64,000 nucleotides of DNA, taken from Thermoplasmatota archaeon. Lineage in GTDB: Archaea > Thermoplasmatota > E2 > DHVEG-1 > B18-G2. Within the stretch, counting starts at the first letter, position 1, and every line of letters begins with the position of its first letter. Position numbers and translations under genes: made by a program. The stretch lies in contig JAPDJO010000029.1 of NCBI GenBank assembly GCA_029259115.1, positions 1 to 64,000 on the forward strand, read 5' to 3'. Below, piece by piece: positions 1 through 64,000 of the stretch. A model generated the notes under the pieces. The model had not been told where the DNA came from. It made no database searches and saw only the letters and a program-made list of their open reading frames with translations.

Positions 1-2
1 GG

Positions 3-434
3 GCTCTATACTTTGGTCATTACTATATGGATGATTGTAGTCTGCCACCAACATTTTCACATGGAAATGTATGGACACTTGGTCTTTATGGCGCCAAGAA
101 TTGGAGCGGTGTTTTTCATGGAGGTTTTTCGACGTACTCATACCTAAACCCTTATCCTTTTTATCCACTATTTCTGTATCTTCTGTATATTGAGATTTAT
201 CTGGACGAATATTCCGGATGGCATGTGAGTGAAACAATGATGGAAATGCTGGATTTTGCCCTGTTTGTACTCTACTTTCCGATATTTTCCCTTTACTATG
301 CTGATCCATATGGGACGGAGATATATTTACCTGGAGCAATAGGATTCTATGGCATATACATAAAAGTACCAATAATTGATCAAGCGTACTTTATGGGTTA
401 CTCTCATGCGGTCTCCATAGAAAATGTTCAATAG
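3..434 (+). CDS. Hypothetical membrane protein, 5'-truncated by window edge; paralogue of next gene
   Basis: Frame open from nt 3 (ALYFGHYYMDD...); shares GxVWTxGLxGxKxWxGxFxG and GxxGIxIKVP...FxGYxHAVSIE motifs with the next ORF. Confidence 0.8.
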   Translation, partial: ALYFGHYYMDDCSLPPTFSHGNVWTLGLYGAKNWSGVFHGGFSTYSYLNPYPFYPLFLYLLYIEIYLDEYSGWHVSETMMEMLDFALFVLYFPIFSLYYADPYGTEIYLPGAIGFYGIYIKVPIIDQAYFMGYSHAVSIENVQ

Positions 435-501
435 AAGTAAATCCATTTTGTACAAAAATTATTTAAGCTCTTACAATGTTTGTAAATGTGGGGTGTACAG
501 A

Positions 502-1620
502 TTGAAAAACAGGGTTGTTTACAGATTGATGGTTCATCTTGTTTTTACTCTGATTATTCTATCCATACTGCCATCCGCTGTTGTGAACAGTGAGAAAAGA
601 TCACAGACAGATTCCAAAGATGTTGTGGAAATATCGATTTTATTTCCTAGATTCGGAAAAGAGTTTGGAAACAGAACTTTGAAGATTTCCAAAGAGAAAT
701 ATGTTAAACTTGGGGAGATATTCAACATTACCCTGGAATCACTTGAAAAGGCAGAAACGGATGAAGAGATATGCAGAATATTCAATGAAACTATTGTGAA
801 GCTTAAAGATATGGGAATTTTATCAGGTATCGATATCAAAAGGTTACAGAGATTAGTAATCAACAGGTACTTGAAGAGCAAGAAATACACACAATTCCTC
901 GAAAAATTAAGCAAGAAATTCAATATTTCGGATAAGGTTGATAATCTGTTTTGCCTTATATGTGGGAGAGTTGATGCCAACAGATCTTTTGATATAGATC
1001 TGCTTTCCCGGGTATATGATCTTGGCGTGCGCTTGCCCATATCTATAACTGCACTCGTAGTGGCCATGCTCTTACGTATGCTACTTCCATCCAGTGACTC
1101 CCTAGAAAACTTCTTAGAATTTCTTTGTTGGATACCCATTGGCATATCATTTATTCATTTACAGTCACCATTGCCAGTATTCGGCGCCCTGTACCTCGGT
1201 GCAGAGGAGATAATTATTTATGACCCCAACGGGAAGACATATCTACGCCCTGCGCATGGTCATGTATGGACTAAGGGGTTAAAAGGGGTTAAGGTGTGGG
1301 ATGGTACATTCTATGGAAATTTTTCTATTTTGTTTTATCCCTACTACCCAATTTTGTCTTATTCCCTGTTGTTGATAGAATATCTCCAGGAAAAAATGCC
1401 CCAATATAGCGATATCCTGAATAAGCTAAGTATCTCTCTACTTCTTCTCAGATTCCCTATACTCATTTTTATGTATAGCATTTTCTCAAATTTCAGATGG
1501 TGCGTAGACTGGCTTCCGGCTGCACTGGGATATAATGGCATTTTTATAAAAGTACCATCCAGCTACAGCTTCTTCATAGGTTATGCTCACGCTGTCTCGA
1601 TAGAGTACGCCGATTTTTAA
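502..1620 (+). CDS. Hypothetical secreted/membrane protein (lineage-expanded family)
   Basis: ORF 424..1620; likely start TTG502 after GGGGTG RBS, followed by a signal-peptide-like segment; internal TM segments. Confidence 0.75.
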   Translation: MKNRVVYRLMVHLVFTLIILSILPSAVVNSEKRSQTDSKDVVEISILFPRFGKEFGNRTLKISKEKYVKLGEIFNITLESLEKAETDEEICRIFNETIVKLKDMGILSGIDIKRLQRLVINRYLKSKKYTQFLEKLSKKFNISDKVDNLFCLICGRVDANRSFDIDLLSRVYDLGVRLPISITALVVAMLLRMLLPSSDSLENFLEFLCWIPIGISFIHLQSPLPVFGALYLGAEEIIIYDPNGKTYLRPAHGHVWTKGLKGVKVWDGTFYGNFSILFYPYYPILSYSLLLIEYLQEKMPQYSDILNKLSISLLLLRFPILIFMYSIFSNFRWCVDWLPAALGYNGIFIKVPSSYSFFIGYAHAVSIEYADF

Positions 1621-1698
1621 GTGATAAAATTTCATTGTTTCCTTGCTTTTCGATTTATTTAAATACCTTTTATCTTATCCACCTTCTGAACATCAGAT

Positions 1699-1821
1699 GG
1701 CCCGGGTGGTGTAGCGGTAACATAAGGGACTGTGGAGAGGGGCTTCGCCCCTTCTAACCCTGCAGAATCCGGAATCCCTTGCAGAGATCCCTTGTCCCGA
1801 GTTCAAATCTCGGCCCGGGCC
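1699..1821 (+). tRNA. tRNA-His(GTG) with 51-nt intron (1736-1786) at canonical 37/38 and genomic G-1
   Basis: Acceptor GCCCGGG/CCCGGGC, anticodon stem AGGGA/TCCCT, anticodon GTG 1732-1734, T arm CCGAG-TTCAAAT-CTCGG, C73; bulge-helix-bulge can form (CUGU with GCAG 1781-1784). Confidence 0.93.
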
Positions 1822-3114
1822 TTATCCAATGACCCTCTCCCACTTCTTCACATTCAGAACCTTTCCAAGAGAACTTCCCCTTTTGATCTCCTCTCTTATC
1901 CTGTCTTCATGCTCCTTGACATCCAGAGATCTGTTTGCTATCTCCTGTGCTATCTCCTGAGGAATCACCACAACTCCAGAATCGTCACCAACTATCCAGT
2001 CTCCCGTTCTTACGGTCTGTCCACCACATTTGATTTCCACACCTATCTCTCCAAATCCTTTTGGTTCCCCAGCATTCGATGAAACGTTTCTGCAGAATAC
2101 GGGAAAATCCATTTTCAGGAGATCGTCGAGATCCCTCACCGCCCCATCTACAACAACACCAGCAAGACTTTTCATCTTCGCGCTCCATGTTGCAAGCTCT
2201 CCCCATACGGCAGTATCTCCAGAGCCAGCATCTATTACAAGCACATCTCCAGGTTCTGCTTTGTCTATGGCTTCTATAGGCTTAGCCCAGTCACCATCCA
2301 TGGTTTTAACGGTCAGAGCCCTTCCAACCATGTGAAAACCAGATTTTATAGGTCTGATTCCGTGCATCGCCCCCTTCCTGTGCATGGCATCAGATATGTT
2401 TGGCGTTGAAACCTTCGAGAATGCTTTCCTCAATTCCTCCTTGCTGTACTTTTTATAGAGTTCAACTTTGATCTTCTTCCTCTCGCTCATGGCTTTCTTT
2501 ATCATCCTTGTAGCTTCGGTGACATTCGGGGCTTTCGTTATCGCTCCTCCAACGATTATTATCGATGCTCCAGCATTCACAGCATCAACTACTGTCTCGC
2601 TGTTCAGACCACCCGCAATCGCTACAGGAATATCTACGTTCTTCACGATCTCCTTCGTTATCTGTATGGGATTTTCTCCCCTCATCTGCTCATCTATACC
2701 AACATGAACGCATATGTAATCGACCCCCAATTTCTCAAGTTCCTTTGCTCTCTTTACTTTATTATCAACTCCGATGACATCAACCATAACCTTTGTACCA
2801 TACTTTCTGCTCGCTCTCACCGCCTCTTTTATAGTTTCATCATCGGCAACTCCAAGAATACAAACAACATCTGCTCCAGCCTTTGATGCTATCTCTACTT
2901 CCAAGGCCCCAGTGTCCATGGTCTTCATATCAGCGACTATTGTTTTGTCTGGAAATTCCTTCTTCAACTTCCTTACGATTTCGAGACCTTCGCTTTTTAT
3001 CAAAGGTGTGCCAGCTTCAAGCCAGTCGGCGCCGCCCTCGATAGATTCCTTTGCTATCTGTATAGCTCTGTGACCGTTTATCAGATCCAGGGCCACCTGA
3101 AGGATGGGTTTCAT
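1822..3114 (-). CDS. 3-hexulose-6-phosphate synthase fused to RraA/HMG-aldolase-like domain
   Basis: True start MKPILQVALD; EAGTPLIK and ADMKTMDTG motifs; C-terminal STPNISDA, WGEL, DGAVRD, GDWIVGDDSGVV. Confidence 0.9.
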   Translation of the reverse strand: MKPILQVALDLINGHRAIQIAKESIEGGADWLEAGTPLIKSEGLEIVRKLKKEFPDKTIVADMKTMDTGALEVEIASKAGADVVCILGVADDETIKEAVRASRKYGTKVMVDVIGVDNKVKRAKELEKLGVDYICVHVGIDEQMRGENPIQITKEIVKNVDIPVAIAGGLNSETVVDAVNAGASIIIVGGAITKAPNVTEATRMIKKAMSERKKIKVELYKKYSKEELRKAFSKVSTPNISDAMHRKGAMHGIRPIKSGFHMVGRALTVKTMDGDWAKPIEAIDKAEPGDVLVIDAGSGDTAVWGELATWSAKMKSLAGVVVDGAVRDLDDLLKMDFPVFCRNVSSNAGEPKGFGEIGVEIKCGGQTVRTGDWIVGDDSGVVVIPQEIAQEIANRSLDVKEHEDRIREEIKRGSSLGKVLNVKKWERVIG

Positions 3115-3215
3115 GATATTGCATATTCTCGAGGGATTTAAAAGGTGTGTAGGTGCTATTGAAATAATCGGTAATGGTTGCTTATCAGCCTTCGACTCAC
3201 CAAGATGGTGAAATC

Positions 3216-4430
3216 TTATGTTGAGATTGGAAGAGACTCGGAACCTGAATATCCCTTCTTTTCGTACAACTTCTTGAGTATTATCGGCGTGAGTATCGAA
3301 GATACTATGACGTAGATGATAGTCGTTGTGATGATGGCTGTACCCATCTCGATGCCAAATACGCCGGAGGAATATGCTAGGGCTGCAATAACCAGCGCTA
3401 CCTCCATCTCGGGAACCATCCCGATTCCCACACATAGCGATTCTCTTGCGCTCATACCGCCAAGTTTTGCTCCAAATCCGCATCCCACTATCTTTCCCAT
3501 AAAGGCTAAAGGAATTACGGCAAGCAGGAGAAGATTGAAACATGAGATGAGTTCAAAGTCAACCAGTATTCCAACTTTTACAAAGAAAATGGGAATGAAC
3601 ACCGCAGAAGAGATTACTCTGATTGGCATCGTTATTTTCCTTGAATGTCTTGATTGCCCCATGAGTAAGCCGGCAAAATATGCACCTGTTATAGGTGCAA
3701 TCTTTGATAACTGTGCAAAATATGCAAGCAATAACATTATACCAAAGGCAACACTAGTCATCCCAAAAGGTATATGAAGGAATTTATCAGCCCAATCCAT
3801 CATTCTTTCAATCAATCTATATCTCGAAACAAGATAAAGTGCAAGGAAAAATAAGGTTATTCCAATAACCACTTCTATGATTTCTCCACTGCTCAGCACA
3901 ACGGTTACAAGCACTATTCCAAAAATGTCATCCACAACTGCTGCTGCCAAAATCGTGTTTCCAACTCTGGTGTGCAGGATTCCCATATCCATCATCGTTC
4001 TTGCGGTGACTCCAACGCTTGTAGCGGTATAGATCGTACCAAATGCCATTGCTGCTTTTATATCAAAGTTCAGTAGGTAAAGAGAGAATAAGAATCCAAA
4101 GAGGAATGTGATTAGAACTCCGAAGATTCCCGTCAAAAGGGCGCTTTTTTCGCTCTTTTTAAAATCTTCCAAATTTGTTTCCATACCAGATAAAAAGAGG
4201 AGAGAGAGGATTCCCATATCTGCAAAGAAATCGAAGGCTGGATGGTTGATATCCAGATTAAGTGAGAATTCATGATTTATAAAGTGCATGGTTGGAGGAA
4301 GAAGGAAAGATACGAGAGAGAAGAAGATACCGATCAGAATCTCGCCCACAACAGGGGGCAGTTTTTTCCTTATAAATATTTCGTCCATGATTTTTGTGAG
4401 AATCAATGCCAGTGCGAGTTCAACGAGCAT
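3216..4430 (-). CDS. Cation:proton antiporter, CPA2 (KefB/NapA-like)
   Basis: Many TM helices; PPVVGEILIG, LFLSGMET, TATSVG, AAVVDD motifs. Confidence 0.92.
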   Translation of the reverse strand: MLVELALALILTKIMDEIFIRKKLPPVVGEILIGIFFSLVSFLLPPTMHFINHEFSLNLDINHPAFDFFADMGILSLLFLSGMETNLEDFKKSEKSALLTGIFGVLITFLFGFLFSLYLLNFDIKAAMAFGTIYTATSVGVTARTMMDMGILHTRVGNTILAAAVVDDIFGIVLVTVVLSSGEIIEVVIGITLFFLALYLVSRYRLIERMMDWADKFLHIPFGMTSVAFGIMLLLAYFAQLSKIAPITGAYFAGLLMGQSRHSRKITMPIRVISSAVFIPIFFVKVGILVDFELISCFNLLLLAVIPLAFMGKIVGCGFGAKLGGMSARESLCVGIGMVPEMEVALVIAALAYSSGVFGIEMGTAIITTTIIYVIVSSILTPIILKKLYEKKGYSGSESLPIST

Positions 4431-4869
4431 GCTTATTTACCTCTACCCATGCCCTTATTAATTCAAGAATATTCAGATCCCCGATGACATGCATATTTTC
4501 ATCCACGACGGGCAACTCTTCCAGACTGTTCTTAAACATCTTTTTGAATGCAACTTCAAGAGTGTCATCGTCTCTTACATATACGGGTGGAAGCATTATA
4601 TCTCTCGCCTTTGTTTCACCGCTAAGTTTCATTGGAAAATGGTATGAAATATACTCCTCCGGAATATATTTGCAGTAAAGATACTGCACAAGTTCAATTA
4701 CCGGTATTATTCCCACGAGTCTCTCTCTACCATCTAAAACATAGACCGATCTGGTCTTTGGGTCCTCAATAATCTTCTCTGCAACCTCCAAAAGATTATC
4801 ATCTTCGTGAACGATCGATACCTGCTGGGTGATAAGGTTCTTTATGTTCTTTACTTTTATTCTCTCCAT
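4420..4869 (-). CDS. CBS-domain pair protein, overlapping/coupled to the antiporter
   Basis: Start MERIKVK; two CBS motifs (VYVLD..RLVGII; LPVVDE..VIGDL). Confidence 0.88.
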   Translation of the reverse strand: MERIKVKNIKNLITQQVSIVHEDDNLLEVAEKIIEDPKTRSVYVLDGRERLVGIIPVIELVQYLYCKYIPEEYISYHFPMKLSGETKARDIMLPPVYVRDDDTLEVAFKKMFKNSLEELPVVDENMHVIGDLNILELIRAWVEVNKHAR

Positions 4870-4894
4870 ATACAGTAATTTCCAAAGGTCCAAG

Positions 4895-4987
4895 AAATAG
4901 AAAAAATTTGGGGTGAATCTTCCATTTAGGAGCGGCGCCGCCTTCACAGTATTTTGTAAAAATAACTCAGCGACCTGAACTCTCTTG
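4895..4987 (-). promoter_or_regulatory. Candidate structured 5' leader (possible Na+/cation riboswitch)
   Basis: GUCGCU(4974-4969)/GGCGGC(4942-4937) stem, inner A/U hairpin, GUGAA bulge, downstream U-tract; lies upstream of the CBS-antiporter operon. Confidence 0.45.
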
Positions 4988-5020
4988 AGATTTCTATCAT
5001 ATCCACTAAAACAATTGATA

Positions 5021-5683
5021 TTACAGAAATCCGAGCGCCTCCTCGATCCTATTCATCTCTATACCTGTTGTAAGACTTCCTATTACAGCTCCGTGAGAGT
5101 TTGCTATAATACCGCTTCCTATCAAAGGTACTCCGTGATTTACGGTTCCGACCATTACATCTATTTTAAAAGTTTTCTCTAGAAGTTCTCTTTCCTTCTC
5201 CTCGATTTTGGGATGACAAAGCAGTCCTTTGTTGGTCACAACCGCAGCCATACCAACGGTTTTCAATCCTGCTATTGTACCTGTTCTTACTGGCACTCCA
5301 AATACCTCTTCCATCTTTTTGATATTGTATCGCCTTATATCAGGATGGACAAGGGCTCCATTATCATTAACTAGAATGTTATTCCCTGCTGCATTATGTC
5401 TATCTTGAATAACAAATACTTTGAAACCTTCTTCTTCCAATATCCTTACACTCTCATCATCAGCCGTATTTGAGATGACAGCTCCATGGGAGTTTATGGC
5501 TAATAATGATCCAATTATGGAACTTTCTGAGATACTCATCTCTACAACCTTTACATTCAATGCCTTCGAAATCTTGCTTTTTACTCTCTTTGTTAAATTT
5601 TTCCTTAGGAAAACGATTTCGTCATTTGCTCTTGCGAATATTCCAACATGAGGATTCCTATCAAAGTCAAGTTGTTCCAGCAT
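5021..5683 (-). CDS. eif6: Translation initiation factor 6 (aIF6)
   Basis: GNNILVND.GALVHP, GTIAG..TVG, GTVNHG.P.IGSG; conserved synteny with L31e. Confidence 0.96.
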   Translation of the reverse strand: MLEQLDFDRNPHVGIFARANDEIVFLRKNLTKRVKSKISKALNVKVVEMSISESSIIGSLLAINSHGAVISNTADDESVRILEEEGFKVFVIQDRHNAAGNNILVNDNGALVHPDIRRYNIKKMEEVFGVPVRTGTIAGLKTVGMAAVVTNKGLLCHPKIEEKERELLEKTFKIDVMVGTVNHGVPLIGSGIIANSHGAVIGSLTTGIEMNRIEEALGFL

Positions 5684-5686
5684 GCA

Positions 5687-6322
5687 TCACTTCTCTTTTT
5701 GTTCTTCTGGTTTCTCTTTAACCTTCTCTTTGTCATCACTTTCCTTTTTTTCTTCAGGTGGTTCCTCTATTTTTGCTTCATCTCCCTTCTTCTCTGTATC
5801 AACTTCTTTGCCTTTTTCTTCTGGCTTCTCAGATTCTTTCGCCTCTTTTTCTTCCTCTTTCACTTCTTCGATTTTAGCAATTCTTTTCTCCTTGTCCTCC
5901 TCTGTTTTTTCTTCGGTCTCTCCTTCAATCTCTGCAGGCTTTTCCTCACCTTCCTTCTTTTCTTCCTCAGCTTCCTCCTCTTTCTTCTTAAGTATAGGCT
6001 TCTTTGATTCTTTTATTACTTTGAGTTCTTCTCTGAAGGATTTAAACTCAACTTCTGGAAGAGATACCTCAACGACTCCATCATCAAATCTAACAGCTCT
6101 CACCCTTATCTTACTCGGTATCTTATACTTGCCTCTAGACCATATTGCATGATTTACAGATTCATCGATCCATATCTTTTCTGTATCAACTTTCATGTGT
6201 CTAGACAAAAATTTTCTTATTGTCTTTATTGCTCTGGGTGCAGCCTTTGAAGAAGGGCCATGTTTTGCGCCCCTTAAAGGTATAACATATATCCTTTCCA
6301 ATTCCTTCTCTGCCATAGCCAT
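5687..6322 (-). CDS. rpl31e: 50S ribosomal protein L31e with long acidic/lysine-rich C-terminal tail
   Basis: ERIYVIPLR...APRAIK.IRKFL.RHMK...N.AIWSRG...P.KIRV; followed by about 120 aa rich in E/K. Confidence 0.95.
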   Translation of the reverse strand: MAMAEKELERIYVIPLRGAKHGPSSKAAPRAIKTIRKFLSRHMKVDTEKIWIDESVNHAIWSRGKYKIPSKIRVRAVRFDDGVVEVSLPEVEFKSFREELKVIKESKKPILKKKEEEAEEEKKEGEEKPAEIEGETEEKTEEDKEKRIAKIEEVKEEEKEAKESEKPEEKGKEVDTEKKGDEAKIEEPPEEKKESDDKEKVKEKPEEQKEK

Positions 6323-6477
6323 CACTTCTGAAGTTTACTTCTTCTCCAATTTCTTATCTTAGGATGCCTAAGAAATCTCCTACTAGTTCTTATGACTACC
6401 CACGCAGGAACCCTTCTATTGCTCTTTAGAGCTTTTAGCAGCCTCAGTTTTTTTGCCAAAGGTTTGTGCCTTGCCAT
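6322..6477 (-). CDS. rpl39e: 50S ribosomal protein L39e (not in ORF track)
   Basis: Hand translation [51 protein letters not shown]. Confidence 0.96.
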
Positions 6478-6821
6478 TATAATCCCCTTCTTTCTATCTT
6501 AATATCTCTTTTACTTTTGGCTAGTTTAGCTAGGAGAGCTTTCAGTTGAGTGTCATCAATTTTACTTCTTATCTTTCCGCTCTGAGCTAAGATTATGAGT
6601 TGATCTTCTATTGCTCTCGCAAATTCTGGTCTTGCCATCTTTATCCTAGCCAACCTTTCTCTTGCTTCATGAGTCAGTATCAGGGAAAGGATTCTTCTCC
6701 TCTCTTCCTCTATCTCTTCCCTTTCCAATTCTTCCTGTTCCTGTATAGCTTGCTGATATGCGAGTTGTCTTTTCAATTCCTCCAATTTTCTCCTTTTTAT
6801 CTCTTCTAGGTCTTCATCCAT
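6477..6821 (-). CDS. PDCD5-like DNA-binding protein
   Basis: [28 protein letters not shown]; typical synteny. Confidence 0.93.
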
Positions 6822-6831
6822 ATCAATTCCT

Positions 6832-7284
6832 TCAGTACTTCTTTAGTTCAGGTATCTGCTCTTCCAACTCAAGCTTAACCTCATGGGCAGTATTATCTAC
6901 AAATGATTGACCTTTTGGAGTTATAACTCTACCCTTTCCCTTAATTTTTGTAACATAACCAGCTTCCTCTAACTGTTGAAGTGCCTTTCTTACTATAGAT
7001 CCGCTTCCCTTTACTGCTCTGTAAGGTTTTGATCCTTTGTCCTTCTTCCCACCATATTCTGCTCTTAGCCTTTCTATACCAATACTCTTTCTGATATATA
7101 CTTTCCTAAGTATGGATGCACACCTTGTGTACCACCAGTCTGGATCCATAGGGGGATTCTCGGAATGAGGACCTGTCTTTACGAATCTGGCCCATTCCGG
7201 CGGCGTAAATGTCTTATCCTTCTTCAATTTCTCTGCAATCTTCTTGATTAATGCATCTGCTGGAACATCATATGCGGTTGTCAT
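6832..7284 (-). CDS. rps19e: 30S ribosomal protein S19e
   Basis: [27 protein letters not shown]. Confidence 0.97.
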
Positions 7285-7333
7285 ATTCCATATCTCCTTA
7301 TTTTAAAAGGCTGTAAGGGGTATTTAACATTAG

Positions 7334-7675
7334 TTATTTAAGGATAGCGAAAGATTTTTCTTTCAGAGGTATCCTTTTGTAGGAACCACAACGATAACAA
7401 TATATGATCAATTTTCCTCTACCAGTCCTTATCCTCGCATTAACCCCTGGAAGAAGAAATCTATAGCATTTCTTGCAAAATAAGAGCTTGTATTTTTTTG
7501 GTATTCTCACTCTATATTTCATTCCGATCTTTCTTGCTATCTCAACATATCTATCTGCTCTATCCATCCTGTTCCTTAAAGCCTCCTTTTCAGCAAGCTC
7601 GAAAAGTTCTGATATTCTCTGTTTCGCTATGGTCTTGTATAGTCTTTTCTCTCTCCTTCGGACTTTTCTCGGCAT
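7334..7675 (-). CDS. rnp4: Ribonuclease P protein component 4 (Rpp21)
   Basis: IA.QRI..LF, FCKKC..L.PG, C..CG...R Zn ribbon. Confidence 0.93.
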   Translation of the reverse strand: MPRKVRRREKRLYKTIAKQRISELFELAEKEALRNRMDRADRYVEIARKIGMKYRVRIPKKYKLLFCKKCYRFLLPGVNARIRTGRGKLIIYCYRCGSYKRIPLKEKSFAILK

Positions 7676-7791
7676 TCTCCAGATGTTAAGGCTTTTCTAT
7701 ATTTTAACTTAATTTGCTATCCACATTATTTTTATTCAGATTCTCAAAAATTATATAAATCGATATCAAGTTTGAATTAAAGGTAGATACG

Positions 7792-8526
7792 ATGAGGAAA
7801 ACATACATCTTTCTATTTTTAGGGCTGATGATACCAATAATAATTCTATCGAATGTAAGCATATCTGTTTCATCTACAGATGGTCACCATATCACAGAAA
7901 TTGAAAGACCTGCCGAGGGAAAAATTTACTTCAACGATAAGGAGTTGTTCTTTACAAGTGTGGGAAATAAAACTATAGTTATTGGGCCTATAACTGTTAT
8001 TGTAAGAGGATTTTTTTCAAAAATGATAAGAAAGGTTGAGATAAAGATAGACAATAACACGATACACAGCGGAAGTTTCGGTCCTGTAGCATGTAGGATA
8101 AACAAAAAGCTAATGGGTATGCATGAGCTCAAGATTGTTGTGCATTTTAGATCACCCAAGATAGATCCTTTCATTTTGACTAGAAAAATATTCTTCTTCA
8201 ATCCTGTTCCGCAGTTGTTCGATATCAAGGGTACAATAGTAGGCGTTGTATTTGAAGGAAATAGCAGTTCCTACGATGCTAGATTAGGAGGAATTAATGT
8301 AACCATCATACCAGTGAATCGCGATACTTCGGGAAATAATACTCCAGTAACCGTAACAACAGGGTATATGCTTCTCAACAGAGGAAAATTCAGAGTAAGG
8401 GTTAAACCGGGACCGTATTACATACATATAAGAGAGGTTGGCTACAAACCATGGGAAGAAATGGTTATTGTGCGTGCAGGAGCAAAAACAAGAGTGAAGA
8501 TACATCTGGAAAGCCTAGCCTCTTAA
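7792..8526 (+). CDS. Secreted protein with C-terminal carboxypeptidase-regulatory/PEGA-like domain
   Basis: Signal peptide; G.I.G.V...GKF...PG.Y.I....GY pattern. Confidence 0.65.
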   Translation: MRKTYIFLFLGLMIPIIILSNVSISVSSTDGHHITEIERPAEGKIYFNDKELFFTSVGNKTIVIGPITVIVRGFFSKMIRKVEIKIDNNTIHSGSFGPVACRINKKLMGMHELKIVVHFRSPKIDPFILTRKIFFFNPVPQLFDIKGTIVGVVFEGNSSSYDARLGGINVTIIPVNRDTSGNNTPVTVTTGYMLLNRGKFRVRVKPGPYYIHIREVGYKPWEEMVIVRAGAKTRVKIHLESLAS

Positions 8527-8568
8527 CTCAAAAAATTCATATATCTTTTCCTGTATTTTTCACTGATA

Positions 8569-9048
8569 ATGAAGATACTAGTGGTTTATTATTCGAGAAC
8601 AGGAAATACGGAGATGCTTGCAAGGGCTATCGCTGAAGGCGTAAAGGCAGAAGGAATCGAATGTGTATTGAAAAGAGCAAGCGATGTTAAAAGAGAGGAC
8701 TTTCTTGAGGCAGATGGAATAATAGCTGGATCACCTGTATACTTTGGAAGCATGGCATCTGAACTTAAGAAGGTCTTTGATGAATTTGTCGATATAAGGG
8801 AGGAAATGGAAGGTAAAATAGGTGCAGCATTTGCAACATCTGGGGATAAATCCGGTGGAAAGGAAACAACATTGCTTTCTATAATACAAGCTATGCTAAT
8901 ATATGGGATGATAATTGTTGGCGATCCCATGGATGCCACAGGACACTACGGTGTATCATGTACAGGTAGACCATCATCTAGAGATCTTGAGAATGCAAGG
9001 AAGTTGGGTAAAAGAGTAGCAAATCTAGTCAAGAGGCTGAGAGCTTGA
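8569..9048 (+). CDS. WrbA-like flavodoxin (NAD(P)H:quinone oxidoreductase family)
   Basis: YYSRTGNT, GSPVYFG, GKIGAAFAT...GGKET. Confidence 0.88.
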   Translation: MKILVVYYSRTGNTEMLARAIAEGVKAEGIECVLKRASDVKREDFLEADGIIAGSPVYFGSMASELKKVFDEFVDIREEMEGKIGAAFATSGDKSGGKETTLLSIIQAMLIYGMIIVGDPMDATGHYGVSCTGRPSSRDLENARKLGKRVANLVKRLRA

Positions 9049-9503
9049 GCAAAAAGATACTCATTGTTTATGAAAGTGTTCATAACAGAAATACGGAAAA
9101 GATAGCAAATATCCTTGGAGAGTTTTTAGACGGTGATATCTTCAGAGTTAGAGAGATAGATCATAGTATACTCCTAGATTACGACGTGATAGGATTTGGT
9201 TCAGGGATCTATTTCGGAAAACACCATAAATCACTTTTTGAGCTTCTAGAAGAGATAGACAGGTTGGAGAAGAAAGCCTTCATTTTCTCAACGAGATCTA
9301 TAACACCTCAGTCTGTAGCTCACAAAAACCTAAAGAGAGAATTAATGGAGAGAGGAGCGGATATATTAGGAGAACTCTCGTGTAAAGGGGAAAATAGAGT
9401 AGGACCCTTCAAACTTCTAGGCGGAATATGTAAAGGCAGACCAGATGAGAGAGATGTAGAAAAAACCAAGATGTTTGCAAGGAGATTGATAGAAAGATTA
9501 TAG
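9045..9503 (+). CDS. Flavodoxin-domain protein
   Basis: YES.H..NTEKIA, GFGSGIY, GRPD. Confidence 0.85.
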   Translation: MSKKILIVYESVHNRNTEKIANILGEFLDGDIFRVREIDHSILLDYDVIGFGSGIYFGKHHKSLFELLEEIDRLEKKAFIFSTRSITPQSVAHKNLKRELMERGADILGELSCKGENRVGPFKLLGGICKGRPDERDVEKTKMFARRLIERL

Positions 9504-10004
9504 CTATTTCTTTACCTTAACTTCCTCTATTTTGTAATCGCCAGCTTCTATCTTTGGTTTTTTCTTGATGAAAAAGTATACCTTTGGGATACTTCCCACC
9601 AAGATTATTGCTACAAAAAGTGAAATCAGGGTTATTAACTTCTCTTTACTCATTTGGTGTCCAACTATCTCGGTGAATACAAAGTAGAAGAGTAAAACAA
9701 ACATTGCCAAGACAATTGAGCCATGAATATTTGCTATCACAAGCGTTCTAAACTCTTCTTCGTGCAGCCTTTCCAGCCAAGAGTATGCTAATGATCCTTT
9801 TCTGGTCAACAAAATCGAGATCAAAATAGCAATAGCCCATATCGTTACTATTATCCATCCAAGGTTATACAACATTTTCTGGATATTGATCTCCTCTCCT
9901 GCCTTACTTGCAAATATGAAATAGAAGATGAGGGATATCATTGAGATATCGATTAGTGCAAATATGTTCATTATTATCAGTATCTTGGTTCCTGTCCTTA
10001 CCAC
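9504..10004 (-). CDS. Hypothetical membrane protein (4 TM)
   Basis: Four hydrophobic segments; directly downstream of the AIM24 gene. Confidence 0.75.
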   Translation of the reverse strand: MVRTGTKILIIMNIFALIDISMISLIFYFIFASKAGEEINIQKMLYNLGWIIVTIWAIAILISILLTRKGSLAYSWLERLHEEEFRTLVIANIHGSIVLAMFVLLFYFVFTEIVGHQMSKEKLITLISLFVAIILVGSIPKVYFFIKKKPKIEAGDYKIEEVKVKK

Positions 10005-10015
10005 TTTTTTTTCAC

Positions 10016-10729
10016 CTATATCTTTATTGTTATTCCTCCTCTGCTGCCAGAGGTTTGTCTTGGTAAGAATGGCGCCAGCGCTGATGCCAGATTTGCCAAA
10101 CTCATAGATTGCAGGATAACCTTCCCCGGACCTTTTAATGTTGTTAAGAATATCCCTTCTCCGCCAAAGAACATGGTCTTTATTCCTTTTACTCTCTCTA
10201 TGTCAAAAGTAACTGTGGAGTCCCAGCCAACAACACTACCTGTATCAACCTTCAGAATCTGATCTTCTTTGAGATCAAACTCAACAAAATCTCCACAAGC
10301 ATGTATAAAAGCCAGACCTTCTCCGTAAAGTCTCTCGAGTATGAATCCTTCTCCTCCGAAGAAGGCAGCTCCCAATCTTCTTTGGAACGCAATATCTATG
10401 TTCACAGAATCTTGAGCACATAGGAAAGCATCTTTTTGAGCTATAAACTCTTTATCTGGAGAGATCTCTATAGGTTTTATTGTTCCAGGTGCATTTCCAG
10501 CGAAAGCTACCAGTCCAGTTCCTCCCACAGATGAGAATTCTGTCATAAAGAAAGTCTCTCCAACCGCTTTCCTTTTCAATGCTTCTAGAAATCCTCCCCT
10601 AGCCTTTGCTTCCATGTTTATGTTTCCGCTCATATAGACCATTGATCCTGCTTCTCCATACACCTTCTCGCCAGGCTCCAACTCTATGGTAACAATCTGC
10701 AGATTATCTCCCGTTATTTTGTATTTCAT
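10016..10729 (-). CDS. AIM24/TIGR00266 family protein
   Basis: EAGSMVYM, FFGGEGF repeated, GPGKVILQS. Confidence 0.9.
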   Translation of the reverse strand: MKYKITGDNLQIVTIELEPGEKVYGEAGSMVYMSGNINMEAKARGGFLEALKRKAVGETFFMTEFSSVGGTGLVAFAGNAPGTIKPIEISPDKEFIAQKDAFLCAQDSVNIDIAFQRRLGAAFFGGEGFILERLYGEGLAFIHACGDFVEFDLKEDQILKVDTGSVVGWDSTVTFDIERVKGIKTMFFGGEGIFLTTLKGPGKVILQSMSLANLASALAPFLPRQTSGSRGGITIKI

Positions 10730-10807
10730 CCTATCACCCACATGGAAAAATCTTCTAGATTTTTTAAGTTTTTCACAGTTAGAAATATAAAATCTGTTTT
10801 ATAATTA

Positions 10808-10837
10808 GGTAACAATTGTACAGAAAGATGTTTAAAA
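10808..10837 (+). promoter_or_regulatory. Conserved motif GGTAACAATTGTACA plus TATA box (site A)
   Basis: Motif 10808-10822; TTTAAAA at 10831; same architecture at 52196-52210 and 58818-58832. Confidence 0.7.
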
Positions 10838-10859
10838 GAACTAAACAAAAGGTAAACTG

Positions 10860-11006
10860 ATGAAAGTCATCGGTCTCATAACTAGTATGAAAGAAGCAAA
10901 AGAGCTTGAGTATATAGCAAAGGTTAGAATCGTAGTGAATAGAATCCATCTTCTTGCCATGATTGGAAAAGCAAGGAGCGAGAGGAGGAAAGGATTTAGT
11001 TTGTAG
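10860..11006 (+). CDS. Small protein (48 aa), paralogue of 52039..52143
   Basis: MKVIGLITSMKEAKELEYIAKVRIVVNRIHLLAMIGKARSERRKGFSL*; 13/34 ungapped identities to the paralogue; own promoter. Confidence 0.7.
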   Translation: MKVIGLITSMKEAKELEYIAKVRIVVNRIHLLAMIGKARSERRKGFSL

Positions 11007-11067
11007 TCTTTAAAATGTTCAATCATTTATCGAAGATTTAAAAATGCTTATTCCTTTAACCTCAACC

Positions 11068-11940
11068 ATGACTGTACTTATAGTATCTTCGACGGAAGAT
11101 CCAGCTAGTACAAACATCAAGAAGTTTCTCCTTGAGATTGGTGATTGGAACAAATTTGGTGAGATCTTCTCTCATCCGGTATATCTAGATGAAAACATAG
11201 ACTCTATAATTGTAACTATAGATGACCGTCACATAAGGCATGAAAACATCGATAAAGAAGTTATCGAGGAACTGAATATAAGCGTAGATCTGCTAATTGT
11301 TGTGTCCAGACATAGGAGTAAAACCGGAGAACCTACTCTAACAACTCATCCTCTTGGTAACTTCGGAGAGGCAAAATTTGGTGGAAGAGATAGAACTTTT
11401 GTTAAGTCATCTCCAAAGCTGATGACAGAACTGCTTAGATTATTGAAAAAACATGCGAGGTTAGATAATCTATATCATCAAGTAAGCTTTGAGGTTACAC
11501 ATCATGGTCCTTTTGTAGAGGTTCCTGCTCTCTTTGTAGAGGTTGGAAGTACAGAAGAGGAGTGGAGAAATGAAAAACCCGCAAGGAGCGTAGCCAAGGC
11601 AGTGTATGAACTTCTTTCCAATTATAGATCTGAAAGTGATCTTTCTGAGGAGATACCTGTGCTGATTGGAATAGGCGGCGGGCACTATGCTCCGAGATTT
11701 ACGGATCTAGCTTTTGAAAAGAAGGTGGCTTTTGGGCACATGATACCTAGTTATCAAATAGAGGCTGGATTGGTCGACGAAGAGATAATCAAAAAGTGTA
11801 TAGAGGCAACACCAGGATTCAGCGGAGTATATATACATAGAAAAGCTCTGAAAAAATCTGAGGTTAGAGAGTTTGAGAGGATGTTTGAAGATATGCAAAT
11901 AAGGGTTTTCAGATCTGCTGATCTATCTCCTTTATCTTAG
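11068..11940 (+). CDS. dtdA: D-aminoacyl-tRNA deacylase (archaeal DTD2)
   Basis: DPAS.NI, SRHRS, LTTH..GN, EVTHHGP, FVEVGS, GGGHYAP. Confidence 0.93.
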   Translation: MTVLIVSSTEDPASTNIKKFLLEIGDWNKFGEIFSHPVYLDENIDSIIVTIDDRHIRHENIDKEVIEELNISVDLLIVVSRHRSKTGEPTLTTHPLGNFGEAKFGGRDRTFVKSSPKLMTELLRLLKKHARLDNLYHQVSFEVTHHGPFVEVPALFVEVGSTEEEWRNEKPARSVAKAVYELLSNYRSESDLSEEIPVLIGIGGGHYAPRFTDLAFEKKVAFGHMIPSYQIEAGLVDEEIIKKCIEATPGFSGVYIHRKALKKSEVREFERMFEDMQIRVFRSADLSPLS

Positions 11941-12847
11941 ATTTTGCTAATATGTGAGCTTGTCTTAAAGGTTCAGGTATTCTGTATTTCAAAAATCTTT
12001 TGACTATATCTATCGATGTTTCCATAGAAACTCTGTGTCCTGGAGAGATGAATATCGGTCTTTTTGATGAGTATAAAACATACCCTATCTTATCTCCCTT
12101 ATCAAAGATGTATCTACCTTCAATTTCACCATGAAGCAGATTTTTTGCAACGCCAATCGTTGGGATATCTAGAACTATCCCTAGATGGGATGCTATCCCT
12201 ATCCTGTAAGGATGAAGTATTCCGTTACCATCTACTAGAAATATTGAAGGTCTTTCTTTCACCCGGTTTATGAGTTTCTCAAACAATGGCAACTCTCTAT
12301 ATGCTAAATACGTTGGAACATACGGAAATTTTATTTCATCTGTGATCCAAACTCTATCCATAACATTTCCTAGTCTATCCATAATCACACAAGCCGCACA
12401 TGCCAATCTTCTCTTCCTACTCGAGTAAGCGACATCCAATCCCCCTATCGTCTCTATATCATCAAAGTCATCTTCTATCCTGACTTTCTTACTCAACTCC
12501 AACTGTTCCTTCCTGAGTCTCTTTAAAGGATATTCGCTGACAAAATTATCAAAAAATACCTCATCAAAGTTGACTATCTTACCATCAATGACTTTTATTC
12601 CATCCTTTTCTAACCTTCTTATCTTTTCTTCAATTCCTAAACCAAATCCACCTAAAGTTCCATCTGAATTTACTACTTTATAGCATGGAGTGAAATCAGG
12701 ATTAGGGTTTTGATTCAAAGCAAAACCAACAGCTCTCGAAGCTCTTATGTCTCCAAGAGCTTTAGCTATAGCTCCATAAGTAGATACTTTACCCCTAGGT
12801 ATCTGTCTAGTTAATCTATAAACTTCTTCGAACAGATCTATCTCCAC
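11909..12847 (-). CDS. O6-alkylguanine-DNA alkyltransferase / endonuclease V fusion
   Basis: N-terminal IPRGKVSTYG..A...RAVG..L..NP...PCYKVV; C-terminal GLDVAY, PYVPTYLAYRE, VDGNG.LHP, GVAK, PEPLRQAH. Confidence 0.92.
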   Translation of the reverse strand: MEIDLFEEVYRLTRQIPRGKVSTYGAIAKALGDIRASRAVGFALNQNPNPDFTPCYKVVNSDGTLGGFGLGIEEKIRRLEKDGIKVIDGKIVNFDEVFFDNFVSEYPLKRLRKEQLELSKKVRIEDDFDDIETIGGLDVAYSSRKRRLACAACVIMDRLGNVMDRVWITDEIKFPYVPTYLAYRELPLFEKLINRVKERPSIFLVDGNGILHPYRIGIASHLGIVLDIPTIGVAKNLLHGEIEGRYIFDKGDKIGYVLYSSKRPIFISPGHRVSMETSIDIVKRFLKYRIPEPLRQAHILAKSKIKEIDQQI

Positions 12848-12981
12848 AGATATGGATATTTTCGTTCGTGTTTAAAATTGTTAACCTGCAAGCCCAAACT
12901 TTTATAAATCAAAATATTACTAAATTGACATTATTAAATTAAAATATCTTGTTTGAAAGAAAAGACAAGGGGTGAAAGCGA

Positions 12982-14136
12982 ATGAGGAAAATAAAAATCT
13001 ATGTGACTTTAGCTATCTTGTTTATGTTAGTCCTCATGCCAGTACCTTCAACAGCAGATGTAAATATAGAGGGACGATCCAAAAAAGCATATACCTGTGA
13101 TACCGTGGACGGGGATTATGAATATAAAATAGCAAAGATGACTATAAGTCCAGGTGATTTTCCTTGGTATAAGCCAAAGCTCTCCATTAAGTGGTATATT
13201 GAGTCTGGAGAAAGATTCGTTGCTCCCCATTCCCCAAAAAAGATCAAATTCATTGTAGAATGGAAAATAGCTAATGACGCTGCCCCATGGCCAGATGAAG
13301 TATGGAAATTTTCCTTTAAACTGGTTTGCAGAGATAAATCGATCTATCACCTTATCAATTATGTAATAGGAACTGATAAATATGAAAGACATGACAGAAT
13401 CGGAGTTGAGGACGGTGGAAGTGGCAAATTAGAAATAGCGTTTTGTCCAAGAGACAAGGTCCCCTGGATCTTTGATTATGGTAACCAAACTTCGGCTATG
13501 GTATATGCAGTTCTCTCTATGAAGTACGAGAGAGGAGGAAAGAAATGGACAAAAGATAGTGATGCTGTTGGTATGGAGATATATTTGGAGAATGCTCCTC
13601 CATCTAAACCTATACTCTCTGGACCACGCACATTAGAGCCAGATGAAGTTGGCGTATTCAAAGCTTACTCAACAGACCCAGAGGGAGACACCATCCAGTA
13701 TCAATTTAAGTTTGGTGATCATGTCACTAAATGGAGTGGACCACGAGCATCTGGAGAAGAAATTGTCATGACTTACTCTTGGGATTCATATTATAAGGGT
13801 AAAACTATTAGTGTGAAAGTTAGAGCGAGAGATACTTATACACCCTGTAAAGTAACGGAGTGGACCGAGATAAAGGTTAAAATTACGAAAAACAAGGATA
13901 TACAAGTGTCCCAAAGGACTTCACGAATGAGGCAAGCGAACAAACCTATCATTCCAATGAGATCGTTTCACCCTTCTGAAAATTTATTGATACATGCTAT
14001 ACTGAAACATTTCCATAGATCGATGATGACAAAAGATGTTATCATCTCACACCTTCCACCATTCACTGATTACAATCAGGAATCTTCAGGAGGTTATAAA
14101 AGGGCGAATTATCATGAAAAATCTTCGTTAGGTTGA
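12982..14136 (+). CDS. Secreted protein with PKD-like domain
   Basis: Signal peptide; N.PP.KP.L.GP...STDPEGD.I.Y.F.FGD...W. Confidence 0.8.
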   Translation: MRKIKIYVTLAILFMLVLMPVPSTADVNIEGRSKKAYTCDTVDGDYEYKIAKMTISPGDFPWYKPKLSIKWYIESGERFVAPHSPKKIKFIVEWKIANDAAPWPDEVWKFSFKLVCRDKSIYHLINYVIGTDKYERHDRIGVEDGGSGKLEIAFCPRDKVPWIFDYGNQTSAMVYAVLSMKYERGGKKWTKDSDAVGMEIYLENAPPSKPILSGPRTLEPDEVGVFKAYSTDPEGDTIQYQFKFGDHVTKWSGPRASGEEIVMTYSWDSYYKGKTISVKVRARDTYTPCKVTEWTEIKVKITKNKDIQVSQRTSRMRQANKPIIPMRSFHPSENLLIHAILKHFHRSMMTKDVIISHLPPFTDYNQESSGGYKRANYHEKSSLG

Positions 14137-14371
14137 GTTTTTCTGCTCCGAATATGCATGGACCAATTAACGGAATAGCATAAAATATCTATTAGATGGG
14201 GCTCTGCTATCAAATCATCTCCCTATATTTTAGGAAATCGCTGATAATACTTCAACAGAAGTGTTTCGCTGGTATCAATCATCAATAGTTTCTTGTAAAT
14301 ACAACATAAAAATATAAAAATGGAAAAATTTATAATAAACTACATCTTTTAGGAAAGAAAGGTGATACACA

Positions 14372-15457
14372 ATGAAAAAATTCCTGCCACTCTTCGTAAT
14401 CATAATCGCTGGTGCGGTCTTATTTTCTCCTGGGTTAGAAGCTTTCGGGAAACATAGCACTATTCAAAAGTGGAAAGAGATAAAACTTTCTGATGATCCA
14501 CTTGTTGGGGAGATGTGGTATGGTGGGCAGGGACAGGTCAAGATTACTCCATACTATGACATTATTGAGATACCTTTAATTAAGGGGCAGGAAGTAGAAA
14601 AAACTTTCAGCGTTTACTGTGATTTTGATGATCCTCCTTCAATCTATCCAGAGAGTTGCACTTTTAAGCTTATACACATAAACTCTCAGGGGGAGAAAAA
14701 AGAGGTGTCTAAATACTGCAAAGATCGATGGGGAAAAGATGATAACACCAAGTACGATGGATATCTGTATATAACGTGCAAGTTCAAGCTGACGGGACTC
14801 CAACCCCAAATCGAAACATTGCGATTAGAAGTTGTCGATCATGCTCCAGCTGTTGACGATGTGTATTATAGAGATATTGTTCTCAAGATCTATGAAGTAA
14901 AATTAAATCCAGACATAGAAATAGTGAAGCCAAAAAGAGGACACAAATATGTAAATGACAGGGATACAGGTCCCTCGCAAGATGGAAATACCTATGTCGT
15001 GGGCCCTTTGACTATCAAGGCAGAAGTACCGACATCCTGGGTCGCCCCAATAGAGAATGTCAACGGTGAAGTTTGGGTTGAATTCTTTGTCAATGGTAGG
15101 AGAATAGGCACAGACTACGATTATGTTCTCCAAGGCGATAAATGCCTATACAGTTATAGATGGTCTGGTCCGGACAAAATTACAGGATTCACATTAAAAG
15201 TTGTAGCGTACGATAGTTTCGGCAATGCAGCATCAGATAGTATATACGTATATGGTTCAAAGGGTAGGAATCTCATAAATAGCAATACCATGAGGACGTT
15301 TCACCCCCAGATTGTAAGAAATATGTTAAAGACTTTGCTCTTCCTAAAAGGTACTGATCACGATCTCCCAAAACTAACAAAAGATATGTTTCTAATCGGA
15401 TATGTGAACAGAGGAAATCCGTCAACGACTTTTTCTTCAGATATTCTCCTCCAGTGA
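14372..15457 (+). CDS. Secreted protein with Ig-like domain
   Basis: Signal peptide; VEFFVNG..IGTD...YSY.W...LKVVAYD..GN.ASD. Confidence 0.8.
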   Translation: MKKFLPLFVIIIAGAVLFSPGLEAFGKHSTIQKWKEIKLSDDPLVGEMWYGGQGQVKITPYYDIIEIPLIKGQEVEKTFSVYCDFDDPPSIYPESCTFKLIHINSQGEKKEVSKYCKDRWGKDDNTKYDGYLYITCKFKLTGLQPQIETLRLEVVDHAPAVDDVYYRDIVLKIYEVKLNPDIEIVKPKRGHKYVNDRDTGPSQDGNTYVVGPLTIKAEVPTSWVAPIENVNGEVWVEFFVNGRRIGTDYDYVLQGDKCLYSYRWSGPDKITGFTLKVVAYDSFGNAASDSIYVYGSKGRNLINSNTMRTFHPQIVRNMLKTLLFLKGTDHDLPKLTKDMFLIGYVNRGNPSTTFSSDILLQ

Positions 15458-15684
15458 TCTCCGCCTTTCCAAGAACTGCTTTATTGGGATCATAGAAACA
15501 TATCAAGGGTCTTTACTGTAATTAAATTTTCAAGTTATTGATCACACGATCATGGTCTAATAATATCTCTTGTAAGCAGGACTCAGATGTATTTCCCTAA
15601 TAAATATGACTGAGTTGATCGGTCTGGAAAAGTAAGTCGATACCAGCGGATAATTTAATAGCCTCTTTCTTATTCAAAAACTTG

Positions 15685-16458
15685 ATGGATTTCATCAAAT
15701 TTTTAGGTACTGCAGGTGCAAGATTCGTGATGATAAAGCAACTCAGATCATCTGGAGGTATTTGGGTATCTTTAGACGATACAAACATACTAATAGATCC
15801 CGGTCCAGGCTCTCTTATAAGGTGTTTGTCAAGTAAGCCAAGGTTAGATCCAAAAAATCTAGATGGTATAATCCTAACTCATAGACATATCGATCATTCG
15901 AATGATATAAATCTAATGATCGAAGCCATGACTAATGGTGGTTTCAAGAAGAAGGGAAAGGTTTTTGCTCCTAAAGATGCTCTCGAGGATGAACCTGTGA
16001 TATTTAGATATGCGAGGGAACAGGTTGAAGAGATAATAGAGCTGCACGAAGGTAAGGAGTATAGTATCAAAAACATAAGATTTGATACTCCTGTAAAACA
16101 TCTACATGGTGTGGAAACCTACGGGATAAACATATATGGTAAAGGTATCACGATCTCTCTCATATCTGATACAAAATATTTTGATGGATTGGAAAGTTTT
16201 TACAAGGGGGATATATTGATACTAAATGTAATCCGCCTGGAGCCAAGAGATGACATACTTCACCTCTCCCTGAAAGATGCTGAAAAGATCATTTCCAAGA
16301 ATAGACCTAAACTTTCTGTACTTACTCACTTTGGTATGACTATGCTCAAAGCAAAACCTTGGGAAGTAGCAGAGAGTCTATCTAAAAAACTGAATCTCAA
16401 AGTGGTAGCAGCCAATGATGGGATGGTGATTGATATTGAAAAGTATAGAAGCAAGTGA
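15685..16458 (+). CDS. Metallo-beta-lactamase fold hydrolase
   Basis: FLGT.G, IDPGPG, THRHIDHSND, SDT, LTHFG. Confidence 0.9.
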   Translation: MDFIKFLGTAGARFVMIKQLRSSGGIWVSLDDTNILIDPGPGSLIRCLSSKPRLDPKNLDGIILTHRHIDHSNDINLMIEAMTNGGFKKKGKVFAPKDALEDEPVIFRYAREQVEEIIELHEGKEYSIKNIRFDTPVKHLHGVETYGINIYGKGITISLISDTKYFDGLESFYKGDILILNVIRLEPRDDILHLSLKDAEKIISKNRPKLSVLTHFGMTMLKAKPWEVAESLSKKLNLKVVAANDGMVIDIEKYRSK

Positions 16459-18382
16459 GATAGAACTATTTCCTTACAAGCCGAGAAAATTTCAGAGAGA
16501 GATAGTTCTAGCTATAAGGGAGAGTTTAGAGAGTGGTACACCTCTCGTTTTAGAGTCTGGGACAGGATCTGGAAAAACAGTTTGTGCGGTATCCCAAGCT
16601 CTGAAGTTTTCTATTGAAAATGGAAAGAAGATAATCTATATAACTAGAACAAATGCTCAGCAAAGACAGGTTATAACCGAGGTAAGGAATATAAGAAAGA
16701 GGTTCCCGGAATTTAAAGAAGACATCTTTACTGTTGGTGTGCAGGGAAGGGCTCACACATGTTTACTAGCTAGGTCTGATCCAGAGTTAAGCAAAGGATC
16801 GGCGGAGGAGCTATCAAGGTTTTGTTCTGAGATGAAGAAGAGAAAACGAGGGGATGGTTGTCCTTATTTCGAGAATATGAATGATAAATTCGATGAAGTT
16901 GAAAAATTGGGAGAATGGATAAAAGATTATATTCCTACAACGGAAGAGATTATAGAGAGATGTAGAACCCTGGTAATGTGTCCATATGAATTGAACAAAA
17001 TCATGGTTGGGGATGCAAATCTAGTTGTGGCTCCCTACATCTATGTTTTTGATGATCGCCTCAGAAATCTGCTGTTAGATCTCATGGGCGTTAGCGAAGA
17101 GGATGCAGTCCTGATAATTGATGAAGCCCATAATCTACCAGAGTATCTCAGAGATTTGCTATCTTCATATCTCAGCGTTTATGCCGTGAATCAATGTATA
17201 ACTGAAAGTGAGAGATTTGGAGATCCATTTATTTTCAAAAGCATCAAGCTTTCGAATTTCTTGCTTGTAGTGAGAGATGCGATTGATCAAATAAGAAGTG
17301 ATTTCTTGAGAGAGAATGAAAATGATGCTCTTCTTAGCGAAGACACGTTTTTATCCATCATATCAGATTCTTTAGATATCACTAGAAAGGATATAAGATC
17401 GATAGCTGAACAATTGGTATTAATTGGAGAGGAGATAAAGGAGATAAAACAAAGGGAGAAGAAATTACCGAGATCTTATATCTATAGGCTAGGTGTTTTT
17501 CTCCTATCGTGGATAGATATGGACGATGAGAGATTTGTGAGATTAGTAGTTGATGAAACCGAAGGAAAAAATCCAAGGATAGAGATATACTGTCTAGATC
17601 CATCCTTGGGAGCAGAGCCTATCGAAAGGTTTCATACCTCTATCCACATGTCAGGAACCCTCTCGCCTCTGGAAGAGTATAAAGACTCTCTATCTCTCCC
17701 TGAAGACACTAGGCTTTTGTCTTTTCCCTCTCCCTTTCCCAAAGAGAACAGAAAAATCATTTACTCTCCAGCAGTATCAACGAAATACGAAGAGATAAAG
17801 TTCTCTGATGATATGGTGGATAAAATAAAGAGTATGATCGTGGAGATCTGCAATAACTTTAACAGAAATACAATAGTATTTTTCCCAAGCTTTGATTTGA
17901 TGAACGATTTCATAAACAGGGGATTAGTTAAAGAGATTAAAAGAACAATCTACCTAGAAAGAAGAGAGATGAGACAAGATGAACTCATGGATATCGTGCT
18001 TAAATTCAAAAAGGGTAGAGGAAAGGGAAATGTAATGCTATCTGTGGTTGGTGGGAGGATAAGTGAAGGAATGGATTTTCCAGCTGAGGAACTTGAGATA
18101 GCAATAATCGTAGGAATACCCTATCCCAGACCAACAGCTAGGCAGAAGGCTCTACAAAACTACTATGACAAGAAGTTTGGAAAGGGATGGGAATATGCAG
18201 TGAATGCGCCCACAGCCAGAAAATTACTCCAATCAATAGGCAGACTGATAAGAGATGAAAAGGATAGAGGTATAGCCGTGATTTTAGATAGGAGAGCATC
18301 TAGATTTAGAAAATATCTGGGTGATCTGAAGATATCTGGAGGGATAATCAAGGATATCAGAGATTTTTTGGAAGCAGGTTAG
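16430..18382 (+). CDS. xpd: XPD/Rad3/DinG family FeS helicase
   Basis: ESGTGSGKT, four FeS Cys, DEAHN, SGTL, EGMDF, QSIGRLIR. Confidence 0.92.
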   Translation: MILKSIEASEIELFPYKPRKFQREIVLAIRESLESGTPLVLESGTGSGKTVCAVSQALKFSIENGKKIIYITRTNAQQRQVITEVRNIRKRFPEFKEDIFTVGVQGRAHTCLLARSDPELSKGSAEELSRFCSEMKKRKRGDGCPYFENMNDKFDEVEKLGEWIKDYIPTTEEIIERCRTLVMCPYELNKIMVGDANLVVAPYIYVFDDRLRNLLLDLMGVSEEDAVLIIDEAHNLPEYLRDLLSSYLSVYAVNQCITESERFGDPFIFKSIKLSNFLLVVRDAIDQIRSDFLRENENDALLSEDTFLSIISDSLDITRKDIRSIAEQLVLIGEEIKEIKQREKKLPRSYIYRLGVFLLSWIDMDDERFVRLVVDETEGKNPRIEIYCLDPSLGAEPIERFHTSIHMSGTLSPLEEYKDSLSLPEDTRLLSFPSPFPKENRKIIYSPAVSTKYEEIKFSDDMVDKIKSMIVEICNNFNRNTIVFFPSFDLMNDFINRGLVKEIKRTIYLERREMRQDELMDIVLKFKKGRGKGNVMLSVVGGRISEGMDFPAEELEIAIIVGIPYPRPTARQKALQNYYDKKFGKGWEYAVNAPTARKLLQSIGRLIRDEKDRGIAVILDRRASRFRKYLGDLKISGGIIKDIRDFLEAG

Positions 18383-18533
18383 GAATACCATCCTTTATCT
18401 CATAACTAACGTTGCACTTTTTACATATCAGCTCTCCTTCGATTATCTCGTCATCTTCTTCTCTTTTCACCTTGAGTTCAAGATCTCCCTTACAGACAGG
18501 ACAACATATTATATCCATGAGATCCCTCTTCAT
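18357..18533 (-). CDS. Trm112-like methyltransferase activator (not in ORF track)
   Basis: MKRDLMDIICCPVCKGDL...EIIEGELICKKCNVSYEIKDGIPNLLPKNL*. Confidence 0.92.
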   Translation of the reverse strand: MKRDLMDIICCPVCKGDLELKVKREEDDEIIEGELICKKCNVSYEIKDGIPNLLPKNL

Positions 18534-18534
18534 A

Positions 18535-19551
18535 CTACACCTCTCCTATATAGAAATGTTTCCTCTTTTTAAGATCGTTATCCCATATTAAACTCCAATT
18601 ATTTTCCCTGTGCTTTTTCTCCCCCTCTATCTTCTGAGCATGATATTTTATCTGAGAATCCATCAGATCAGCGTAATGTAAAACCAAAGCCTCTAGAAGT
18701 TTTGGTATCTCTGGGGAGCCCCACTCGCGCCTTCCATGATGGCTGAGAATCATATGTGAAAGTAACATCTGGAGGTTTTCTGGAAAATCTATACCTTCCG
18801 ATCTCAACTCATTTATCTTTTCTCTAATCTTTCTTTCTCCCAGGATTATGTGTCCCGCAAGGATACCCTCATCTGTCTTCTCGCATAAGAGATAGGGTTT
18901 GTACTCAAAGGATTTTCCTATATCGTGAAGCATGGCTCCAGTTAGTAAAAGATCTCTGTTTAGATCTTTATTTATCTTTGATATCGCATCACATATCCTT
19001 ACAACATTTAAGGTATGCTCGAGGTTTCCACCGATGTAGTTGTGATGATGATCTATGGATGAAGGGGTTCTCGTGAATTTTTCTATAAATTCTTCGTCGT
19101 AAAATATCTTCTTTAGGAGAGATTTTAGATAAACATTATCTATGCTATCTATGTAATCTCTTAACTCAGATAACATACTCTCTATCTCAGTATTACTTAA
19201 AGATGGTACCAAGTCTTCTATCCGAACATTCTCTCTATCTATCCTTTCGATATTATCTAAGGAATTCAAGTATATCTTTATCTCACCATTTTTATCATCA
19301 ACCACACCCTCTCTAATGAATATGAAGTCACCAGGTTTTATGATATTGATGAAATCGTCTCTATTGAGGTTTTTGTTTGTAAAAGCGATCTTTATCTCTC
19401 CGGTTTTATCACAAATCAATACCTCTAAATTATCTTTGGGAATGATTTTTCTCACGAGAAAGACATCACTTACCGAATACCCAATCTTCAGATTTTCGAT
19501 GAACTGTTTTTTCCTCATAAGTCTGGTCTTTTTCACTTTCCTCCCCTTCAC
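18535..19551 (-). CDS. YhaM/Cbf1-like 3'-5' exoribonuclease (OB fold + HD domain)
   Basis: DKTGEI, HHHNYIGG.LEHT, LHDIGK, ILSHHG..EWGSP, HYAD. Confidence 0.88.
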   Translation of the reverse strand: MKGRKVKKTRLMRKKQFIENLKIGYSVSDVFLVRKIIPKDNLEVLICDKTGEIKIAFTNKNLNRDDFINIIKPGDFIFIREGVVDDKNGEIKIYLNSLDNIERIDRENVRIEDLVPSLSNTEIESMLSELRDYIDSIDNVYLKSLLKKIFYDEEFIEKFTRTPSSIDHHHNYIGGNLEHTLNVVRICDAISKINKDLNRDLLLTGAMLHDIGKSFEYKPYLLCEKTDEGILAGHIILGERKIREKINELRSEGIDFPENLQMLLSHMILSHHGRREWGSPEIPKLLEALVLHYADLMDSQIKYHAQKIEGEKKHRENNWSLIWDNDLKKRKHFYIGEV

Positions 19552-20960
19552 AAGGTATATTTCTCCCCTTCTTTAACTATAACGATTTCTCCATCGAGGT
19601 TTTTGAATCCCTCTGGATTTTCAGTGTGTATTGGAAATATCTTCTTTGGTCTAATCTCCTTTATCATGTTAAGTATATCCTCTCCATATGCGTGTCCTGA
19701 GCAGTGGGCATGAACGTATCTCAAATTAAATAACTTTAACCATTCCATCATTCTTTCAAAGGATATCTCCATCTCCTCGTTGAAAGGTTCTGACAAAGAG
19801 TGAACATAGACTCCTTTCTCTGGCTTTAGATCTATTAGGGTATTGAAATACCAGTAGTTCAGAACCACAATATAATCCTCTGGATTTTTAGAAATCTCCT
19901 CAGCCGTTATGATGTTTGGATAGTTCAATCTTGACTTTATATAAGGCTCAGAGATGTAGTCATAGTCAGCATATGTACCGGTTCTCATTTTTGGTTTGAG
20001 TAAGAGGATACCTTCTCCTTTGCTATCCGGAACTTTCAACTTCCCATCTAAATGATATCTCTCAAGGAAGCAGGCATGCTTGAACGATATCACTAAGAAC
20101 TTGTCCAGTTCCCTTGATACCCTGTAGAATGTTCTAAATCTATCAACATCTTTGAAGTTAAAATCTACTACGCATAGACCTCTTGCATTTTTAAGTTCTT
20201 CTTTTGCCTTGACATATACCTTCTCTTCTGACTCTTCTCCTCTTTTTTCATTTATTCTTGTACCTTCCGTTATTATTGCTATAGGTCTCTCCTCTTTCGC
20301 TCTCTCTATAAAATCTCTGGTTAAACCTGGATTTGTCCCATGCATCCTTAAATCTCCGGTGTAGACTATTGGACCTTTTGATGTATAGATTATAAAACCG
20401 TAAGATCCAGGAACACTATGATCAACATGTATGGGCTCTATATCGACAGAGTCTATGGTTATATTATCTCCTGTTCTGAAGAGCTTGAATTTTCTCTTTA
20501 TAGGTTCTTCCCTTTTACCAGGAATAATTGGTCTTCTCTTGAAATCGACGACCTCATTCTCTATGTTTCTTTTACTCTGCTCATTAACGGCATCGAGTAT
20601 ATATTTGCAAGTTTCTCCACAGTAAATTGGTATATCTTTATGAAGAAATGATACGTAATTTGCATGATCCGCATGTGCATGTGATAGAATAACCGCAGAT
20701 ATCTCCGGGTCCTCTGGCTCTCTGCCCATATGAACCAACAGATCCTCTCTATATATCCCTCTTATGTCCGGTATAAGGTTTGTAGCAAGAAAATCACCTA
20801 ACCCATTTGCAGATCTTGGGGGAAGATATTCCTCAAAATATCTAGATCTTCTCGAAAAACTTACACCAAAATCCAAAAAGAATCTAGCATCTCCATCTTC
20901 CAGTAGTATCTTGTTGCCCCCAATCTCTTTAACCCCGCCATAGAAGATTAGATTGACCAT
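19548..20960 (-). CDS. beta-CASP / RNase J-like metallo-hydrolase
   Basis: GG..EIGGN, SHAHADH, DHS.PG, YTGD, H.SGH, PIHTE. Confidence 0.88.
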   Translation of the reverse strand: MVNLIFYGGVKEIGGNKILLEDGDARFFLDFGVSFSRRSRYFEEYLPPRSANGLGDFLATNLIPDIRGIYREDLLVHMGREPEDPEISAVILSHAHADHANYVSFLHKDIPIYCGETCKYILDAVNEQSKRNIENEVVDFKRRPIIPGKREEPIKRKFKLFRTGDNITIDSVDIEPIHVDHSVPGSYGFIIYTSKGPIVYTGDLRMHGTNPGLTRDFIERAKEERPIAIITEGTRINEKRGEESEEKVYVKAKEELKNARGLCVVDFNFKDVDRFRTFYRVSRELDKFLVISFKHACFLERYHLDGKLKVPDSKGEGILLLKPKMRTGTYADYDYISEPYIKSRLNYPNIITAEEISKNPEDYIVVLNYWYFNTLIDLKPEKGVYVHSLSEPFNEEMEISFERMMEWLKLFNLRYVHAHCSGHAYGEDILNMIKEIRPKKIFPIHTENPEGFKNLDGEIVIVKEGEKYTL

Positions 20961-20961
20961 C

Positions 20962-21330
20962 TTAGATCACTAGTTTGTATCCGCAGTTTGGACAGAATCT
21001 TGGATTACCAGTTATCTCTTTTCCACAGTTCGGGCATCTGTTTGGCGCTCGCCGTCTGGCTTCTTCTAGTTTGATTCTCATGTTGAAGGAATCTGCATCT
21101 CTGTAGCTGTCTATAGCTGATATACAGCCAACCAAGATATAAATTAGCGCGAAGATGAGAGGATGGACGTTTAAAATAAAGCATGTGACGAGATAGAAAA
21201 GCCAAAAGATCATCAAAATCACACCTATACCGATCTTGAGATTCGTAACACCAGCGTACATCTCTCCCAATCCCCACACTAAGAAGCTGTAAATTGCTGC
21301 GAGAAATCTATTCTTCCTAACTTGAGGCAT
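20962..21330 (-). CDS. Membrane protein with C-terminal zinc ribbon
   Basis: TM segments plus CPNCG..FCPNCG. Confidence 0.8.
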   Translation of the reverse strand: MPQVRKNRFLAAIYSFLVWGLGEMYAGVTNLKIGIGVILMIFWLFYLVTCFILNVHPLIFALIYILVGCISAIDSYRDADSFNMRIKLEEARRRAPNRCPNCGKEITGNPRFCPNCGYKLVI

Positions 21331-21383
21331 GAGGATAGAAATCCTTTGCCAACATTTAAAAATTTCATCCCGATGTTTGAAAG

Positions 21384-21806
21384 GTGCACGAGTGGGCCTT
21401 AGCTGAGGCAGTAGTGGAGAGTGTTCTGGAAGCGGTTAAAAAAGAGAGATTCACTTCTGTGAAGGAAGTTGATATTTCTCTCGGTGAACTCCAAGATATA
21501 GAGATAGAGATTTTTGAGTTCGCTCTAAAAAAATTGATGGAAAAGGAGAATATCTTCAGACATACAAAGATAAATCTAAGGGTGGAGAAAACACTTTTCA
21601 GATGTAGAGCATGTGGAAATGAGTGGAGTTTGAAAGAGACAAAAGATATCGACAAAGACGTAAGAGAAGCTATACACTTTCTTCCTGAGCTCTCCCATTC
21701 CTTTATAAGATGTCCAAAATGCGGAAGCCCAGACTTTGAGGTGGTGAAGGGAAGGGGTGTATCAATAGATTCGATACGCGGTGAGATAGATGGATCCGAG
21801 GACTAG
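21384..21806 (+). CDS. hypA: Hydrogenase nickel incorporation protein HypA
   Basis: MHEWALA, CRAC...CPKCGS, Thermococcales-type insertion. Confidence 0.93.
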   Translation: MHEWALAEAVVESVLEAVKKERFTSVKEVDISLGELQDIEIEIFEFALKKLMEKENIFRHTKINLRVEKTLFRCRACGNEWSLKETKDIDKDVREAIHFLPELSHSFIRCPKCGSPDFEVVKGRGVSIDSIRGEIDGSED

Positions 21807-22542
21807 TGTTATAGGTAAGAGATTGGAAAAGGTAAAAAGGATAATCGCTGTATCTGGAGGTAAGGGAGGAGTAGGAAAGAGTGTTATCTCTTCTCTCCTT
21901 GCTTTGGCTCTCTCCGAATCAGGAAAAAAAGTTGGTTTGTTAGATTTAGACCTTTCTTCACCATCAGATCATATTATACTGGGAGTGAAAAATTTATATC
22001 CTGAGGAGGAGTATGGGATTATCCCCCCAGAATTCCAAGGAATAAGGTTCATGTCGATAACATTATTTGCAAAAGATGAACCTACTCCTCTGAGGGGAGA
22101 TGACGTATCCAATGCTATAAGGGAATTATTATGTATAACAAGGTGGGAAGACTTGGATTTTTTGATTATAGACATGCCACCTGGCATAGGAGATGAGCTT
22201 TTCGAGGCTATTGAACTGTTAAAAAGATGTGAATTTATTTTAGTAACAATCCCATCAAGAGTAGCATTTGAAACTGTAAAGAAGCTCGCTCTCATCCTCA
22301 GGGAAATAAAATCTCCTATTATAGGTGTGATTGAAAACATGAAGAGAGGAGAAAACGATTTTATTCTTAAAGAGTGTGAAAGGCTTAATCTCGATTATCT
22401 TGGAAGCGTTAGGTTTGATGAAAAGTTGGAGGATGCAATAGGGGATAGCGAGAAAATTAAGGAATCTAAAGTTTTCGAGGATATACTTCGTATATCGAGA
22501 TTTCTTATGGAGGGACAAAGAGATTTATCTTGCTGTACTTGA
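21790..22542 (+). CDS. Mrp/MinD-family ATPase (ATPase-type HypB by context)
   Basis: GKGGVGKS, DMPPG, IENM; coupled to hypA. Confidence 0.85.
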   Translation: MDPRTSVIGKRLEKVKRIIAVSGGKGGVGKSVISSLLALALSESGKKVGLLDLDLSSPSDHIILGVKNLYPEEEYGIIPPEFQGIRFMSITLFAKDEPTPLRGDDVSNAIRELLCITRWEDLDFLIIDMPPGIGDELFEAIELLKRCEFILVTIPSRVAFETVKKLALILREIKSPIIGVIENMKRGENDFILKECERLNLDYLGSVRFDEKLEDAIGDSEKIKESKVFEDILRISRFLMEGQRDLSCCT

Positions 22543-22912
22543 CGCCTTTCAATGATTGTATCCTATCTGCGAAGCTTTTAATCTCTGAAGCTTTTCCCTC
22601 AACCACTAAAATCTCTAAACAGTTTTTCTCATCTAGGTGAATGTGCATTGTCGATCTTACTTTGGAGTGTTGAGAATGTTGAATGTGTAGCAGTCTATGA
22701 GTAATATCGCTGAAATCGTGATCGTATACTATGGATAGAACGCCAACAATCTTCTTTTCCGGTTGAGAGATTTCTTCCTCTACGAGCGCCTTCCTTATTA
22801 GGTCCCTGATAGCTTCAGATCGGTTTGAGTAACCTTTTTCCTTTATAATCTTATCAAATCTTTTTAGAAGATCGGGTTCCAAAGATACACCAAATCTAAC
22901 TACACTTGGCAT
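22505..22912 (-). CDS. nikR: Nickel-responsive regulator NikR
   Basis: RFGVSL...NRSEAIRDLIR; QH...HIH...CLE. Confidence 0.94.
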   Translation of the reverse strand: MPSVVRFGVSLEPDLLKRFDKIIKEKGYSNRSEAIRDLIRKALVEEEISQPEKKIVGVLSIVYDHDFSDITHRLLHIQHSQHSKVRSTMHIHLDEKNCLEILVVEGKASEIKSFADRIQSLKGVKYSKINLFVPP

Positions 22913-22955
22913 GGAATAATTGTATAGTTATGATACTCAAAACAGTTTTGGAAGA

Positions 22956-23663
22956 TTAGGTATGAACTTGAAATTCTGCAATGGTATCTCCTGTGGGCTC
23001 GTAGATGAGAGTAATTGTTATGTTCTCATCTAAGGGTTCATGTACAGTTATAGTATCTCCAGCTGTCACATATCCAGTTGCTCCAATATCAGACATTGGA
23101 ATTGGTTCTGTTCCGATCGTATAATGATCTCCATTATTGAAAGATACAACTACATTATCTCTATCTGCTCTGATGAGTATAGATTCCCATGAGAGATTCT
23201 GAGGTGCAGATGTTATAGTTATGTTCTTATCCATTACACTCCAGCTCATCTCTGGAATTTCGTGTCCCTCACGGAATATAACTACATTCACTCCGCATAC
23301 AAAGTGGGGTCTTATTATTCCATAGAATCTTTCCTTTATTATGTCATCATCGCAACGATCAAGAGAGAAATTTTGATTTCTTACTTTCGACCACATGACA
23401 AACCTGATTCTATTTTTACCTTCACTCTTTATAATTCCTATAAGAAGAATCCTCACCCTCACGGCTTTGAATGAATATGAGTCATCGGTTTTATTTAGAT
23501 CCCTTATTGTACCTACCAGGAACATTATTATTTTTAGATAGGATTCGTTATCGTTTTTGTAAAAATCGGTCACAGGATTCTTGGAGGTAGCACCTAGGGG
23601 GATGGAGGATAGTACAATTATTGCTGCCCAGATAGTAGCAAAGAAACGAACCATCTTATTCAT
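22956..23663 (-). CDS. Secreted hypothetical protein (C-terminal pilin-like domain)
   Basis: Signal peptide; N domain shared with the next gene; V.AGD.I...LIYEPT tail. Confidence 0.7.
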   Translation of the reverse strand: MNKMVRFFATIWAAIIVLSSIPLGATSKNPVTDFYKNDNESYLKIIMFLVGTIRDLNKTDDSYSFKAVRVRILLIGIIKSEGKNRIRFVMWSKVRNQNFSLDRCDDDIIKERFYGIIRPHFVCGVNVVIFREGHEIPEMSWSVMDKNITITSAPQNLSWESILIRADRDNVVVSFNNGDHYTIGTEPIPMSDIGATGYVTAGDTITVHEPLDENITITLIYEPTGDTIAEFQVHT

Positions 23664-23732
23664 AGAGTAAAATATATAAAATTTGGATATTTATAGTTTT
23701 TGAAAGAGGTTCTAATCTTTCTATAGGTAAAT

Positions 23733-24110
23733 TCAGATTCCTATCGTATCTATCTTCAACTTGTACATCCCAAGCACAAAGTGGTTAGTTAATATCCCTT
23801 TAAACTCTCCCTCTGTGAATAACCATTTTCCATCGATTATAGCGAATTGAAGATTCTTCATGTAAGATCTAGAAATTGTTTTTCCACCGTTAGCCTTTGT
23901 GATTGTTAGTGCAAAACCTCTGACTATGATAAAACGATAAACGCTCGTATTTCCATAACTGACAACATCTTTATCTTTTATCAATGCGAACAGTATATAT
24001 TTAGTCTCTATAGATTGTGTTTCAGCATTTACTGGTAAGCTTGAGATAGTCATAGAGAAAATTATCATTGCCATAAAGGTGCCTAACACAGATGTGCATC
24101 TTCTCTTCAT
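23733..24110 (-). CDS. Secreted hypothetical protein
   Basis: Signal peptide; F.GI...HFV.G motif shared with the adjacent gene. Confidence 0.7.
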   Translation of the reverse strand: MKRRCTSVLGTFMAMIIFSMTISSLPVNAETQSIETKYILFALIKDKDVVSYGNTSVYRFIIVRGFALTITKANGGKTISRSYMKNLQFAIIDGKWLFTEGEFKGILTNHFVLGMYKLKIDTIGI

Positions 24111-24223
24111 GAAAATGAATATAGAGGATATTATATAATAAATTTCCTATGATTAATTGTCGTAATCGAATCATTTAAAAAACAGAATGTGATATCAACC
24201 TTACCAAAAGGGAGGTGCATGAT

Positions 24224-25357
24224 ATGGTATTTGATCCTCAGGACAACATATTCATGCTTGCTGGGCCAGTAAAGATTCATCCAAGAGTATTAAAGGCGAT
24301 GAACACTCCTTCTATAGGTCATCGAAGTCCTGAATTTACAGAGGTAAACAAGGAGTTAAGGGAGTTGACCCAATATCTCTTTCAAACAAAGAATGATGTT
24401 GCTATCCTCTCTGGATCGGGAACCGCAGGCATGGACGCAGCAATGGCTAACCTTTTAGATAAAGGTGAAAAGGCTCTGACCATAAACAATGGTAAGTTTG
24501 GAGAAAGAATGGGACAACTTGCAAAGACATATGGAGAAAACATAGAGCTTAAATATCCTTGGGGATCACCACCTGATCTGGGGGAGATTGAAGAGATACT
24601 TTCTAAAGAGGATATTAAGGTTCTAGCATTCACTCATAATGAAACGAGCACAGGCTTAACAAACCCTCTTCCGGAAATAGCAAAGCTTGCTCACAAGTAT
24701 GGAGCTATCTTGGTTGTAGATGGAATAACAAGTGTTGGGGGTATAGATGTTCCAGTAGATAAGCTTGGAATAGATATATGCATAACAGGTTCCCAGAAAT
24801 GCATAGCGGCGCCAGCCGGTCTTGCCTTACTATCTGTATCAGAAAGAGCATTGGAGGCTATGCATGACAAAAAGACATACTACCTAGACTTGAAGAAGCA
24901 CGTCGAAAAGCTTAGAGATGGGCAAACTCCTTATACGCCAGCAGTGCACCTCCATCTTGCTCTACTAGAGGCTCTTAGGATACTGAAGGAAGAAGGCCTT
25001 GAGAATAGAATAAAGAGAACTGCTAGAATAGCCGAGGCATGCAGAGCTGCCGTAGATGCCCTTAATCTGGAATTGTTGCCGGATAAGAAGTACGCATCTA
25101 ATACTGTTACTGCAATAAAATATCCTGAAGGGATTTCAGATAAGGATATAAGAGGTAGACTTAAGAGTGAATATGGAATAGTGATAGCAGGTTCTCAGGC
25201 TCCACACAAGGGAGAGTTCTTCAGAATAGGTCACATGGGTTTAGTTCAATTCAGAGAATTACTAGCCACCATTGCGTGTCTGGAAGTTGTATTGGCAAAG
25301 GCAGGATGGAAATTCGAGAAGGGCGCAGGGGTTGCTGCTATAGAAGAATACATGTGA
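24224..25357 (+). CDS. Class V aminotransferase (alanine-glyoxylate/serine-pyruvate type)
   Basis: GPV, HRS.EF, SGT, HNETSTG, DGITS.GG, GSQKC, FRIGHMG; GGAGGTG RBS. Confidence 0.92.
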   Translation: MVFDPQDNIFMLAGPVKIHPRVLKAMNTPSIGHRSPEFTEVNKELRELTQYLFQTKNDVAILSGSGTAGMDAAMANLLDKGEKALTINNGKFGERMGQLAKTYGENIELKYPWGSPPDLGEIEEILSKEDIKVLAFTHNETSTGLTNPLPEIAKLAHKYGAILVVDGITSVGGIDVPVDKLGIDICITGSQKCIAAPAGLALLSVSERALEAMHDKKTYYLDLKKHVEKLRDGQTPYTPAVHLHLALLEALRILKEEGLENRIKRTARIAEACRAAVDALNLELLPDKKYASNTVTAIKYPEGISDKDIRGRLKSEYGIVIAGSQAPHKGEFFRIGHMGLVQFRELLATIACLEVVLAKAGWKFEKGAGVAAIEEYM

Positions 25358-25358
25358 T

Positions 25359-26042
25359 CTACGCTACCCTTCTCCTCTTTATAAATAAAATAGCATCCAG
25401 AAACGCTGCAAGTATACCAGTTATATAGATCATATCAAAAACGTTTGCACCACCTATTGATGCGATAATAGGTTTCTTTGAAGAGTATGATAGCAACTCT
25501 GGGAGATGGAGTATATCAGCTCCTATTAAGACACCTATCGTTCCAGATATATATGCGGTTGGCGCAGCCTTTCTATGATCATCTATATACAGTATAGCTG
25601 ACAAAGCACTGGCCATCATAGCTGGAACTAACCATTGCGGAAAAGGAGAGACTATCCCTCTACTGGGATCTGGATATGTTACATAATAAGCAAAGGTAGA
25701 AACTACAATCAATGATAACAGAATCTTTAGAGGAGATATCTTCTTTTTTACAGCCAGATATAGGGATATAATTATAGGTATAACGCCGCCGCCAATGTTT
25801 ATGCATATTATCCAGTTGTTATACGTGAAAAGATATAGGTTCGAGATATCGACGCCATTTACATATATTGGATGTCCAAAGATGAATGATATAACAAGTA
25901 TCGTCAATGCATCAAAAGCAGAGAACCCCATCTCTTTGAAGGCACGCGTGTATATAAGAAGGGCTACATAGATAATGGATGCGAGAAATACTATTGGAAT
26001 GATAAGTCTGAGTAGATAAATCGCAAATCCTATACTCATCAT
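25359..26042 (-). CDS. DUF1614 family membrane protein
   Basis: NIGGGVIP, G.LIGADILH, SIGGA.VFD.I. Confidence 0.85.
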   Translation of the reverse strand: MMSIGFAIYLLRLIIPIVFLASIIYVALLIYTRAFKEMGFSAFDALTILVISFIFGHPIYVNGVDISNLYLFTYNNWIICINIGGGVIPIIISLYLAVKKKISPLKILLSLIVVSTFAYYVTYPDPSRGIVSPFPQWLVPAMMASALSAILYIDDHRKAAPTAYISGTIGVLIGADILHLPELLSYSSKKPIIASIGGANVFDMIYITGILAAFLDAILFIKRRRVA

Positions 26043-26093
26043 CCTCTAGGATATGGATACCATTTATAAACCTTAGCCACATACATATCGAGC

Positions 26094-28811
26094 ATGGATC
26101 TAAGCAGATATCTCAATCTCAACTTCTTCAGAGAAAATGGATTCGAGAGAAAGAAATGTAAATCATGTGGTAGTTACTTTTGGACTCTAGATAGCAAGAA
26201 GGAACTCTGTGGAGACCAACCATGCGTAGATTTTTCGTTCATAGGAAATCCTGTTACTAAGAGAGGATACTCTTTGAGAGAGATGAGGGAGGAGTTTTTA
26301 TCATTTTTTGAGGATAAAGGTCATACAAGAATACGACCATATCCTGTTGTTGCAAGATGGAGAAAAGATATATATCTAACCATAGCAAGTATAGCTGATT
26401 TTCAACCTCATGTAACCTCTGGACAATCAAAACCCCCAGCCAATCCTCTTGTCATATCTCAACCGAGCATAAGACTGAATGATCTGGAAGAGGTTGGGGT
26501 ATCGGGAAAGCATCTAACCATTTTCGAGATGATGGGACACCATGCGTTTAATAGCAAAGACGAATACATCTATTGGACTGAAGAAACTGTAAGTTACTGT
26601 CACGAATTTTTAACCGAGAGATTGGGCATAGATGAAAAAACCATAACCTATAAAGAATCGATATGGGAGGGCGGCGGCAATGCTGGGCCTTGTCTAGAAG
26701 TGCTGGTTGGTGGGCTAGAAATAGCAACTCTGGTCTTCATGAATATGGCGGAAGATAAAAACGGAGAAGTGGAGATCGAAGGAAGTAGATACTCTGAAAT
26801 GGATATGAAAATAGTCGATACTGGCTATGGTTTAGAAAGATTAACATGGGTATCAAGAGGCACCGACACTATATATGATGTTCTATATCCTGAAATTGTT
26901 GAATACATTAAAAACCAAAGCTCTACAGATGAAAGACATCTGATTTACGCTTTGGCAGATCATACAAAATGTATAGCATTTATGCTAGGTGATGGCATAG
27001 TTCCATCAAATGTTAGAGCAGGATATCTAGCGAGATTGATGATAAGAAGATCTCTCAGATTCATGAGATCTCTGGGAATGAAAGATTCTCTGTATACTTT
27101 GGTTGAGATGCATATAAAAGATTTGAAAAAAGACTTTCCTCAACTCTACAGAGCTAGAAAGAGAATAGAAGAGATTCTTGAGATAGAAGAAGAGAAGTAC
27201 AATGAAACTATCTCGAGAGGAAGCAAACTCGTCGATAGGCTTATAAGGGAGAAAAAGAGGTTGGATGTTAACTCCCTCATACAGCTCTACGATGCTCATG
27301 GCATACATCCAGATATGGTTAGGAAAATAGCGGATGAAAAAGGAGTAAATGTAGAAATACCCAAAAATTTTGATTCAATCATAGCCGAACTCCATTCAAA
27401 GGAAGAGGAAAAGGAAGAGGAAATCATTGAGATTCCAATTGCTAAAGAAACTAGACCTCTCTACTATGAGGATGCTTATCTTAGAAGGTTTAAAGCGAAT
27501 GTAATATGGAGTGGTAAGATAAATGGTAGAAACGCTGTTATCTTGGATAAAACAGCTTTCTATCCAGAGGGTGGAGGACAACCCTCTGATATAGGAAAAC
27601 TTGCAGTTGATGGTAAAGAGGTAGAAGTAGAATACGTTGAGAAAATAGATGGAACCATAGTTCATTACACAAAGGAAGTTGTTGAGGAAGGAAAGGAAGT
27701 GGAGGGGATCATAGATTGGGAGAGGAGATATTCATTAATGAAACATCACACTGCTACGCATGTTATAAATAGTGCTTGTAGAAAAATACTCGGAGACCAC
27801 GTCTGGCAGGCTGGATCTCAGTTAGATGTGAATGAGGCGAGATTCGATTTTTCCCACTATAAGCCTTTGAGTGAAAGAGATATAAAGGAAATAGAAAGGG
27901 TTGCGAATGAGATAGTTAAAGAAGGTATAGATGTTGTAAAGGAGTTTCTCGAGAGGAGTGAAGCCGAGAGAAGATATGGAGTTATTTTGTATCAAGGAGG
28001 AGTTCCAGAGGGTAGAATTATCAGAGTAGTAAGAATACCAGGTGTTGATGTTGAAGCGTGTGGAGGTACACATTTAAACAATACCAGCGAGATAGGAAAG
28101 ATAAAAGTAGTAAGAGGAGAGAGAATCCAAGATGGTGTAAATAGATTGATTTTTGTTGCTGGAAAAGAAAAGGTTGAGGAGTTGGAAAGGAGAGAAAAGG
28201 AAAGGTTGAATAATATTCTCGAGAAGCTCAGAATCAAATTTGACATAAGAAGCGTAGAAAAAGATGTAAGCAAAGTTTTGCAAGAAATAGCGAAGATGTT
28301 CTCTGTCCCTTCAGATAAAATCGAAGATACCATAGACAAATTCTTGAGAGATATACCAAGAGAGAAAAGGATCGAGGCAAAGAATATCATTGACGCGTGT
28401 GACAGGCTGTTTAAAGAGTGGAAAAGATCAAGGAAAGAGAGAAAAAGGATACCAAGAGAGCTCATAGATAAAATATTATCTGATTTCTCTGAAGACTACA
28501 AAGATTACAGGCTGATATTTGTAGATAATACAGAAATCTTAAAGAACTATGATTCTCTAGCTGTAGCGGAGGAACTGGCAAAAAATGATAAAACCATAGT
28601 ATGCATAAGAGATGATAAAGGTCTTGTGTTTTCAGCGTCACAGGATGTTGATATAGATTTAAGGGGAATTGCAAGAGAGATTGGATCTATTCTCGGCGGA
28701 GGCGGTGGAGGAAAAGAGAAACTGGCAAGATGCGGAGGTAATAAACTAGAGAATATCGAAAAAGCAATGAAAGAGGCAAAAATGCTTATAGAATCTCAGC
28801 TTAGCGGATAG
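26094..28811 (+). CDS. alaS: Alanine--tRNA ligase
   Basis: ASIADFQP, DTGYGLER, editing domain HTATH...CGGTH, GGGGG C-Ala. Confidence 0.97.
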   Translation: MDLSRYLNLNFFRENGFERKKCKSCGSYFWTLDSKKELCGDQPCVDFSFIGNPVTKRGYSLREMREEFLSFFEDKGHTRIRPYPVVARWRKDIYLTIASIADFQPHVTSGQSKPPANPLVISQPSIRLNDLEEVGVSGKHLTIFEMMGHHAFNSKDEYIYWTEETVSYCHEFLTERLGIDEKTITYKESIWEGGGNAGPCLEVLVGGLEIATLVFMNMAEDKNGEVEIEGSRYSEMDMKIVDTGYGLERLTWVSRGTDTIYDVLYPEIVEYIKNQSSTDERHLIYALADHTKCIAFMLGDGIVPSNVRAGYLARLMIRRSLRFMRSLGMKDSLYTLVEMHIKDLKKDFPQLYRARKRIEEILEIEEEKYNETISRGSKLVDRLIREKKRLDVNSLIQLYDAHGIHPDMVRKIADEKGVNVEIPKNFDSIIAELHSKEEEKEEEIIEIPIAKETRPLYYEDAYLRRFKANVIWSGKINGRNAVILDKTAFYPEGGGQPSDIGKLAVDGKEVEVEYVEKIDGTIVHYTKEVVEEGKEVEGIIDWERRYSLMKHHTATHVINSACRKILGDHVWQAGSQLDVNEARFDFSHYKPLSERDIKEIERVANEIVKEGIDVVKEFLERSEAERRYGVILYQGGVPEGRIIRVVRIPGVDVEACGGTHLNNTSEIGKIKVVRGERIQDGVNRLIFVAGKEKVEELERREKERLNNILEKLRIKFDIRSVEKDVSKVLQEIAKMFSVPSDKIEDTIDKFLRDIPREKRIEAKNIIDACDRLFKEWKRSRKERKRIPRELIDKILSDFSEDYKDYRLIFVDNTEILKNYDSLAVAEELAKNDKTIVCIRDDKGLVFSASQDVDIDLRGIAREIGSILGGGGGGKEKLARCGGNKLENIEKAMKEAKMLIESQLSG

Positions 28812-28966
28812 AGAATCTCAGCAAGTATAACTGCTATCATTGTGCCAATAGCTATGGCAACGACGAACCACGGACTTATTTTCAAAGCTGTCTTCTCTTC
28901 TGCATCGAAGTATCTCACTAGACCTGCAGCAGAGTGAAAACCTACACCCTTTCTTCTTTTCGCCAT
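28796..28966 (-). CDS. secG: Preprotein translocase subunit Sec61-beta
   Basis: SAAGLVRYFD.E...KISP plus C-terminal TM. Confidence 0.92.
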   Translation of the reverse strand: MAKRRKGVGFHSAAGLVRYFDAEEKTALKISPWFVVAIAIGTMIAVILAEILYPLS

Positions 28967-29044
28967 ACAGAAAAAGTATAGAAAGCTGTCCATATTTATA
29001 ATTTTCTGAAGATGTGGAAGCGCGATATAAATCCTCTATGATCT

Positions 29045-29734
29045 TCATCTGGCTTTCTTCAATTCATAAATCACAATCCTTTCTAACTCTAAAATGTTCC
29101 TTTCAACGATTTTCTCAAAACGCCAGCCCTTTTCTCTGAATATCCTTTCGGTTTCGTTTATATTGCTCACGGTTGAATATGCTATCAGGATTTTTCCATC
29201 ATCTTTTAGATGATCGTGAGATTCATCAAGGAATCTTTTGAGTATATCTTTCCTGTGGTCACATATCGATAAGTCGAAAGCATCTCTTGGTTTGAGATTT
29301 AGATAAGGAATGTTGAAAATGATAAGGTCAAAAATCTTCTGTCTCTTCAGACAAGAGAAGAGATCAGAACATACAACTTCAATTTCAACATTATGGTTCT
29401 TTGCATTCATTTTTGCGCATTTTGTTGCGTCTCTATTTATATCAACAGCAATAACCCTAGCTCCTTTCTTTGCAGATTTTATTGCAAGAATCCCGCTTCC
29501 GGTTCCCATATCGAGAATCAGTTGATTTTGATATATGTCAATATGATCAAGAGCATCGATCATCAATTCGGATGAGTAGAAAAGTTTGGGATTGAACACG
29601 CTTTCAGAAACAATGTATTTTTCACCTCTGATATCGACTTCATTGTTCTTTTTCAGAAATTTCATCTGGAGAGACCTTATAATAAATCTTAAAATCATCG
29701 CTTGCAGCATTTTTAATATTCCAAACTCCATCAT
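29045..29734 (-). CDS. HemK2/PrmC-like SAM methyltransferase
   Basis: VFNP, LDMGTGSG, SDLF, FNIPY. Confidence 0.85.
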   Translation of the reverse strand: MMEFGILKMLQAMILRFIIRSLQMKFLKKNNEVDIRGEKYIVSESVFNPKLFYSSELMIDALDHIDIYQNQLILDMGTGSGILAIKSAKKGARVIAVDINRDATKCAKMNAKNHNVEIEVVCSDLFSCLKRQKIFDLIIFNIPYLNLKPRDAFDLSICDHRKDILKRFLDESHDHLKDDGKILIAYSTVSNINETERIFREKGWRFEKIVERNILELERIVIYELKKAR

Positions 29735-30032
29735 ACCTTCTCCACCAGATATGAGTTATTACCATCTTCTATCTACCAAGATGAAACTTCAACATTCATT
29801 CTTTAAAAAACCTTCTCAAGAACTTCTGAGTCGGAAATATTTTCCTGTAGAGTAAAAATTTCTTAAGATCGCAAACAGGAATATTCAAACCAACTCGGAA
29901 AATCGTGTAGTGGGGCTAATTTTTGCTATTGCGTTTATTCTTCCTTACAATCTGGCAGTATGCAACCTGATGGACGGAATCTGAAAATTTGACGTAGCAA
30001 ACTTAATTTACCACAATCCATCTCTCAAATAG

Positions 30033-30863
30033 ATGCCTTTCATCGAATCAGATGGTGCTAGAATAAAGTATCATATCATTGGTAGAGGAAAACCTTTGAT
30101 CTTTATATCCGGCCTAGGTATGGATCACAGAGTTTGGTTATACCAAGCTTCGCACTTTTTCAAAAAATCCATGGTAGTTCTTTTTGATAATAGAGGAATA
30201 GGAGAAAGTACCTATGATGGCAAAAGATTCTCCACTTATACGTTGGCTAGGGATGTTGTCAATTTGATGAACAACTTGGGTATAGACAAAGCAGACATTG
30301 TCGGTAGCTCTCTTGGTGGGATGATAGCCCAGGAAGTGGCTATAAATTTTCCAGATAGAGTAGATAATCTCGTATTGTCATCAACTACTGCAAAGTTAGA
30401 AAGAAAAGCAAGAAGAGGAGAATTTTTCAAAAATCTAGGAAAGATAATCAGCGGAGAGGTTGAGATATTGATTGATGCAGATCCAGAACACCCGATATTC
30501 AATAGAGCAATCAACTATATCTTACAAAATGCTTACAGCAGAGACTTCTTGATTAGGAATAAATCATTTGCAGAAAAACTTGCCAGAGATTATCTTTCTA
30601 AAGAGAATTATCACGAGATTCTGTTGCGCCAGGTTGGTGCTGCGCTTAGACATGATACAAGAAATAGGTTGAACTTGATAACGGCAAAAACTTTGATTTT
30701 ATCTGGCACAGATGACAGAATAATACCTGTAGAAAATGGAGAAAAGTTAGCTAGGAGAATAAAGAGATGCAAATTCGTTAAGATAAAAGGAGGAAGCCAT
30801 GGTCTGCATCTTGAGAGAGCTGAAGAGTTTAACAGATACGTAGAGAAATTTATCCTAGAATAA
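30033..30863 (+). CDS. Alpha/beta hydrolase
   Basis: FDNRG.G.S, GSSLGG, G..D..IP, GSH. Confidence 0.9.
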   Translation: MPFIESDGARIKYHIIGRGKPLIFISGLGMDHRVWLYQASHFFKKSMVVLFDNRGIGESTYDGKRFSTYTLARDVVNLMNNLGIDKADIVGSSLGGMIAQEVAINFPDRVDNLVLSSTTAKLERKARRGEFFKNLGKIISGEVEILIDADPEHPIFNRAINYILQNAYSRDFLIRNKSFAEKLARDYLSKENYHEILLRQVGAALRHDTRNRLNLITAKTLILSGTDDRIIPVENGEKLARRIKRCKFVKIKGGSHGLHLERAEEFNRYVEKFILE

Positions 30864-30895
30864 GTTTATATACCTTCTACGCAATAGGGAGAAAC

Positions 30896-31603
30896 ATGAG
30901 AAAATCCGTCGCTATAGCGATATCATTCATTTTGATTATGTTGATTGTTACTCCAACGAAGGCAAGTTTCTCAAAAGTGATAGAAGATGATAAAAGGGAT
31001 GTAATCAGTGTACTAACAAACGGAACTACAAGTAAACCAGACGTTGATATCAAGAAATTAACATATTATCAATACGATAATGGTAGAGTCATTCTCTCCT
31101 TGCAAGTCTATGGTGAGATAGATCCAAACTCAGAATACTGGATACTTTTATCAACATCGGACGGTAAAGAGAATGCAACATATCTGATTACATATACTCA
31201 AAACCCTGTCCTGCTGGAGAACGAGTCATCTGAAAGTGTTTTGGTCATGAAAGGAGACATTGATAAGGTTTTAGATAACTCCACGTTTGAGGAAATAAAT
31301 AAGGACACATTAAGAGTGACATTCTATCTTCTTAGCCCTAAGGAATCACTCACTGGTATAGAAGCGATCACATTTTGTGGTGAACAAATGTCTGGAGAGT
31401 GGATACCTCTTTATATGGATGAGTTAAATTACACAACTGAGCAAAGCCAGTCCCAACAGAATCAAAACCAAAACGGAGAAGATCAAGGAGGGGGGCAAAA
31501 CAACGAGGGTGGAGAAAAGAAATCTCCAGGATTTGAAATTATTATTCTGTTAGCTGCTGTATTCATATCTATTGTGATTTTAATAAGGAAGAAAAAGCTA
31601 TAA
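30896..31603 (+). CDS. Cell-surface protein with PGF-CTERM-like sorting tail
   Basis: Signal peptide; Q/N/G-rich linker; KKSPGFE + TM + RKKK. Confidence 0.8.
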   Translation: MRKSVAIAISFILIMLIVTPTKASFSKVIEDDKRDVISVLTNGTTSKPDVDIKKLTYYQYDNGRVILSLQVYGEIDPNSEYWILLSTSDGKENATYLITYTQNPVLLENESSESVLVMKGDIDKVLDNSTFEEINKDTLRVTFYLLSPKESLTGIEAITFCGEQMSGEWIPLYMDELNYTTEQSQSQQNQNQNGEDQGGGQNNEGGEKKSPGFEIIILLAAVFISIVILIRKKKL

Positions 31604-31640
31604 GTACTGACCACATTACAGCCCAGCGGAGGTTTCTGTT

Positions 31641-32981
31641 ATGTCTAGAAAGAGGGTTATAATAATGGGAGCTGCAGGAAGGGATTTTCATAATTTCAAT
31701 GTTGTATTCAGAGACAATCCAGATTATGAAGTTGTATGTTTTACAGCAACCCAAATACCATCAATAGAGGGTAGACTATATCCTCCAGAATTATCTGGAA
31801 AACTATACCCAAATGGTATCCCTATATATCCCGAATCTGATCTTCCCAAACTGATAAAAGAGAAAGATATCGATATTGTTGTTCTTGCCTACAGTGATTT
31901 ATCTTACGATTATGTAATGCATAGATCAGCCATAGTTAACTCAGCCGGGGCCGACTTCATGCTTCTAGGTTCGAATAGTACAATGCTAAAGTCAAAAAAA
32001 CCTGTCATTGCTATAACCGCTGTAAGGACAGGATGTGGAAAATCTCAGGTCTCTAGGAAGATTTTTGAAATACTTTCCAAGAAGGGACTAAGACCTGTTT
32101 CAATAAGACATCCTATGCCTTATGACAGGGATCTCAAGACTCAGATAGTTCAAAGATTCTCATCTTACGAAGATCTTGACAGATATAATTGCACCATCGA
32201 AGAAAGAGAAGAGTATGAGCCATACATAGACATGGGAGGGATAGTTTATGCAGGCGTTGATTACCAGAGGATACTGGAGAACGCAGAGAGAGAGGCAGAT
32301 GTAATAATATGGGATGGAGGCAATAATGACTTTCCCTTTATAAAGCCTGATCTCTGGATTACGGTTGCTGATCCTCATAGAGCTGGTCATGAAATATCAT
32401 ACTACCCTGGAGAGGTGAATTTCAGATCAGCAGATGTTATAGTGATAAACAAGGTCAACACAGCAAAAAGAGAGGATGTAGATAAGATAATAGAGAATGC
32501 AAAAAAACTGAACCCTAGTGCGAAGATTATAGAGGCAGTATCTGAAATTAAGGTTGATAACCCAGAGATGATCAACGGAAAAAGAGTGTTGGTTATAGAG
32601 GATGGACCTACAGTAACGCATGGCGAGATGAACTATGGTGCAGGATACTTTGCAGCTATAGAGAATAACGCAAAGGAAATCGTAGATCCTAGACCTTTTG
32701 CAGTTGGTTCAATAGTTGAAACCTTCAAGAAATATCCCCATCTCTCAAAGGTCTTACCAGCTATGGGTTATGGTAAAGAGCAGATAAAGGAGTTAGAAGA
32801 AACGATAAACAGATGTGATGCAGATATTGTTGTAAGTGGTACTCCTATAGATCTCAATAGAATACTAAATGTAAATAAACCCATAGTCAGAGTCAGATAT
32901 GGAGTTGGTAGAGAGACTGAGAGAAAGATAGAAGAGATCGTTGAGGGTTTCTTAGAGAAGGTGAAGATAAACCTATCTTAG
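31641..32981 (+). CDS. COG2403 family ATPase; likely arginine synthetase (ArcE-like) rather than cDPG synthetase
   Basis: GAAGRDFHNFN, RTGCGKS, EEREEYE, WDGGNND, EDGPT.THG, PAMGY. Confidence 0.75.
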   Translation: MSRKRVIIMGAAGRDFHNFNVVFRDNPDYEVVCFTATQIPSIEGRLYPPELSGKLYPNGIPIYPESDLPKLIKEKDIDIVVLAYSDLSYDYVMHRSAIVNSAGADFMLLGSNSTMLKSKKPVIAITAVRTGCGKSQVSRKIFEILSKKGLRPVSIRHPMPYDRDLKTQIVQRFSSYEDLDRYNCTIEEREEYEPYIDMGGIVYAGVDYQRILENAEREADVIIWDGGNNDFPFIKPDLWITVADPHRAGHEISYYPGEVNFRSADVIVINKVNTAKREDVDKIIENAKKLNPSAKIIEAVSEIKVDNPEMINGKRVLVIEDGPTVTHGEMNYGAGYFAAIENNAKEIVDPRPFAVGSIVETFKKYPHLSKVLPAMGYGKEQIKELEETINRCDADIVVSGTPIDLNRILNVNKPIVRVRYGVGRETERKIEEIVEGFLEKVKINLS

Positions 32982-33932
32982 GCTTCTCCCTACAAGAGCA
33001 AACTGAGCCAAGAGGGCTTCAAGCTGTATCCTTTCATTGCTTCCCTCAACCAATCTGAATTCAGCTTCTCCAACCCTCTCTATCAAACTTATCTTCTTAT
33101 CCTCAGGTATAGTGAGATCGTAAATGGTTTGATGAATCTGACTAAGTATATCTTCTCCACTTAGTCCATACTTTGTGAATAGATCCTCTAGAATTTTTCT
33201 TGATGCCATGAACTCTCCTCTCAAAGCCTGCTCAACCAACTCTTTTATCTCCTCAGGTCTTATGGTTGATGTTGAAAGATATACCGTATCTGAATCTATT
33301 TTCTTACTTACTGATGCAGATATCTGGAGGGCATTGATTGCTTTTCTCATGTCTCCCTTCGCCACGAAAGCAATCGCATCTAATGCATCATCTGTTATCT
33401 CTAGTCCCTCTTTTTCAGCTATCATCCTAATATAACTCTTTACATCTTCATCACTTAAAGGTCTGAATCTAAAGATTGCGCATCTAGACTGAATAGGTTC
33501 TATTATCCTAGAAGAGTAATTTGCCGAGAGAATAAATCTACATATGTGGGAGTACATTTCCATAGTTCTTCTTAGGGCTGCTTGAGCATCACTTGTTAGA
33601 GCATCTGCTTCATCAAGAAAGATTATCTTGAAACCAACATCTCCAATAGGTGCCGTTCTTGCAAAATCCTTTATCTTGCCTCTGACAACATTTATTCCTC
33701 TCTCATCACTAGCATTCAATTCATGAAAGTTTTGCTTCCAGGCATCGCCAAAGATTTCTCTGGCTATGGCTATTGCGCAGGTCGTTTTTCCTGTTCCCGC
33801 AGGTCCAGCAAAGAGCAGATGCGGTATATTTTTTGATCTGACATAGGCTGATAATCTTTCTATAATTTCCCTATGTCCAACTATCTCGCTCAGTTTTTTT
33901 GGTCTGTATTTCTCTATCCAGATATCTTCCAT
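32973..33932 (-). CDS. rfcS: Replication factor C small subunit
   Basis: W.EKYRP, GPAGTGKT, ELNASDERG, LDEAD, QSRC; no intein. Confidence 0.96.
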   Translation of the reverse strand: MEDIWIEKYRPKKLSEIVGHREIIERLSAYVRSKNIPHLLFAGPAGTGKTTCAIAIAREIFGDAWKQNFHELNASDERGINVVRGKIKDFARTAPIGDVGFKIIFLDEADALTSDAQAALRRTMEMYSHICRFILSANYSSRIIEPIQSRCAIFRFRPLSDEDVKSYIRMIAEKEGLEITDDALDAIAFVAKGDMRKAINALQISASVSKKIDSDTVYLSTSTIRPEEIKELVEQALRGEFMASRKILEDLFTKYGLSGEDILSQIHQTIYDLTIPEDKKISLIERVGEAEFRLVEGSNERIQLEALLAQFALVGRSLR

Positions 33933-33984
33933 CGGTAGTAAAATGTCATAACATTTTTAATAATCTTCCATTTACCTTCTTACC

Positions 33985-35334
33985 ATGCCCTTTATTCCAA
34001 ATTCATCATTGAAAAAGGAGATGCTGAAAGAGATCGGATTAAGGAGCATAGATGAACTATTTTCTGATATTCCCGAAGAAATTAGGATAAATGATCTCAA
34101 CTTACCTGAAGGATTAACCGAAGAGGAGGTTGTAAAAAAACTCAGGGAGATATCCAAGAAGAATAAACCCTTTCCGGATGTGCTTTCTTTCTTGGGCGGA
34201 GGAGTGAAACCTCATTATGTACCATCTGCTGTAAAGCATATTCTCATGAGATCTGAGTTTTATACCTCATACACTCCTTATCAGCCAGAAGCTTCACAGG
34301 GCTTTCTGCAAGCGATGTTCGAGTATCAAAGCATAATAGCGGAGCTGACAGGTATGGATATAGCCAATTGCTCTCTCTATGATATGTCAACGTCTCTGGG
34401 AGAAGCGGTTAGGATGTGTATGAGAATAAATAGGAAAAGAAGGGTACTGATTCCCAGAAATTTATCGTGGGAGAGGAAATCTGTTTTGGGAAATTATATC
34501 AGAGGATTGAATGCAGAAATAGTAGAGATAGATTATGATAGAGAAACTGGAAGAGTAAATACCTCAGATTTGGAAAAAAAGATAAATGGTGACGCATGCT
34601 GTTTATACATAGAAAATCCAAATTATTTTGGGATATTTGAGGAAGATATTGATGAGATATCAGAAATGACTCACAAAAGAGGAGTTCTTCTCATAGCTGG
34701 AGTAGATCTTTTATCGTTAGCTCTAGTGAAACCTCCGGGAGATTATAATGCTGATATTGCCATAAGTGAGGGTAGAACTTATGGTACAACCATGAATATG
34801 GGTGGATCCTCACTCGGAATATTTGCATGCAAGAAGGAGTTTCTCAGAAATATGCCTGGAAGGATAATAGGTTTAACCCATGATTTAGATGGAAATAGAG
34901 CATTTTGTATGACTCTCCAAACAAGAGAACAACACATAAGAAGAGAAAGGGCGACTAGCAACATATGTACAAATGAATCACTAAATGCATTAGCTACTTT
35001 AATTTACATCTCTCTCCTAGGAAGTAAAGGACTTGTTGATCTAGCAAAAAGAAACTTAGAGAATGCCAGAAAGTTGTATGAGAAATTGATCTCTCTTCCA
35101 TGGTTCAAACCTGCATTCTCTGGAAGATACTTCAACGAGTTCGTTCTTAGATCATCTCAAGATGTGTACTATATGAACAGAGAACTTTTGAAAAGAGACA
35201 TAATTGCTGGTTTACCTCTTGAAAAGCATTTCCCTGAGCTTGAGAGATGCATGCTATTCGGAATAACAGAAGTCTACAGCGAAGAAGATATGGACAAACT
35301 TGTGAGAGCAATAAAGGAGGTGTATCATGTATAG
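33985..35334 (+). CDS. gcvPA: Glycine dehydrogenase subunit 1
   Basis: YTPYQPE.SQG, TREQHIRRE.ATSNICTN. Confidence 0.95.
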   Translation: MPFIPNSSLKKEMLKEIGLRSIDELFSDIPEEIRINDLNLPEGLTEEEVVKKLREISKKNKPFPDVLSFLGGGVKPHYVPSAVKHILMRSEFYTSYTPYQPEASQGFLQAMFEYQSIIAELTGMDIANCSLYDMSTSLGEAVRMCMRINRKRRVLIPRNLSWERKSVLGNYIRGLNAEIVEIDYDRETGRVNTSDLEKKINGDACCLYIENPNYFGIFEEDIDEISEMTHKRGVLLIAGVDLLSLALVKPPGDYNADIAISEGRTYGTTMNMGGSSLGIFACKKEFLRNMPGRIIGLTHDLDGNRAFCMTLQTREQHIRRERATSNICTNESLNALATLIYISLLGSKGLVDLAKRNLENARKLYEKLISLPWFKPAFSGRYFNEFVLRSSQDVYYMNRELLKRDIIAGLPLEKHFPELERCMLFGITEVYSEEDMDKLVRAIKEVYHV

Positions 35335-36763
35335 GTTTGCAAGGTTCGATGAACCTCTGCTAAACAAGCTTCCCCAGAAAAAGGTAGAGATAGATGTTTA
35401 TCACCCTTCTATCCCAGATAAATTAAGGAGAAAACGTCCTCCAAACATACCAAATTTGGAAGAGCAACAGGTAGTTAGACATTTCTTTAGACTTAGTCAG
35501 ATGAATTATGGCATAGAAAATGGGATGTATCCTCTTGGCTCCTGCACAATGAAGTATAATCCAAAGATATGCGAAGATATAGCAAGTTGGAGAGAGTTTA
35601 CAGATATTCACCCATATCAGGATGAATCTACATTTCAAGGGACTCTCGAGATGCTTTATGAATTGGAAGCGATGCTAAAAGAGATAACCGGCATGGATGC
35701 ATTCTCTTTCCAGCCTGCTGCGGGTGCACATGGTGAATTTCTTGGGATGTTACTTGTTAGAGCGTATCACGAATTTAATGGAGATACTGACAGGAAAGAA
35801 GTGATAATTCCAGATACAGCTCACGGGACAAATCCAGCCTCAGCCAAGATGGCAGGATTCGATGTCATCGAGATACCCTCGAATAATGAAGGCACTGTGG
35901 ATCTAGAAGCTTTGAGAAAAGTTCTTTCAGATAAAACAGCAGCCCTGATGCTGACAAATCCGAATACCCTTGGTATATTTGAATCCGATATACTAGAAAT
36001 TGAGAAGATGGTTCACGATGCAGGTGCACTTCTCTACTACGATGGTGCAAATCTCAATGCAATCCTTGGAAAAGCTAGACCTGGAGATATGGGCTTCGAC
36101 ATAGTTCATCTCAATTTTCATAAGACTTTTGCTACCCCACATGGTGGTGGTGGACCTGGGGCTGGACCTGTTGGGGTAAAAGAGAGTCTTGAGAAGTTTT
36201 TGCCTGTGCCAAGGATAAAAAAGGATGGAAAGAGGTATGTTTTAGATTATGATAAACCTTATTCCATAGGGAAAATAAGAGATTTCTATGGAAATATAGA
36301 GGTTTGTATCAAAGCTTACGTTTATCTTTTGATGATGGGTAAAAGCCTGAAAGAGGTAGCAGAGATTTCTGTTTTAAATTCAAATTACATGAAGGAGAAG
36401 CTGAAAAAATCTGGTTTCTACGAGTTACCATATAAAGATCTAAGGAAACATGAGTTTGTCGTAAGTTGCGAGAAACTTCTAAGAGAGAAAGGGATAAGAG
36501 CGCTCGATGTGGCAAAGAGATTGCTTGATTATGGTATGCATCCTCCAACCATATACTTTCCCCTAATAGTCAAAGAGGCTCTTATGATAGAGCCTACAGA
36601 GACAGAAACCAAGGAAGATATAGATGCTTATGTTGATGCTCTCATATCTATAGCTAAGGAAGATCCGGAAGTAGTAAGATCAGCTCCGAGTAAAACGCCT
36701 GTTAAGAGGGTAGATGAAGCAAGCGCAGCAAAGAACCCAGTTTTAACTTGGAAGGACATCTAA
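35327..36763 (+). CDS. gcvPB: Glycine dehydrogenase subunit 2
   Basis: PLGSCTMKYNP, AHGTNPASA, HKTF.TPHGGGGPG. Confidence 0.96.
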   Translation: MYRFARFDEPLLNKLPQKKVEIDVYHPSIPDKLRRKRPPNIPNLEEQQVVRHFFRLSQMNYGIENGMYPLGSCTMKYNPKICEDIASWREFTDIHPYQDESTFQGTLEMLYELEAMLKEITGMDAFSFQPAAGAHGEFLGMLLVRAYHEFNGDTDRKEVIIPDTAHGTNPASAKMAGFDVIEIPSNNEGTVDLEALRKVLSDKTAALMLTNPNTLGIFESDILEIEKMVHDAGALLYYDGANLNAILGKARPGDMGFDIVHLNFHKTFATPHGGGGPGAGPVGVKESLEKFLPVPRIKKDGKRYVLDYDKPYSIGKIRDFYGNIEVCIKAYVYLLMMGKSLKEVAEISVLNSNYMKEKLKKSGFYELPYKDLRKHEFVVSCEKLLREKGIRALDVAKRLLDYGMHPPTIYFPLIVKEALMIEPTETETKEDIDAYVDALISIAKEDPEVVRSAPSKTPVKRVDEASAAKNPVLTWKDI

Positions 36764-37607
36764 TAGGAAACATCCATCGAAGGTAAGTGTTTCTGATTTC
36801 GCCACCATTGTCTATACTATCTCCACTATTTTCACCAACGTTTATCGTAAAGTGGGCAATCTCTATGTTTCCAATGGTTTTTGCAACGATTCTTATCCTA
36901 ATTGTGTACCTTCCTTCATCTCTGTATTTGTGGGAAATTTCTCCAGATTTGCTTACACTTTGAGGGCCTACTATGCTTCTGCTTCCGTCTCCCCAATCTA
37001 TGACATATGTTACATACTTAGGTAACTTGCTTTCTATATCTTGAGGTACAGGTTTTCCAAGTTTTGCACATACTACGCCAGCAATAACCAGATTGGAATA
37101 GTAGAGGTTTATCTGGAGGTTCTCTAAAATGCCGTATATCCCAAGGAACGCAAAGACATCCCAGTAAAAGATCTTGTCCATTTTTACAGGATACTCTAAT
37201 CTTCCACTTGCATCTTTCATAAAGGTCTTCATATCTAGATTCTTTCCCTCCTTGGCGCCTTGCATACGGTATACGCCAATCACTCCGACATCTGGAGGAG
37301 AGAAGAGATCATCTTCTATTAAATCCACGTTGTAATCCACGTGCATACTGAAATCTCCTGATACTGATTTCGTTATAACCCCTATGGTTCCTCCCATTAA
37401 CTTTGTTCCTTCTACACTAGCACTCACAAGTTTTCTATCTCCGTCTATAATTACTGATCCTATCTTTATCTCATCATCTCCTGTTGTTGGATTTGGTTTT
37501 ATATGATTGATAACTGAAGTGGACCTGTGATTTGCTCCCACAGAGAGTGTTGAAAAAACTAGTATGCATACTATAAAAACACCCAATATCCCCCTCATTT
37601 TTATCAT
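36702..37607 (-). CDS. Secreted protein with PKD-like domain
   Basis: Signal peptide; YVIDWGDGS...SHKY...G.YTI; 3' end overlaps gcvPB by 62 nt. Confidence 0.75.
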   Translation of the reverse strand: MIKMRGILGVFIVCILVFSTLSVGANHRSTSVINHIKPNPTTGDDEIKIGSVIIDGDRKLVSASVEGTKLMGGTIGVITKSVSGDFSMHVDYNVDLIEDDLFSPPDVGVIGVYRMQGAKEGKNLDMKTFMKDASGRLEYPVKMDKIFYWDVFAFLGIYGILENLQINLYYSNLVIAGVVCAKLGKPVPQDIESKLPKYVTYVIDWGDGSRSIVGPQSVSKSGEISHKYRDEGRYTIRIRIVAKTIGNIEIAHFTINVGENSGDSIDNGGEIRNTYLRWMFPIRCPSKLKLGSLLRLLHLPS

Positions 37608-37697
37608 AAATCCAATAATTTTACTTGTATAAATATTTAATCCTTCTTATCTTAGAAGATGCACTACGAAAACATTTAATTACTGGATAAATCTTAC

Positions 37698-39083
37698 ATG
37701 TTAAGGAATAACATGGGGGAAATATCGTTTGATGAGTATATTAAAAAGTTTGACAGACTGGAATCCAGATATATACCTCCTAAAGAGGAGTGGCTACCTC
37801 CTGATGAGGCTCTATATGGAGTGAAAGATATATATAGAGTTCCCCTAGAGAAGGCAAAGAAGCTGAGATTTAAAGCCATAAAATACACATTTAAGCATCA
37901 CTACGAAAATAATAAGTTTTATAGAAACCTCTGTAAAGAGAAAAACGTATCCCCAGATGATATCAAAAGCGAGGAAGATTTTCTGAAGATACCTCTCTTA
38001 CCTGATAAATTCTTCAAGAATTATCCTGAGGGAAAGGAGTTCGCATTCTGGATAGCAAATATATATACAGGCGATTTACCCAGCATTTTCATAAAGAAAA
38101 AGAACCCAAAGATAGATGATATAATAAGGGAGTTTAACAGAAAAGGATTGAGAATAGCATACAGCAGCGGAACAAGCGGAAGGCACACGTTCATACCAAG
38201 GGATGAAAGAACGTTTAATAGAGCCGTCTATGGTGGAGCGAAAGGATTTGTATCAATGGCCTATCCAAGATGGGATTTTGATAAAATCCATGGGTATCTC
38301 TCCTTGTATGCAAGAAATATAAACTTATTTGCAGGAATGATGGGAGGCATTTTTACTGATATGCTGAAATACATTGACTATGGATTTGTTTTGAATATAG
38401 AGGTAACAACAGATATACTACAAGCTGCGATGAGAGGAAGGAGGAACATTCTCATAAGATTAGCATCGCTTTACATAGACTGGAGGAGAACTAGGAAGTT
38501 TATAGAGTGGTTGAAGGAGAGAGATAGGGATAAAGACGATATCGCTCTACTTGGAGCACCATTCTTCCTGAACCATATCATGAGTCTGTTGGAGAAGAAA
38601 GGACTATCTTTTGATTTCGGAGATAAAAGCTTTGTTGTTACCGGCGGCGGCTGGAAAATCAGAGAAAATGTAAGAATAACAACCAAAGAGTTTAGGGATA
38701 GAGTGGAGAAGGTTTTGGGTATACCTCATACCAATTGTTTAGACGCTTACGGAATGGTAGAAGGTAATGGCTTTATGTTCCACTGTCCAGAGGGGCATTA
38801 CTTACATATACCCTACTCGTATTACTACCCAATAATCATTGGTAAGGATGGAGAGCCTGCTGGATATGGAGAGACTGGAAGATTTGCATTTCTGGATGCT
38901 CTCGCTACTAGTTACCCAGGATTCATAATCTCAGGTGACGAAGTCAAACTTCTAGAGCACTGTCCAGTCTGTGATAGACCTGGTCCGGTTTTAGAGCCTG
39001 AGATAAAAAGAGCAAAAGGAGAAGAGGTAAGAGGTTGTGCTGAAGAGGTAAGAAGGATGTTGTCCATAGGTTCAGGTGATTAA
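37698..39083 (+). CDS. LuxE-like acyl-protein synthetase, copy 1
   Basis: SSGTSG adenylation loop, TGGGWK, D.YGMVE, SYPGFII.GD, C-terminal RGC. Confidence 0.88.
   Translation: MLRNNMGEISFDEYIKKFDRLESRYIPPKEEWLPPDEALYGVKDIYRVPLEKAKKLRFKAIKYTFKHHYENNKFYRNLCKEKNVSPDDIKSEEDFLKIPLLPDKFFKNYPEGKEFAFWIANIYTGDLPSIFIKKKNPKIDDIIREFNRKGLRIAYSSGTSGRHTFIPRDERTFNRAVYGGAKGFVSMAYPRWDFDKIHGYLSLYARNINLFAGMMGGIFTDMLKYIDYGFVLNIEVTTDILQAAMRGRRNILIRLASLYIDWRRTRKFIEWLKERDRDKDDIALLGAPFFLNHIMSLLEKKGLSFDFGDKSFVVTGGGWKIRENVRITTKEFRDRVEKVLGIPHTNCLDAYGMVEGNGFMFHCPEGHYLHIPYSYYYPIIIGKDGEPAGYGETGRFAFLDALATSYPGFIISGDEVKLLEHCPVCDRPGPVLEPEIKRAKGEEVRGCAEEVRRMLSIGSGD
38932..39047 (+). repeat. Near-identical C-terminal segment of LuxE genes (copies 38932-39047, 41301-41416, 43567-43653)
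   Basis: 112/116 nt identical between copies 1 and 2; copy 3 matches each at 85/87; all mismatches synonymous. Confidence 0.92.
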
Positions 39084-40068
39084 AATGGAAGATGACATGG
39101 AAGAGGTTGTTTCAAAAAAACTAAAGCTGATAATGTTCAAAGGAATGATAGCTCTGGGATGGGTTCTTTTGACTAATATAGGAACATTCAGAAGAATGGG
39201 TAAAGTTGCGAAGGAAGTGAAATACGTTAGACCTCCAAGGAGGTATGATATTCCTAAATACAAAGAAGGAATGAAGGTTTGCGAGTCTGATGAAAAATAT
39301 CTCAGACCCACTCCTTACTGCAACTATAGAGTACCAGAGATAATAGCTCTAGCTAATGAGCTTGGAGCATTCAAAAAATCAGACTACGAGTATGCCAAAT
39401 CAGTATTCGAATTTGTTAAGAGGAACATTATCTTGGAATTTCTACCAATGGATGATGCTAGAGATACTCTTCTAAGAGGTACAGGGACATGCATCCATAA
39501 AATCTCTTTGTTCATCGCTCTATGCAGAGCTGCAGGCATAAAGGCCAGATATAAATTGTATGCACCAATAATGACGCAAGCCTGGTATGATCATCTGATA
39601 GGAGCTGATCCTCTGGCTCAGCAGTGGTATAATGCTATGGGATACTTCTTACTACATGGTGAAGGAGAAGTTTACATAGATGGAAAATGGATAGTAGCTG
39701 ATGTAGGTCCAACTCCAGAAAGGCAGGCAGCACAGGGGATACCTATAACAAAATTCGGGGAAGATTCAATCGGAACTTGGTTTTATGCAGTGCCTAACAC
39801 TATAACAAAAGTAGAATCCATAACCTCTCTAGGTTTAGGAGGAAAAATGACGAGACCTCTCTTAAGAGTTTTCATGAATAAAATAGCAAAAGTACCTCTT
39901 GCTAGACTGAATAACAGTATTCTCGAGCAAATAGAGAGAGGAAAAAAGATATTAGAAGAAATGGGTGAAGAAGAATATGATAAAAAAGCAAGAGAGAAAT
40001 ACAAACCAATGATGTTAAAGCCAGAATTGTTGGAAAGAAAACCTGGATTAAGATTTAAAGGAGAGTGA
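39076..40068 (+). CDS. Transglutaminase-like cysteine enzyme
   Basis: TL..GTGTC..K..L..ALCRAAGI.ARY; H(GEGEVY)..GKW...D gives a Cys-His-Asp triad. Confidence 0.88.
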   Translation: MIKMEDDMEEVVSKKLKLIMFKGMIALGWVLLTNIGTFRRMGKVAKEVKYVRPPRRYDIPKYKEGMKVCESDEKYLRPTPYCNYRVPEIIALANELGAFKKSDYEYAKSVFEFVKRNIILEFLPMDDARDTLLRGTGTCIHKISLFIALCRAAGIKARYKLYAPIMTQAWYDHLIGADPLAQQWYNAMGYFLLHGEGEVYIDGKWIVADVGPTPERQAAQGIPITKFGEDSIGTWFYAVPNTITKVESITSLGLGGKMTRPLLRVFMNKIAKVPLARLNNSILEQIERGKKILEEMGEEEYDKKAREKYKPMMLKPELLERKPGLRFKGE

Positions 40069-40072
40069 TACC

Positions 40073-41449
40073 ATGAAAGATTTTGATGAGTATATTGAGA
40101 AATTTGAAAAAATCATGAAGAAATATAAGATACCAAGATCGAAATGGACACCACAAGATGAGGTTGTATACTCCCCAAAAGATCCTTTTAGAGTACCACC
40201 AAAGGAGGCGGAAGAATTAAGATTCAAAGCCCTGAAATACTCTTTTGCACATCACTATAAGAACAATACATTTTACAACAAACTATGTAAAGAAAAAGGG
40301 ATCAAACCGGATGACATAAAGAAACCGTCTGATCTTACCAAAATACCTCTCATACCAGATAAATTTTTCAAGGATTATCCAGAGGATGGTAAATCCTTTG
40401 CCATGTGGTTGAGCAATATTTATACAGGAAAACTTCCAGAGATCTACATCAAAAAGAGAAATCCAAAGACAGAGGATGTTATAGATGACTTCAACACCTC
40501 GGGTCTAACAGTTACATTGAGTAGTGGAACGAGTGGAAGACACACGTTCATACCAAGAGATGCCGATACAATAAGGAGAGCAAGCTACTCAATAGCAAAG
40601 AATGTAGTTTCGATGCTCTATCCTTTTTGGGAATACAATATGACAATGTATAAACAAACAGATCCATCTGGAACAAATCTCTGGGTTGGAAAATCTGGAG
40701 CAGTTATTACAGAGATAGTAAAAGAGGCAAGGGTAGGAACAAAAATAAAGATAACTCCAAAGATGGTTAGATTGAGTATGGGAGGAGCAAGAAATTTCAT
40801 AGAGAGAATTGAGAGCAAAATTATTAGATCGATTGCTAAGAGACACAGGGAGAAAATGATTGATGATTTTATAAATCTGTTAGAAGAAATGGAAAAGAGG
40901 GGGACAAAACTAGGTCTTATAGTTCAACCTTCTTTCATGAACATGATCATGAAAGTTCTAGAGAGGAGGGGACTAAGTTTTGACTTCAGTGAAAATGGAG
41001 CAATGTTGACAGGCGGTGGCTGGAAAATAAGTGAGAACGAAAGGATACCACACAAGGAGTACAGGGAGAGAGTAGGAAAGTATCTTTCTATACCAGAGGA
41101 AAGAATACTGGATGTCTATGGAATGGTTGAATGCAATACCGGAATGATACAATGCCCTGAAGGACATTACCTGCATATTCCCTACACTCAAATATATCCG
41201 ATGGTACTTGATGAAAATCTAGAACCCAAAGGATATGGAGAAGTCGGTAGATTTGCATTTTTGGAAGTCACAGCAAGCAGCTATCCGAGCTTCATAATAA
41301 CAGGTGACGAAGTCAAACTTCTAGAGCACTGCCCAGTCTGTGATAGACCTGGTCCGGTTCTAGAGCCTGAGATAAAGAGAGCAAAGGGAGAAGAGGTAAG
41401 AGGTTGTGCTGAAGAGATGAGGAGATTATTCTCTATTAGTGAGGATTGA
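40073..41449 (+). CDS. LuxE-like acyl-protein synthetase, copy 2
   Basis: SSGTSG, TGGGWK, DVYGMVE, RGC. Confidence 0.88.
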   Translation: MKDFDEYIEKFEKIMKKYKIPRSKWTPQDEVVYSPKDPFRVPPKEAEELRFKALKYSFAHHYKNNTFYNKLCKEKGIKPDDIKKPSDLTKIPLIPDKFFKDYPEDGKSFAMWLSNIYTGKLPEIYIKKRNPKTEDVIDDFNTSGLTVTLSSGTSGRHTFIPRDADTIRRASYSIAKNVVSMLYPFWEYNMTMYKQTDPSGTNLWVGKSGAVITEIVKEARVGTKIKITPKMVRLSMGGARNFIERIESKIIRSIAKRHREKMIDDFINLLEEMEKRGTKLGLIVQPSFMNMIMKVLERRGLSFDFSENGAMLTGGGWKISENERIPHKEYRERVGKYLSIPEERILDVYGMVECNTGMIQCPEGHYLHIPYTQIYPMVLDENLEPKGYGEVGRFAFLEVTASSYPSFIITGDEVKLLEHCPVCDRPGPVLEPEIKRAKGEEVRGCAEEMRRLFSISED

Positions 41450-42239
41450 TACTGAGAAATTCTAAAGATATCATAAATATCCCTAGAACTGCAAGTAGAA
41501 CAGATATCGCTTTCATTAGTATATCTTCTGGAGAGGCATTTGCAAATTTGGCACTCAGATTTCCGCTTATTGCTGCTCCTATTCCAACAACTAATCCGCT
41601 GATTAAATCTACATTCCCATACATGGCATGAGCGAATGTAGCGAATAGAGCTGTTAGTGCCATGAGGAATGCTGCACCTCCAACAGCTTTATGCAACGGT
41701 AAATTAAAAACTAATAACAAGATAACAAAAAACCATATACCTCCAGTCGCACCGAATATGCTTGCTATCACACCTACCCACAGACCGATGCCAATTCCTA
41801 TAATTAATTTCAGATTTCTACTCTTTACGTTAAATATCGCACCAAATCTCTTCACCACCTCTTCCCTATCAAAGCCTTTCCTCCAGAGATATACACTCAT
41901 GAAAATTAAAACTATGCCGAATAAACCCCTAAGTTGAGCTTCTGGAGTTTTGAATGCTAATAATGCCCCTATCTGTGAACCTGGTATAGCTCCAAGAATG
42001 AGCCATATACAGGGTTGAAAATCTATATTCCTATTTCTGTAGTACACAGATGATACAACAGATGAGGCTATGAAGCTAGCAAGAAGCGTTGTCCCTATCG
42101 ATTCGTGAATCGAAAAACCTAAAAGAAGATAGAGCAAAGATATCATCACCACTGCGCCGCTGGCTCCGACTAAACCTATTATAATTCCCGCAAAAGAACC
42201 TATTCCAAGCATTATCGCTAAATCCATTGCAGATATCAT
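41436..42239 (-). CDS. TauE/SafE (TSUP) family permease
   Basis: Two G..G..G.GG repeats; about 8 TM. Confidence 0.88.
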   Translation of the reverse strand: MISAMDLAIMLGIGSFAGIIIGLVGASGAVVMISLLYLLLGFSIHESIGTTLLASFIASSVVSSVYYRNRNIDFQPCIWLILGAIPGSQIGALLAFKTPEAQLRGLFGIVLIFMSVYLWRKGFDREEVVKRFGAIFNVKSRNLKLIIGIGIGLWVGVIASIFGATGGIWFFVILLLVFNLPLHKAVGGAAFLMALTALFATFAHAMYGNVDLISGLVVGIGAAISGNLSAKFANASPEDILMKAISVLLAVLGIFMISLEFLSINPH

Positions 42240-42324
42240 TTTGCTGCAAGGTATCTCTATGGATGTTTAAAGAGGTTTGCAAGGTGGAAACTAATATAAA
42301 ATGCATGTGTTTTACTGTAAGGAA

Positions 42325-43716
42325 ATGGTATCATTTGATGAGTATATCAGAAAACTTGATGAAAGACTCGAAAAATATATACCTCCAAAAAAAGAATGGG
42401 GTCCTCCAGAACACGCTGTTTACGGAGTGAAAGATTTATACAATGTACCTCTGAAGAAGGCAAAAGAATTGCAATTTAAAGCCATAAAATACCAGTTCAA
42501 AAGACACTACGAAAAAAATAAATTTTATAGAGAATTCTGTAGGGGTCAAGATATTGAACCTGAAAACATCAAGAAGTATGAGGATTTGGATAAAATTCCT
42601 CTTTTGCAGGACAAATTCTTTAAAGATTATCCAGAAGGAAGGGACTTTGCCGTCTGGTTAAGTAATACATTTACTGGAGATCTTCCAACTATAAGAATAA
42701 GAGAAAAGCACCCGACATACGATGATGTAATAAAGGCATTCAACTCAGCAGGTCTTGCTATATCTCATAGTAGTGGAACAAGCGGGAGACATACGTTTAT
42801 TCCGAGAGATAAAAAGACTTTTGATATAGCAGAGTATGCCCTTGCAAAAGCTATCGTATCAATGGTATATCCGCTATGGGAATATGATATTTCTGCATAT
42901 CTATTGATGCCGAATCCATTTAAAACAACCTTATTTGCTGGAAAGGTGTGTGGAGTCCTTTATGATGCTGTGAAAGATGTTACTTCTGCTATAGATAGAG
43001 AGATAACAACTGAGACAATAAGACTTCTAATGTCAGGAAGAGGAATAAAAGCCTCATTTATCAGATTGGCAGCAGCTATAAGTGGAAAAAAGATAATCAA
43101 AAACATAGTAAAATGGTTAGAAGAGAAAGAAAAAAAGAAAGGCAAGATTGCCTTCGTTGGTGCCCCTTATATATTGCATGAGGTCATAGAATATCTTAAA
43201 AGGGAAGGGAAAACTTTCGATTTCTCTGACAGAGGAGGAGTAGTAACTGGTGGCGGCTGGAAGATACATGAAAATAGAAGGCTGCCTGTCGAAGATTTCA
43301 TAAAGGAAGTTAATGAGACCCTTGGAATAAAGGAAGAACATTGTTTAGATGTCTATGCTATGGTTGAGGGTAATGGTATAATGACTCATTGCCCAGAGGG
43401 GCATTATCTACATATCCCCATAACATATCTACATCCAATGGTCATAGACAAGGATATGAATCCTGTAGATTACGAAGAATATGGCAGATTCGCCTTTCTG
43501 GATGGAACAGCTTATAGTTATCCAGGTTTTATTGTTAGCGGAGACAGAGTTAGAATGCTTGAGAGATGTCCAGTCTGTGATAGACCTGGTCCGGTTCTAG
43601 AGCCTGAGATAAAGAGAGCAAAAGGAGAAGAGGTAAGAGGTTGTGCTGAAGAGGTAAGGAGAATGTTGACAATGGATGTTGGTAGAGATCAGGGGGTGTT
43701 TGTTTGGAAAAGATAA
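42325..43716 (+). CDS. LuxE-like acyl-protein synthetase, copy 3
   Basis: Start MVSFDEY matches the paralogues; SSGTSG, TGGGWK, DVYAMVE, RGC. Confidence 0.88.
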   Translation: MVSFDEYIRKLDERLEKYIPPKKEWGPPEHAVYGVKDLYNVPLKKAKELQFKAIKYQFKRHYEKNKFYREFCRGQDIEPENIKKYEDLDKIPLLQDKFFKDYPEGRDFAVWLSNTFTGDLPTIRIREKHPTYDDVIKAFNSAGLAISHSSGTSGRHTFIPRDKKTFDIAEYALAKAIVSMVYPLWEYDISAYLLMPNPFKTTLFAGKVCGVLYDAVKDVTSAIDREITTETIRLLMSGRGIKASFIRLAAAISGKKIIKNIVKWLEEKEKKKGKIAFVGAPYILHEVIEYLKREGKTFDFSDRGGVVTGGGWKIHENRRLPVEDFIKEVNETLGIKEEHCLDVYAMVEGNGIMTHCPEGHYLHIPITYLHPMVIDKDMNPVDYEEYGRFAFLDGTAYSYPGFIVSGDRVRMLERCPVCDRPGPVLEPEIKRAKGEEVRGCAEEVRRMLTMDVGRDQGVFVWKR

Positions 43717-45134
43717 GTTTCCCTGAGCCCGAAAAGGTGTTGAAAGAAAAACCTTCTCTGAAGAAGTATCTGAAGTATTTACTGTTTTTTGGACCTGGAG
43801 CAATAATAGCCTCTGTAACCATAGGTCAGGGTCAACTCATACTAGGCCCTCAATTGGGGGCATGGGCTGGTCCAAGGCTACTTTGGCTTATAACCATAAA
43901 CATAGCCTCTTACATAATAGCATACCTAAGTTGCAGATATACCTTGATCACCGGACTCAACATGATGGACGTATTTTCTACCAAGTTGAAAGGGATTCTG
44001 AATATTATTTTCATACTGATAATGCTGATATTCGTTCCTATATTTGCAGCAACTATAATAACATCTCTTGGCCAAAGTCTAGCCTGGATGTTTGGCTTTG
44101 GAGATTATCTTATCTGGGGCATTTCTTTTGCTTTGCTTGCTGCGATACTTGCGGTAGCTGGAAGATATAGATTGCTGGAGTACACTCAATTGATTTTTGT
44201 TTTAATTCTAGCAATAGGAGCAATAGTATCGGTAGCTATGATACCCAATCTGAATCTTGCAGAGATAGTTCCACACTTTTTCACAATCGGTGATTTTCCA
44301 GAGTATCCGCAATGGGTCATAGATATGGGTGAAGCAACGAAGCCGATTCCTTTGTTGATACTGGGATACGTAGGTACCCTCACTATAACCATAGTTACGC
44401 TAGTTGGGTATGCTGGATGGGTAAAGGTAAAAGGCTGGGGTATCTTTAAGGATCAGAAAGATCCCGAGAGATTATCAAGAAGATTATTCTCTCTATTTAA
44501 GAAGGCCGGTAAGGTTGAATATCTTCCAAAGGATAAGAAGGAGATTAGGAAAGCAAAACTCCTAACAAAGCCTATATTGATAGATCTGTCTCTTGCTTTC
44601 ATATTCGTATCGATAGCATCTGCAGCATACATGATAGCAGGCTATTACCTGTTAGGCCCAAGGCATGAGTTACCCACAGATATAGATCTTCTCAAAAAAC
44701 AAGCAATTATATTTTCCAACATAGCGTCGTGGCTTAAGCCTCTATATCAAATAAGCGTATTCTTTGCCTTATTTGGTACAATCTATGGTGGATTTGAGGC
44801 TGCATCTAGGATGTTATATGAGACTAGTAAAAACCTGATCAGAAGGGTATCACTCCTAGACTATCCAAAGTTTATGCAATACTTCTTGATATATATTCTC
44901 GCACTTGGATTACCTCTAGCTATACTTATGAGATTTGGACTATCTGTTATAGTGATGTTGAGTATCACTTTACTATTCATAGGTGTTATAGGGGTCATAA
45001 TATATGGAGTAGGAACAATCTATGTCATACAAACTACTTTACCCAAAGAGTACAAACTAAATAAATTTACTTTATCTCTAGGAGTAATAGCAATAATATT
45101 ACTTCTAGTACCGTTTCTGTCATTTGTCATGTAG
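43704..45134 (+). CDS. NRAMP-like (APC superfamily) transporter lacking the DPGN metal motif
   Basis: GPGAIIAS..IG.G.LI..P..GA..G; about 11 TM; TTG start overlapping luxE3 after GGGGGTG. Confidence 0.75.
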   Translation: MEKISFPEPEKVLKEKPSLKKYLKYLLFFGPGAIIASVTIGQGQLILGPQLGAWAGPRLLWLITINIASYIIAYLSCRYTLITGLNMMDVFSTKLKGILNIIFILIMLIFVPIFAATIITSLGQSLAWMFGFGDYLIWGISFALLAAILAVAGRYRLLEYTQLIFVLILAIGAIVSVAMIPNLNLAEIVPHFFTIGDFPEYPQWVIDMGEATKPIPLLILGYVGTLTITIVTLVGYAGWVKVKGWGIFKDQKDPERLSRRLFSLFKKAGKVEYLPKDKKEIRKAKLLTKPILIDLSLAFIFVSIASAAYMIAGYYLLGPRHELPTDIDLLKKQAIIFSNIASWLKPLYQISVFFALFGTIYGGFEAASRMLYETSKNLIRRVSLLDYPKFMQYFLIYILALGLPLAILMRFGLSVIVMLSITLLFIGVIGVIIYGVGTIYVIQTTLPKEYKLNKFTLSLGVIAIILLLVPFLSFVM

Positions 45135-45151
45135 AAAATTATTCCAATTAA

Positions 45152-45427
45152 ATTAGTCGTATAAATATTCTCCATCACATCGAAGATCTAAGATCAGTTA
45201 TACGAGAAATCAAGAGAGTATTAAAGAGTGGAGGCATCGTATTTGTTCTAGATTTTTATAGAGATTCTCTCCTTGGAAAGATAATAAATCTCTATGAAAG
45301 GATCTTATCAAATCCCGGACTCATAGACCCTTTCCACCTCGAAAAACTTTTCAAAGAAGAGGGTTTTGAGGGAAAGATAAAAATGGTGTCTAATTTTCAG
45401 TATGTTTATCTCGGAAAGAAATCGTAG
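45152..45427 (+). pseudogene. C-terminal remnant of class I SAM methyltransferase
   Basis: Frame reads ISRINILHHIEDLRSVIREIKRVLKSGGIVFVLDF...; in-frame stop at 45149, no start codon, no motif I. Confidence 0.7.
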
Positions 45428-46040
45428 TCTTTCTTGAAATAACACAGATCTTTATCTTGTTTAGACCCTTCAAATCTTTCATATCCATTACCTCTATTTC
45501 TTCAAATCCAGAGGTTTGTAATAAATCTAGAACATATCTGAGGTTGTGAGGTTTAAATCCAAATATCTTTCCAAGAATTTTTCCAAAGATGTTATTCCTT
45601 ATAACTAGGACGAGAAGTTTGCCATCACTCTTGATAGTTTTATAAACTTCTTTAAAAAGATTTTCAGGATCTATATACTCTATAAGACCGGATGTAACAA
45701 CAAAATCCAAGGAATCTTCTTTAATTGGTATGCCCAGTGATAGATCAGCCTTTACCAAATCTATGTTTTTGATTCTTTCATTGCGCGTATATTCATGCAA
45801 AATTTTCAATAAACCATTCGACTCATCTACCGCGATCACTCTGCAATTCCTATTTCTCTTCGCTATAAATATGGATAGAAGACCTGATCCGCAACCTAGA
45901 TCAGATACAATTCCATCAAAATCGAATTTGTTGAGCAGTTTTCCTATCGCTCTCTTATATCCAAATACACTTATTATCCAATCATACAACCTCGGAAACT
46001 TTTTGAATAACAGATATCTCTGTATCGTGAATTTCCCCAT
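45390..46040 (-). CDS. Class I SAM-dependent methyltransferase
   Basis: DLGCGSG, AVD, AD...P...SLD.V. Confidence 0.88.
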   Translation of the reverse strand: MGKFTIQRYLLFKKFPRLYDWIISVFGYKRAIGKLLNKFDFDGIVSDLGCGSGLLSIFIAKRNRNCRVIAVDESNGLLKILHEYTRNERIKNIDLVKADLSLGIPIKEDSLDFVVTSGLIEYIDPENLFKEVYKTIKSDGKLLVLVIRNNIFGKILGKIFGFKPHNLRYVLDLLQTSGFEEIEVMDMKDLKGLNKIKICVISRKTTISFRDKHTEN

Positions 46041-46097
46041 TCAAGATGTAATAGATAAGAAAAACTTATGTATCTTTGCAAATTATTATTTTATAGT

Positions 46098-46182
46098 GCA
46101 GGGGTAGCCAAGCCTGGTCAAAGGCGCCAGACTCAAGATCTGGTCCCGGAGGGGTTCAGGAGTTCGAATCTCCTCCCCTGCA
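46098..46182 (+). tRNA. tRNA-Leu(CAA)
   Basis: GCAGGGG/CCCCTGC acceptor, CCAGA-CTCAAGA-TCTGG anticodon arm, long variable arm, TTCGAAT loop. Confidence 0.96.
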
Positions 46183-46185
46183 CTT

Positions 46186-46758
46186 TTAAAATCTGTTGAT
46201 ATGAAGAATTTTCTCGAGTCTTCTCTTAGGTACATGCATTACTCCATCTTTATCTCTCCAGTACCTTATCGAATCTTCCGCATCTTCAACAACAGATTTC
46301 TCTGCAGGAAAACCGAGAGCAATAACAGAATGGATATAGTATTCTGGTGGAATGTTTAAGATGTCTCTAAGAAAATCTCTGTCAATATTTCCAAGCATAC
46401 AGCTACCTATACCATAGGAATATGCTAGAATCATGATGTTCTCTGCAGCCAGCCCTACATCGATATCTGAGAATTGGCTGATTCCCTTCTTTACGAGAAT
46501 TACTATGTAAGCTGTCGGTCTCTCCTCCTTATCGGGCTTCCATTCAGGTTTTATATATCCTGCCCACCTTAGAGCAGGGAATATCTTGTCACATAATTTT
46601 TGATCGTTGATGACTATATATTCGAGAGGTTGAAGGTTTGCGCCGGAAGGCGCTAACCTAGCTGCGTTCACTAATTTTTTGAGAAATTCTAGAGGAATAG
46701 GGATCTGTTTGAATCTTCTTATAGATCTTCTACCAATAATAGCAGATTCCACGTCCAT
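46186..46758 (-). CDS. Nitroreductase family protein
   Basis: RRSIR.F, APSGANLQP, A.ENI...A...GIGSC. Confidence 0.92.
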   Translation of the reverse strand: MDVESAIIGRRSIRRFKQIPIPLEFLKKLVNAARLAPSGANLQPLEYIVINDQKLCDKIFPALRWAGYIKPEWKPDKEERPTAYIVILVKKGISQFSDIDVGLAAENIMILAYSYGIGSCMLGNIDRDFLRDILNIPPEYYIHSVIALGFPAEKSVVEDAEDSIRYWRDKDGVMHVPKRRLEKILHINRF

Positions 46759-46821
46759 GCAGAAGAGAATACTCACGGATAAGAAAACCCTTTTGTATCT
46801 ATTATCACATCATCTAAAATA

Positions 46822-48303
46822 ATGAAGATAAAAAGAAGGAAAGGCGGATTTGTAAAGACAGCACCAAAATCCCTAGAAAAGAAGATATTGGATAATGCAG
46901 TTAAGATTAAGGAAGACTTTACAATAATTCTACCAGTACCTGTAGATGAAAAATCTAAAAAATCCATAGGCAAGCTTAGAAAGAAATTGGAAAAGGTTTG
47001 GCAGTATAGAGACGATACCAAAAAACTTGAAAAGATTTCTAAAAAGAAAGGGCTGGAGTCTGCACTTGCAGGAATTTTGATACTAGCCAATAATCCTAAG
47101 GCTCCTTATCTAGCTCATGTTAAGATAGGGGATAGAGATGTCGCATATGCGTTGAGAGGAAAAGCAGAAAAAGAGAAACTTATTTCTTTGCAATACTTCG
47201 ATGATCCCGTGCTGCGTATTTTGGGATTTATAGATTTGTGCAGCAAAAAGAATCTTTCGTTATACTCATGGAAGGATAAATTCCTGTGCTCCTCAAAAGA
47301 TGATATCCCTGAAGATTTTCTGGAATTCCTGTCCACTTACCTAGGATTACAGAGGGAAGGGTCTCTACTAAAATGTCATCATATATGTTCAGATAGAGCA
47401 ACTAAGGAACATTTGTTGATTAGATTGAAAAATCTAAAAATAGCGATCTGTAGGGATTGCCTTGAGGATAAAAATACGGTTTTCGAGATAACAAAGCATG
47501 CTTTTATTCCGAATATCCAAAAGGTTTTAAGCATTGAGATAAAGTCAGAACTTCTAGAGTATGGGGTAGAGGTTGAGTACAAAGAAGATTATCTAAGCGG
47601 TAAATTGAATGACAGGGAATTCTTTGAGAGGAATCTTGAAACATGGAAAAATAAACTCAAAATCGAGGAAAAGAAAATCATCTACATAAATGGTAAAGTG
47701 TACAGTGATTTTACATCATTTCTAAATGAATTGGGTATTGAGAAAACTGAAAGAAAGGCAATCGAAATCCTTCTAACAAAGATAAACGAGCCTATTTTCT
47801 TGGATAGCAAAAATGTAAATGTAATTCTCGAAAGGTATTGGAAAAGCTATGGTGAAGAAATCTTGACCGAACTCTCAGACGATCCGAATCTAGCAAAGAA
47901 GGTATTTAATCCCAGCGAATCGCCAATCAAGCAGATAAGGCATCTTGAAAGTATTAGCAAAAAAATAGATAGAATCTCAAAATATCCAACTTATGAGAAT
48001 CTTCCACCTGTAGCAAAATTCATCGATGATATAGCAAAAGAGTATATAGCTCATGGTAAAGAGAAGGTTCTATCTATTCTATCCAAACCACCTAAGGGAA
48101 TTAAAGAGAGATCTTTGGCATATGCCTTTCTTCTTGCTCTTGGAAAAGGTGAGGAAAGAAAATGGCAATATAAGAAGGAAGAGGTGGAGTTTGGTGAATT
48201 TCTTAAAAGATATGTCGTGAAGCTCTTAAGCTCAAAACCGGAGGAGTACCATGAGAATCTGAAAATGCTCCTGTCTGTGAGTGGAGTGAGTGAAGAAATC
48301 TAG
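46822..48303 (+). CDS. Hypothetical protein
   Basis: 493-aa ORF with host-like composition; C.H...C..C motif. Confidence 0.75.
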   Translation: MKIKRRKGGFVKTAPKSLEKKILDNAVKIKEDFTIILPVPVDEKSKKSIGKLRKKLEKVWQYRDDTKKLEKISKKKGLESALAGILILANNPKAPYLAHVKIGDRDVAYALRGKAEKEKLISLQYFDDPVLRILGFIDLCSKKNLSLYSWKDKFLCSSKDDIPEDFLEFLSTYLGLQREGSLLKCHHICSDRATKEHLLIRLKNLKIAICRDCLEDKNTVFEITKHAFIPNIQKVLSIEIKSELLEYGVEVEYKEDYLSGKLNDREFFERNLETWKNKLKIEEKKIIYINGKVYSDFTSFLNELGIEKTERKAIEILLTKINEPIFLDSKNVNVILERYWKSYGEEILTELSDDPNLAKKVFNPSESPIKQIRHLESISKKIDRISKYPTYENLPPVAKFIDDIAKEYIAHGKEKVLSILSKPPKGIKERSLAYAFLLALGKGEERKWQYKKEEVEFGEFLKRYVVKLLSSKPEEYHENLKMLLSVSGVSEEI

Positions 48304-48371
48304 CAGTTATTGAAATTGGATCATAACTGTTGGAATATAAGAGAAAAGATCAAAACTTGAGATATCTTGAA

Positions 48372-48992
48372 TCAATAACCCTCTTTATTTCTTTCATAGA
48401 GTTCTACGGCATTTTTTATCATTTTTATTAAAACTCCCTTAGCCTCAACCGGGCTATTTTTACCTAAGAAACTGTAGCCTGTAGCATAGCAAGGTTTCAC
48501 AACCCCTCGATCATATCCCAGAGTTATAACAGTATACATCGGTACACCGCCTTGCTTTGAGATATCGAAGGATCTATAGACATCTCTGAATGTGCCATCA
48601 ACATGATCTAGATTAATATGTATTAGAGTTATTCCAGTTCCTGAGAAATTCTTTGTTTTGACTAGGAAAGGTTTTTTTATATCATCAACATCAAAAATTT
48701 CTTTGATTATTGGATCCATTTCATCACAAGCGGAACAAACGTCTATCCTAAAATGTAAGAAGACTGGTCCTTTGGATAGATTCTCAAGAATAAATTCAGG
48801 AAAATCTTTACCGTCCACTGTCTCAAATCTAAATTCCAGAATGGTCTTTGGATCCATCTTTATACAACTTAGACATAATACTGATACAATCTTATCTTTC
48901 ACATCACTATAAACGTGTGTAGATGCAAATATGTAAGACAGTGAGACTAGAGAAATTACAAATATACTTATGGCAAGATATGTCTTTTTCAT
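48372..48992 (-). CDS. Membrane-anchored thioredoxin-fold protein
   Basis: N-terminal TM; CLSC and CSAC motifs; GVP. Confidence 0.78.
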   Translation of the reverse strand: MKKTYLAISIFVISLVSLSYIFASTHVYSDVKDKIVSVLCLSCIKMDPKTILEFRFETVDGKDFPEFILENLSKGPVFLHFRIDVCSACDEMDPIIKEIFDVDDIKKPFLVKTKNFSGTGITLIHINLDHVDGTFRDVYRSFDISKQGGVPMYTVITLGYDRGVVKPCYATGYSFLGKNSPVEAKGVLIKMIKNAVELYERNKEGY

Positions 48993-49798
48993 GTTCCCAC
49001 TCTATAGGTTATTATCTTTTTTGGGCAAGCCTCTATACATCTACCACATAGTATACACTCTGGCGATCTGTCCATATTTGGAACATCTATGCCCATTGGA
49101 CAAGCTTCTACGCATTTATTACAATGTATACACTTTTCCTTATCAACATAAACATGAAGTAAGCTGATCTTGTTGAAAGGAGCCATAAGGGCTCCAAGAG
49201 GGCAGAAGTATTTGCACCATCCTCTTTCAGAGAAAAATATCAGTATGATGAATAATACAAATACAACTAATGCCAATGGGAAGAATGGATTTGGAGTAAA
49301 TTTTCCATAGTTCAATATTCCTATTGGGATAGTCCCAACTAGAAAGCCTACAGGACATATATCCGTAAACATGAAACCTACGAAATATGGAGCGATAATA
49401 ACTAATACAATTAAATTCAAGTATTTTACATATCTGATTTTGCTTTTGATGCTCTCTGGAATTTTCATGGATAAATATTTGCTTAGTCTATTTCTGGAAA
49501 ACTTGGAAGTTGCTCTCTGTAACAGACCAATTGGACATATCCATCCACATACAGCTCTACCCAAAAGAGATGAGATTGATGAAAATAGAAGAACCGGGTA
49601 GAGAAGTAAAGGGAAAGATATTTTTCCCTTGTAAACCGCATGCTCCATAATACCAAGTGGACAACCTGCAGAGGCATAGGGGCATGCGTGGCAGTAAAAG
49701 AAGGGGTAACAAAAACCTGTTTTTATGCCTGTTGCTCCCAGGTTAGCAAAAACCAGAGATATGAATTGGGATATCAATCTCTTTATTTGTAATCTCAT
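48989..49798 (-). CDS. Membrane 4Fe-4S protein (NapH/MauN-like)
   Basis: CGWICP.G, WCKYFCPLG, two CxxCxxCxxxCP motifs; TM helices. Confidence 0.88.
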   Translation of the reverse strand: MRLQIKRLISQFISLVFANLGATGIKTGFCYPFFYCHACPYASAGCPLGIMEHAVYKGKISFPLLLYPVLLFSSISSLLGRAVCGWICPIGLLQRATSKFSRNRLSKYLSMKIPESIKSKIRYVKYLNLIVLVIIAPYFVGFMFTDICPVGFLVGTIPIGILNYGKFTPNPFFPLALVVFVLFIILIFFSERGWCKYFCPLGALMAPFNKISLLHVYVDKEKCIHCNKCVEACPMGIDVPNMDRSPECILCGRCIEACPKKIITYRVGT

Positions 49799-50259
49799 CT
49801 AGATAACCCTCTGGAAATCAAGATTGATATTGTTATGGAAATCAAAATTCCATAAACTTCAAATCCCGGTGTTTTCTTCTTTCCATCTTCCATACTTACC
49901 TGAGGTTCTACTTCAAATTCTTGAACCCCTGTTTCGACATAGCTACCGTTTTGGAAAGATATATTAACCTTGTAGTGCACTAGAGTGGTATCATTTCTAA
50001 GCTTATATTCTGCACTGTATTTTCCTAACCCTGTTTGCTCCATATTCAAAATTTTAGGTAAAAAACATTGATCTCCTTTGCATTCCTCTATCCACAGTCT
50101 AACATCACTCACGTTACCAGTCATATTTAAGTAGAATTTAACTGTATCTCCAGCTTTTGGTTTTGATGGAGAGTATCCTATCTCTATCTTCGAAAGTGCA
50201 TTTGTAGAGAGAAAAAGTAACATCAGCATAGCTATCAGACACATCGATACTTTTCTCAT
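49795..50259 (-). CDS. Cell-surface protein with PGF-like tail
   Basis: Signal peptide; EC...QC; KKTPGFE + TM. Confidence 0.75.
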   Translation of the reverse strand: MRKVSMCLIAMLMLLFLSTNALSKIEIGYSPSKPKAGDTVKFYLNMTGNVSDVRLWIEECKGDQCFLPKILNMEQTGLGKYSAEYKLRNDTTLVHYKVNISFQNGSYVETGVQEFEVEPQVSMEDGKKKTPGFEVYGILISITISILISRGLSR

Positions 50260-50322
50260 CCTACACCCCCAATTTAACACCGTTGTGTATAGAGTATTTT
50301 TATTAGTCTGGGTGGGAATTTA

Positions 50323-51195
50323 CTAATCTTTAACGTTTTCTATTAGACCTACCAGATCTTGGGTCGTTTTTGCTCCTGCCTTTAAGTAAAAGATTCTGCC
50401 ATATTTATCGAATATTACTATCGTAGGGATTGCATTTTCCAATAGATATTTTGATGCCTCGTAATATTTATCTATACCAAATATCCAGTTGTTTATGTAA
50501 CTTCCATAGGTGGATTCTATAGAACTCACGTCATCTCCAGCTACATCAAGAGAGATTATCACAACATCTGTATCATTATGGTAGTAGTCTCTGATCTCTG
50601 ATAGATAATTCATTTGTGCCCTGCAGGCAGGGCAATTAACGCTCATGAGATCAAGGATGACTACTTTCCCTCTGTAATCGCTTAGCCTCTTTTCTTCTCC
50701 AGATAAAGTGACGAATCTGAAATCCTCCCCCTTAATCTTTCCTTGCAAGGTTAGATTTAGAACCTCGATAAATCTCTTTATAGATTCTATTTTGTCTGAT
50801 GGATTGTATATGCTATAGGCTACAAGCTTGCTAAGTTCGTTTCCATTGCTATCTAAGAATATAACGAGAGGGAACGGATTATTCATAAATTTGTACTTTG
50901 AAAGTATCTCTCCTTGCGATGGATCGTTGACATCTATTTTTATGGCAACAAAATCTTTCATCATATTAATGATGGTCTCATTAGAAAACAGATTTTTTTC
51001 TAGGGTTTCACAAAAGTCGTAACCTGGAGAACAAAAGTATAGGATGGCAGGTTTTCCCGTATTCTCCATCTTTTGCATTCCCTCATTATAATCCAGCCAT
51101 TCTATGGATTTGTGTGTCTTATTAGAAGATTGTATACATCCTGCCATTAAGAATAATATAGAGAGTGTTATTGCAACATATCTCAATCTCATCAT
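50323..51195 (-). CDS. Lipoprotein with two thioredoxin-fold domains (TlpA-like C domain)
   Basis: AGC lipobox; degenerate YDFC domain; LSDYRGKVV.LD....CPAC...IPT. Confidence 0.85.
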   Translation of the reverse strand: MMRLRYVAITLSILFLMAGCIQSSNKTHKSIEWLDYNEGMQKMENTGKPAILYFCSPGYDFCETLEKNLFSNETIINMMKDFVAIKIDVNDPSQGEILSKYKFMNNPFPLVIFLDSNGNELSKLVAYSIYNPSDKIESIKRFIEVLNLTLQGKIKGEDFRFVTLSGEEKRLSDYRGKVVILDLMSVNCPACRAQMNYLSEIRDYYHNDTDVVIISLDVAGDDVSSIESTYGSYINNWIFGIDKYYEASKYLLENAIPTIVIFDKYGRIFYLKAGAKTTQDLVGLIENVKD

Positions 51196-51205
51196 CTACC
51201 ACATC

Positions 51206-51616
51206 TCAGATCAATCCTGCAGATCTCAACTTTTCAACAAGAAATTCCTTTGGCATAGCCCCTATAATCCTATCAACAAGCTCCCCATCTCTAAATAGGA
51301 GGATAGTAGGGATACTCATTATATTATATCTCATCGCTGTCTTGGGATTATTATCAACATTCAGTTTTCCAAATACAATTTTTCCTTTCAGTTCCCTAGC
51401 CAGCTCTTCGATTACTGGAGCAATCATAAGACATGGTCCGCACCAAGGCGCCCAGCAATCTATAGCTACGTTTTTGTATTTTTTAACCATCTCATCAAAA
51501 TTCACATCGCTAACCTCTATAGGTTTATCGGGCATACTTTCCAAGTTTTCACCTTCCATATACCTCTTTCTGAGTTCTTCAAGCTTCCTCCTTCTAAGCA
51601 TCTCCAGTTCGTCCAT
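51206..51616 (-). CDS. trxA: Thioredoxin
   Basis: WAPWCGPC, SIPT; start MDELE. Confidence 0.94.
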   Translation of the reverse strand: MDELEMLRRRKLEELRKRYMEGENLESMPDKPIEVSDVNFDEMVKKYKNVAIDCWAPWCGPCLMIAPVIEELARELKGKIVFGKLNVDNNPKTAMRYNIMSIPTILLFRDGELVDRIIGAMPKEFLVEKLRSAGLI

Positions 51617-51646
51617 GCAAGCCTGTAAACGATAAAGACATATATA

Positions 51647-51677
51647 AACGTTTGTGCAAATTTTATGCACAAACGTT
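51647..51677. promoter_or_regulatory. Perfect 12-bp inverted repeat between divergent TATA boxes (candidate operator)
   Basis: AACGTTTGTGCA-N7-TGCACAAACGTT flanked by TATA elements on both strands. Confidence 0.72.
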
Positions 51678-51705
51678 ATAAACCTTTAGATAATTCTCAG
51701 AATGA

Positions 51706-52047
51706 ATGGATGATAATCTCTGCAGAGACATCATGAAACGGATATTAGATTTGAGAGATACAGATATCGCTGTCTACAGGGAACTTCTGAAGATTAAAAA
51801 AGCTAGAGTGAAGGATATATCAAAGATTATTGGAAGAGATAGGACGACTATTCAGAGATCTCTGAATAGACTGGTAAACGCCGGCCTTTGCTGTAAAGAA
51901 AAGAAGATTATGAAAAATGGAGGGTATTTCTATGTCTATCACTTGAAAGAATCAGAAGAAATAAAATCTATTTTGGAAAGTTGTCTAGATAACTGGTATT
52001 ATAAAATCAAGGAGAGACTTAAATTGGAAAATGAGATGTTAGTTTAA
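51706..52047 (+). CDS. TrmB-like winged-helix transcription regulator with four Cys
   Basis: L...D..VY..L...V..I...DRTT.QRSL..L...GL...GGY.Y.Y. Confidence 0.85.
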   Translation: MDDNLCRDIMKRILDLRDTDIAVYRELLKIKKARVKDISKIIGRDRTTIQRSLNRLVNAGLCCKEKKIMKNGGYFYVYHLKESEEIKSILESCLDNWYYKIKERLKLENEMLV

Positions 52048-52143
52048 CAAACTCTTTATCCTTCTTTCGACAACGAAGCTCTTTGCTACCTCTTCTATCT
52101 CCTTTGCCTGTTCAGCGGTTGAAACCAAACCGACTATGAACAT
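52039..52143 (-). CDS. Small protein (34 aa), paralogue of 10860..11006
   Basis: MFIVGLVSTAEQAKEIEEVAKSFVVERRIKSLLN*; GGAGGTG RBS; TTTATAAA 52187-52180. Confidence 0.75.
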   Translation of the reverse strand: MFIVGLVSTAEQAKEIEEVAKSFVVERRIKSLLN

Positions 52144-52179
52144 TTCTTTACCACCTCCAAGTAAAATTTTGTCTGAGAG

Positions 52180-52210
52180 TTTATAAATGAATTTTTGTAC
52201 AAATGTTATC
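52180..52210 (-). promoter_or_regulatory. Conserved motif GATAACATTTGTACA plus TATA box (site B)
   Basis: Motif 52210-52196, 8 nt before TTTATAAA. Confidence 0.7.
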
Positions 52211-52808
52211 GATTGAGCTCATCCAATCTGTCAATCATTGATGTAACCAAATTTATCAACTTTTCGATACTTGTCTCATCTTCTAAAATTGTATTGACCT
52301 TTATTTCTATCTCACCATTATCAAGGGAGATGATAGGGTATAGATGTTCTGCATCGATTATCTTCTCTTGGATTCGATAATCCAGCAAATCGCGAATCAT
52401 ATCTTGATTATTTCCTTTGATTACAAATCTGCTATCAAAATAGTCAGATCCTATCTCCACCTCTTTTTCCACTCCCACTTTCTTCAAAATATCAAACATT
52501 TTCCCCTCCTTGAAAATATACATTTCAAGATCTTGAGAGAAAGTTGTAGTTGCTGACACTATGGTTTGTGAGGGAGAGTATTTGCTGCCTAAATAAAAAC
52601 GTAGGGAAACGATTCTGTTTTTGTAATTAAACTTCAAAGATGGGAGTCTAAAGGAGGGTTTTGATACCTTCCCTCCTCTTTTGATTGCTATTGATTCTAG
52701 GATTTCTATAAGTTTTCTCCTTTTTCGTGGAAAAGTAACGATGTATACAACAATACCCACTACTAAAATTACGATCCACAGCAATACTAGGATTTCTGTG
52801 TAGTCCAT
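52206..52808 (-). CDS. Hypothetical membrane-anchored protein
   Basis: N-terminal TM; G..FD.RFVI.G motif. Confidence 0.75.
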   Translation of the reverse strand: MDYTEILVLLWIVILVVGIVVYIVTFPRKRRKLIEILESIAIKRGGKVSKPSFRLPSLKFNYKNRIVSLRFYLGSKYSPSQTIVSATTTFSQDLEMYIFKEGKMFDILKKVGVEKEVEIGSDYFDSRFVIKGNNQDMIRDLLDYRIQEKIIDAEHLYPIISLDNGEIEIKVNTILEDETSIEKLINLVTSMIDRLDELNR

Positions 52809-52899
52809 ACCTCTAAATCGATTTTTTATTTGAAAAGTTTTGGAGTATGCAAAACCTTTTATTCTGAATCTCTATTCTGGGTTCGGGAGGTAGAGAGTT

Positions 52900-54342
52900 A
52901 TGACATCCATCCTTGATCTTGAGCCCAAAATAGTATGGAAGCATTTTGATGAGATCAGAAAAATACCCCGTTGCTCAAAACATGAAGAGAAAATTAGAGA
53001 ATACATCGTAAATTTTGCAAAACAGCACAACTTGGAATACCAGGTAGACAAAGCAGGGAATGTTGTTATAAGAAAGCCTGCTAGTCAAGGAATGGAAAAT
53101 AAGCCGATGGTTGTCCTCCAATCTCACATGGATATGGTTTGCGAGAAGAACAAAGATGTGGAGCATGATTTTTCCAAGGACCCAATAAAGGTCAAGATAG
53201 AAGGAGAGTGGGTAACAGCTGAAGGTACTACTCTGGGAGCTGATGATGGTATAGGCGTCGCAACGGCTTTAGCCATACTCGAAGATAAAAATCTAAAGCA
53301 CCCTCCGATAGAAGCATTGTTTACAGTAGATGAAGAAACTGGTCTAACAGGAGCGTTTGCTCTAGAAAAAGATTTTCTAAAGGGAAGGATAATGATAAAT
53401 CTGGATAGCGAAGATTTTGGTGTGATCTATGTTGGTTGTGCAGGAGGAGGAGATTCTACCCTAAAATTGTCTATAAAGAGGGAGAATATACCAACTGGTA
53501 TGAGAGTATTTGAAGTATCGGTAACTGGTCTCAGAGGAGGACATTCTGGCTGTGATATACACGAACAGAGGGGTAATGCTATAAAGATACTAGCCAGGAT
53601 TTTATGGAAAGTAAAAAAAGATATGGAGATCAGAATAATAGATATAACTGGTGGGGACAAACACAATGCCATTCCTAGAGAAGCAAAGGCTATTGTTGCT
53701 GTAAGTGATGAAGATAAATTCAGAGAGATTGTTGAGAGTGAAGCTAGAGATATACTAGAAGAGATCAAACCTGTAGATCCAGATATGAAAGTTGATATAA
53801 AGGGTTCTAAAGGAGAAAAAGCTCTCGACGTCGAATCTACAAACAAGGTTATAGATCTTCTATACGCCTTGCCTCACGGAGTACTTGCAATGAGTTATGA
53901 CATACCTGATCTAGTTGAAACCTCTACGAATCTAGCAAAGATAAGAGTGGAAGGAGATAAAGTAACGATAGTTATGAGTTCTAGGAGTTCAAGTAAAACA
54001 GAGTTGCAGGCTACCAGAGATAGAATAAGAGCAATAGCAACTTTGGCTGGAGCAGAAGTTGAGGAGGGATCAACATATCCAGGATGGAAACCAAATCTGC
54101 AATCAAAAATTCTTGCTATAGCAAAAGAGGTTTTCAAAGATCTATTTGGAAAGGATCCAGAGATAAAGGCAATACATGCAGGATTAGAGACAGGAGTCAT
54201 AGGTGAGAAATTCCCAGGAATGGACATGATATCGATAGGGCCTGATGTTAGAAATCCACACTCTCCAGACGAAAAGGTTCACATCGGCTCGGTAGAAAAA
54301 TTCTACAAGTATGTGACGAAAATACTGGAGAAAATAGAGTAA
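52900..54342 (+). CDS. pepD: Aminoacyl-histidine dipeptidase (M20C)
   Basis: QSHMDMV, TLGADDGIG, DEETG, GGHSG, IHAGLE, HSPDE. Confidence 0.94.
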   Translation: MTSILDLEPKIVWKHFDEIRKIPRCSKHEEKIREYIVNFAKQHNLEYQVDKAGNVVIRKPASQGMENKPMVVLQSHMDMVCEKNKDVEHDFSKDPIKVKIEGEWVTAEGTTLGADDGIGVATALAILEDKNLKHPPIEALFTVDEETGLTGAFALEKDFLKGRIMINLDSEDFGVIYVGCAGGGDSTLKLSIKRENIPTGMRVFEVSVTGLRGGHSGCDIHEQRGNAIKILARILWKVKKDMEIRIIDITGGDKHNAIPREAKAIVAVSDEDKFREIVESEARDILEEIKPVDPDMKVDIKGSKGEKALDVESTNKVIDLLYALPHGVLAMSYDIPDLVETSTNLAKIRVEGDKVTIVMSSRSSSKTELQATRDRIRAIATLAGAEVEEGSTYPGWKPNLQSKILAIAKEVFKDLFGKDPEIKAIHAGLETGVIGEKFPGMDMISIGPDVRNPHSPDEKVHIGSVEKFYKYVTKILEKIE

Positions 54343-54387
54343 TTTGACAAAACATTTATATACTAGCTCTTACCTATAGATGGGTGT

Positions 54388-54579
54388 ATGGTTGAAGATG
54401 TAACTGTTAAGACGGATAATTTGCAAAAGTTATTTCTAGATGAGGTCACAATAGAAAACGAAGAAGATGAACTAGCCTTTTTCATGAATAGATTCAATCT
54501 TAACATCGAGAACCTAGAAGCCATGCCTGCACTAAAAGAGCATATCGAACCCCTTCTATCCAGGACAGAGGAAGAATAA
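54388..54579 (+). CDS. Small acidic hypothetical protein
   Basis: 63 aa; TTTATATA upstream and GGGTG RBS-like sequence. Confidence 0.6.
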   Translation: MVEDVTVKTDNLQKLFLDEVTIENEEDELAFFMNRFNLNIENLEAMPALKEHIEPLLSRTEEE

Positions 54580-54636
54580 TCGAGAAATCCGAAAGCGATA
54601 TAAGCTATTGGCAGATACTTCTTACCAGGGGTGATC

Positions 54637-55848
54637 ATGAATCTAGAGAGGCTATTTTCAAAAAGAACAAGGACAATGAGACCGTCAGAGATTAGAGAAT
54701 TGCTCAAATTAACACAACAACCAGATATCATATCGTTTGCTGGAGGATTACCTAATCCTAACGCATTTCCTATAAACGAACTTCAGGATGTCGTTAAAAA
54801 AGTTTTAGATAAGGATGGTAAGCTTGCTTTACAGTATGGTCCAACTGAAGGTATCAGAGCTTTAAGGAATACCCTCGCAAACAGATGTGCAAAAGATGGT
54901 ATAGATGCAACATCTGACAATATCTTGATAACGACAGGTTCTCAGCAGGGACTGGATGTTCTGGGTAGAATATTTTTGGATCCCGGGGATACGATAATAG
55001 TTGAGTTACCAACCTATTTGGGAGCGATAAATGCTTTTAGAGCATATGAAATAAACTTTGAAGGTATACCTTTAGATAAGGATGGGATGCAGGTCGATCT
55101 CTTAGAAGAGAAAATAAAAGAGTTGCAGAAGAAGGGCATTGTTCCAAAATTCATCTACGTTGTCCCAACTTTCCAGAACCCTGCAGGCGTAGTTATGCCA
55201 GAGAGTAGAAGGAAAAAACTAGTGGATATAGCAAATGATTATGATTTGATTGTTATAGAGGATGATCCCTATGGAAAGCTGATTTACGAAGGAGAGGCTG
55301 TAAAACCCATAAAAAGTTTTGATGATGAGGGAAGGGTCATATATCTATCCACTTTCTCCAAGATCCTTGCTCCTGGCTTCAGACTGGCGTGGATTGTTGC
55401 ATCTCAAGAGCTCATTAGAAAGTTGTCTGTAGGTAAACAAGCTTTGGATCTTTGCACAAATACATTTGCACAATTTATAGCTAACGAATTTATAGAAAGC
55501 GGTTATTTGGATTTGCATATTATGAGAATAATAGAAATGTATAGACCCAAAAGGGATAAGATGATTGAAGCTATAAAGAAATACTTCCCACCAGACACGA
55601 TATGTCATAAACCCAGAGGAGGAATGTTTGCCTGGGCGACTATCCCTGGAAATATAGACACAGAAGAAATGTTCCTAGATGCCATAAAAGAGAAGGTTGC
55701 GTATATACATGGAAAAGCGTTCTATGTTAATGGTGGAGGAGCAAACTCCATGAGGCTCAACTTTTCCTATTCATCCGAGGAACTGATAGAAGAGGGTATA
55801 AGGAGATTAGGGAGAGTCATAGAAAGAAAGTTGAAAGAATCGAAATGA
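54637..55848 (+). CDS. PLP-dependent aminotransferase class I/II (LysN/aromatic type)
   Basis: SFAGGLP, LQYG, FQNP.G, EDDPY, TFSKILAPG.R. Confidence 0.93.
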   Translation: MNLERLFSKRTRTMRPSEIRELLKLTQQPDIISFAGGLPNPNAFPINELQDVVKKVLDKDGKLALQYGPTEGIRALRNTLANRCAKDGIDATSDNILITTGSQQGLDVLGRIFLDPGDTIIVELPTYLGAINAFRAYEINFEGIPLDKDGMQVDLLEEKIKELQKKGIVPKFIYVVPTFQNPAGVVMPESRRKKLVDIANDYDLIVIEDDPYGKLIYEGEAVKPIKSFDDEGRVIYLSTFSKILAPGFRLAWIVASQELIRKLSVGKQALDLCTNTFAQFIANEFIESGYLDLHIMRIIEMYRPKRDKMIEAIKKYFPPDTICHKPRGGMFAWATIPGNIDTEEMFLDAIKEKVAYIHGKAFYVNGGGANSMRLNFSYSSEELIEEGIRRLGRVIERKLKESK

Positions 55849-57395
55849 GATTATCATATTTCCTTCTGATGTTTATTTTGTTAATTCCGGCACTTTCAGG
55901 TTGTATAATAAATTTTAAGAAGGTTCACTGTGACATAATAAGCTATCATATAATAGACAATAACGGCAGACTAGGAGTGAAATTGTATTATAATTCTACA
56001 GACAACATTACATTCAAGTCCATGGATGCCTCTGGAAAAGAAATCGATAGACTATTTGTTACTCGAAGACTCGGTGAAGTTATCCTGAATCTGTCATCCT
56101 ATCACACAAATCCTCCCGATGGAATCTACAAAATACTGGCATATGATGTCTTTGGAAACAAAATAGAAGAATTTGGTATCAATATCGAAAGACCTTCTCT
56201 CAGCATTGAGAACGTAAATCTGACTTGGTGGAAGGAGGGAAAAGATTCTTACTCCATAGTTGAAATTAGAGTGTATGTAAAAAACAGCGGAGATATACCT
56301 ATATATATCGATAAGGTTTATGTCAAAATAGAAAATATCTCCCTAGACATAAAAACACTCGAAAATGTTGTACAACCTGGATATGGAAATGTGACTCTCT
56401 CTTTGTATGTTAATTCCCTGAAAGTAAAAGAATACAATCTCTCCCTAACCATGGTTGATCTGGATAACAACCCTCTAGCACAAGGAACTTTCTTAATTTC
56501 ACCAAATGTTGATCTGAAACAGGATCGCTTTTCTAAATCTTGGAGATTCGGAAAAAAGACATACTCCCTCACTGTACCTCTCCCTGAAGGACTTTACAAT
56601 TACTGCTCGTCATTTCCAAGACTGAATTTAGAGGACTACTCATTTTATGCCATAGATCCAAAAGTTCAAGGATTCGTAGACATGCTCGCAAGGAAACTGA
56701 AATCTATGTACAGAGGTAATGATATTATAGACTTTGTTGCATCGTTTGCTCAAAGTATAGAATATAGAAACGAAAGTGGAGAATACCCGAAATACCCTAT
56801 AGAACTGCTGCATGATAGATATGGGGATTGTGAAGATAAGGCAATACTAACCTCTTCTATTCTCTACAAGCTTGGTTACGATGTCTGCCTTATAAGGTTC
56901 GAAGATCATATGGCTGTCGGCGTATATCTGGGAGGTGATAGCTATCAAGGAAAAGTATATTACACCGATGACCAAGGAAAACAATACATCTATCTCGAGA
57001 CATCAAGTAAGGGCTGGAAGCTTGGGGAAGCTGATAAAGAGTATAGCCATGCAATGAATTATACGATTCATCATGTCACAGATAAGCCTATTCTTATACA
57101 GATGTGTAAACCTCCAGTTAGGCACCAGATAGGAAATAAAGACTATATAGATCTATCCTCCACAGTTATCAATATGGGAAATAAAGATGCCGATAATGTA
57201 AAGCTTAGAATCAAAGTAGAGGTATACGGCAGCGAGATAACTGTAGCTGAGAGTGATACGATTTATATAGGAGAAGGTAGAGGGGAAGATGTATACATAA
57301 AGTTTAACACTCCAAATCTCGAATTCTCCAAGATGTTTGTCGTTGTTATAAGCAATGGTAGAGAGGTTACAAGATCTTCTTTTGTGTTCCTATAG
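55845..57395 (+). CDS. Lipoprotein with transglutaminase-like domain
   Basis: LSGC lipobox; YP.E.L....GDCEDKAIL, HMAVGV, YLET. Confidence 0.85.
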   Translation: MRLSYFLLMFILLIPALSGCIINFKKVHCDIISYHIIDNNGRLGVKLYYNSTDNITFKSMDASGKEIDRLFVTRRLGEVILNLSSYHTNPPDGIYKILAYDVFGNKIEEFGINIERPSLSIENVNLTWWKEGKDSYSIVEIRVYVKNSGDIPIYIDKVYVKIENISLDIKTLENVVQPGYGNVTLSLYVNSLKVKEYNLSLTMVDLDNNPLAQGTFLISPNVDLKQDRFSKSWRFGKKTYSLTVPLPEGLYNYCSSFPRLNLEDYSFYAIDPKVQGFVDMLARKLKSMYRGNDIIDFVASFAQSIEYRNESGEYPKYPIELLHDRYGDCEDKAILTSSILYKLGYDVCLIRFEDHMAVGVYLGGDSYQGKVYYTDDQGKQYIYLETSSKGWKLGEADKEYSHAMNYTIHHVTDKPILIQMCKPPVRHQIGNKDYIDLSSTVINMGNKDADNVKLRIKVEVYGSEITVAESDTIYIGEGRGEDVYIKFNTPNLEFSKMFVVVISNGREVTRSSFVFL

Positions 57396-57432
57396 AAAGT
57401 TTTAAAGCCTCTATCTTATAGATATATTCTAC

Positions 57433-57746
57433 GGCGCCAGGAGTAGGTGGGCGGCTGACGGTGAAGGGGTATACCCTTCGCTGAGGAAAGTCCCCCCTCA
57501 CTCTGGGCCGGGGTGCCGCGCAAGCGGCAGGGACGAGAGTCCCTACAGGAGGAACAGAAACGACACAGCCAGCGGGAAAGGCGATGATGGATTTGATCCT
57601 GAGGTCCCCGCTGGATTTGGTGAAACGGCCCCTGTCCCCGGAGCAAGCCCAAGCAGCGGGATCGGCTGCCCAGACCGCCCGCGGGTAGGGCGCATAGTAG
57701 AATGCCGCCTAAAACAGAAGGGGGCTTACGGCCTACACCTGGCGCC
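57433..57746 (+). ncRNA. rnpB: RNase P RNA (archaeal type A)
   Basis: GC-rich island; GAGGAAAGTCC and AACAGAA...GGCTTA P4 halves; P1 GGCGCCAGG/CCTGGCGCC; GNRA-capped P8/P9. Confidence 0.96.
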
Positions 57747-57787
57747 AATCAAAACATTAAATATTTTCTACACCCTCCGCTCTTGCT

Positions 57788-58642
57788 GTGACACTAAGTA
57801 AAAAGGGAAAAGGAATTTCCTCGCTTATTACAGCATCCCTACTCTGGGGAACATCATTTCCAGCAATAAAGATAGCTGTATCAAATGTAAACGAGCTTAC
57901 TTACACTTGGACAAGAGCTGGATTTGCTCTTATTTTTCTTTTGCCATATGTTATTGCTAACAGGAAGAAGATAGACAAAAAAGTAATGAAAGGCGGCATA
58001 CTCGCTGGTTCTACATATGCTATCGGGATATGGCTGCAAGGTTGGGGAACAAGATTTACCACTGCTTCGAATTCCGCATTTATAACAGGCTTATACATGG
58101 TTTTTGTTCATGCATACATCGCTATATTGGTTAGAAGATACAGCAAAAAGCTTTCCCTGTCTCTGATTTTGGCTCTGACAGGATTATATCTATTAACCAG
58201 ACCTGACATGCATCTAAATGTCGGAGATTTTCTAGTTCTGCTAAGCGCTTTCCTCTGGGCTGCAAACATCCTGATAATAGATAGATATGCTGACAAAGAC
58301 CCTCTTTTGATAACATTCTTTGAGATGATACCTTCTGTTTTCTTCCTTATGCCAGATATAAGTCTAAATGGCTTCCCAACCTTGAATATCGATCAGTTTG
58401 CTGTGTTGATGTATCTTGGATTTGTATGTAGTGATGGAGCAACAGTATTTCAGGTTTATGGGCAAAGATTTATAGAGCCTGCTGCTGCTTCTGTGATATA
58501 TCTTATAGAGCCGGTATCTGCCTCTCTATTTTCTTTTGCTCTTCTAGGAGAGGTTATGAATCCTTACCAGCTGTCTGGTGCTACATTTATACTCTCAGCA
58601 ATGGCTATAGCATCAACTGAAAAGATTATAGTAAAGGGTTAG
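57788..58642 (+). CDS. EamA/DMT family transporter
   Basis: LWGTSF, TTASNSAFITG, EPV.A; about 10 TM. Confidence 0.92.
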   Translation: MTLSKKGKGISSLITASLLWGTSFPAIKIAVSNVNELTYTWTRAGFALIFLLPYVIANRKKIDKKVMKGGILAGSTYAIGIWLQGWGTRFTTASNSAFITGLYMVFVHAYIAILVRRYSKKLSLSLILALTGLYLLTRPDMHLNVGDFLVLLSAFLWAANILIIDRYADKDPLLITFFEMIPSVFFLMPDISLNGFPTLNIDQFAVLMYLGFVCSDGATVFQVYGQRFIEPAAASVIYLIEPVSASLFSFALLGEVMNPYQLSGATFILSAMAIASTEKIIVKG

Positions 58643-58646
58643 CATT

Positions 58647-58769
58647 TTAGTTATTTATCAATTTATATATTATCTGCTTTGCCTTCATTGGATTATAACC
58701 TTTATGGATCAGGTGAATATAGACAGCATCTAAGTAAAGGTCTCTCAGACATTTTTCTCGGTTGATCAT
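58647..58769 (-). CDS. Small protein (40 aa)
   Basis: MINREKCLRDLYLDAVYIHLIHKGYNPMKAKQIIYKLINN*; AGGTGGGG RBS; TATA and shared upstream motif. Confidence 0.68.
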   Translation of the reverse strand: MINREKCLRDLYLDAVYIHLIHKGYNPMKAKQIIYKLINN

Positions 58770-58804
58770 CTACCCCACCTAATTCAATTTCTGATTTTAC
58801 AGCC

Positions 58805-58832
58805 TATAAAGAGTTGTTGTACAAGTGTTATC
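58805..58832 (-). promoter_or_regulatory. Conserved motif GATAACACTTGTACA plus TATA box (site C)
   Basis: Motif 58832-58818, 7 nt before TTTATA. Confidence 0.7.
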
Positions 58833-59007
58833 AAAATTGATAGAAAATTATTCTGGAATTTTGTTTTAATAAATTTATAAAATATATTTATATTATGCTT
58901 TATGGGGAGAAAAAGAGATCAATTTAAACTAGAAAAAACGCCAGACTCTCCCCACTCCTCCTATTTTATATTTAGAGGAAAAATTGGAATAAAATTAGAA
59001 AGGAGGA

Positions 59008-60642
59008 TTAGTCAAACTCTGTTTCCTCTCCTGGACCTTTCTCTGACCCTTTACCTTTTTCCTCTGTTCCCTTCGCAGCTATGATGTCATCGATTCTCAG
59101 TATCATTATCGCTGCCTCTGCTGCGGCCTTTACCTCTTGGGTGCTTACTCTGAGTGGTTCTATTACGTTATTCTTCATCATGTCAACGATGTCTCCATTC
59201 TCAACGTCTATCCCTGCATACTTCATTCCCTTCTTGTGAGCTGCTCTTACCTTGATCATCATATCTATTGGATCCAGACCTGCGTTCTCTGCTAGTGTTC
59301 TTGGAACTATCTCTATTGCATCAGCGAAAGCCTCAATAGCCATTTGCTCTCTTCCGCCTACCGTTGGAGCATACTCTCTGAGTTTTATTGCTATCTCTGT
59401 TGCAGCAGCGCCTCCGCCAGGCGTGATCTTGCCATCTTCAAGGGCAACCTTCACCACTGAAAGAGCATCATGCAATGCTCTCTCCAGCTCATCAACTATG
59501 TGCTCTGTACCTCCTCTTATCAGTATTGATACTGCCTTTGGATTCTTACAGTTCATCACAAAGGTCATTCTGTCATCGCCGATCTTTCTCTCCTCAACGA
59601 GTCCCGCCTTACCTAGATCCTTTGGAGTTAGATCGTCTAGATTTGAGACTATCTTTGCACCAGTAGCTTTAGCTAGTTTTTCCATGTCACTCTTCTTTGC
59701 TCTTCTTACTGCATATATTCCCTCCTTCGCTAGGAAGTGCTGAGCTATGTCATCTATACCCTTCTGACATATCAGAACATTTGCTCCTGCCTTCTTTACC
59801 TTCTCCACCATCTTTTTGAGCATCGCCTCCTCTTCATCTAGGAATCTCTGTAGCTGTGAAGGATCTGTAATCTGAATTCTGGCATCAACTTCTGTCTTTT
59901 TGACTTCAAATGGAGCATTTACTAGTGCGATCTTAGCGTTTTTCACTATCTTTGGCATTCCCTCATGTACTCTCTCCTTGTCTAGAATTATACCCTCTAT
60001 AACCTGCGTGTCGTTTATGCTTCCTCCCTGTTTCTTTGTTATCTGTATGTTATCAAGGTCGACCACAGTTCTCCCATCGATCTCCTCCGCAACCATTCTA
60101 ACGGCTTTGACCACTATGTCTGCAAGCATATCTTTTGCGGCGCTTGCTCCCTTGCTTGCCATAGCAGTTATTGCAATGTTTTTCAAGGTCTTAACGTCAT
60201 CTTTCTTGATCGGCTTTGCCATAGAGTTCAGGATCTCCACAGCCTTATCCGCTGCTATCTTGAAGCCTCTAGCAATTATCGTTGGATGTATGTTCTTTTC
60301 TAGAAGCTCTCCTGCAACTTTTAGAAGTTCTCCAGTCAGAACTACAGCTGTTGTTGTTCCGTCTCCGCACTCTTCATCTTGAGCTTTTGCTACTTCTACC
60401 ATCATCTTTGCTGCTGGATGCTCGACATCGATTTCCTTGAGAATGGTTGCACCATCGTTTGTTATTATAACGTCTCCCATACTGTCTACGAGCATCTTGT
60501 CCATTCCTTTTGGTCCGAGTGTTGATCTCACTGCATCGGCTATAGCTCTTGCTGCCATTATGTTGCTGTATTGTGCGCTCCTACCTCTCTCTCGCTTGGT
60601 TCCTTCTTTCAATACTATTATAGGCTGCTGTGTAGCCAACAT
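59008..60642 (-). CDS. ths: Thermosome subunit (group II chaperonin)
   Basis: [30 protein letters not shown]. Confidence 0.97.
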
Positions 60643-60810
60643 CTTCCTCTACCTCCCTTAAATTATTACTCTACTTAGCCTGAAAGGCAAAACCAGTATA
60701 TCATCACTTCTATATAAAATTTACTGTTGAGTTCTTAATAGCTAGAACGGTCTAATTGTTTTACCAAAAACTAAAATAATCTGGATTCAATATGACTTAT
60801 AGGTGAGAGT

Positions 60811-61389
60811 GTGGAGATAGAGGCGCTTAGAGAGAAGGCAAGGAAACTCAAGGATAATGGTCTCACGGTATATGAAATAGCAGCTGAGATGAATATTGCT
60901 GAAGAGACGGTTGAATGGTTGCTGGGAAAAGAGGAAAAAGAGAGGAAAGGCAAAGACGTTAAAATAGGTTGGAGATCGATCGGGGTTTATCCTTACAGGA
61001 TAGGACTTATTGCAAGCTCTATGGCTGATATAATCCTAGAAGAAGCAGAAAATAGAGATTTGGATGTAGATACTATCGTTGGAATAGCCATAAACGGGAT
61101 ACCCTATGCTACACTTATAGCTGAAGAGCTAGGATTAGAGTTAGCAATATTCAGACCTCACACAGAAAAGGTCGGAGTATTTAGCTCAAACTATGCAAGT
61201 GTAAGAGATAAAAGCGTAGTGATAGTGGATGATGTCATAGGAAGTGGGAAAACTATGAGGAAAGCAATAACAGCAACCAAGAAAGAAGGAGGAAAACCTG
61301 TTTTGTGTATAACTCTTGTTAACAAAAGAGCTCAGAATGATGTGGATGGTGTTCCTTTAAGAGCCTTAATAAGAACTAGAGTGATATAA
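60811..61389 (+). CDS. PyrE-like protein with N-terminal HTH (GfcR-type regulator)
   Basis: N-terminal HTH (GL...EIA.E.N....TV.WL) plus PRTase VIVDDVI.SG.T. Confidence 0.85.
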   Translation: MEIEALREKARKLKDNGLTVYEIAAEMNIAEETVEWLLGKEEKERKGKDVKIGWRSIGVYPYRIGLIASSMADIILEEAENRDLDVDTIVGIAINGIPYATLIAEELGLELAIFRPHTEKVGVFSSNYASVRDKSVVIVDDVIGSGKTMRKAITATKKEGGKPVLCITLVNKRAQNDVDGVPLRALIRTRVI

Positions 61390-61399
61390 GGAGATATCT

Positions 61400-62947
61400 A
61401 TGCACTGGGCCGATGTTCTGGCTTCTCAGCTCGAAGAGGATAGAAGTCATGTTATTGCTACGGGCATAACGCCTTCCGGCCCCATACACATAGGCAACAT
61501 GAGAGAGATACTTACAGCCGATGCCATCTATAGGGCTGCCATAGATAGAGGGTTAGATGCTGAGCTTATTTATGTAGCAGATGATTTTGATCAGCTTAGA
61601 AAAGTCTATCCATTCTTACCAGAGGAATACGAAAAATACGTTGGTATGCCATTATCGGAAATTCCTTGTCCATGTGGAGATCATAGAAGCTATGCCGATC
61701 ATTTTCTAGAAAGCTTTCTGGAAGCTTTGAAAGAGTTGGGTATAAAGCCAAAGGTTTACAGGGCCTCCAAACTCTACAAGGATGGGAGTTACAACGAGTA
61801 TATACAAATCGCCTTAGAGAAGAGTGAGGAAATAAAAGAAATCATAGAGAAAATATCAAAAAGAGATTTACCAAAAAATTGGATTCCTTTCAATATACTA
61901 TGTGAGAACTGCAAAAGATTAACCTCTACCGAACCTCTGCTATATGAGTATCCAAGGATAGAATACAAATGCAGTTGTGGATACGAAGGAGAGATAGACA
62001 TAAGGAGAGGAGGGGTAGGAAAGCTGCCATGGAGGGTTGACTGGCCAGCTAGATGGAAGATGCTGGGAGTTACGTTTGAACCCTTTGGCAAGGATCATGC
62101 AGCGGCAGGGAGTTCTTGGGATACAGGAAAAGTAATTTCTGAGAAGATATTTGGATACCCTCCACCACACTACGTTGTTTACGAGTTTATACAGTTGAAG
62201 GGAAAGGGTGCCATGCATAGTTCTAAAGGTACAGCAATAAGTGCAGAGGAAATGCTCAACATGACTCCTCCAGAAGTATTGAGATTTTTAATAATGAAAA
62301 ATAAACCTTCAAAACATATAGACTTTGATCCGGGTTTGGGGCTACTAGATCTAGTTGATGAATATGATGAAGAAGAGAGAGTGTATTTTGGGGTGGAAGA
62401 GGAAAAAAGAGGAATGAAAGATCTTAGAAGAATATACGAGTTATCTCAGCCATATAAGATTCCCGAAAAACTTCCTCTACAGATATCTTATCGTCATCTT
62501 GCAACAGTGGTTCAAATAACCAGAGAATGGGATGGAATTGTGAAGATTTTGAAGAGAACCGGTCAAATAAAAGGTGAACTGGAAAAAGAGGATGAGGAGA
62601 GATTAAAAAGTAGAGTGAAACACGTCATATACTGGCTTGATAGATTTGCTCCTGACAGGATAAAATTCAAGCTGCAAGAAAAACTTCCTAATGTAAATCT
62701 GGATGAAGATCAAAAGAAGTTTTTGGAAGAGTATCTAAAGATAGTAAAATCTGTGGAATGGGATGCAGAGAATCTGCATGAATCTGTATATACAGCAGCC
62801 AACAATCTAGGAATAAATCCAAAGATCGGCTTCAAAACGATGTACCAAATCTTACTGAACAAGGAATATGGTCCCAGACTAGGATACTTTCTGACAACTC
62901 TAGGAAGAGATTTTGTTTTGAGGAGAATTGAAGAAGCAATTAAATAG
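61400..62947 (+). CDS. lysS: Lysine--tRNA ligase, class I
   Basis: MHWAD, GITPSG.IHIGN, KL.WRVDWP.RW, GKDH, MHSSKG, GPRLG. Confidence 0.97.
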   Translation: MHWADVLASQLEEDRSHVIATGITPSGPIHIGNMREILTADAIYRAAIDRGLDAELIYVADDFDQLRKVYPFLPEEYEKYVGMPLSEIPCPCGDHRSYADHFLESFLEALKELGIKPKVYRASKLYKDGSYNEYIQIALEKSEEIKEIIEKISKRDLPKNWIPFNILCENCKRLTSTEPLLYEYPRIEYKCSCGYEGEIDIRRGGVGKLPWRVDWPARWKMLGVTFEPFGKDHAAAGSSWDTGKVISEKIFGYPPPHYVVYEFIQLKGKGAMHSSKGTAISAEEMLNMTPPEVLRFLIMKNKPSKHIDFDPGLGLLDLVDEYDEEERVYFGVEEEKRGMKDLRRIYELSQPYKIPEKLPLQISYRHLATVVQITREWDGIVKILKRTGQIKGELEKEDEERLKSRVKHVIYWLDRFAPDRIKFKLQEKLPNVNLDEDQKKFLEEYLKIVKSVEWDAENLHESVYTAANNLGINPKIGFKTMYQILLNKEYGPRLGYFLTTLGRDFVLRRIEEAIK

Positions 62948-62970
62948 GTAATCTCTCCTATTATCATGTA

Positions 62971-64000
62971 ATGAAATTCTACATCGAAACCTACGGATGC
63001 ACTGCAAACAGAAGCGACGAAAGCGTAGTCAAAGGTATCTTATTCTCTAAAGGTTTTGAATTGGCAAATGATCCGAGATCGGCTGATGTTTCGATAATAC
63101 TAACATGTACAGTCATAGGAACAACCGAACAGAGGATGCTGAATCGAATAAGACATTTGTATAAAATATCAAAGAATCTTATTGTCTCTGGCTGCATGGC
63201 GAGCGTTCAGGCTGATCTGGTAAGGAAAATTGCCCCAGAAGCTAAAATCCTCCCGCCTAACAAAATAGACCAAATCGTTGATGTTATAGAGGGCAAAGAA
63301 CTTGTGGACAAAGAAGTTTCAAAAACTTCTTTACCGAGATGCTTTGATGATATAAGAGCTCCTATCTCGATATCGGAAGGATGTATGTTTTCATGCTCTT
63401 ACTGCATAACATCAAAAGCAAGAGGTAAGTTAGTGAGCTATCCTATTGAAGAAGTGGTTGAAGTGGTTAGAAAAGCTGTGAAGAATGGTGCCAAAGAAAT
63501 CCAACTCACATCTCAAGATTTAGCTTCCTATGGACTAGATAAAGATTTGAGCCTCTACGATCTTGTAAAGGAAGTATCCTCAATAGAAGGAAACTTTATG
63601 ATAAGACTTGGTATGATGAATCCTCTGAATGTGAAAAGGAGATTGGATGAGATTTTATCGCTTTATGGTTTTGATAAAGTTTACAGGTTTCTTCATCTTC
63701 CCGTTCAGTCTGGTGACAATGAGATTTTAAAGAGGATGAACAGAGGTTACACCTCCGAAGATTTTAAGGAGATTGTTTATAGATTCAGATCTGAGTATCC
63801 GGATATAACCCTATCTACAGATATCATAGTCGGATTTCCAGGAGAGGACGAGAAATCTTTCCAAAAGACAGTCGATCTTATAAAAGAGGTAGAGCCTGAT
63901 GTAGTTAATATAACCAGATTTTCACCGAGACCCTTTACCAAGGCAAAATATATGGACAAAAAGGTTCCAACAGATGTAGCAAAGGAAAGATCCAGATACT
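62971..64000 (+). CDS. tRNA t6A37 methylthiotransferase (MiaB-like radical SAM), 3'-truncated by window edge
   Basis: Hand translation MKFYIETYGCTAN..., GCMFSCSYC, HLPVQSGD, DIIVGFPGE. Confidence 0.92.
   Translation, partial: MKFYIETYGCTANRSDESVVKGILFSKGFELANDPRSADVSIILTCTVIGTTEQRMLNRIRHLYKISKNLIVSGCMASVQADLVRKIAPEAKILPPNKIDQIVDVIEGKELVDKEVSKTSLPRCFDDIRAPISISEGCMFSCSYCITSKARGKLVSYPIEEVVEVVRKAVKNGAKEIQLTSQDLASYGLDKDLSLYDLVKEVSSIEGNFMIRLGMMNPLNVKRRLDEILSLYGFDKVYRFLHLPVQSGDNEILKRMNRGYTSEDFKEIVYRFRSEYPDITLSTDIIVGFPGEDEKSFQKTVDLIKEVEPDVVNITRFSPRPFTKAKYMDKKVPTDVAKERSRY

Follow-up and report, generated by a model that had tools for sequence, protein, structure and literature searches.

Box copies and small genes in the window

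The stretch of DNA analysed here (64,000 nt, hereafter the window) contained three copies of GRTAACANTTGTACA, each located 7-8 nt before a TATA box. Box scores in the list below were obtained with a matrix built from relatives only.

448-466, plus strand: half-site TTGTACA (448-454) with TTTAAG 7 nt further on; sequence present, membership of the set unsupported
10808-10822, plus strand: box copy 1, GGTAACAATTGTACA; 8 nt (gaaagatg) to the TATA box; matrix score 28.9
10831-10837, plus strand: TATA box of promoter 1, TTTAAAA
10860-11006, plus strand: 48-aa ORF, divergent subfamily of family A (MKVIGLITS...RIH...); HMM match of 71.3 bits
52210-52196, minus strand: box copy 2, GATAACATTTGTACA; 8 nt (aaaattca) to the TATA box; matrix score 31.0
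52187-52181, minus strand: TATA box of promoter 2, TTTATAA
52143-52039, minus strand: 34-aa gene, family A (MFIVGLVSTAEQAKEIEEVAK...); HMM match of 66.9 bits
58832-58818, minus strand: box copy 3, GATAACACTTGTACA; 7 nt (acaactc) to the TATA box; matrix score 32.7
58810-58803, minus strand: TATA box of promoter 3, TTTATAGG
58769-58647, minus strand: 40-aa gene, family B (core LYxDAxYxHLIxxGY); monocistronic

Positions, strands and TATA spacings of the three copies agreed with a preliminary description of the window, as did the lengths of the downstream ORFs. The ribosome-binding sites announced there for two of them were likewise found, GGAGGTGG lying 7 nt before the ATG of the 34-aa gene (at 52143) and AGGTGGGG 3 nt before that of the 40-aa gene (at 58769). 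Also as claimed, no fourth copy occurred in the window, even when two mismatches were allowed. Taken alone, the window provided a weak test against chance (0.74 matches expected at up to two mismatches, with 6 of 100 shuffles reaching three). A half-site at 448, in front of a TATA-like element, had also been pointed out there. Its sequence and the TTTAAG were indeed present, but its score with a matrix of the right half and TATA box remained below 13, versus 15-17 in shuffled genomes, and it is indistinguishable from chance.

The 48- and 34-aa ORFs are paralogues within one family (A), while the 40-aa ORF represents a separate family (B). A box-bearing relative of the 48-aa subfamily was present in another family of the order (locus L209). 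The 48-aa ORF is without a clear Shine-Dalgarno sequence and starts near the expected transcript start; from this spacing, it is probably leaderless. The next gene on the same strand encodes a D-aminoacyl-tRNA deacylase (11044-11940). At promoter 2, the upstream gene (52808-52206) terminates at a stop codon, TAA, located within the box (52208-52206, minus strand), and the 3' end of the 34-aa gene overlaps by 9 nt with a convergent Lrs14/TrmB-like regulator gene (51706-52047). The 40-aa gene is convergent with an EamA transporter gene (57788-58642). Sequence comparison identifies all three ORFs as conserved protein-coding genes. Metatranscriptome contigs (four runs, one sample), which are blind to transcript starts, covered 58351-59027 at a depth of 2-4 only, one of them running across promoter 3 into the upstream thermosome gene, and region 52005-52305 was covered in a single one of the four runs.

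Distribution and architecture of the box

The scan matrix comprised 34 columns and was derived exclusively from 29 promoters of relatives, never from this genome. Applied to the 1.40-Mb genome, it retrieved seven sites with scores of 28.9-39.9, among them all three of the window. The next-best sites followed at 19.4 and 12.9, and the maximum over three shuffled genomes was 15.2. Four of the seven promoters precede family A genes; the others precede a family B gene, an archaellin-like gene and a 120-aa TFE-alpha-like gene. These genes were scattered and mostly monocistronic, and the majority encode very small products (35 to 50 residues). At five of the seven promoters, 41-47 nt separate the ATG from the first base of TGTACA, a distance from which most regulon mRNAs would be leaderless. 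The box was not found at the promoters of arlB1, earA, arlCDE and the second archaellin gene, where the best scores ranged from -4 to -15 (99.9th percentile of the background, 0.8).

A strict pattern searched in five relatives yielded 28 matches, versus one for the reversed control. Fifteen of them preceded family A or A-like genes, four DUF6015 paralogues (see below) and one a family B gene. Of the remaining eight, five were located before secreted proteins (three cases), a Cys-rich 35-aa ORF and a hydrophobic 56-aa ORF, two stood at chance level (matrix scores of 9.1 and 10.5), and the last was strong, with no clear ORF behind it. The idea of scattered genes sharing the box, as originally proposed, was upheld, but not that of a set consisting of microproteins alone: the regulon always includes the TFE-alpha-like protein (116-120 aa), with the archaellin-like gene in this genus and secreted proteins in relatives. 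Membership was patchy for family B (box upstream of 9 of 31 members) and for archaellin-like genes (10 of 30 loci, including 5/5 in this genus).

The order-wide consensus was GGTAMCAnYTGTACA, after which came AYAA and, 4-5 nt later, the TATA box. This box preceded family A genes at 29/29 loci of relatives and, with fixed TATA spacing, at 79 of 80 loci from public MAGs, the sole miss scoring 12.0 and looking alike; both sets share genomes and are not independent. In 35 of the 79 promoters, a second box was located upstream at a distance of exactly 22 bp, against 0-1 at each other offset between -32 and -9. This distance corresponds to two helical turns, which fits cooperative protein binding and is unlike a core-promoter element. 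Some sites displayed perfect dyads of the type GGTAC-N5-GTACC (e.g. locus L027). The box was kept across 22 genera, while flanks and 5' leaders were unconserved, and despite saturation of synonymous sites in the genes (median dS of 1.6). The box is to be regarded as a conserved cis-element at fixed TATA spacing and not as a chance repeat. Since AYAA and the following 4-5 nt, at the 3' end of the motif, occupy the BRE position, conservation may partly reflect core-promoter strength.

A variant of the box, TGTGCAACAA-N4-TTTAAA, was found twice in one genome of the sister family f50, with no match in the control. The gene behind one copy was the short DUF6015 paralogue, that behind the other a secreted lipoprotein-like gene. 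This genome (82% complete) yielded no family A member, so that the link between paralogue and box may predate the microproteins.

Products of the box-associated genes

Family A (about 36 aa) occurred in 41/41 genomes of the order, with 2-7 copies each. Among 301 genomes sampled from the phylum, 40 contained it; these all belonged to f1 and f2, two families of the order, and it was found in no genome of other Thermoplasmatota families. Its median dN/dS was 0.12 (139 usable pairs out of 406, the remainder being saturated) and its codon-position entropy 0.51/0.34/1.50. These patterns show purifying selection on the microprotein genes and their restriction to the order. Family A counted 319 representatives at E<=0.001, of which the best 150 were all 32-96 aa long, indicating a stand-alone protein. 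Its gene order was conserved, at least nine loci having the family A gene between the PurP and beta-CASP RNase genes. Public protein sets list homologues as 'hypothetical protein' and assign them to no Pfam family, and no solved structure matched at E<=1. The proteins are soluble and basic (median pI of 9.46, GRAVY of about -0.4 to 0.3). A hydrophobic membrane peptide or type I toxin was considered and rejected, given charged residues throughout and no transmembrane hydrophobic segment. The AlphaFold monomer consists of a coil (residues 1-9) and one long helix (10-33). As a guess, the microproteins could be small partners or modulators of transcription or of cell-surface machinery.

Family B, to which the 40-aa ORF belongs, was less widespread (19/41 genomes of the order); its codon-position entropy was 1.12/0.87/1.62. 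The archaellin-like member (193 aa, outside the window) is located at the margin of the archaellum locus. It displayed an N-terminal hydrophobic segment (...GSTGIASAILLIAILLMG) and passed the PF01917 cut-off marginally (30.3 bits versus 29.5).

The short DUF6015 paralogue, the TFE-alpha-like protein mentioned above, was the sole constant regulon member other than the microproteins, the gene being present in 41/41 genomes of the order and the box in 30/30 loci. The sequences compared measure 115-121 aa; the copy of this genome (120 aa) lies outside the window and contains no cysteine, hence no zinc ribbon. Its six best PDB profile matches were all TFE or TFIIE-alpha (best E of 0.011) and the top Foldseek matches of its model were TFIIE-alpha/Tfa1 (E of 5e-4). 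In the VIA comparison, TFIIE-alpha (Z of 7.8) and P. furiosus TFE-alpha (7.3) ranked above generic winged-helix regulators, which obtained about 5.5; values below 8 may mean no more than a common fold. With this caution, the predicted monomer (pLDDT of 83.8, pTM of 0.66) points to an extended, TFE-alpha-like winged-helix fold. With the TFE family model PF02002 the protein obtained 17.5 bits, under the cut-off of 22.9.

All 120 homologues listed for the short paralogue carry PF19479.6 in precomputed annotation. The copy of this genome was assigned to PF19479 neither by hmmscan at E<=0.01 nor by the family search of the genome, where PF19479.4 retrieved only a longer paralogue on contig C9; short and longer paralogues match each other at E of 3e-9. 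PF19479 itself occurred in 298 of the 301 Thermoplasmatota genomes searched. Short paralogues scored 159-190 bits within the order versus 79-119 in sister families, where the box was absent from 15 of 16 loci. Nothing on DUF6015 was found in the published literature.

Candidate regulators and related archaeal systems

The box is probably the site of a lineage-specific factor, likely dimeric, acting directly at BRE/TATA and controlling a small regulon in this uncultured, sediment-dwelling Thermoplasmatota order. Like EarA and TFB-RF1 in their published descriptions, such a factor would probably act as an activator, assisting TFB/TBP recruitment. The preliminary description had considered this position as typical of archaeal activators, in agreement with the activator sites directly upstream of BRE/TATA reported in excerpts of PMC5512572 and, for BRE, also of PMC10665913. 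It had further presented the system as undescribed. With the box kept across the whole order, it is very likely that the circuit is real but undescribed. Nothing was found in print: none of the papers listed on archaeal TATA boxes and small proteins contained TGTACA, and among those listed for transcription in Thermoprofundales, the ones on Thermoprofundales/MBG-D or related sediment archaea dealt, by title and abstract, only with genomics or ecology, the others having different subjects. Related MAGs (e.g. SM1-50 and SG8-52-4) presumably belong to this Marine Benthic Group D, or Thermoprofundales.

Could the motif have spread by duplication, promoter and gene being copied together, or have arisen by chance? 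Four of the seven genome sites precede paralogues and the shuffle test restricted to the window was weak. Yet, boxes also precede unrelated genes, they outlast flanks and leaders across the 22 genera and persist where dS is saturated, and the genome matrix scan, the 30/30 DUF6015 loci and the 79/80 MAG loci all contradict this explanation, which we consider extremely improbable. A strong or specialised core promoter of highly expressed genes, where TFB/TBP or a second TFB would recognise an extended BRE/TATA without dedicated regulator, would account for the 3' half of the motif abutting the TATA box at the BRE position. It would also suit the targets, among which are surface proteins and small proteins that are probably abundant, and a genome where a second, partial TFIIB-repeat match was found besides one complete TFB gene. 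Nevertheless, the GGTAMC half and the -22 box are situated 25-50 bp from the TATA box, outside BRE reach, and neither the dyad symmetry of some sites, nor the restriction to seven promoters, nor the absence of the box at arlB1, earA and arlCDE is expected from such an element; a core promoter of this kind is therefore quite unlikely.

The nature of the factor was considered along with its sign. The 22-bp phasing could mark a repressor operator, tandem boxes in phase being characteristic of small dimeric repressors; this operator might be recognised by microprotein A as a minimal ribbon-helix-helix-like (RHH) autoregulator of its own multi-copy genes. Of the genes following the box, those of family A are the most constant and numerous, their products are basic, and an N-terminal strand-like segment precedes the helix. 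Against it, none of 34 family A members matched an RHH family of Pfam, even at E<=10, the search of solved structures was equally negative, the single long helix of the model is not a helix-turn-helix, and excerpts of PMC5512572 indicate that a position upstream of BRE/TATA is less usual for archaeal repressors. Repression was accordingly judged improbable. A regulator from the EarA family, with the box as a lineage variant of the EarA site, appeared rather unlikely, although several observations speak for it: a homologue (PF07381, 89.1 bits versus a cut-off of 22; C2:32774-33110) lies beside the archaellin genes, the family occurs in 39/41 genomes of the order (1-5 copies), one target is the archaellin-like gene at the archaellum locus, and the motifs given in excerpts of PMC10665913 share position and GTACA core with the box. 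However, this genome contains a single homologue, the first archaellin promoter beside earA displays ATGCATA-type repeats and no box (best score of -7.3), and EarA was not found in two f3 genomes (about 60% complete) holding both family A and the DUF6015 paralogue.

For the lineage-specific factor favoured here, the short DUF6015 paralogue was the lead candidate. Tentatively, and with considerable doubt, it may be an autoregulated regulator or a promoter-selective initiation factor. TFE-type winged helices are known as RNA-polymerase-bound factors and not as sequence-specific DNA binders, which counts against a regulator of this type. Also counted against it were the pTM of the monomer, Z values below 8, boxless sister loci and the missing PF19479 listing. 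An EarA-family protein or another factor were the alternatives retained for this role.

Among known systems, EarA of Methanococcus maripaludis and Pyrococcus furiosus resembles the present one by its short TACA-core boxes, sometimes repeated, directly upstream of BRE/TATA, an EarA homologue and an archaellin-like target being present here as well. Published EarA motifs, TACATA and A(C/G)(C/G)TACA(T/C), are repeated side by side just upstream of BRE (excerpts of PMC10665913) and, in sequence, have the GTACA core alone in common with the box; EarA is proposed to activate by aiding TFB recruitment (excerpts of PMC5512572 and PMC10665913). Here, in contrast, the box spans 15 bp and is accompanied, at 22 bp, by a phased second copy, it is lacking from the first archaellin promoter, and its targets, dispersed in the genome, comprise a TFE-like protein and otherwise mainly microproteins. 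The 120-aa member shares its predicted fold and best sequence-profile matches with TFE-alpha/TFIIE-alpha, and its homologues are filed under DUF6015 (PF19479); it differs from TFE-alpha by being short, cysteine-free and placed behind a dedicated conserved box. Finally, the site of TFB-RF1 (pf1089 promoter) and the Sulfolobus ara-box are elements directly upstream of BRE/TATA, as observed here, and are said to compensate for a weak BRE (excerpts of PMC5512572), but they differ from the present box in sequence, lineage and target set.

Box copies in the window and across the genome

Three copies of the 15-base box occurred in the window, each ahead of a small ORF.

Box copies in the window and the ORFs that follow them
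10808-10822, + strand: box copy 1, GRTAACANTTGTACA (sequence pattern search)
10860-11006, + strand: 48-aa ORF after box copy 1 (ORF reading)
52210-52196, - strand: box copy 2, GRTAACANTTGTACA (sequence pattern search)
52143-52039, - strand: 34-aa ORF after box copy 2 (ORF reading)
58832-58818, - strand: box copy 3, GRTAACANTTGTACA (sequence pattern search)
58769-58647, - strand: 40-aa ORF after box copy 3 (ORF reading)

Copies 1, 2 and 3 were separated by 8, 8 and 7 nt from the TATA boxes TTTAAAA, TTTATAA and TTTATAGG, respectively, and the ATG codons of the 34-aa and 40-aa ORFs were preceded by GGAGGTGG and AGGTGGGG. The copies, with their TATA boxes and small ORFs, were located where the preliminary description had placed them, and its statement that the window contains no further full copy was borne out, as a search for GRTAACANTTGTACA at up to two mismatches returned these three sites in total. 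A TTGTACA half-site at 448, upstream of gene 502, had also been linked to them; it was not above chance and is dropped from the regulon. By a test confined to the window, the repeat was weakly above chance (0.74 matches expected, at least three in 6 of 100 shuffles). The wider evidence from the genome and from relatives confirmed the observation, which is far beyond chance.

Box copy 2 contains the TAA stop codon of an upstream 200-aa gene with a weak DUF3137 match (52206-52210), so that the regulatory site overlaps a coding end. Rfam calls in the window were limited to RNase P RNA and a pair of tRNAs, with no RNA family at the three box loci. One tRNA call, spanning 122 nt (1700-1821, +) and not reported by ARAGORN, probably contains an intron. 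Metatranscriptome data (four runs from one sample of one study) partly covered positions 50500-59500 with low-depth contigs, at depth 0-4 over the microprotein regions. Since coverage was thin and one contig bridged promoter 3, these contigs say nothing on transcript starts; strand and level were likewise not readable. By far the deepest stretch (50-68) was the archaeal RNase P RNA at 57439-57740 (+, 200.6 bits), whose neighbours mostly stood at 0-5, with a maximum of about 17 at the thermosome gene.

The host genome (1.40 Mb, 39% G+C, estimated completeness 98.7%), whose contig C1 begins with the window, contained the exact box pattern five times and three more copies at one mismatch, against a single match for the backward-read control. 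All good sites shared the layout TGTACA, 7-8 nt, TATA box. Two one-mismatch copies, C2:34791 (inside the span of an archaellin match) and C20:9497, were left uncounted because both were devoid of a downstream TATA. Behind four good sites lay paralogous tiny proteins of the type MxIVGxVSxxxEAxEIExIAKxFxVGxRAR, at window positions 10860 and 52143 and on contigs C4 and C9. When this genome was scanned with a 34-column matrix built from 29 relatives' promoters, itself being excluded from training, seven sites scored 28.9-39.9; the next ones reached 19.4 and 12.9, and shuffled genomes at most 15.2. The seven sites precede four genes of microprotein family A, the 40-aa ORF (window 58769) and two longer genes, of 120 aa on C13 and 193 aa on C2. 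The initial idea of a microprotein regulon was largely right, but its mechanism is still a proposal and its membership was incomplete, since the TFE-alpha-like 120-aa and archaellin-like 193-aa genes also carry the box.

Weaker sites were recorded as well. The one at C7:54689 (-) combines a good right half of the box with a TATA box (20.9 on the half matrix versus at most 17.3 in shuffles) and, being followed by no convincing ORF, may be inactive or serve as the promoter of a non-coding RNA. Sites at C5:45577 (-, matrix 19.4) and C4:64913 (-, found only by TGTACA-N6-10-TTTAWA) precede membrane-anchored or secreted proteins, one of them with an Ig-like region.

The motif was conserved in relatives at a fixed place before the TATA box. 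GGTAACAnTTGTACAACAAnnCnTTTAAAA stood upstream of family A genes in 29/29 relatives' loci, amid otherwise unconserved DNA, and the box (matrix above 14) was present at 79 of the 80 family A loci of named public MAGs, the lone exception scoring 12.0 and looking alike; the two counts are not independent because some genomes contributed loci to both sets. A second box was found exactly 22 bp upstream in 35 of 79 promoters, all other offsets from -32 to -9 having counts of 0-1, and perfect dyads (GGTAC-N5-GTACC, locus L027) occurred among the boxes. In five relatives the strict pattern gave 28 matches versus one for the reversed control: 15 at family A or A-like genes, four at short DUF6015 paralogues (the 120-aa type), one at a family B gene and eight elsewhere. 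The latter comprised three sites ahead of secreted proteins, one each ahead of a Cys-rich 35-aa ORF and a hydrophobic 56-aa ORF, two chance-level sites (9.1 and 10.5) and a strong one (37.6) with no clear ORF. Secreted proteins behind boxes, both here and in relatives, suggest a cell-surface theme. Relative G012 carries a box-driven secreted-protein gene in two near-identical copies (L211 and L212, one with a masked stretch); the N-terminal part of its product resembles a Hint/intein-type domain (C-F-P-A-G-T...) and its C-terminal modules are repeated.

Microprotein families and the archaellin-like gene

Family A (about 36 aa), searched with a profile of four paralogues, was present in all 41 genomes sampled from the order (three families, 22 genera), at two to seven copies each and with no internal stops. 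An even sample of 301 genomes of the phylum gave 40 holders, this one included, all in the order's families f1 and f2; family A was not found there in any other family's genome, nor in three sister-family genomes that are 82-94% complete. The small ORFs had been proposed for tests of conservation and dN/dS, and family A came out order-wide with a median dN/dS of 0.12, the ratio being below 1 in all 139 pairs with unsaturated dS (out of 406). Codon-position entropy (0.51/0.34/1.50) indicated freely varying third positions and a conserved protein, and the other two reading frames contained stops in 29/29 and 23/29 sequences. Judged by these signatures, family A consists of real genes and is specific to the order. 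A HMMER search of 1.84 billion representatives returned 319 matches at E<=0.001, of which the best 150 were all 32-96 aa long; the predicted protein is standalone. Public sets contained 1211 family A clusters, and among the 120 listed, names were limited to 'hypothetical protein' or uninformative tags, with no Pfam assignment.

Neither Pfam nor NCBIfam matched any of the three window ORFs, and a PDB sequence search with family A gave no match at E<=1; no ribbon-helix-helix (RHH) or other known family was recognised in these searches. The sole Pfam result at E<=10 for 34 family A members, seven weak matches to Phage_antitermQ (best E 0.029), was taken as noise. Two sequences were tried in the ESM Atlas and neither was present. 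The proteins are soluble and basic (median pI 9.46) and are not membrane peptides. AlphaFold predicted for the monomer a coil (1-9) and a single helix (10-33), with pLDDT 86.7 and pTM 0.44, too little for a fold assignment.

Family A genes are mostly monocistronic, wedged among unrelated genes and often convergent with the next one. Orthologous positions were kept in relatives, with at least nine loci between the PurP and beta-CASP RNase genes, which indicates stable chromosomal genes and not mobile elements. The best-scoring gene occupies this one position across genera, from PurP (DUF1246/DUF1297) to the beta-CASP metallo-beta-lactamase RNase (L025, L028, L031, L033-L036, L039 and L044). Neighbourhoods in relatives showed synteny with PurP, beta-CASP RNase and radical SAM genes and no recurrent regulator. 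The 48-aa window ORF belongs to a divergent subfamily of family A whose box-bearing counterpart (L209) comes from a different family within the order. An Lrs14/Sta1/TrmB-like winged-helix gene (51706-52047, +) converges on the 34-aa gene (52039-52143, -) with a 9-nt 3' overlap; transcripts from promoter 2 would thus run antisense into this regulator gene.

The 40-aa ORF represents family B (core LYxDAxYxHLIxxGY), which occurred in 19 of the 41 genomes with an entropy pattern (1.12/0.87/1.62) that is a coding signature; only 9 of its 31 members had the box upstream. The 193-aa gene on contig C2, which borders the archaellum locus, was a marginal archaellin-family match (30.3 bits, cut-off 29.5), and the box preceded 10 of 30 loci of its homologues, including those of 5/5 genomes of the host genus. 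The archaellum locus is complete (C2:32774-47555; L177 and L009) and encodes three archaellins in tandem, an EarA homologue, ArlC and ArlD/E-like proteins, two small archaellin-family proteins, a KaiC-like ATPase, two T2SSE ATPases and a T2SSF membrane protein. Its arlB1 promoter displayed ATGCATA-type repeats right before an A-rich BRE.

Our guess is that the microproteins, multi-copy, strongly conserved and co-controlled with TFE-like and surface or archaellin-like proteins, are abundant small partner proteins.

The short DUF6015 paralogue and candidate regulators

Box-bearing gene outside the window
C13:4546-4905: 120-aa short DUF6015 paralogue, box directly upstream (matrix scan)

Orthologues of this gene were present in 41/41 genomes of the order, and the box lay directly upstream at 30/30 loci (own genome included; scores 14.1-44.7). 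PF19479 (DUF6015) was assigned to all 120 among the homologues listed and turned up in 298 of the 301 Thermoplasmatota genomes searched; the regular member of this genome is a longer paralogue on contig C9. Against solved structures, the six best matches of the 120-aa profile were all TFE/TFIIE-alpha (best E 0.011). In a Foldseek comparison, the nearest structures to the predicted model (pLDDT 83.8) were TFIIE-alpha/Tfa1 and P. furiosus TFE-alpha (E 5e-4), with VIA Z scores of 7.8 and 7.3, respectively, versus about 5.5 for ordinary winged-helix regulators, values below 8 calling for caution. DUF6015 appears to descend from the TFE/TFIIE-alpha fold.

The short form scored 159-190 bits within the order versus 79-119 bits in some sister families, was not found in two others at E<=1e-15, and had no box at 15 of 16 sister-family loci. 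The closest sister family (f50) displayed a variant box, TGTGCAACAA-N4-TTTAAA, twice in one genome (control matches, 0), once ahead of the short DUF6015 paralogue and once ahead of a secreted lipoprotein-like gene; family A was not found in this genome, which is 82% complete. The tie between the paralogue and a box-like element seems, from these sequences, to reach a sister lineage devoid of family A.

Published accounts place EarA, TFB-RF1 and similar archaeal activators just upstream of the BRE, from where they are thought to aid TFB binding (PMC5512572, PMC10665913). As the box ends where the BRE begins, which is the activator position, our interpretation is that a lineage-specific regulator, probably an activator, would bind there. 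One dimer would bind per box, and two where the -22 box is present; strict phasing over two helical turns and dyad symmetry are the trace expected of a cooperatively binding dimeric protein. Were the box instead a core-promoter element, it would not reach as far upstream as the -22 box.

As to the identity of this putative regulator, the short DUF6015 paralogue is a tentative candidate, autoregulated and binding the box, since it is the only non-microprotein gene always accompanied by the box and its box-like link extends to a sister lineage without family A; TFE-type domains are, however, known as polymerase-bound factors and not as sequence readers. A second candidate, an EarA-family protein, would fit the GTACA core and the position of the box, both as in published EarA motifs, and the family was present in 39 of 41 genomes; yet this genome has a single EarA gene, next to an archaellin promoter with different repeats and no box; we rate this candidate as improbable. 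Some other factor is the likeliest single option. We also consider it unlikely that the short DUF6015 paralogue is a promoter-selective factor that reads, or is recruited to, the 15-bp box, thereby activating its own gene and the multi-copy 36-aa partners or effectors. If true, it would represent sigma-factor-like promoter choice arising from a general initiation-factor fold and confined to a single order of sediment archaea that is abundant worldwide.

Significance and comparison with known systems

From the titles of related MAGs (Thermoplasmatota/Thermoplasmata/Thermoplasmatales; SM1-50, SG8-52-4), we take the order to be MBG-D (Marine Benthic Group D)/Thermoprofundales, a widespread sediment group. 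Judged by titles and abstracts, literature on this group and related sediment archaea that comes near transcription concerns genomics or ecology, and the regulon was not found in it; neither was the TGTACA motif in excerpts of the literature on archaea, TATA boxes and small proteins. The literature searched made no mention of DUF6015. To our knowledge, next to nothing is known of how uncultured archaea control transcription, and defined activator regulons are very scarce among archaea in general.

This study provides a sharply defined cis-element with a small, complete target list, a first functional handle on DUF6015, and two families of uncharacterised microproteins, both multi-copy, strongly conserved and restricted to one order. 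The box, candidate regulators and microproteins are all short, so synthesis and in vitro testing are possible without culture. The closest known counterpart is the EarA system, likewise an archaeal regulon controlled from upstream sites. Its defining target, the first archaellin promoter, is without the box here, and for this reason the present regulon does not belong to that system. Its combination of targets, multi-copy microproteins together with a paralogue of an initiation-factor fold, is unusual.

Follow-up and report, generated by a model that had tools for sequence, protein, structure and literature searches.

Known acyl-transfer systems

The closest described counterpart of the locus reported here is the LuxE-LuxC fatty acid reductase of luminous bacteria (structure 7xc6; PMC9157457). 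According to the published structural description, LuxE is an adenylating enzyme in which a short C-terminal motif with an acylated cysteine replaces the ANL C-terminal subdomain, and Lys238 and Arg355 form the catalytic pair of the P. phosphoreum enzyme (PMC9157457). The archaeal LuxE-like proteins analyzed here likewise lack this subdomain and share the short flexible cysteine motif, the Lys/Arg pair, and an adjacently encoded partner enzyme with an active-site cysteine. However, the archaeal partner has a transglutaminase (TGase) fold instead of being an aldehyde-dehydrogenase-like LuxC, neither LuxD nor luciferase is present, and the LuxE-like proteins are approximately 85 residues longer, with an extra cysteine-histidine set (CPxC / CPEGH).

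TGase homologues that act on activated acyl groups are represented by AdmF (andrimid) and CtaJ (closthioamide), which are described as using protein-bound thioesters or thioamides as donors in amide bond formation (PMC7898593). The likeness lies in this described chemistry, with a Cys-His-Asp TGase proposed to move the acyl group of a protein-bound thioester to an amine. Their donors, however, are phosphopantetheinyl carriers in bacterial secondary-metabolite clusters, whereas the donor of the archaeal module would be the synthetase's own cysteine, and its genes belong to the core gene set of an archaeal lineage. With regard to fold, the PaaK-family AMP-ligases (PaaK1, BT_0428, NatL2, AjiA1, and ClxA) gave the best matches to the LuxE2 model (Foldseek E about 1e-15 to 1e-9, TM about 0.5-0.6), and the N-terminal region was also matched by sequence, but these ligases have a C-terminal subdomain, use CoA or a co-substrate directly, and carry no cysteine tail. 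By analogy only, the ubiquitin E1-E2 system follows the same order of events, from adenylation over an E1 cysteine thioester and a second enzyme's cysteine to an amide on an amine, though with unrelated folds, and the archaeal system would carry a small acyl group instead of a protein C-terminus.

The locus and its genome

The host is a marine-sediment archaeon represented by a 1.4-Mb Thermoplasmatota MAG (98.7% complete, 5.48% contamination). Within the analyzed window, a stretch of 64,000 nucleotides, all six open reading frames of the initial annotation were recovered at their coordinates and with the junctions first noted:

37698-39083, plus strand: luxE1, LuxE-family adenylating enzyme of the PaaK fold, 461 aa (PF04443, 106.1 bits; SSGTSG, TGGGWK, RGC tail)
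39076-40068, plus strand: TGase, transglutaminase-core Cys-His-Asp enzyme, 330 aa, GTG start (PF01841, 48.5 bits)
40073-41449, plus strand: luxE2, LuxE-like paralogue, 458 aa (PF04443, 114.2 bits)
41436-42239, minus strand: TauE/SafE-family permease (PF01925, E 5e-41)
42301-43716, plus strand: luxE3, LuxE-like paralogue, 471 aa as called (PF04443, 88.8 bits)
43704-45134, plus strand: Nramp-related (LeuT-fold) membrane protein, TTG start (NCBIfam Nramp_1, 90.1 bits)

The Pfam cut-offs were 24.9 bits for PF04443 and 23 bits for PF01841. luxE1 lies directly 5' of the TGase gene and overlaps it by 8 nt, which is the canonical position for the module, while luxE2 follows on the 3' side after a gap of 4 nt, an arrangement also found in the same-genus genome G042. 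Further downstream, luxE3 and the Nramp-like gene overlap by 13 nt. The TauE gene had been placed correctly within the cluster, but it sits on the opposite strand, convergent with luxE2 and overlapping its end by 14 nt. No TauE homologue occurred among the 20 related loci compared, and the permease is no conserved part of the module. The absence of luxC, luxD, luxAB, and a carrier gene, which had been claimed for the window, holds for the whole host genome, where no LuxC (PF05893), LuxD, bacterial luciferase, or PP-binding carrier was found.

The LuxE-like synthetases

As first noted, SSGTSG and a C-terminal RGC are present in all three LuxE translations. The three proteins reached 100.4, 92.8, and 94.6 bits against the equivalog model NCBIfam NF052244, which denotes the same function as lux LuxE and has a cut-off of 550. 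In the PDB sequence search, luxE2 matched LuxE best (7xc6_E, E 3.7e-22), and its TGGGWK lysine (K318), R436, and RGC align to Lys238, Arg355, and KGC of that chain. T153, K318, R436, and C445 are kept in 53/53 LuxE-like sequences, and S150, S151, G152, T153, and G155 of the P-loop-like SSGTSG motif are invariant in an alignment of 60 sequences. The AF2 model of luxE2 (pLDDT 90.9) is PaaK-like, with PaaK1 as top fold match (2y27, E 2.7e-16, TM 0.58), and after the last core strand it is predicted to continue for only about 40 residues, which form loops, short strands, and a single helix. The four invariant cysteines, C445 among them, might conceivably be ligands of a structural metal.

The cysteine tail itself is encoded by a tract of 87 nt that occurs in each of the three genes:

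38961-39047, plus strand: luxE1 copy, encoding the CPxC...RGCAEE tail
41330-41416, plus strand: luxE2 copy
43567-43653, plus strand: luxE3 copy

Among the three paralogues, 83-85 of the 87 nt are identical, compared with 61-66% identity across the whole genes. Because the cysteine-tail tract is nearly identical in all three, its sequence points to gene conversion. The tail may have been homogenized neutrally, by gene conversion that started from already high similarity.

The initial annotation had proposed three synthetases of different specificity. In the tree, luxE1 and luxE2 are lineage-specific sisters (clade A) and luxE3 belongs to a separate TGase-Nramp-like subclade, grouping with LuxE proteins of families f2 and f43 that have LuxE-TGase-Nramp-like operons. 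Lone genes also occur, among them luxE3 and a second TGase on another contig (C5) of the host, and this second TGase is probably the cognate enzyme of luxE3.

The transglutaminase-core enzyme

C139, H194, and D209 of the window TGase occupy the catalytic columns of the family alignment, in agreement with the Cys-His-Asp triad first read from the sequence. The cysteine is kept throughout two alignments (119/119 and 68/68 sequences), while the His/acid pair comes in two forms. In the larger alignment, H194/D209 is found in 76 sequences and a swapped E194/H209 in 43, with no mixed case; in the smaller one, 43 sequences have H/D, 22 have E/H, and 3 are odd. All three odd sequences come from family f43 and have no histidine at either catalytic column.

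The lack of a cleavable signal peptide was also confirmed, as the N-terminal helix is only marginally hydrophobic (best 19-residue hydropathy 1.64; values above 1.6 in only 30/119 family members). The TGase is probably cytoplasmic with an amphipathic N-terminal helix. The AF2 model (pLDDT 85.5) matched 3isr (Z 11.8) as well as TG2 and factor XIII (Z 9.1 each). The nearest structures are mostly putative proteases and isopeptidases (besides 3isr, PeiW with 8.3 and LapG with 8.1). Matches to the arylamine N-acetyltransferase/amide synthase fold reached Z 7.0-8.0 over 163-178 residues (GdmF 7.0), and these acyltransferase scores are no higher than those of proteases from the same superfamily.

Pairing across the phylum

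The linkage of the two genes in other genomes, on which the initial annotation had staked its proposal, proved to be strongly conserved. In a sample of 401 Thermoplasmatota genomes, 78 carried the TGase, and LuxE was also present in 77 of these. Adjacency was counted for 150 listed TGase matches, with 47 LuxE rows left unlisted and LuxE required within 400 bp. At least 101 of the 150 had such a neighbor, which in 100/101 cases was encoded on the same strand immediately 5' of the TGase gene, and among the matches listed, one or more adjacent pairs occur in at least 72 of the 78 genomes with a TGase. Of the remaining 49 TGases without a listed LuxE within 400 bp, 14 had one at up to 5 kb and 35 had none. 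Many of these 49 were located at contig ends.

Junctions in the 48 unique pairs obtained from the fetched loci ranged from -70 to +85 nt, most of them falling between -16 and +7. Tree distances of LuxE and TGase were correlated over 47 pairs, with a Mantel r of 0.81, a value reached in 0/2000 permutations. When the LuxE clades A, B, and C were placed on the TGase tree, two changes, the minimum, sufficed. The two families diversified jointly into three paralogous pair clades, and up to three pairs occur per genome. In two families, all sampled genomes carry the module, and in two further families most genomes do, so that the earlier remark that it would be unusual in an archaeon was misleading. 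No published account of a LuxE-TGase pairing was found in a literature search.

A cognate LuxC was found neither in the host genome nor in the host's own family f1 (0/4), in f3 (0/14), or in f6 (0/12; PF05893 in each case). A fourth clade of LuxE, clade D, which nests inside the tree of the same LuxE-like family and retains the CPxC...RGC tail, lies beside LuxC in 12 genomes of family f2 (manual comparison of two listings), with the operon order SCP2-LuxE-SCP2-LuxC. In these 12 compared cases, the LuxC genes adjoin clade D and not the TGase-paired LuxE. That clade D, with the tail motif retained, adjoins LuxC suggests that the TGase takes the LuxC position. The pairing is that of a LuxE-type synthetase with a TGase in place of the usual reductase partner.

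The Nramp-related protein

The Nramp-like gene could be regarded as a bystander, but this was not borne out, as all 59 genomes that carry it also have the TGase (59/59). Its immediate 5' neighbor is the TGase gene in 33 genomes and a LuxE gene in 2, and it is phyletically linked to the module. Its product exceeds the NCBIfam Nramp_1 cut-off of 50 bits, had no Pfam match at E 0.01, and had human NRAMP2 as its sole PDB sequence match (E 3.9e-4, covering TM1-3). It thus resembles the Nramp divalent-metal transporters in the Nramp_1 match and the TM1 alignment, but differs in the missing Pfam Nramp match, in its restriction to module-bearing genomes, and in having GQGQ where TM1 of human NRAMP2 has DPGN, which we take to be the metal-binding motif. 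This transporter without a metal site probably carries a substrate, acceptor, or product of the module.

Proposed relay and alternative explanations

We consider the chances about even that these genes form a lineage-wide Thermoplasmatota module of a LuxE-type self-acylating synthetase and a cytoplasmic TGase-fold cysteine enzyme instead of LuxC. In such a module, the LuxE-like enzyme would adenylate a carboxylic acid, as its family motifs and fold suggest, and, by homology to LuxE, then bind the acyl group through the invariant cysteine in its C-terminal tail, which is short and flexible. The tail would then hand the acyl group to Cys139 of the TGase, which would play the role of the LuxC cysteine in the lux system; the conserved operon, the co-diversification, and the LuxC-partnered sister clade all point to this step. 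Following the AdmF/CtaJ-type precedents, the TGase may finally pass the acyl group to an amine, either a small molecule or a protein lysine, with formation of an amide, or to water. Neither CoA nor a carrier protein would be needed, and the genome search yielded no LuxC or PP-binding domain as another candidate acceptor. The host would operate this relay with three synthetases whose tail is gene-converted; one TGase is encoded between luxE1 and luxE2 and the second on the other contig. Indirect support comes from clade D, because a sister clade sharing the tail is paired with LuxC instead.

A LuxE2-TGase complex was also predicted, which scored 0.57 (runs 0.54, 0.57, and 0.60) against 0.00 for the best of three controls and so reached the mark, but as a weak pass in a score range shared with passing mismatches. 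Partner pLDDT reached 75 or more, and 62% or more of the contacts were shared between the runs. In the calibration, 58/80 solved complexes and 2/110 mismatched pairs reached the mark; only 7/80 solved complexes, and both passing mismatches, passed at 0.60 or under. The full reading, a CoA- and carrier-free relay from the LuxE tail cysteine over the TGase cysteine to an amine or protein lysine, is offered tentatively, with the odds somewhat against it. As a counterpart of the E1-to-E2 transfer with small molecules, it would be core to a class-level lineage of sediment Thermoplasmatota, in which a genome has as many as three pairs evolving together, and would be coupled to a transporter derived from Nramp by loss of the metal site.

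Among the alternatives, the most probable, though still unlikely, is a catabolic or salvage pair. Here, the transporter would import an amide-linked compound (an N-acyl amino acid, or a gamma-glutamyl or isopeptide-linked fragment), a TGase-fold amidase or isopeptidase would free a carboxylic acid, and the LuxE-like ligase would activate it for subsequent metabolic use. The protease and isopeptidase structures at the top of the TGase neighbors, the many host peptidase genes near the loci (C25, M28, M29, C1), and the Nramp-like or MFS transporter genes adjoining the TGase would all suit this scheme. Yet the ligase is without the CoA-binding C-terminal subdomain of ANL enzymes and keeps the acyl-carrying cysteine in 53/53 sequences, so that the product would be expected to remain on the enzyme until an acceptor takes it over; moreover, the TGase is the sole conserved neighbor with a nucleophile, and LuxE comes first in 100/101 adjacent cases. 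If the acceptor were instead a lysine of a specific protein, such as a translation or envelope component, LuxE and TGase would form an E1/E2-like protein-modification cascade, which we rate as less probable than salvage. Proteins are the substrates of canonical transglutaminases, and the pairs sit amid housekeeping genes and not in biosynthetic clusters, with a SerRS-like gene, AspRS, eRF1, and L1/L10 adjoining pair clades and GluRS near a lone TGase. These translation neighbors vary by clade, however, and may reflect compact housekeeping-rich genomes; no conserved candidate target gene was found, and the transporter linkage better suits a small molecule.

That the TGase merely acts as a release or proofreading thioesterase, in an ATP-driven editing or futile step or with release of the acyl group to an unlinked acceptor, appears improbable. 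Cys-His-Asp enzymes do hydrolyze thioesters readily and the module is without a conserved acceptor-supplying gene, but ATP hydrolysis that yields no product is unlikely to have persisted in several families, with as many as three co-diversifying pairs in one genome. Finally, the genes could be mere neighbors, or the LuxE-like enzymes could have as partner a cryptic LuxC-type reductase from another locus, for which only the LuxC-partnered clade in related genomes could be adduced. Both versions are very improbable and largely refuted by the adjacency (100/101 in order), the co-diversification (Mantel r 0.81), the genome-wide LuxC search in a 98.7% complete genome, the family LuxC counts, and the clade mapping, in which f2 LuxC adjoins clade D.

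Should the relay exist, LuxE-type synthetases would be a general device for feeding enzyme-bound acyl groups to different cysteine enzymes, be it LuxC or TGase, and the archaeal enzymes would represent a third family of thioester-fed amide-forming TGases and the first without a phosphopantetheinyl carrier. The host lineage consists of abundant protein-degrading sediment archaea. In view of the broad presence of the module in abundant sediment families, its product is probably part of basic physiology, for instance as a modification of proteins, a metabolite, or a derivative of a lipid or polyamine. Direct experimental handles are offered by the natural exchange of TGase and LuxC as partners, by the two arrangements of the His/acid pair, and by the homogenized tail.

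With regard to the gene model of luxE3, homology begins at 42328, and translation probably starts from the ATG at 42325. An AT-rich TATA-like sequence is located just 5' of this gene.

Locus and host genome

Three LuxE-family synthetase genes and a gene with a transglutaminase core (TGase) form a cluster with a permease gene and an Nramp-related gene.

Genes of the cluster (window coordinates, strand, assignment)
37698–39083, +, luxE1; PF04443 (LuxE), 106.1 bits (cut-off 24.9)
39076–40068, +, TGase; PF01841, 48.5 bits (cut-off 23)
40073–41449, +, luxE2; PF04443 (LuxE), 114.2 bits (cut-off 24.9)
41436–42239, −, TauE permease; ORF call
42301–43716, +, luxE3; PF04443 (LuxE), 88.8 bits (cut-off 24.9)
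43704–45134, +, Nramp-related gene; ORF call

The tight junctions described in the initial annotation were confirmed, with an 8-nt overlap between luxE1 and the TGase gene and a 4-nt gap before luxE2, and the overlap between luxE3 and the Nramp-like gene amounts to 13 nt. As called, the luxE3 ORF starts 8 codons ahead of the start of homology (window 42301–42325). An AT-rich, TATA-like sequence lies 25–32 nt 5′ of the ATG at 42325, and the sequence suggests a short-leader or leaderless start at this position.

The assembly of the host genome comprises 1.40 Mb in 94 contigs, with a completeness of 98.7% and a contamination of 5.48%, and its only strong LuxE-family genes are the three in the window. 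The lack of luxC, first noted for the window, extends to the genome, where no LuxC match was obtained at 98.7% completeness; PP-binding carrier domains, LuxD and bacterial luciferase were likewise without a match anywhere in this assembly. With regard to a defence-system role, PADLOC returned no match for any of the six cluster proteins. Metatranscriptome contigs from four RNA-Seq runs (one sample, one study) span positions 33000–48500 on both strands at 95–99% identity and bridge the luxE1/TGase and TGase/luxE2 junctions. Since such contigs cannot prove a single transcript and the libraries possibly contained DNA, the match is taken as presence only.

Directly upstream of the cluster, two glycine-cleavage P protein subunits are encoded at 33985–36763, followed on the opposite strand by a small PKD-like secreted protein (36702–37607). 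A 235-aa protein without a Pfam match (30896–31603) has a C-terminal end that matches the Loki-CTERM (E 4.7e-6) and Heimdall-CTERM (E 1e-4) sorting domains of NCBIfam, here in a Thermoplasmatota host.

LuxE-like synthetases

With the NCBI LuxE equivalog model, whose cut-off is 550 bits, the window synthetases score about 100, and their N-termini match PaaK-type ligases in NCBIfam; they are thus LuxE-family proteins and not lux orthologues. The closest solved relative by sequence is the LuxE of the LuxC–LuxE complex (7xc6_E, E 3.7e-22), in which TGGGWK, RR and KGC align with TGGGWK, the IKR arginine and the C-terminal RGC of the archaeal proteins. According to one report, LuxE has no counterpart of the C-terminal subdomain found in adenylate-forming enzymes; in its place is a ~20-residue motif that bears the acylated Cys364, and the enzyme requires Lys238 and Arg355 (PMC9157457).

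T153, K318, C361, C420, C423, R436 and the tail cysteine C445 are each present in 53 of 53 family members, that is, the unique sequences of at least 400 aa among 64 matches in the fetched loci. The same conserved blocks were found in a 120-sequence alignment of 117/120 database matches longer than 430 aa and the three window proteins. Beyond this phylum, the Atlas indicates LuxE-like clusters in Halobacteriota and Pseudomonadota. An AlphaFold model of LuxE2 (pLDDT 90.9) gave PaaK1, BT_0428 and other PaaK-family ligases as top fold matches. Two extra motifs, CPEGH and CPxC, are invariant in the LuxE-like proteins, and our guess is that their residues C361, H365, C420 and C423 form a candidate Cys3His metal site which would leave C445 free.

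Transglutaminase-core protein

The model of the TGase (pLDDT 85.5) shows a transglutaminase core, for which the nearest fold is a putative cysteine protease (3isr, Z 11.8). Streptococcus pyogenes TglA (PDB 9crn, Z 9.6) and TG2 and factor XIII (Z 9.1) follow, together with pseudomurein isopeptidases (Z 8.0–8.3), LapG (Z 8.1), arylamine N-acetyltransferases (Z 7–8) and the amide synthase GdmF (Z 7.0). With such mixed neighbours, the fold cannot tell a hydrolase from a transferase. The sequence itself had no match in the PDB below E 0.18.

Cys139 is conserved in 119 of 119 sequences of the family and in a second set (68/68). At the His/acid columns, 76 of the 119 sequences carry H194/D209 and 43 carry E194/H209, while mixed states are absent (0); this coordinated swap argues for a maintained catalytic His–acid pair. 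The swapped type marks one subclade of clade A, one of the three TGase-paired LuxE clades (A–C). Three of the 68 sequences, LuxE-paired TGases from family f43 (L057, L058), have Glu at 194 and Val or Asn at 209; without a His at either column, these proteins may rely on a different residue or have no activity. The hydrophobicity of the N-terminal helix is marginal, and we read the TGase as cytoplasmic, perhaps membrane-associated.

The TGase family is narrow: a profile search of 1.84 billion representative proteins returned 65 matches at E ≤ 1e-30, 184 at ≤ 1e-10 and 1070 at ≤ 0.001. A LuxE–TGase fusion was considered and rejected on weak evidence, as no TGase relatives of 579–2000 aa were found at E 0.001, and no protein longer than 533 aa occurred among the best 150 of the 1070 profile matches. 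In one fetched locus (L083, 1810–5253; G292:C64, −), a 1147-aa frame directly downstream of a LuxE gene couples the N-terminal two thirds of a TGase with a C1 peptidase of the papain family and a lectin-like domain; the fusion may be genuine or the product of a chimeric assembly.

Conservation of the LuxE–TGase pair

The initial annotation had pointed to gene neighbourhoods as a check on LuxE–TGase co-occurrence, and the linkage proved to be conserved, with an adjacent pair in at least 72 genomes among the matches listed. Within a 401-genome sample of the phylum, 78 genomes gave a TGase match (3/4 in f1, the window's own family, 42/53 in f2, 14/14 in f3, 12/12 in f6 and 6/70 elsewhere) and 94 a LuxE2-like match; the two occur together in 77 of the 78. 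Adjacency was counted among 150 TGase matches listed (30 more are unlisted). Among these, 101 have a listed LuxE match within 400 bp, in 100 cases immediately upstream on the same strand; 14 more have one at up to 5 kb, and for 35 there is none among the LuxE matches listed.

The fetched loci yielded 48 unique pairs with tight junctions. One pair was removed because its LuxE is truncated; for the remaining 47, patristic distances correlate between the LuxE and TGase trees (Mantel r 0.81; 0 of 2000 permutations as high), a test that genome relatedness inflates. The deep LuxE clades A, B and C coexist within single genomes and require only 2 changes, the minimum, on the TGase tree. LuxE and TGase have co-diversified. 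A complex model of LuxE2 with the TGase, also proposed initially, gave weak support: it scored 0.57 (runs 0.54, 0.57 and 0.60; best of three controls 0.00), with partner pLDDT of at least 75 and at least 62% of contacts agreeing between runs. In calibration, the mark of the tool was passed by 58 of the 80 solved complexes and by 2 of the 110 mismatched pairs, but scores up to 0.60 comprised only 7 of the 80 solved complexes and both passing mismatches.

Across the neighbourhoods of 40 loci, no conserved third enzyme or small ORF was found. They contain the Nramp-like gene, an MFS gene, in f2 a large surface protein, and otherwise various housekeeping genes, among which translation genes are noticeably frequent, although this excess is unproven. 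In clade B pairs of f3 (L065, L073, L077, L078), a SerRS-like class II synthetase gene precedes LuxE and TGase and a Mut7-C RNase gene follows them, and clade C pairs of f2 (L070, L079, L080) come after AspRS/AsnRS-type and phosphopantothenate synthetase genes.

A sister clade partnered with LuxC

LuxC (PF05893) was found in the same 401 genomes with strong matches (E 1e-54 to 1e-67) in 15 of 53 f2 genomes, and was without a match in f1 (0/4), f3 (0/14) and f6 (0/12). A comparison of listings by hand placed it 587–612 bp downstream of a LuxE-like gene, both in the same orientation, for 12 of the 15. The adjoining LuxE-like genes belong to an "orphan" group without TGase, with 36–42% identity to LuxE2. 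This clade D is well supported inside the same LuxE-like family tree and keeps the CPxC...RGC tail; it stands beside clade C, to which the join is weak (SH-aLRT 72, long branches).

The clade D operon has the order FAD_binding_4/Fer4_8 protein (~650 aa), SCP2 (135 aa), LuxE, SCP2 (135 aa) and LuxC-like protein (~510 aa) at loci L103–L107 and L110 (G187:C15, G232:C1, G217:C45, G322:C98, G175:C5 and G325:C1). The G325 locus has no LuxC gene, and its downstream neighbour is without a Pfam match. The operon has the look of a Thermoplasmatota fatty-acid-reductase cluster for lipid handling. In the lux system, the LuxC cysteine takes the acyl group. The same tail-cysteine synthetase family is therefore found partnered with LuxC or with a TGase bearing an invariant cysteine.

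In family f9, a short LuxE (390 aa) adjoins an 818-aa LuxC fused to an AMP-binding domain (L108, G245:C1:539500–547000), and a MatE–HATPase protein comes after the fusion.

Paralogues and the homogenised tail

luxE1, luxE2 and luxE3 all fall within clade A. The first two form a sister pair (support 95–97; long branches), and luxE3 clusters with f2/f43 proteins (support 99) from LuxE–TGase–Nramp-like operons. The host genome has a second TGase on contig C5 (47634–48530; L043 8620–9597, −), with 59% identity and the swapped E194/H209 pair. It falls among the TGases of the luxE3 subclade and is a solitary gene, flanked on one side by AIR-synthase-related genes and on the other by an HTH regulator and GluRS. 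We infer that it is the former neighbour of luxE3, displaced by rearrangement.

An 87-nt tail tract is nearly the same in the three paralogues (83–85 of 87 nt and 25–27 of 29 codons identical, vs 61–66% over whole genes). Codon identity at identical residues is about 40–55% through most of the genes and 82–90% in the tail; tails compared with other genomes, where 36 of 64 LuxE matches fitted the strict motif, gave a median of 0.29 (31 comparisons). A same-genus genome shows 73–82 of 87 nt among its own paralogues vs 69–74 of 87 to the window copies. Judged from these sequences, the homogenised tract is a signature of gene conversion. It is consistent with three synthetases docking one shared partner, and it could also be neutral. 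Between alignment columns 191 and 300, amino-acid identity among the three is 23–35%, a divergence that would allow differing substrates.

Proposed acyl transfer

In the proposed mechanism, a LuxE-like synthetase would adenylate a carboxylate and hold the acyl group as a thioester on C445 of its tail, from where it would be passed to C139 of the TGase and then to an amine. The final transfer is proposed because AdmF and CtaJ, both transglutaminase homologues, make amides with protein-bound thioesters or thioamides as donors (PMC7898593). By analogy, we favour the thioester relay from the LuxE-like tail to the TGase mainly because one synthetase family partners LuxC or the invariant-cysteine TGase. 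Compared with the lux LuxE, the synthetase would be of the same type with its partner swapped, TGase for LuxC. No description of a LuxE–TGase pairing was found in the literature searched, which leaves most subscription journals outside, and one may already have been published.

Nramp-related transporter

The Nramp-related protein is present in 59 of the 401 genomes, all of them TGase-positive (59/59). Over the 64 rows examined, its gene comes 7–165 bp after a codirectional TGase gene in 33 genomes, all f2, and directly downstream of LuxE in 2 genomes of the window's genus. The remaining 29 rows place it elsewhere, mainly in f3 and f6, where its surroundings are incoherent. At some f2 loci, the gene after a second TGase is instead an MFS transporter. 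The DPGN of human NRAMP2, which we take to be a metal-binding motif, corresponds to GQGQ in the Nramp-related protein.

At L085 (1–4548; G286:C34, −), an Nramp-like protein and a large CarboxypepD_reg surface protein share one frame (1516 aa, running off the locus). This frame and that of L083 were set aside because they are single cases and possibly assembly or read-through artefacts. In other f2 loci, the CarboxypepD_reg surface protein is a separate gene after the Nramp-like gene.
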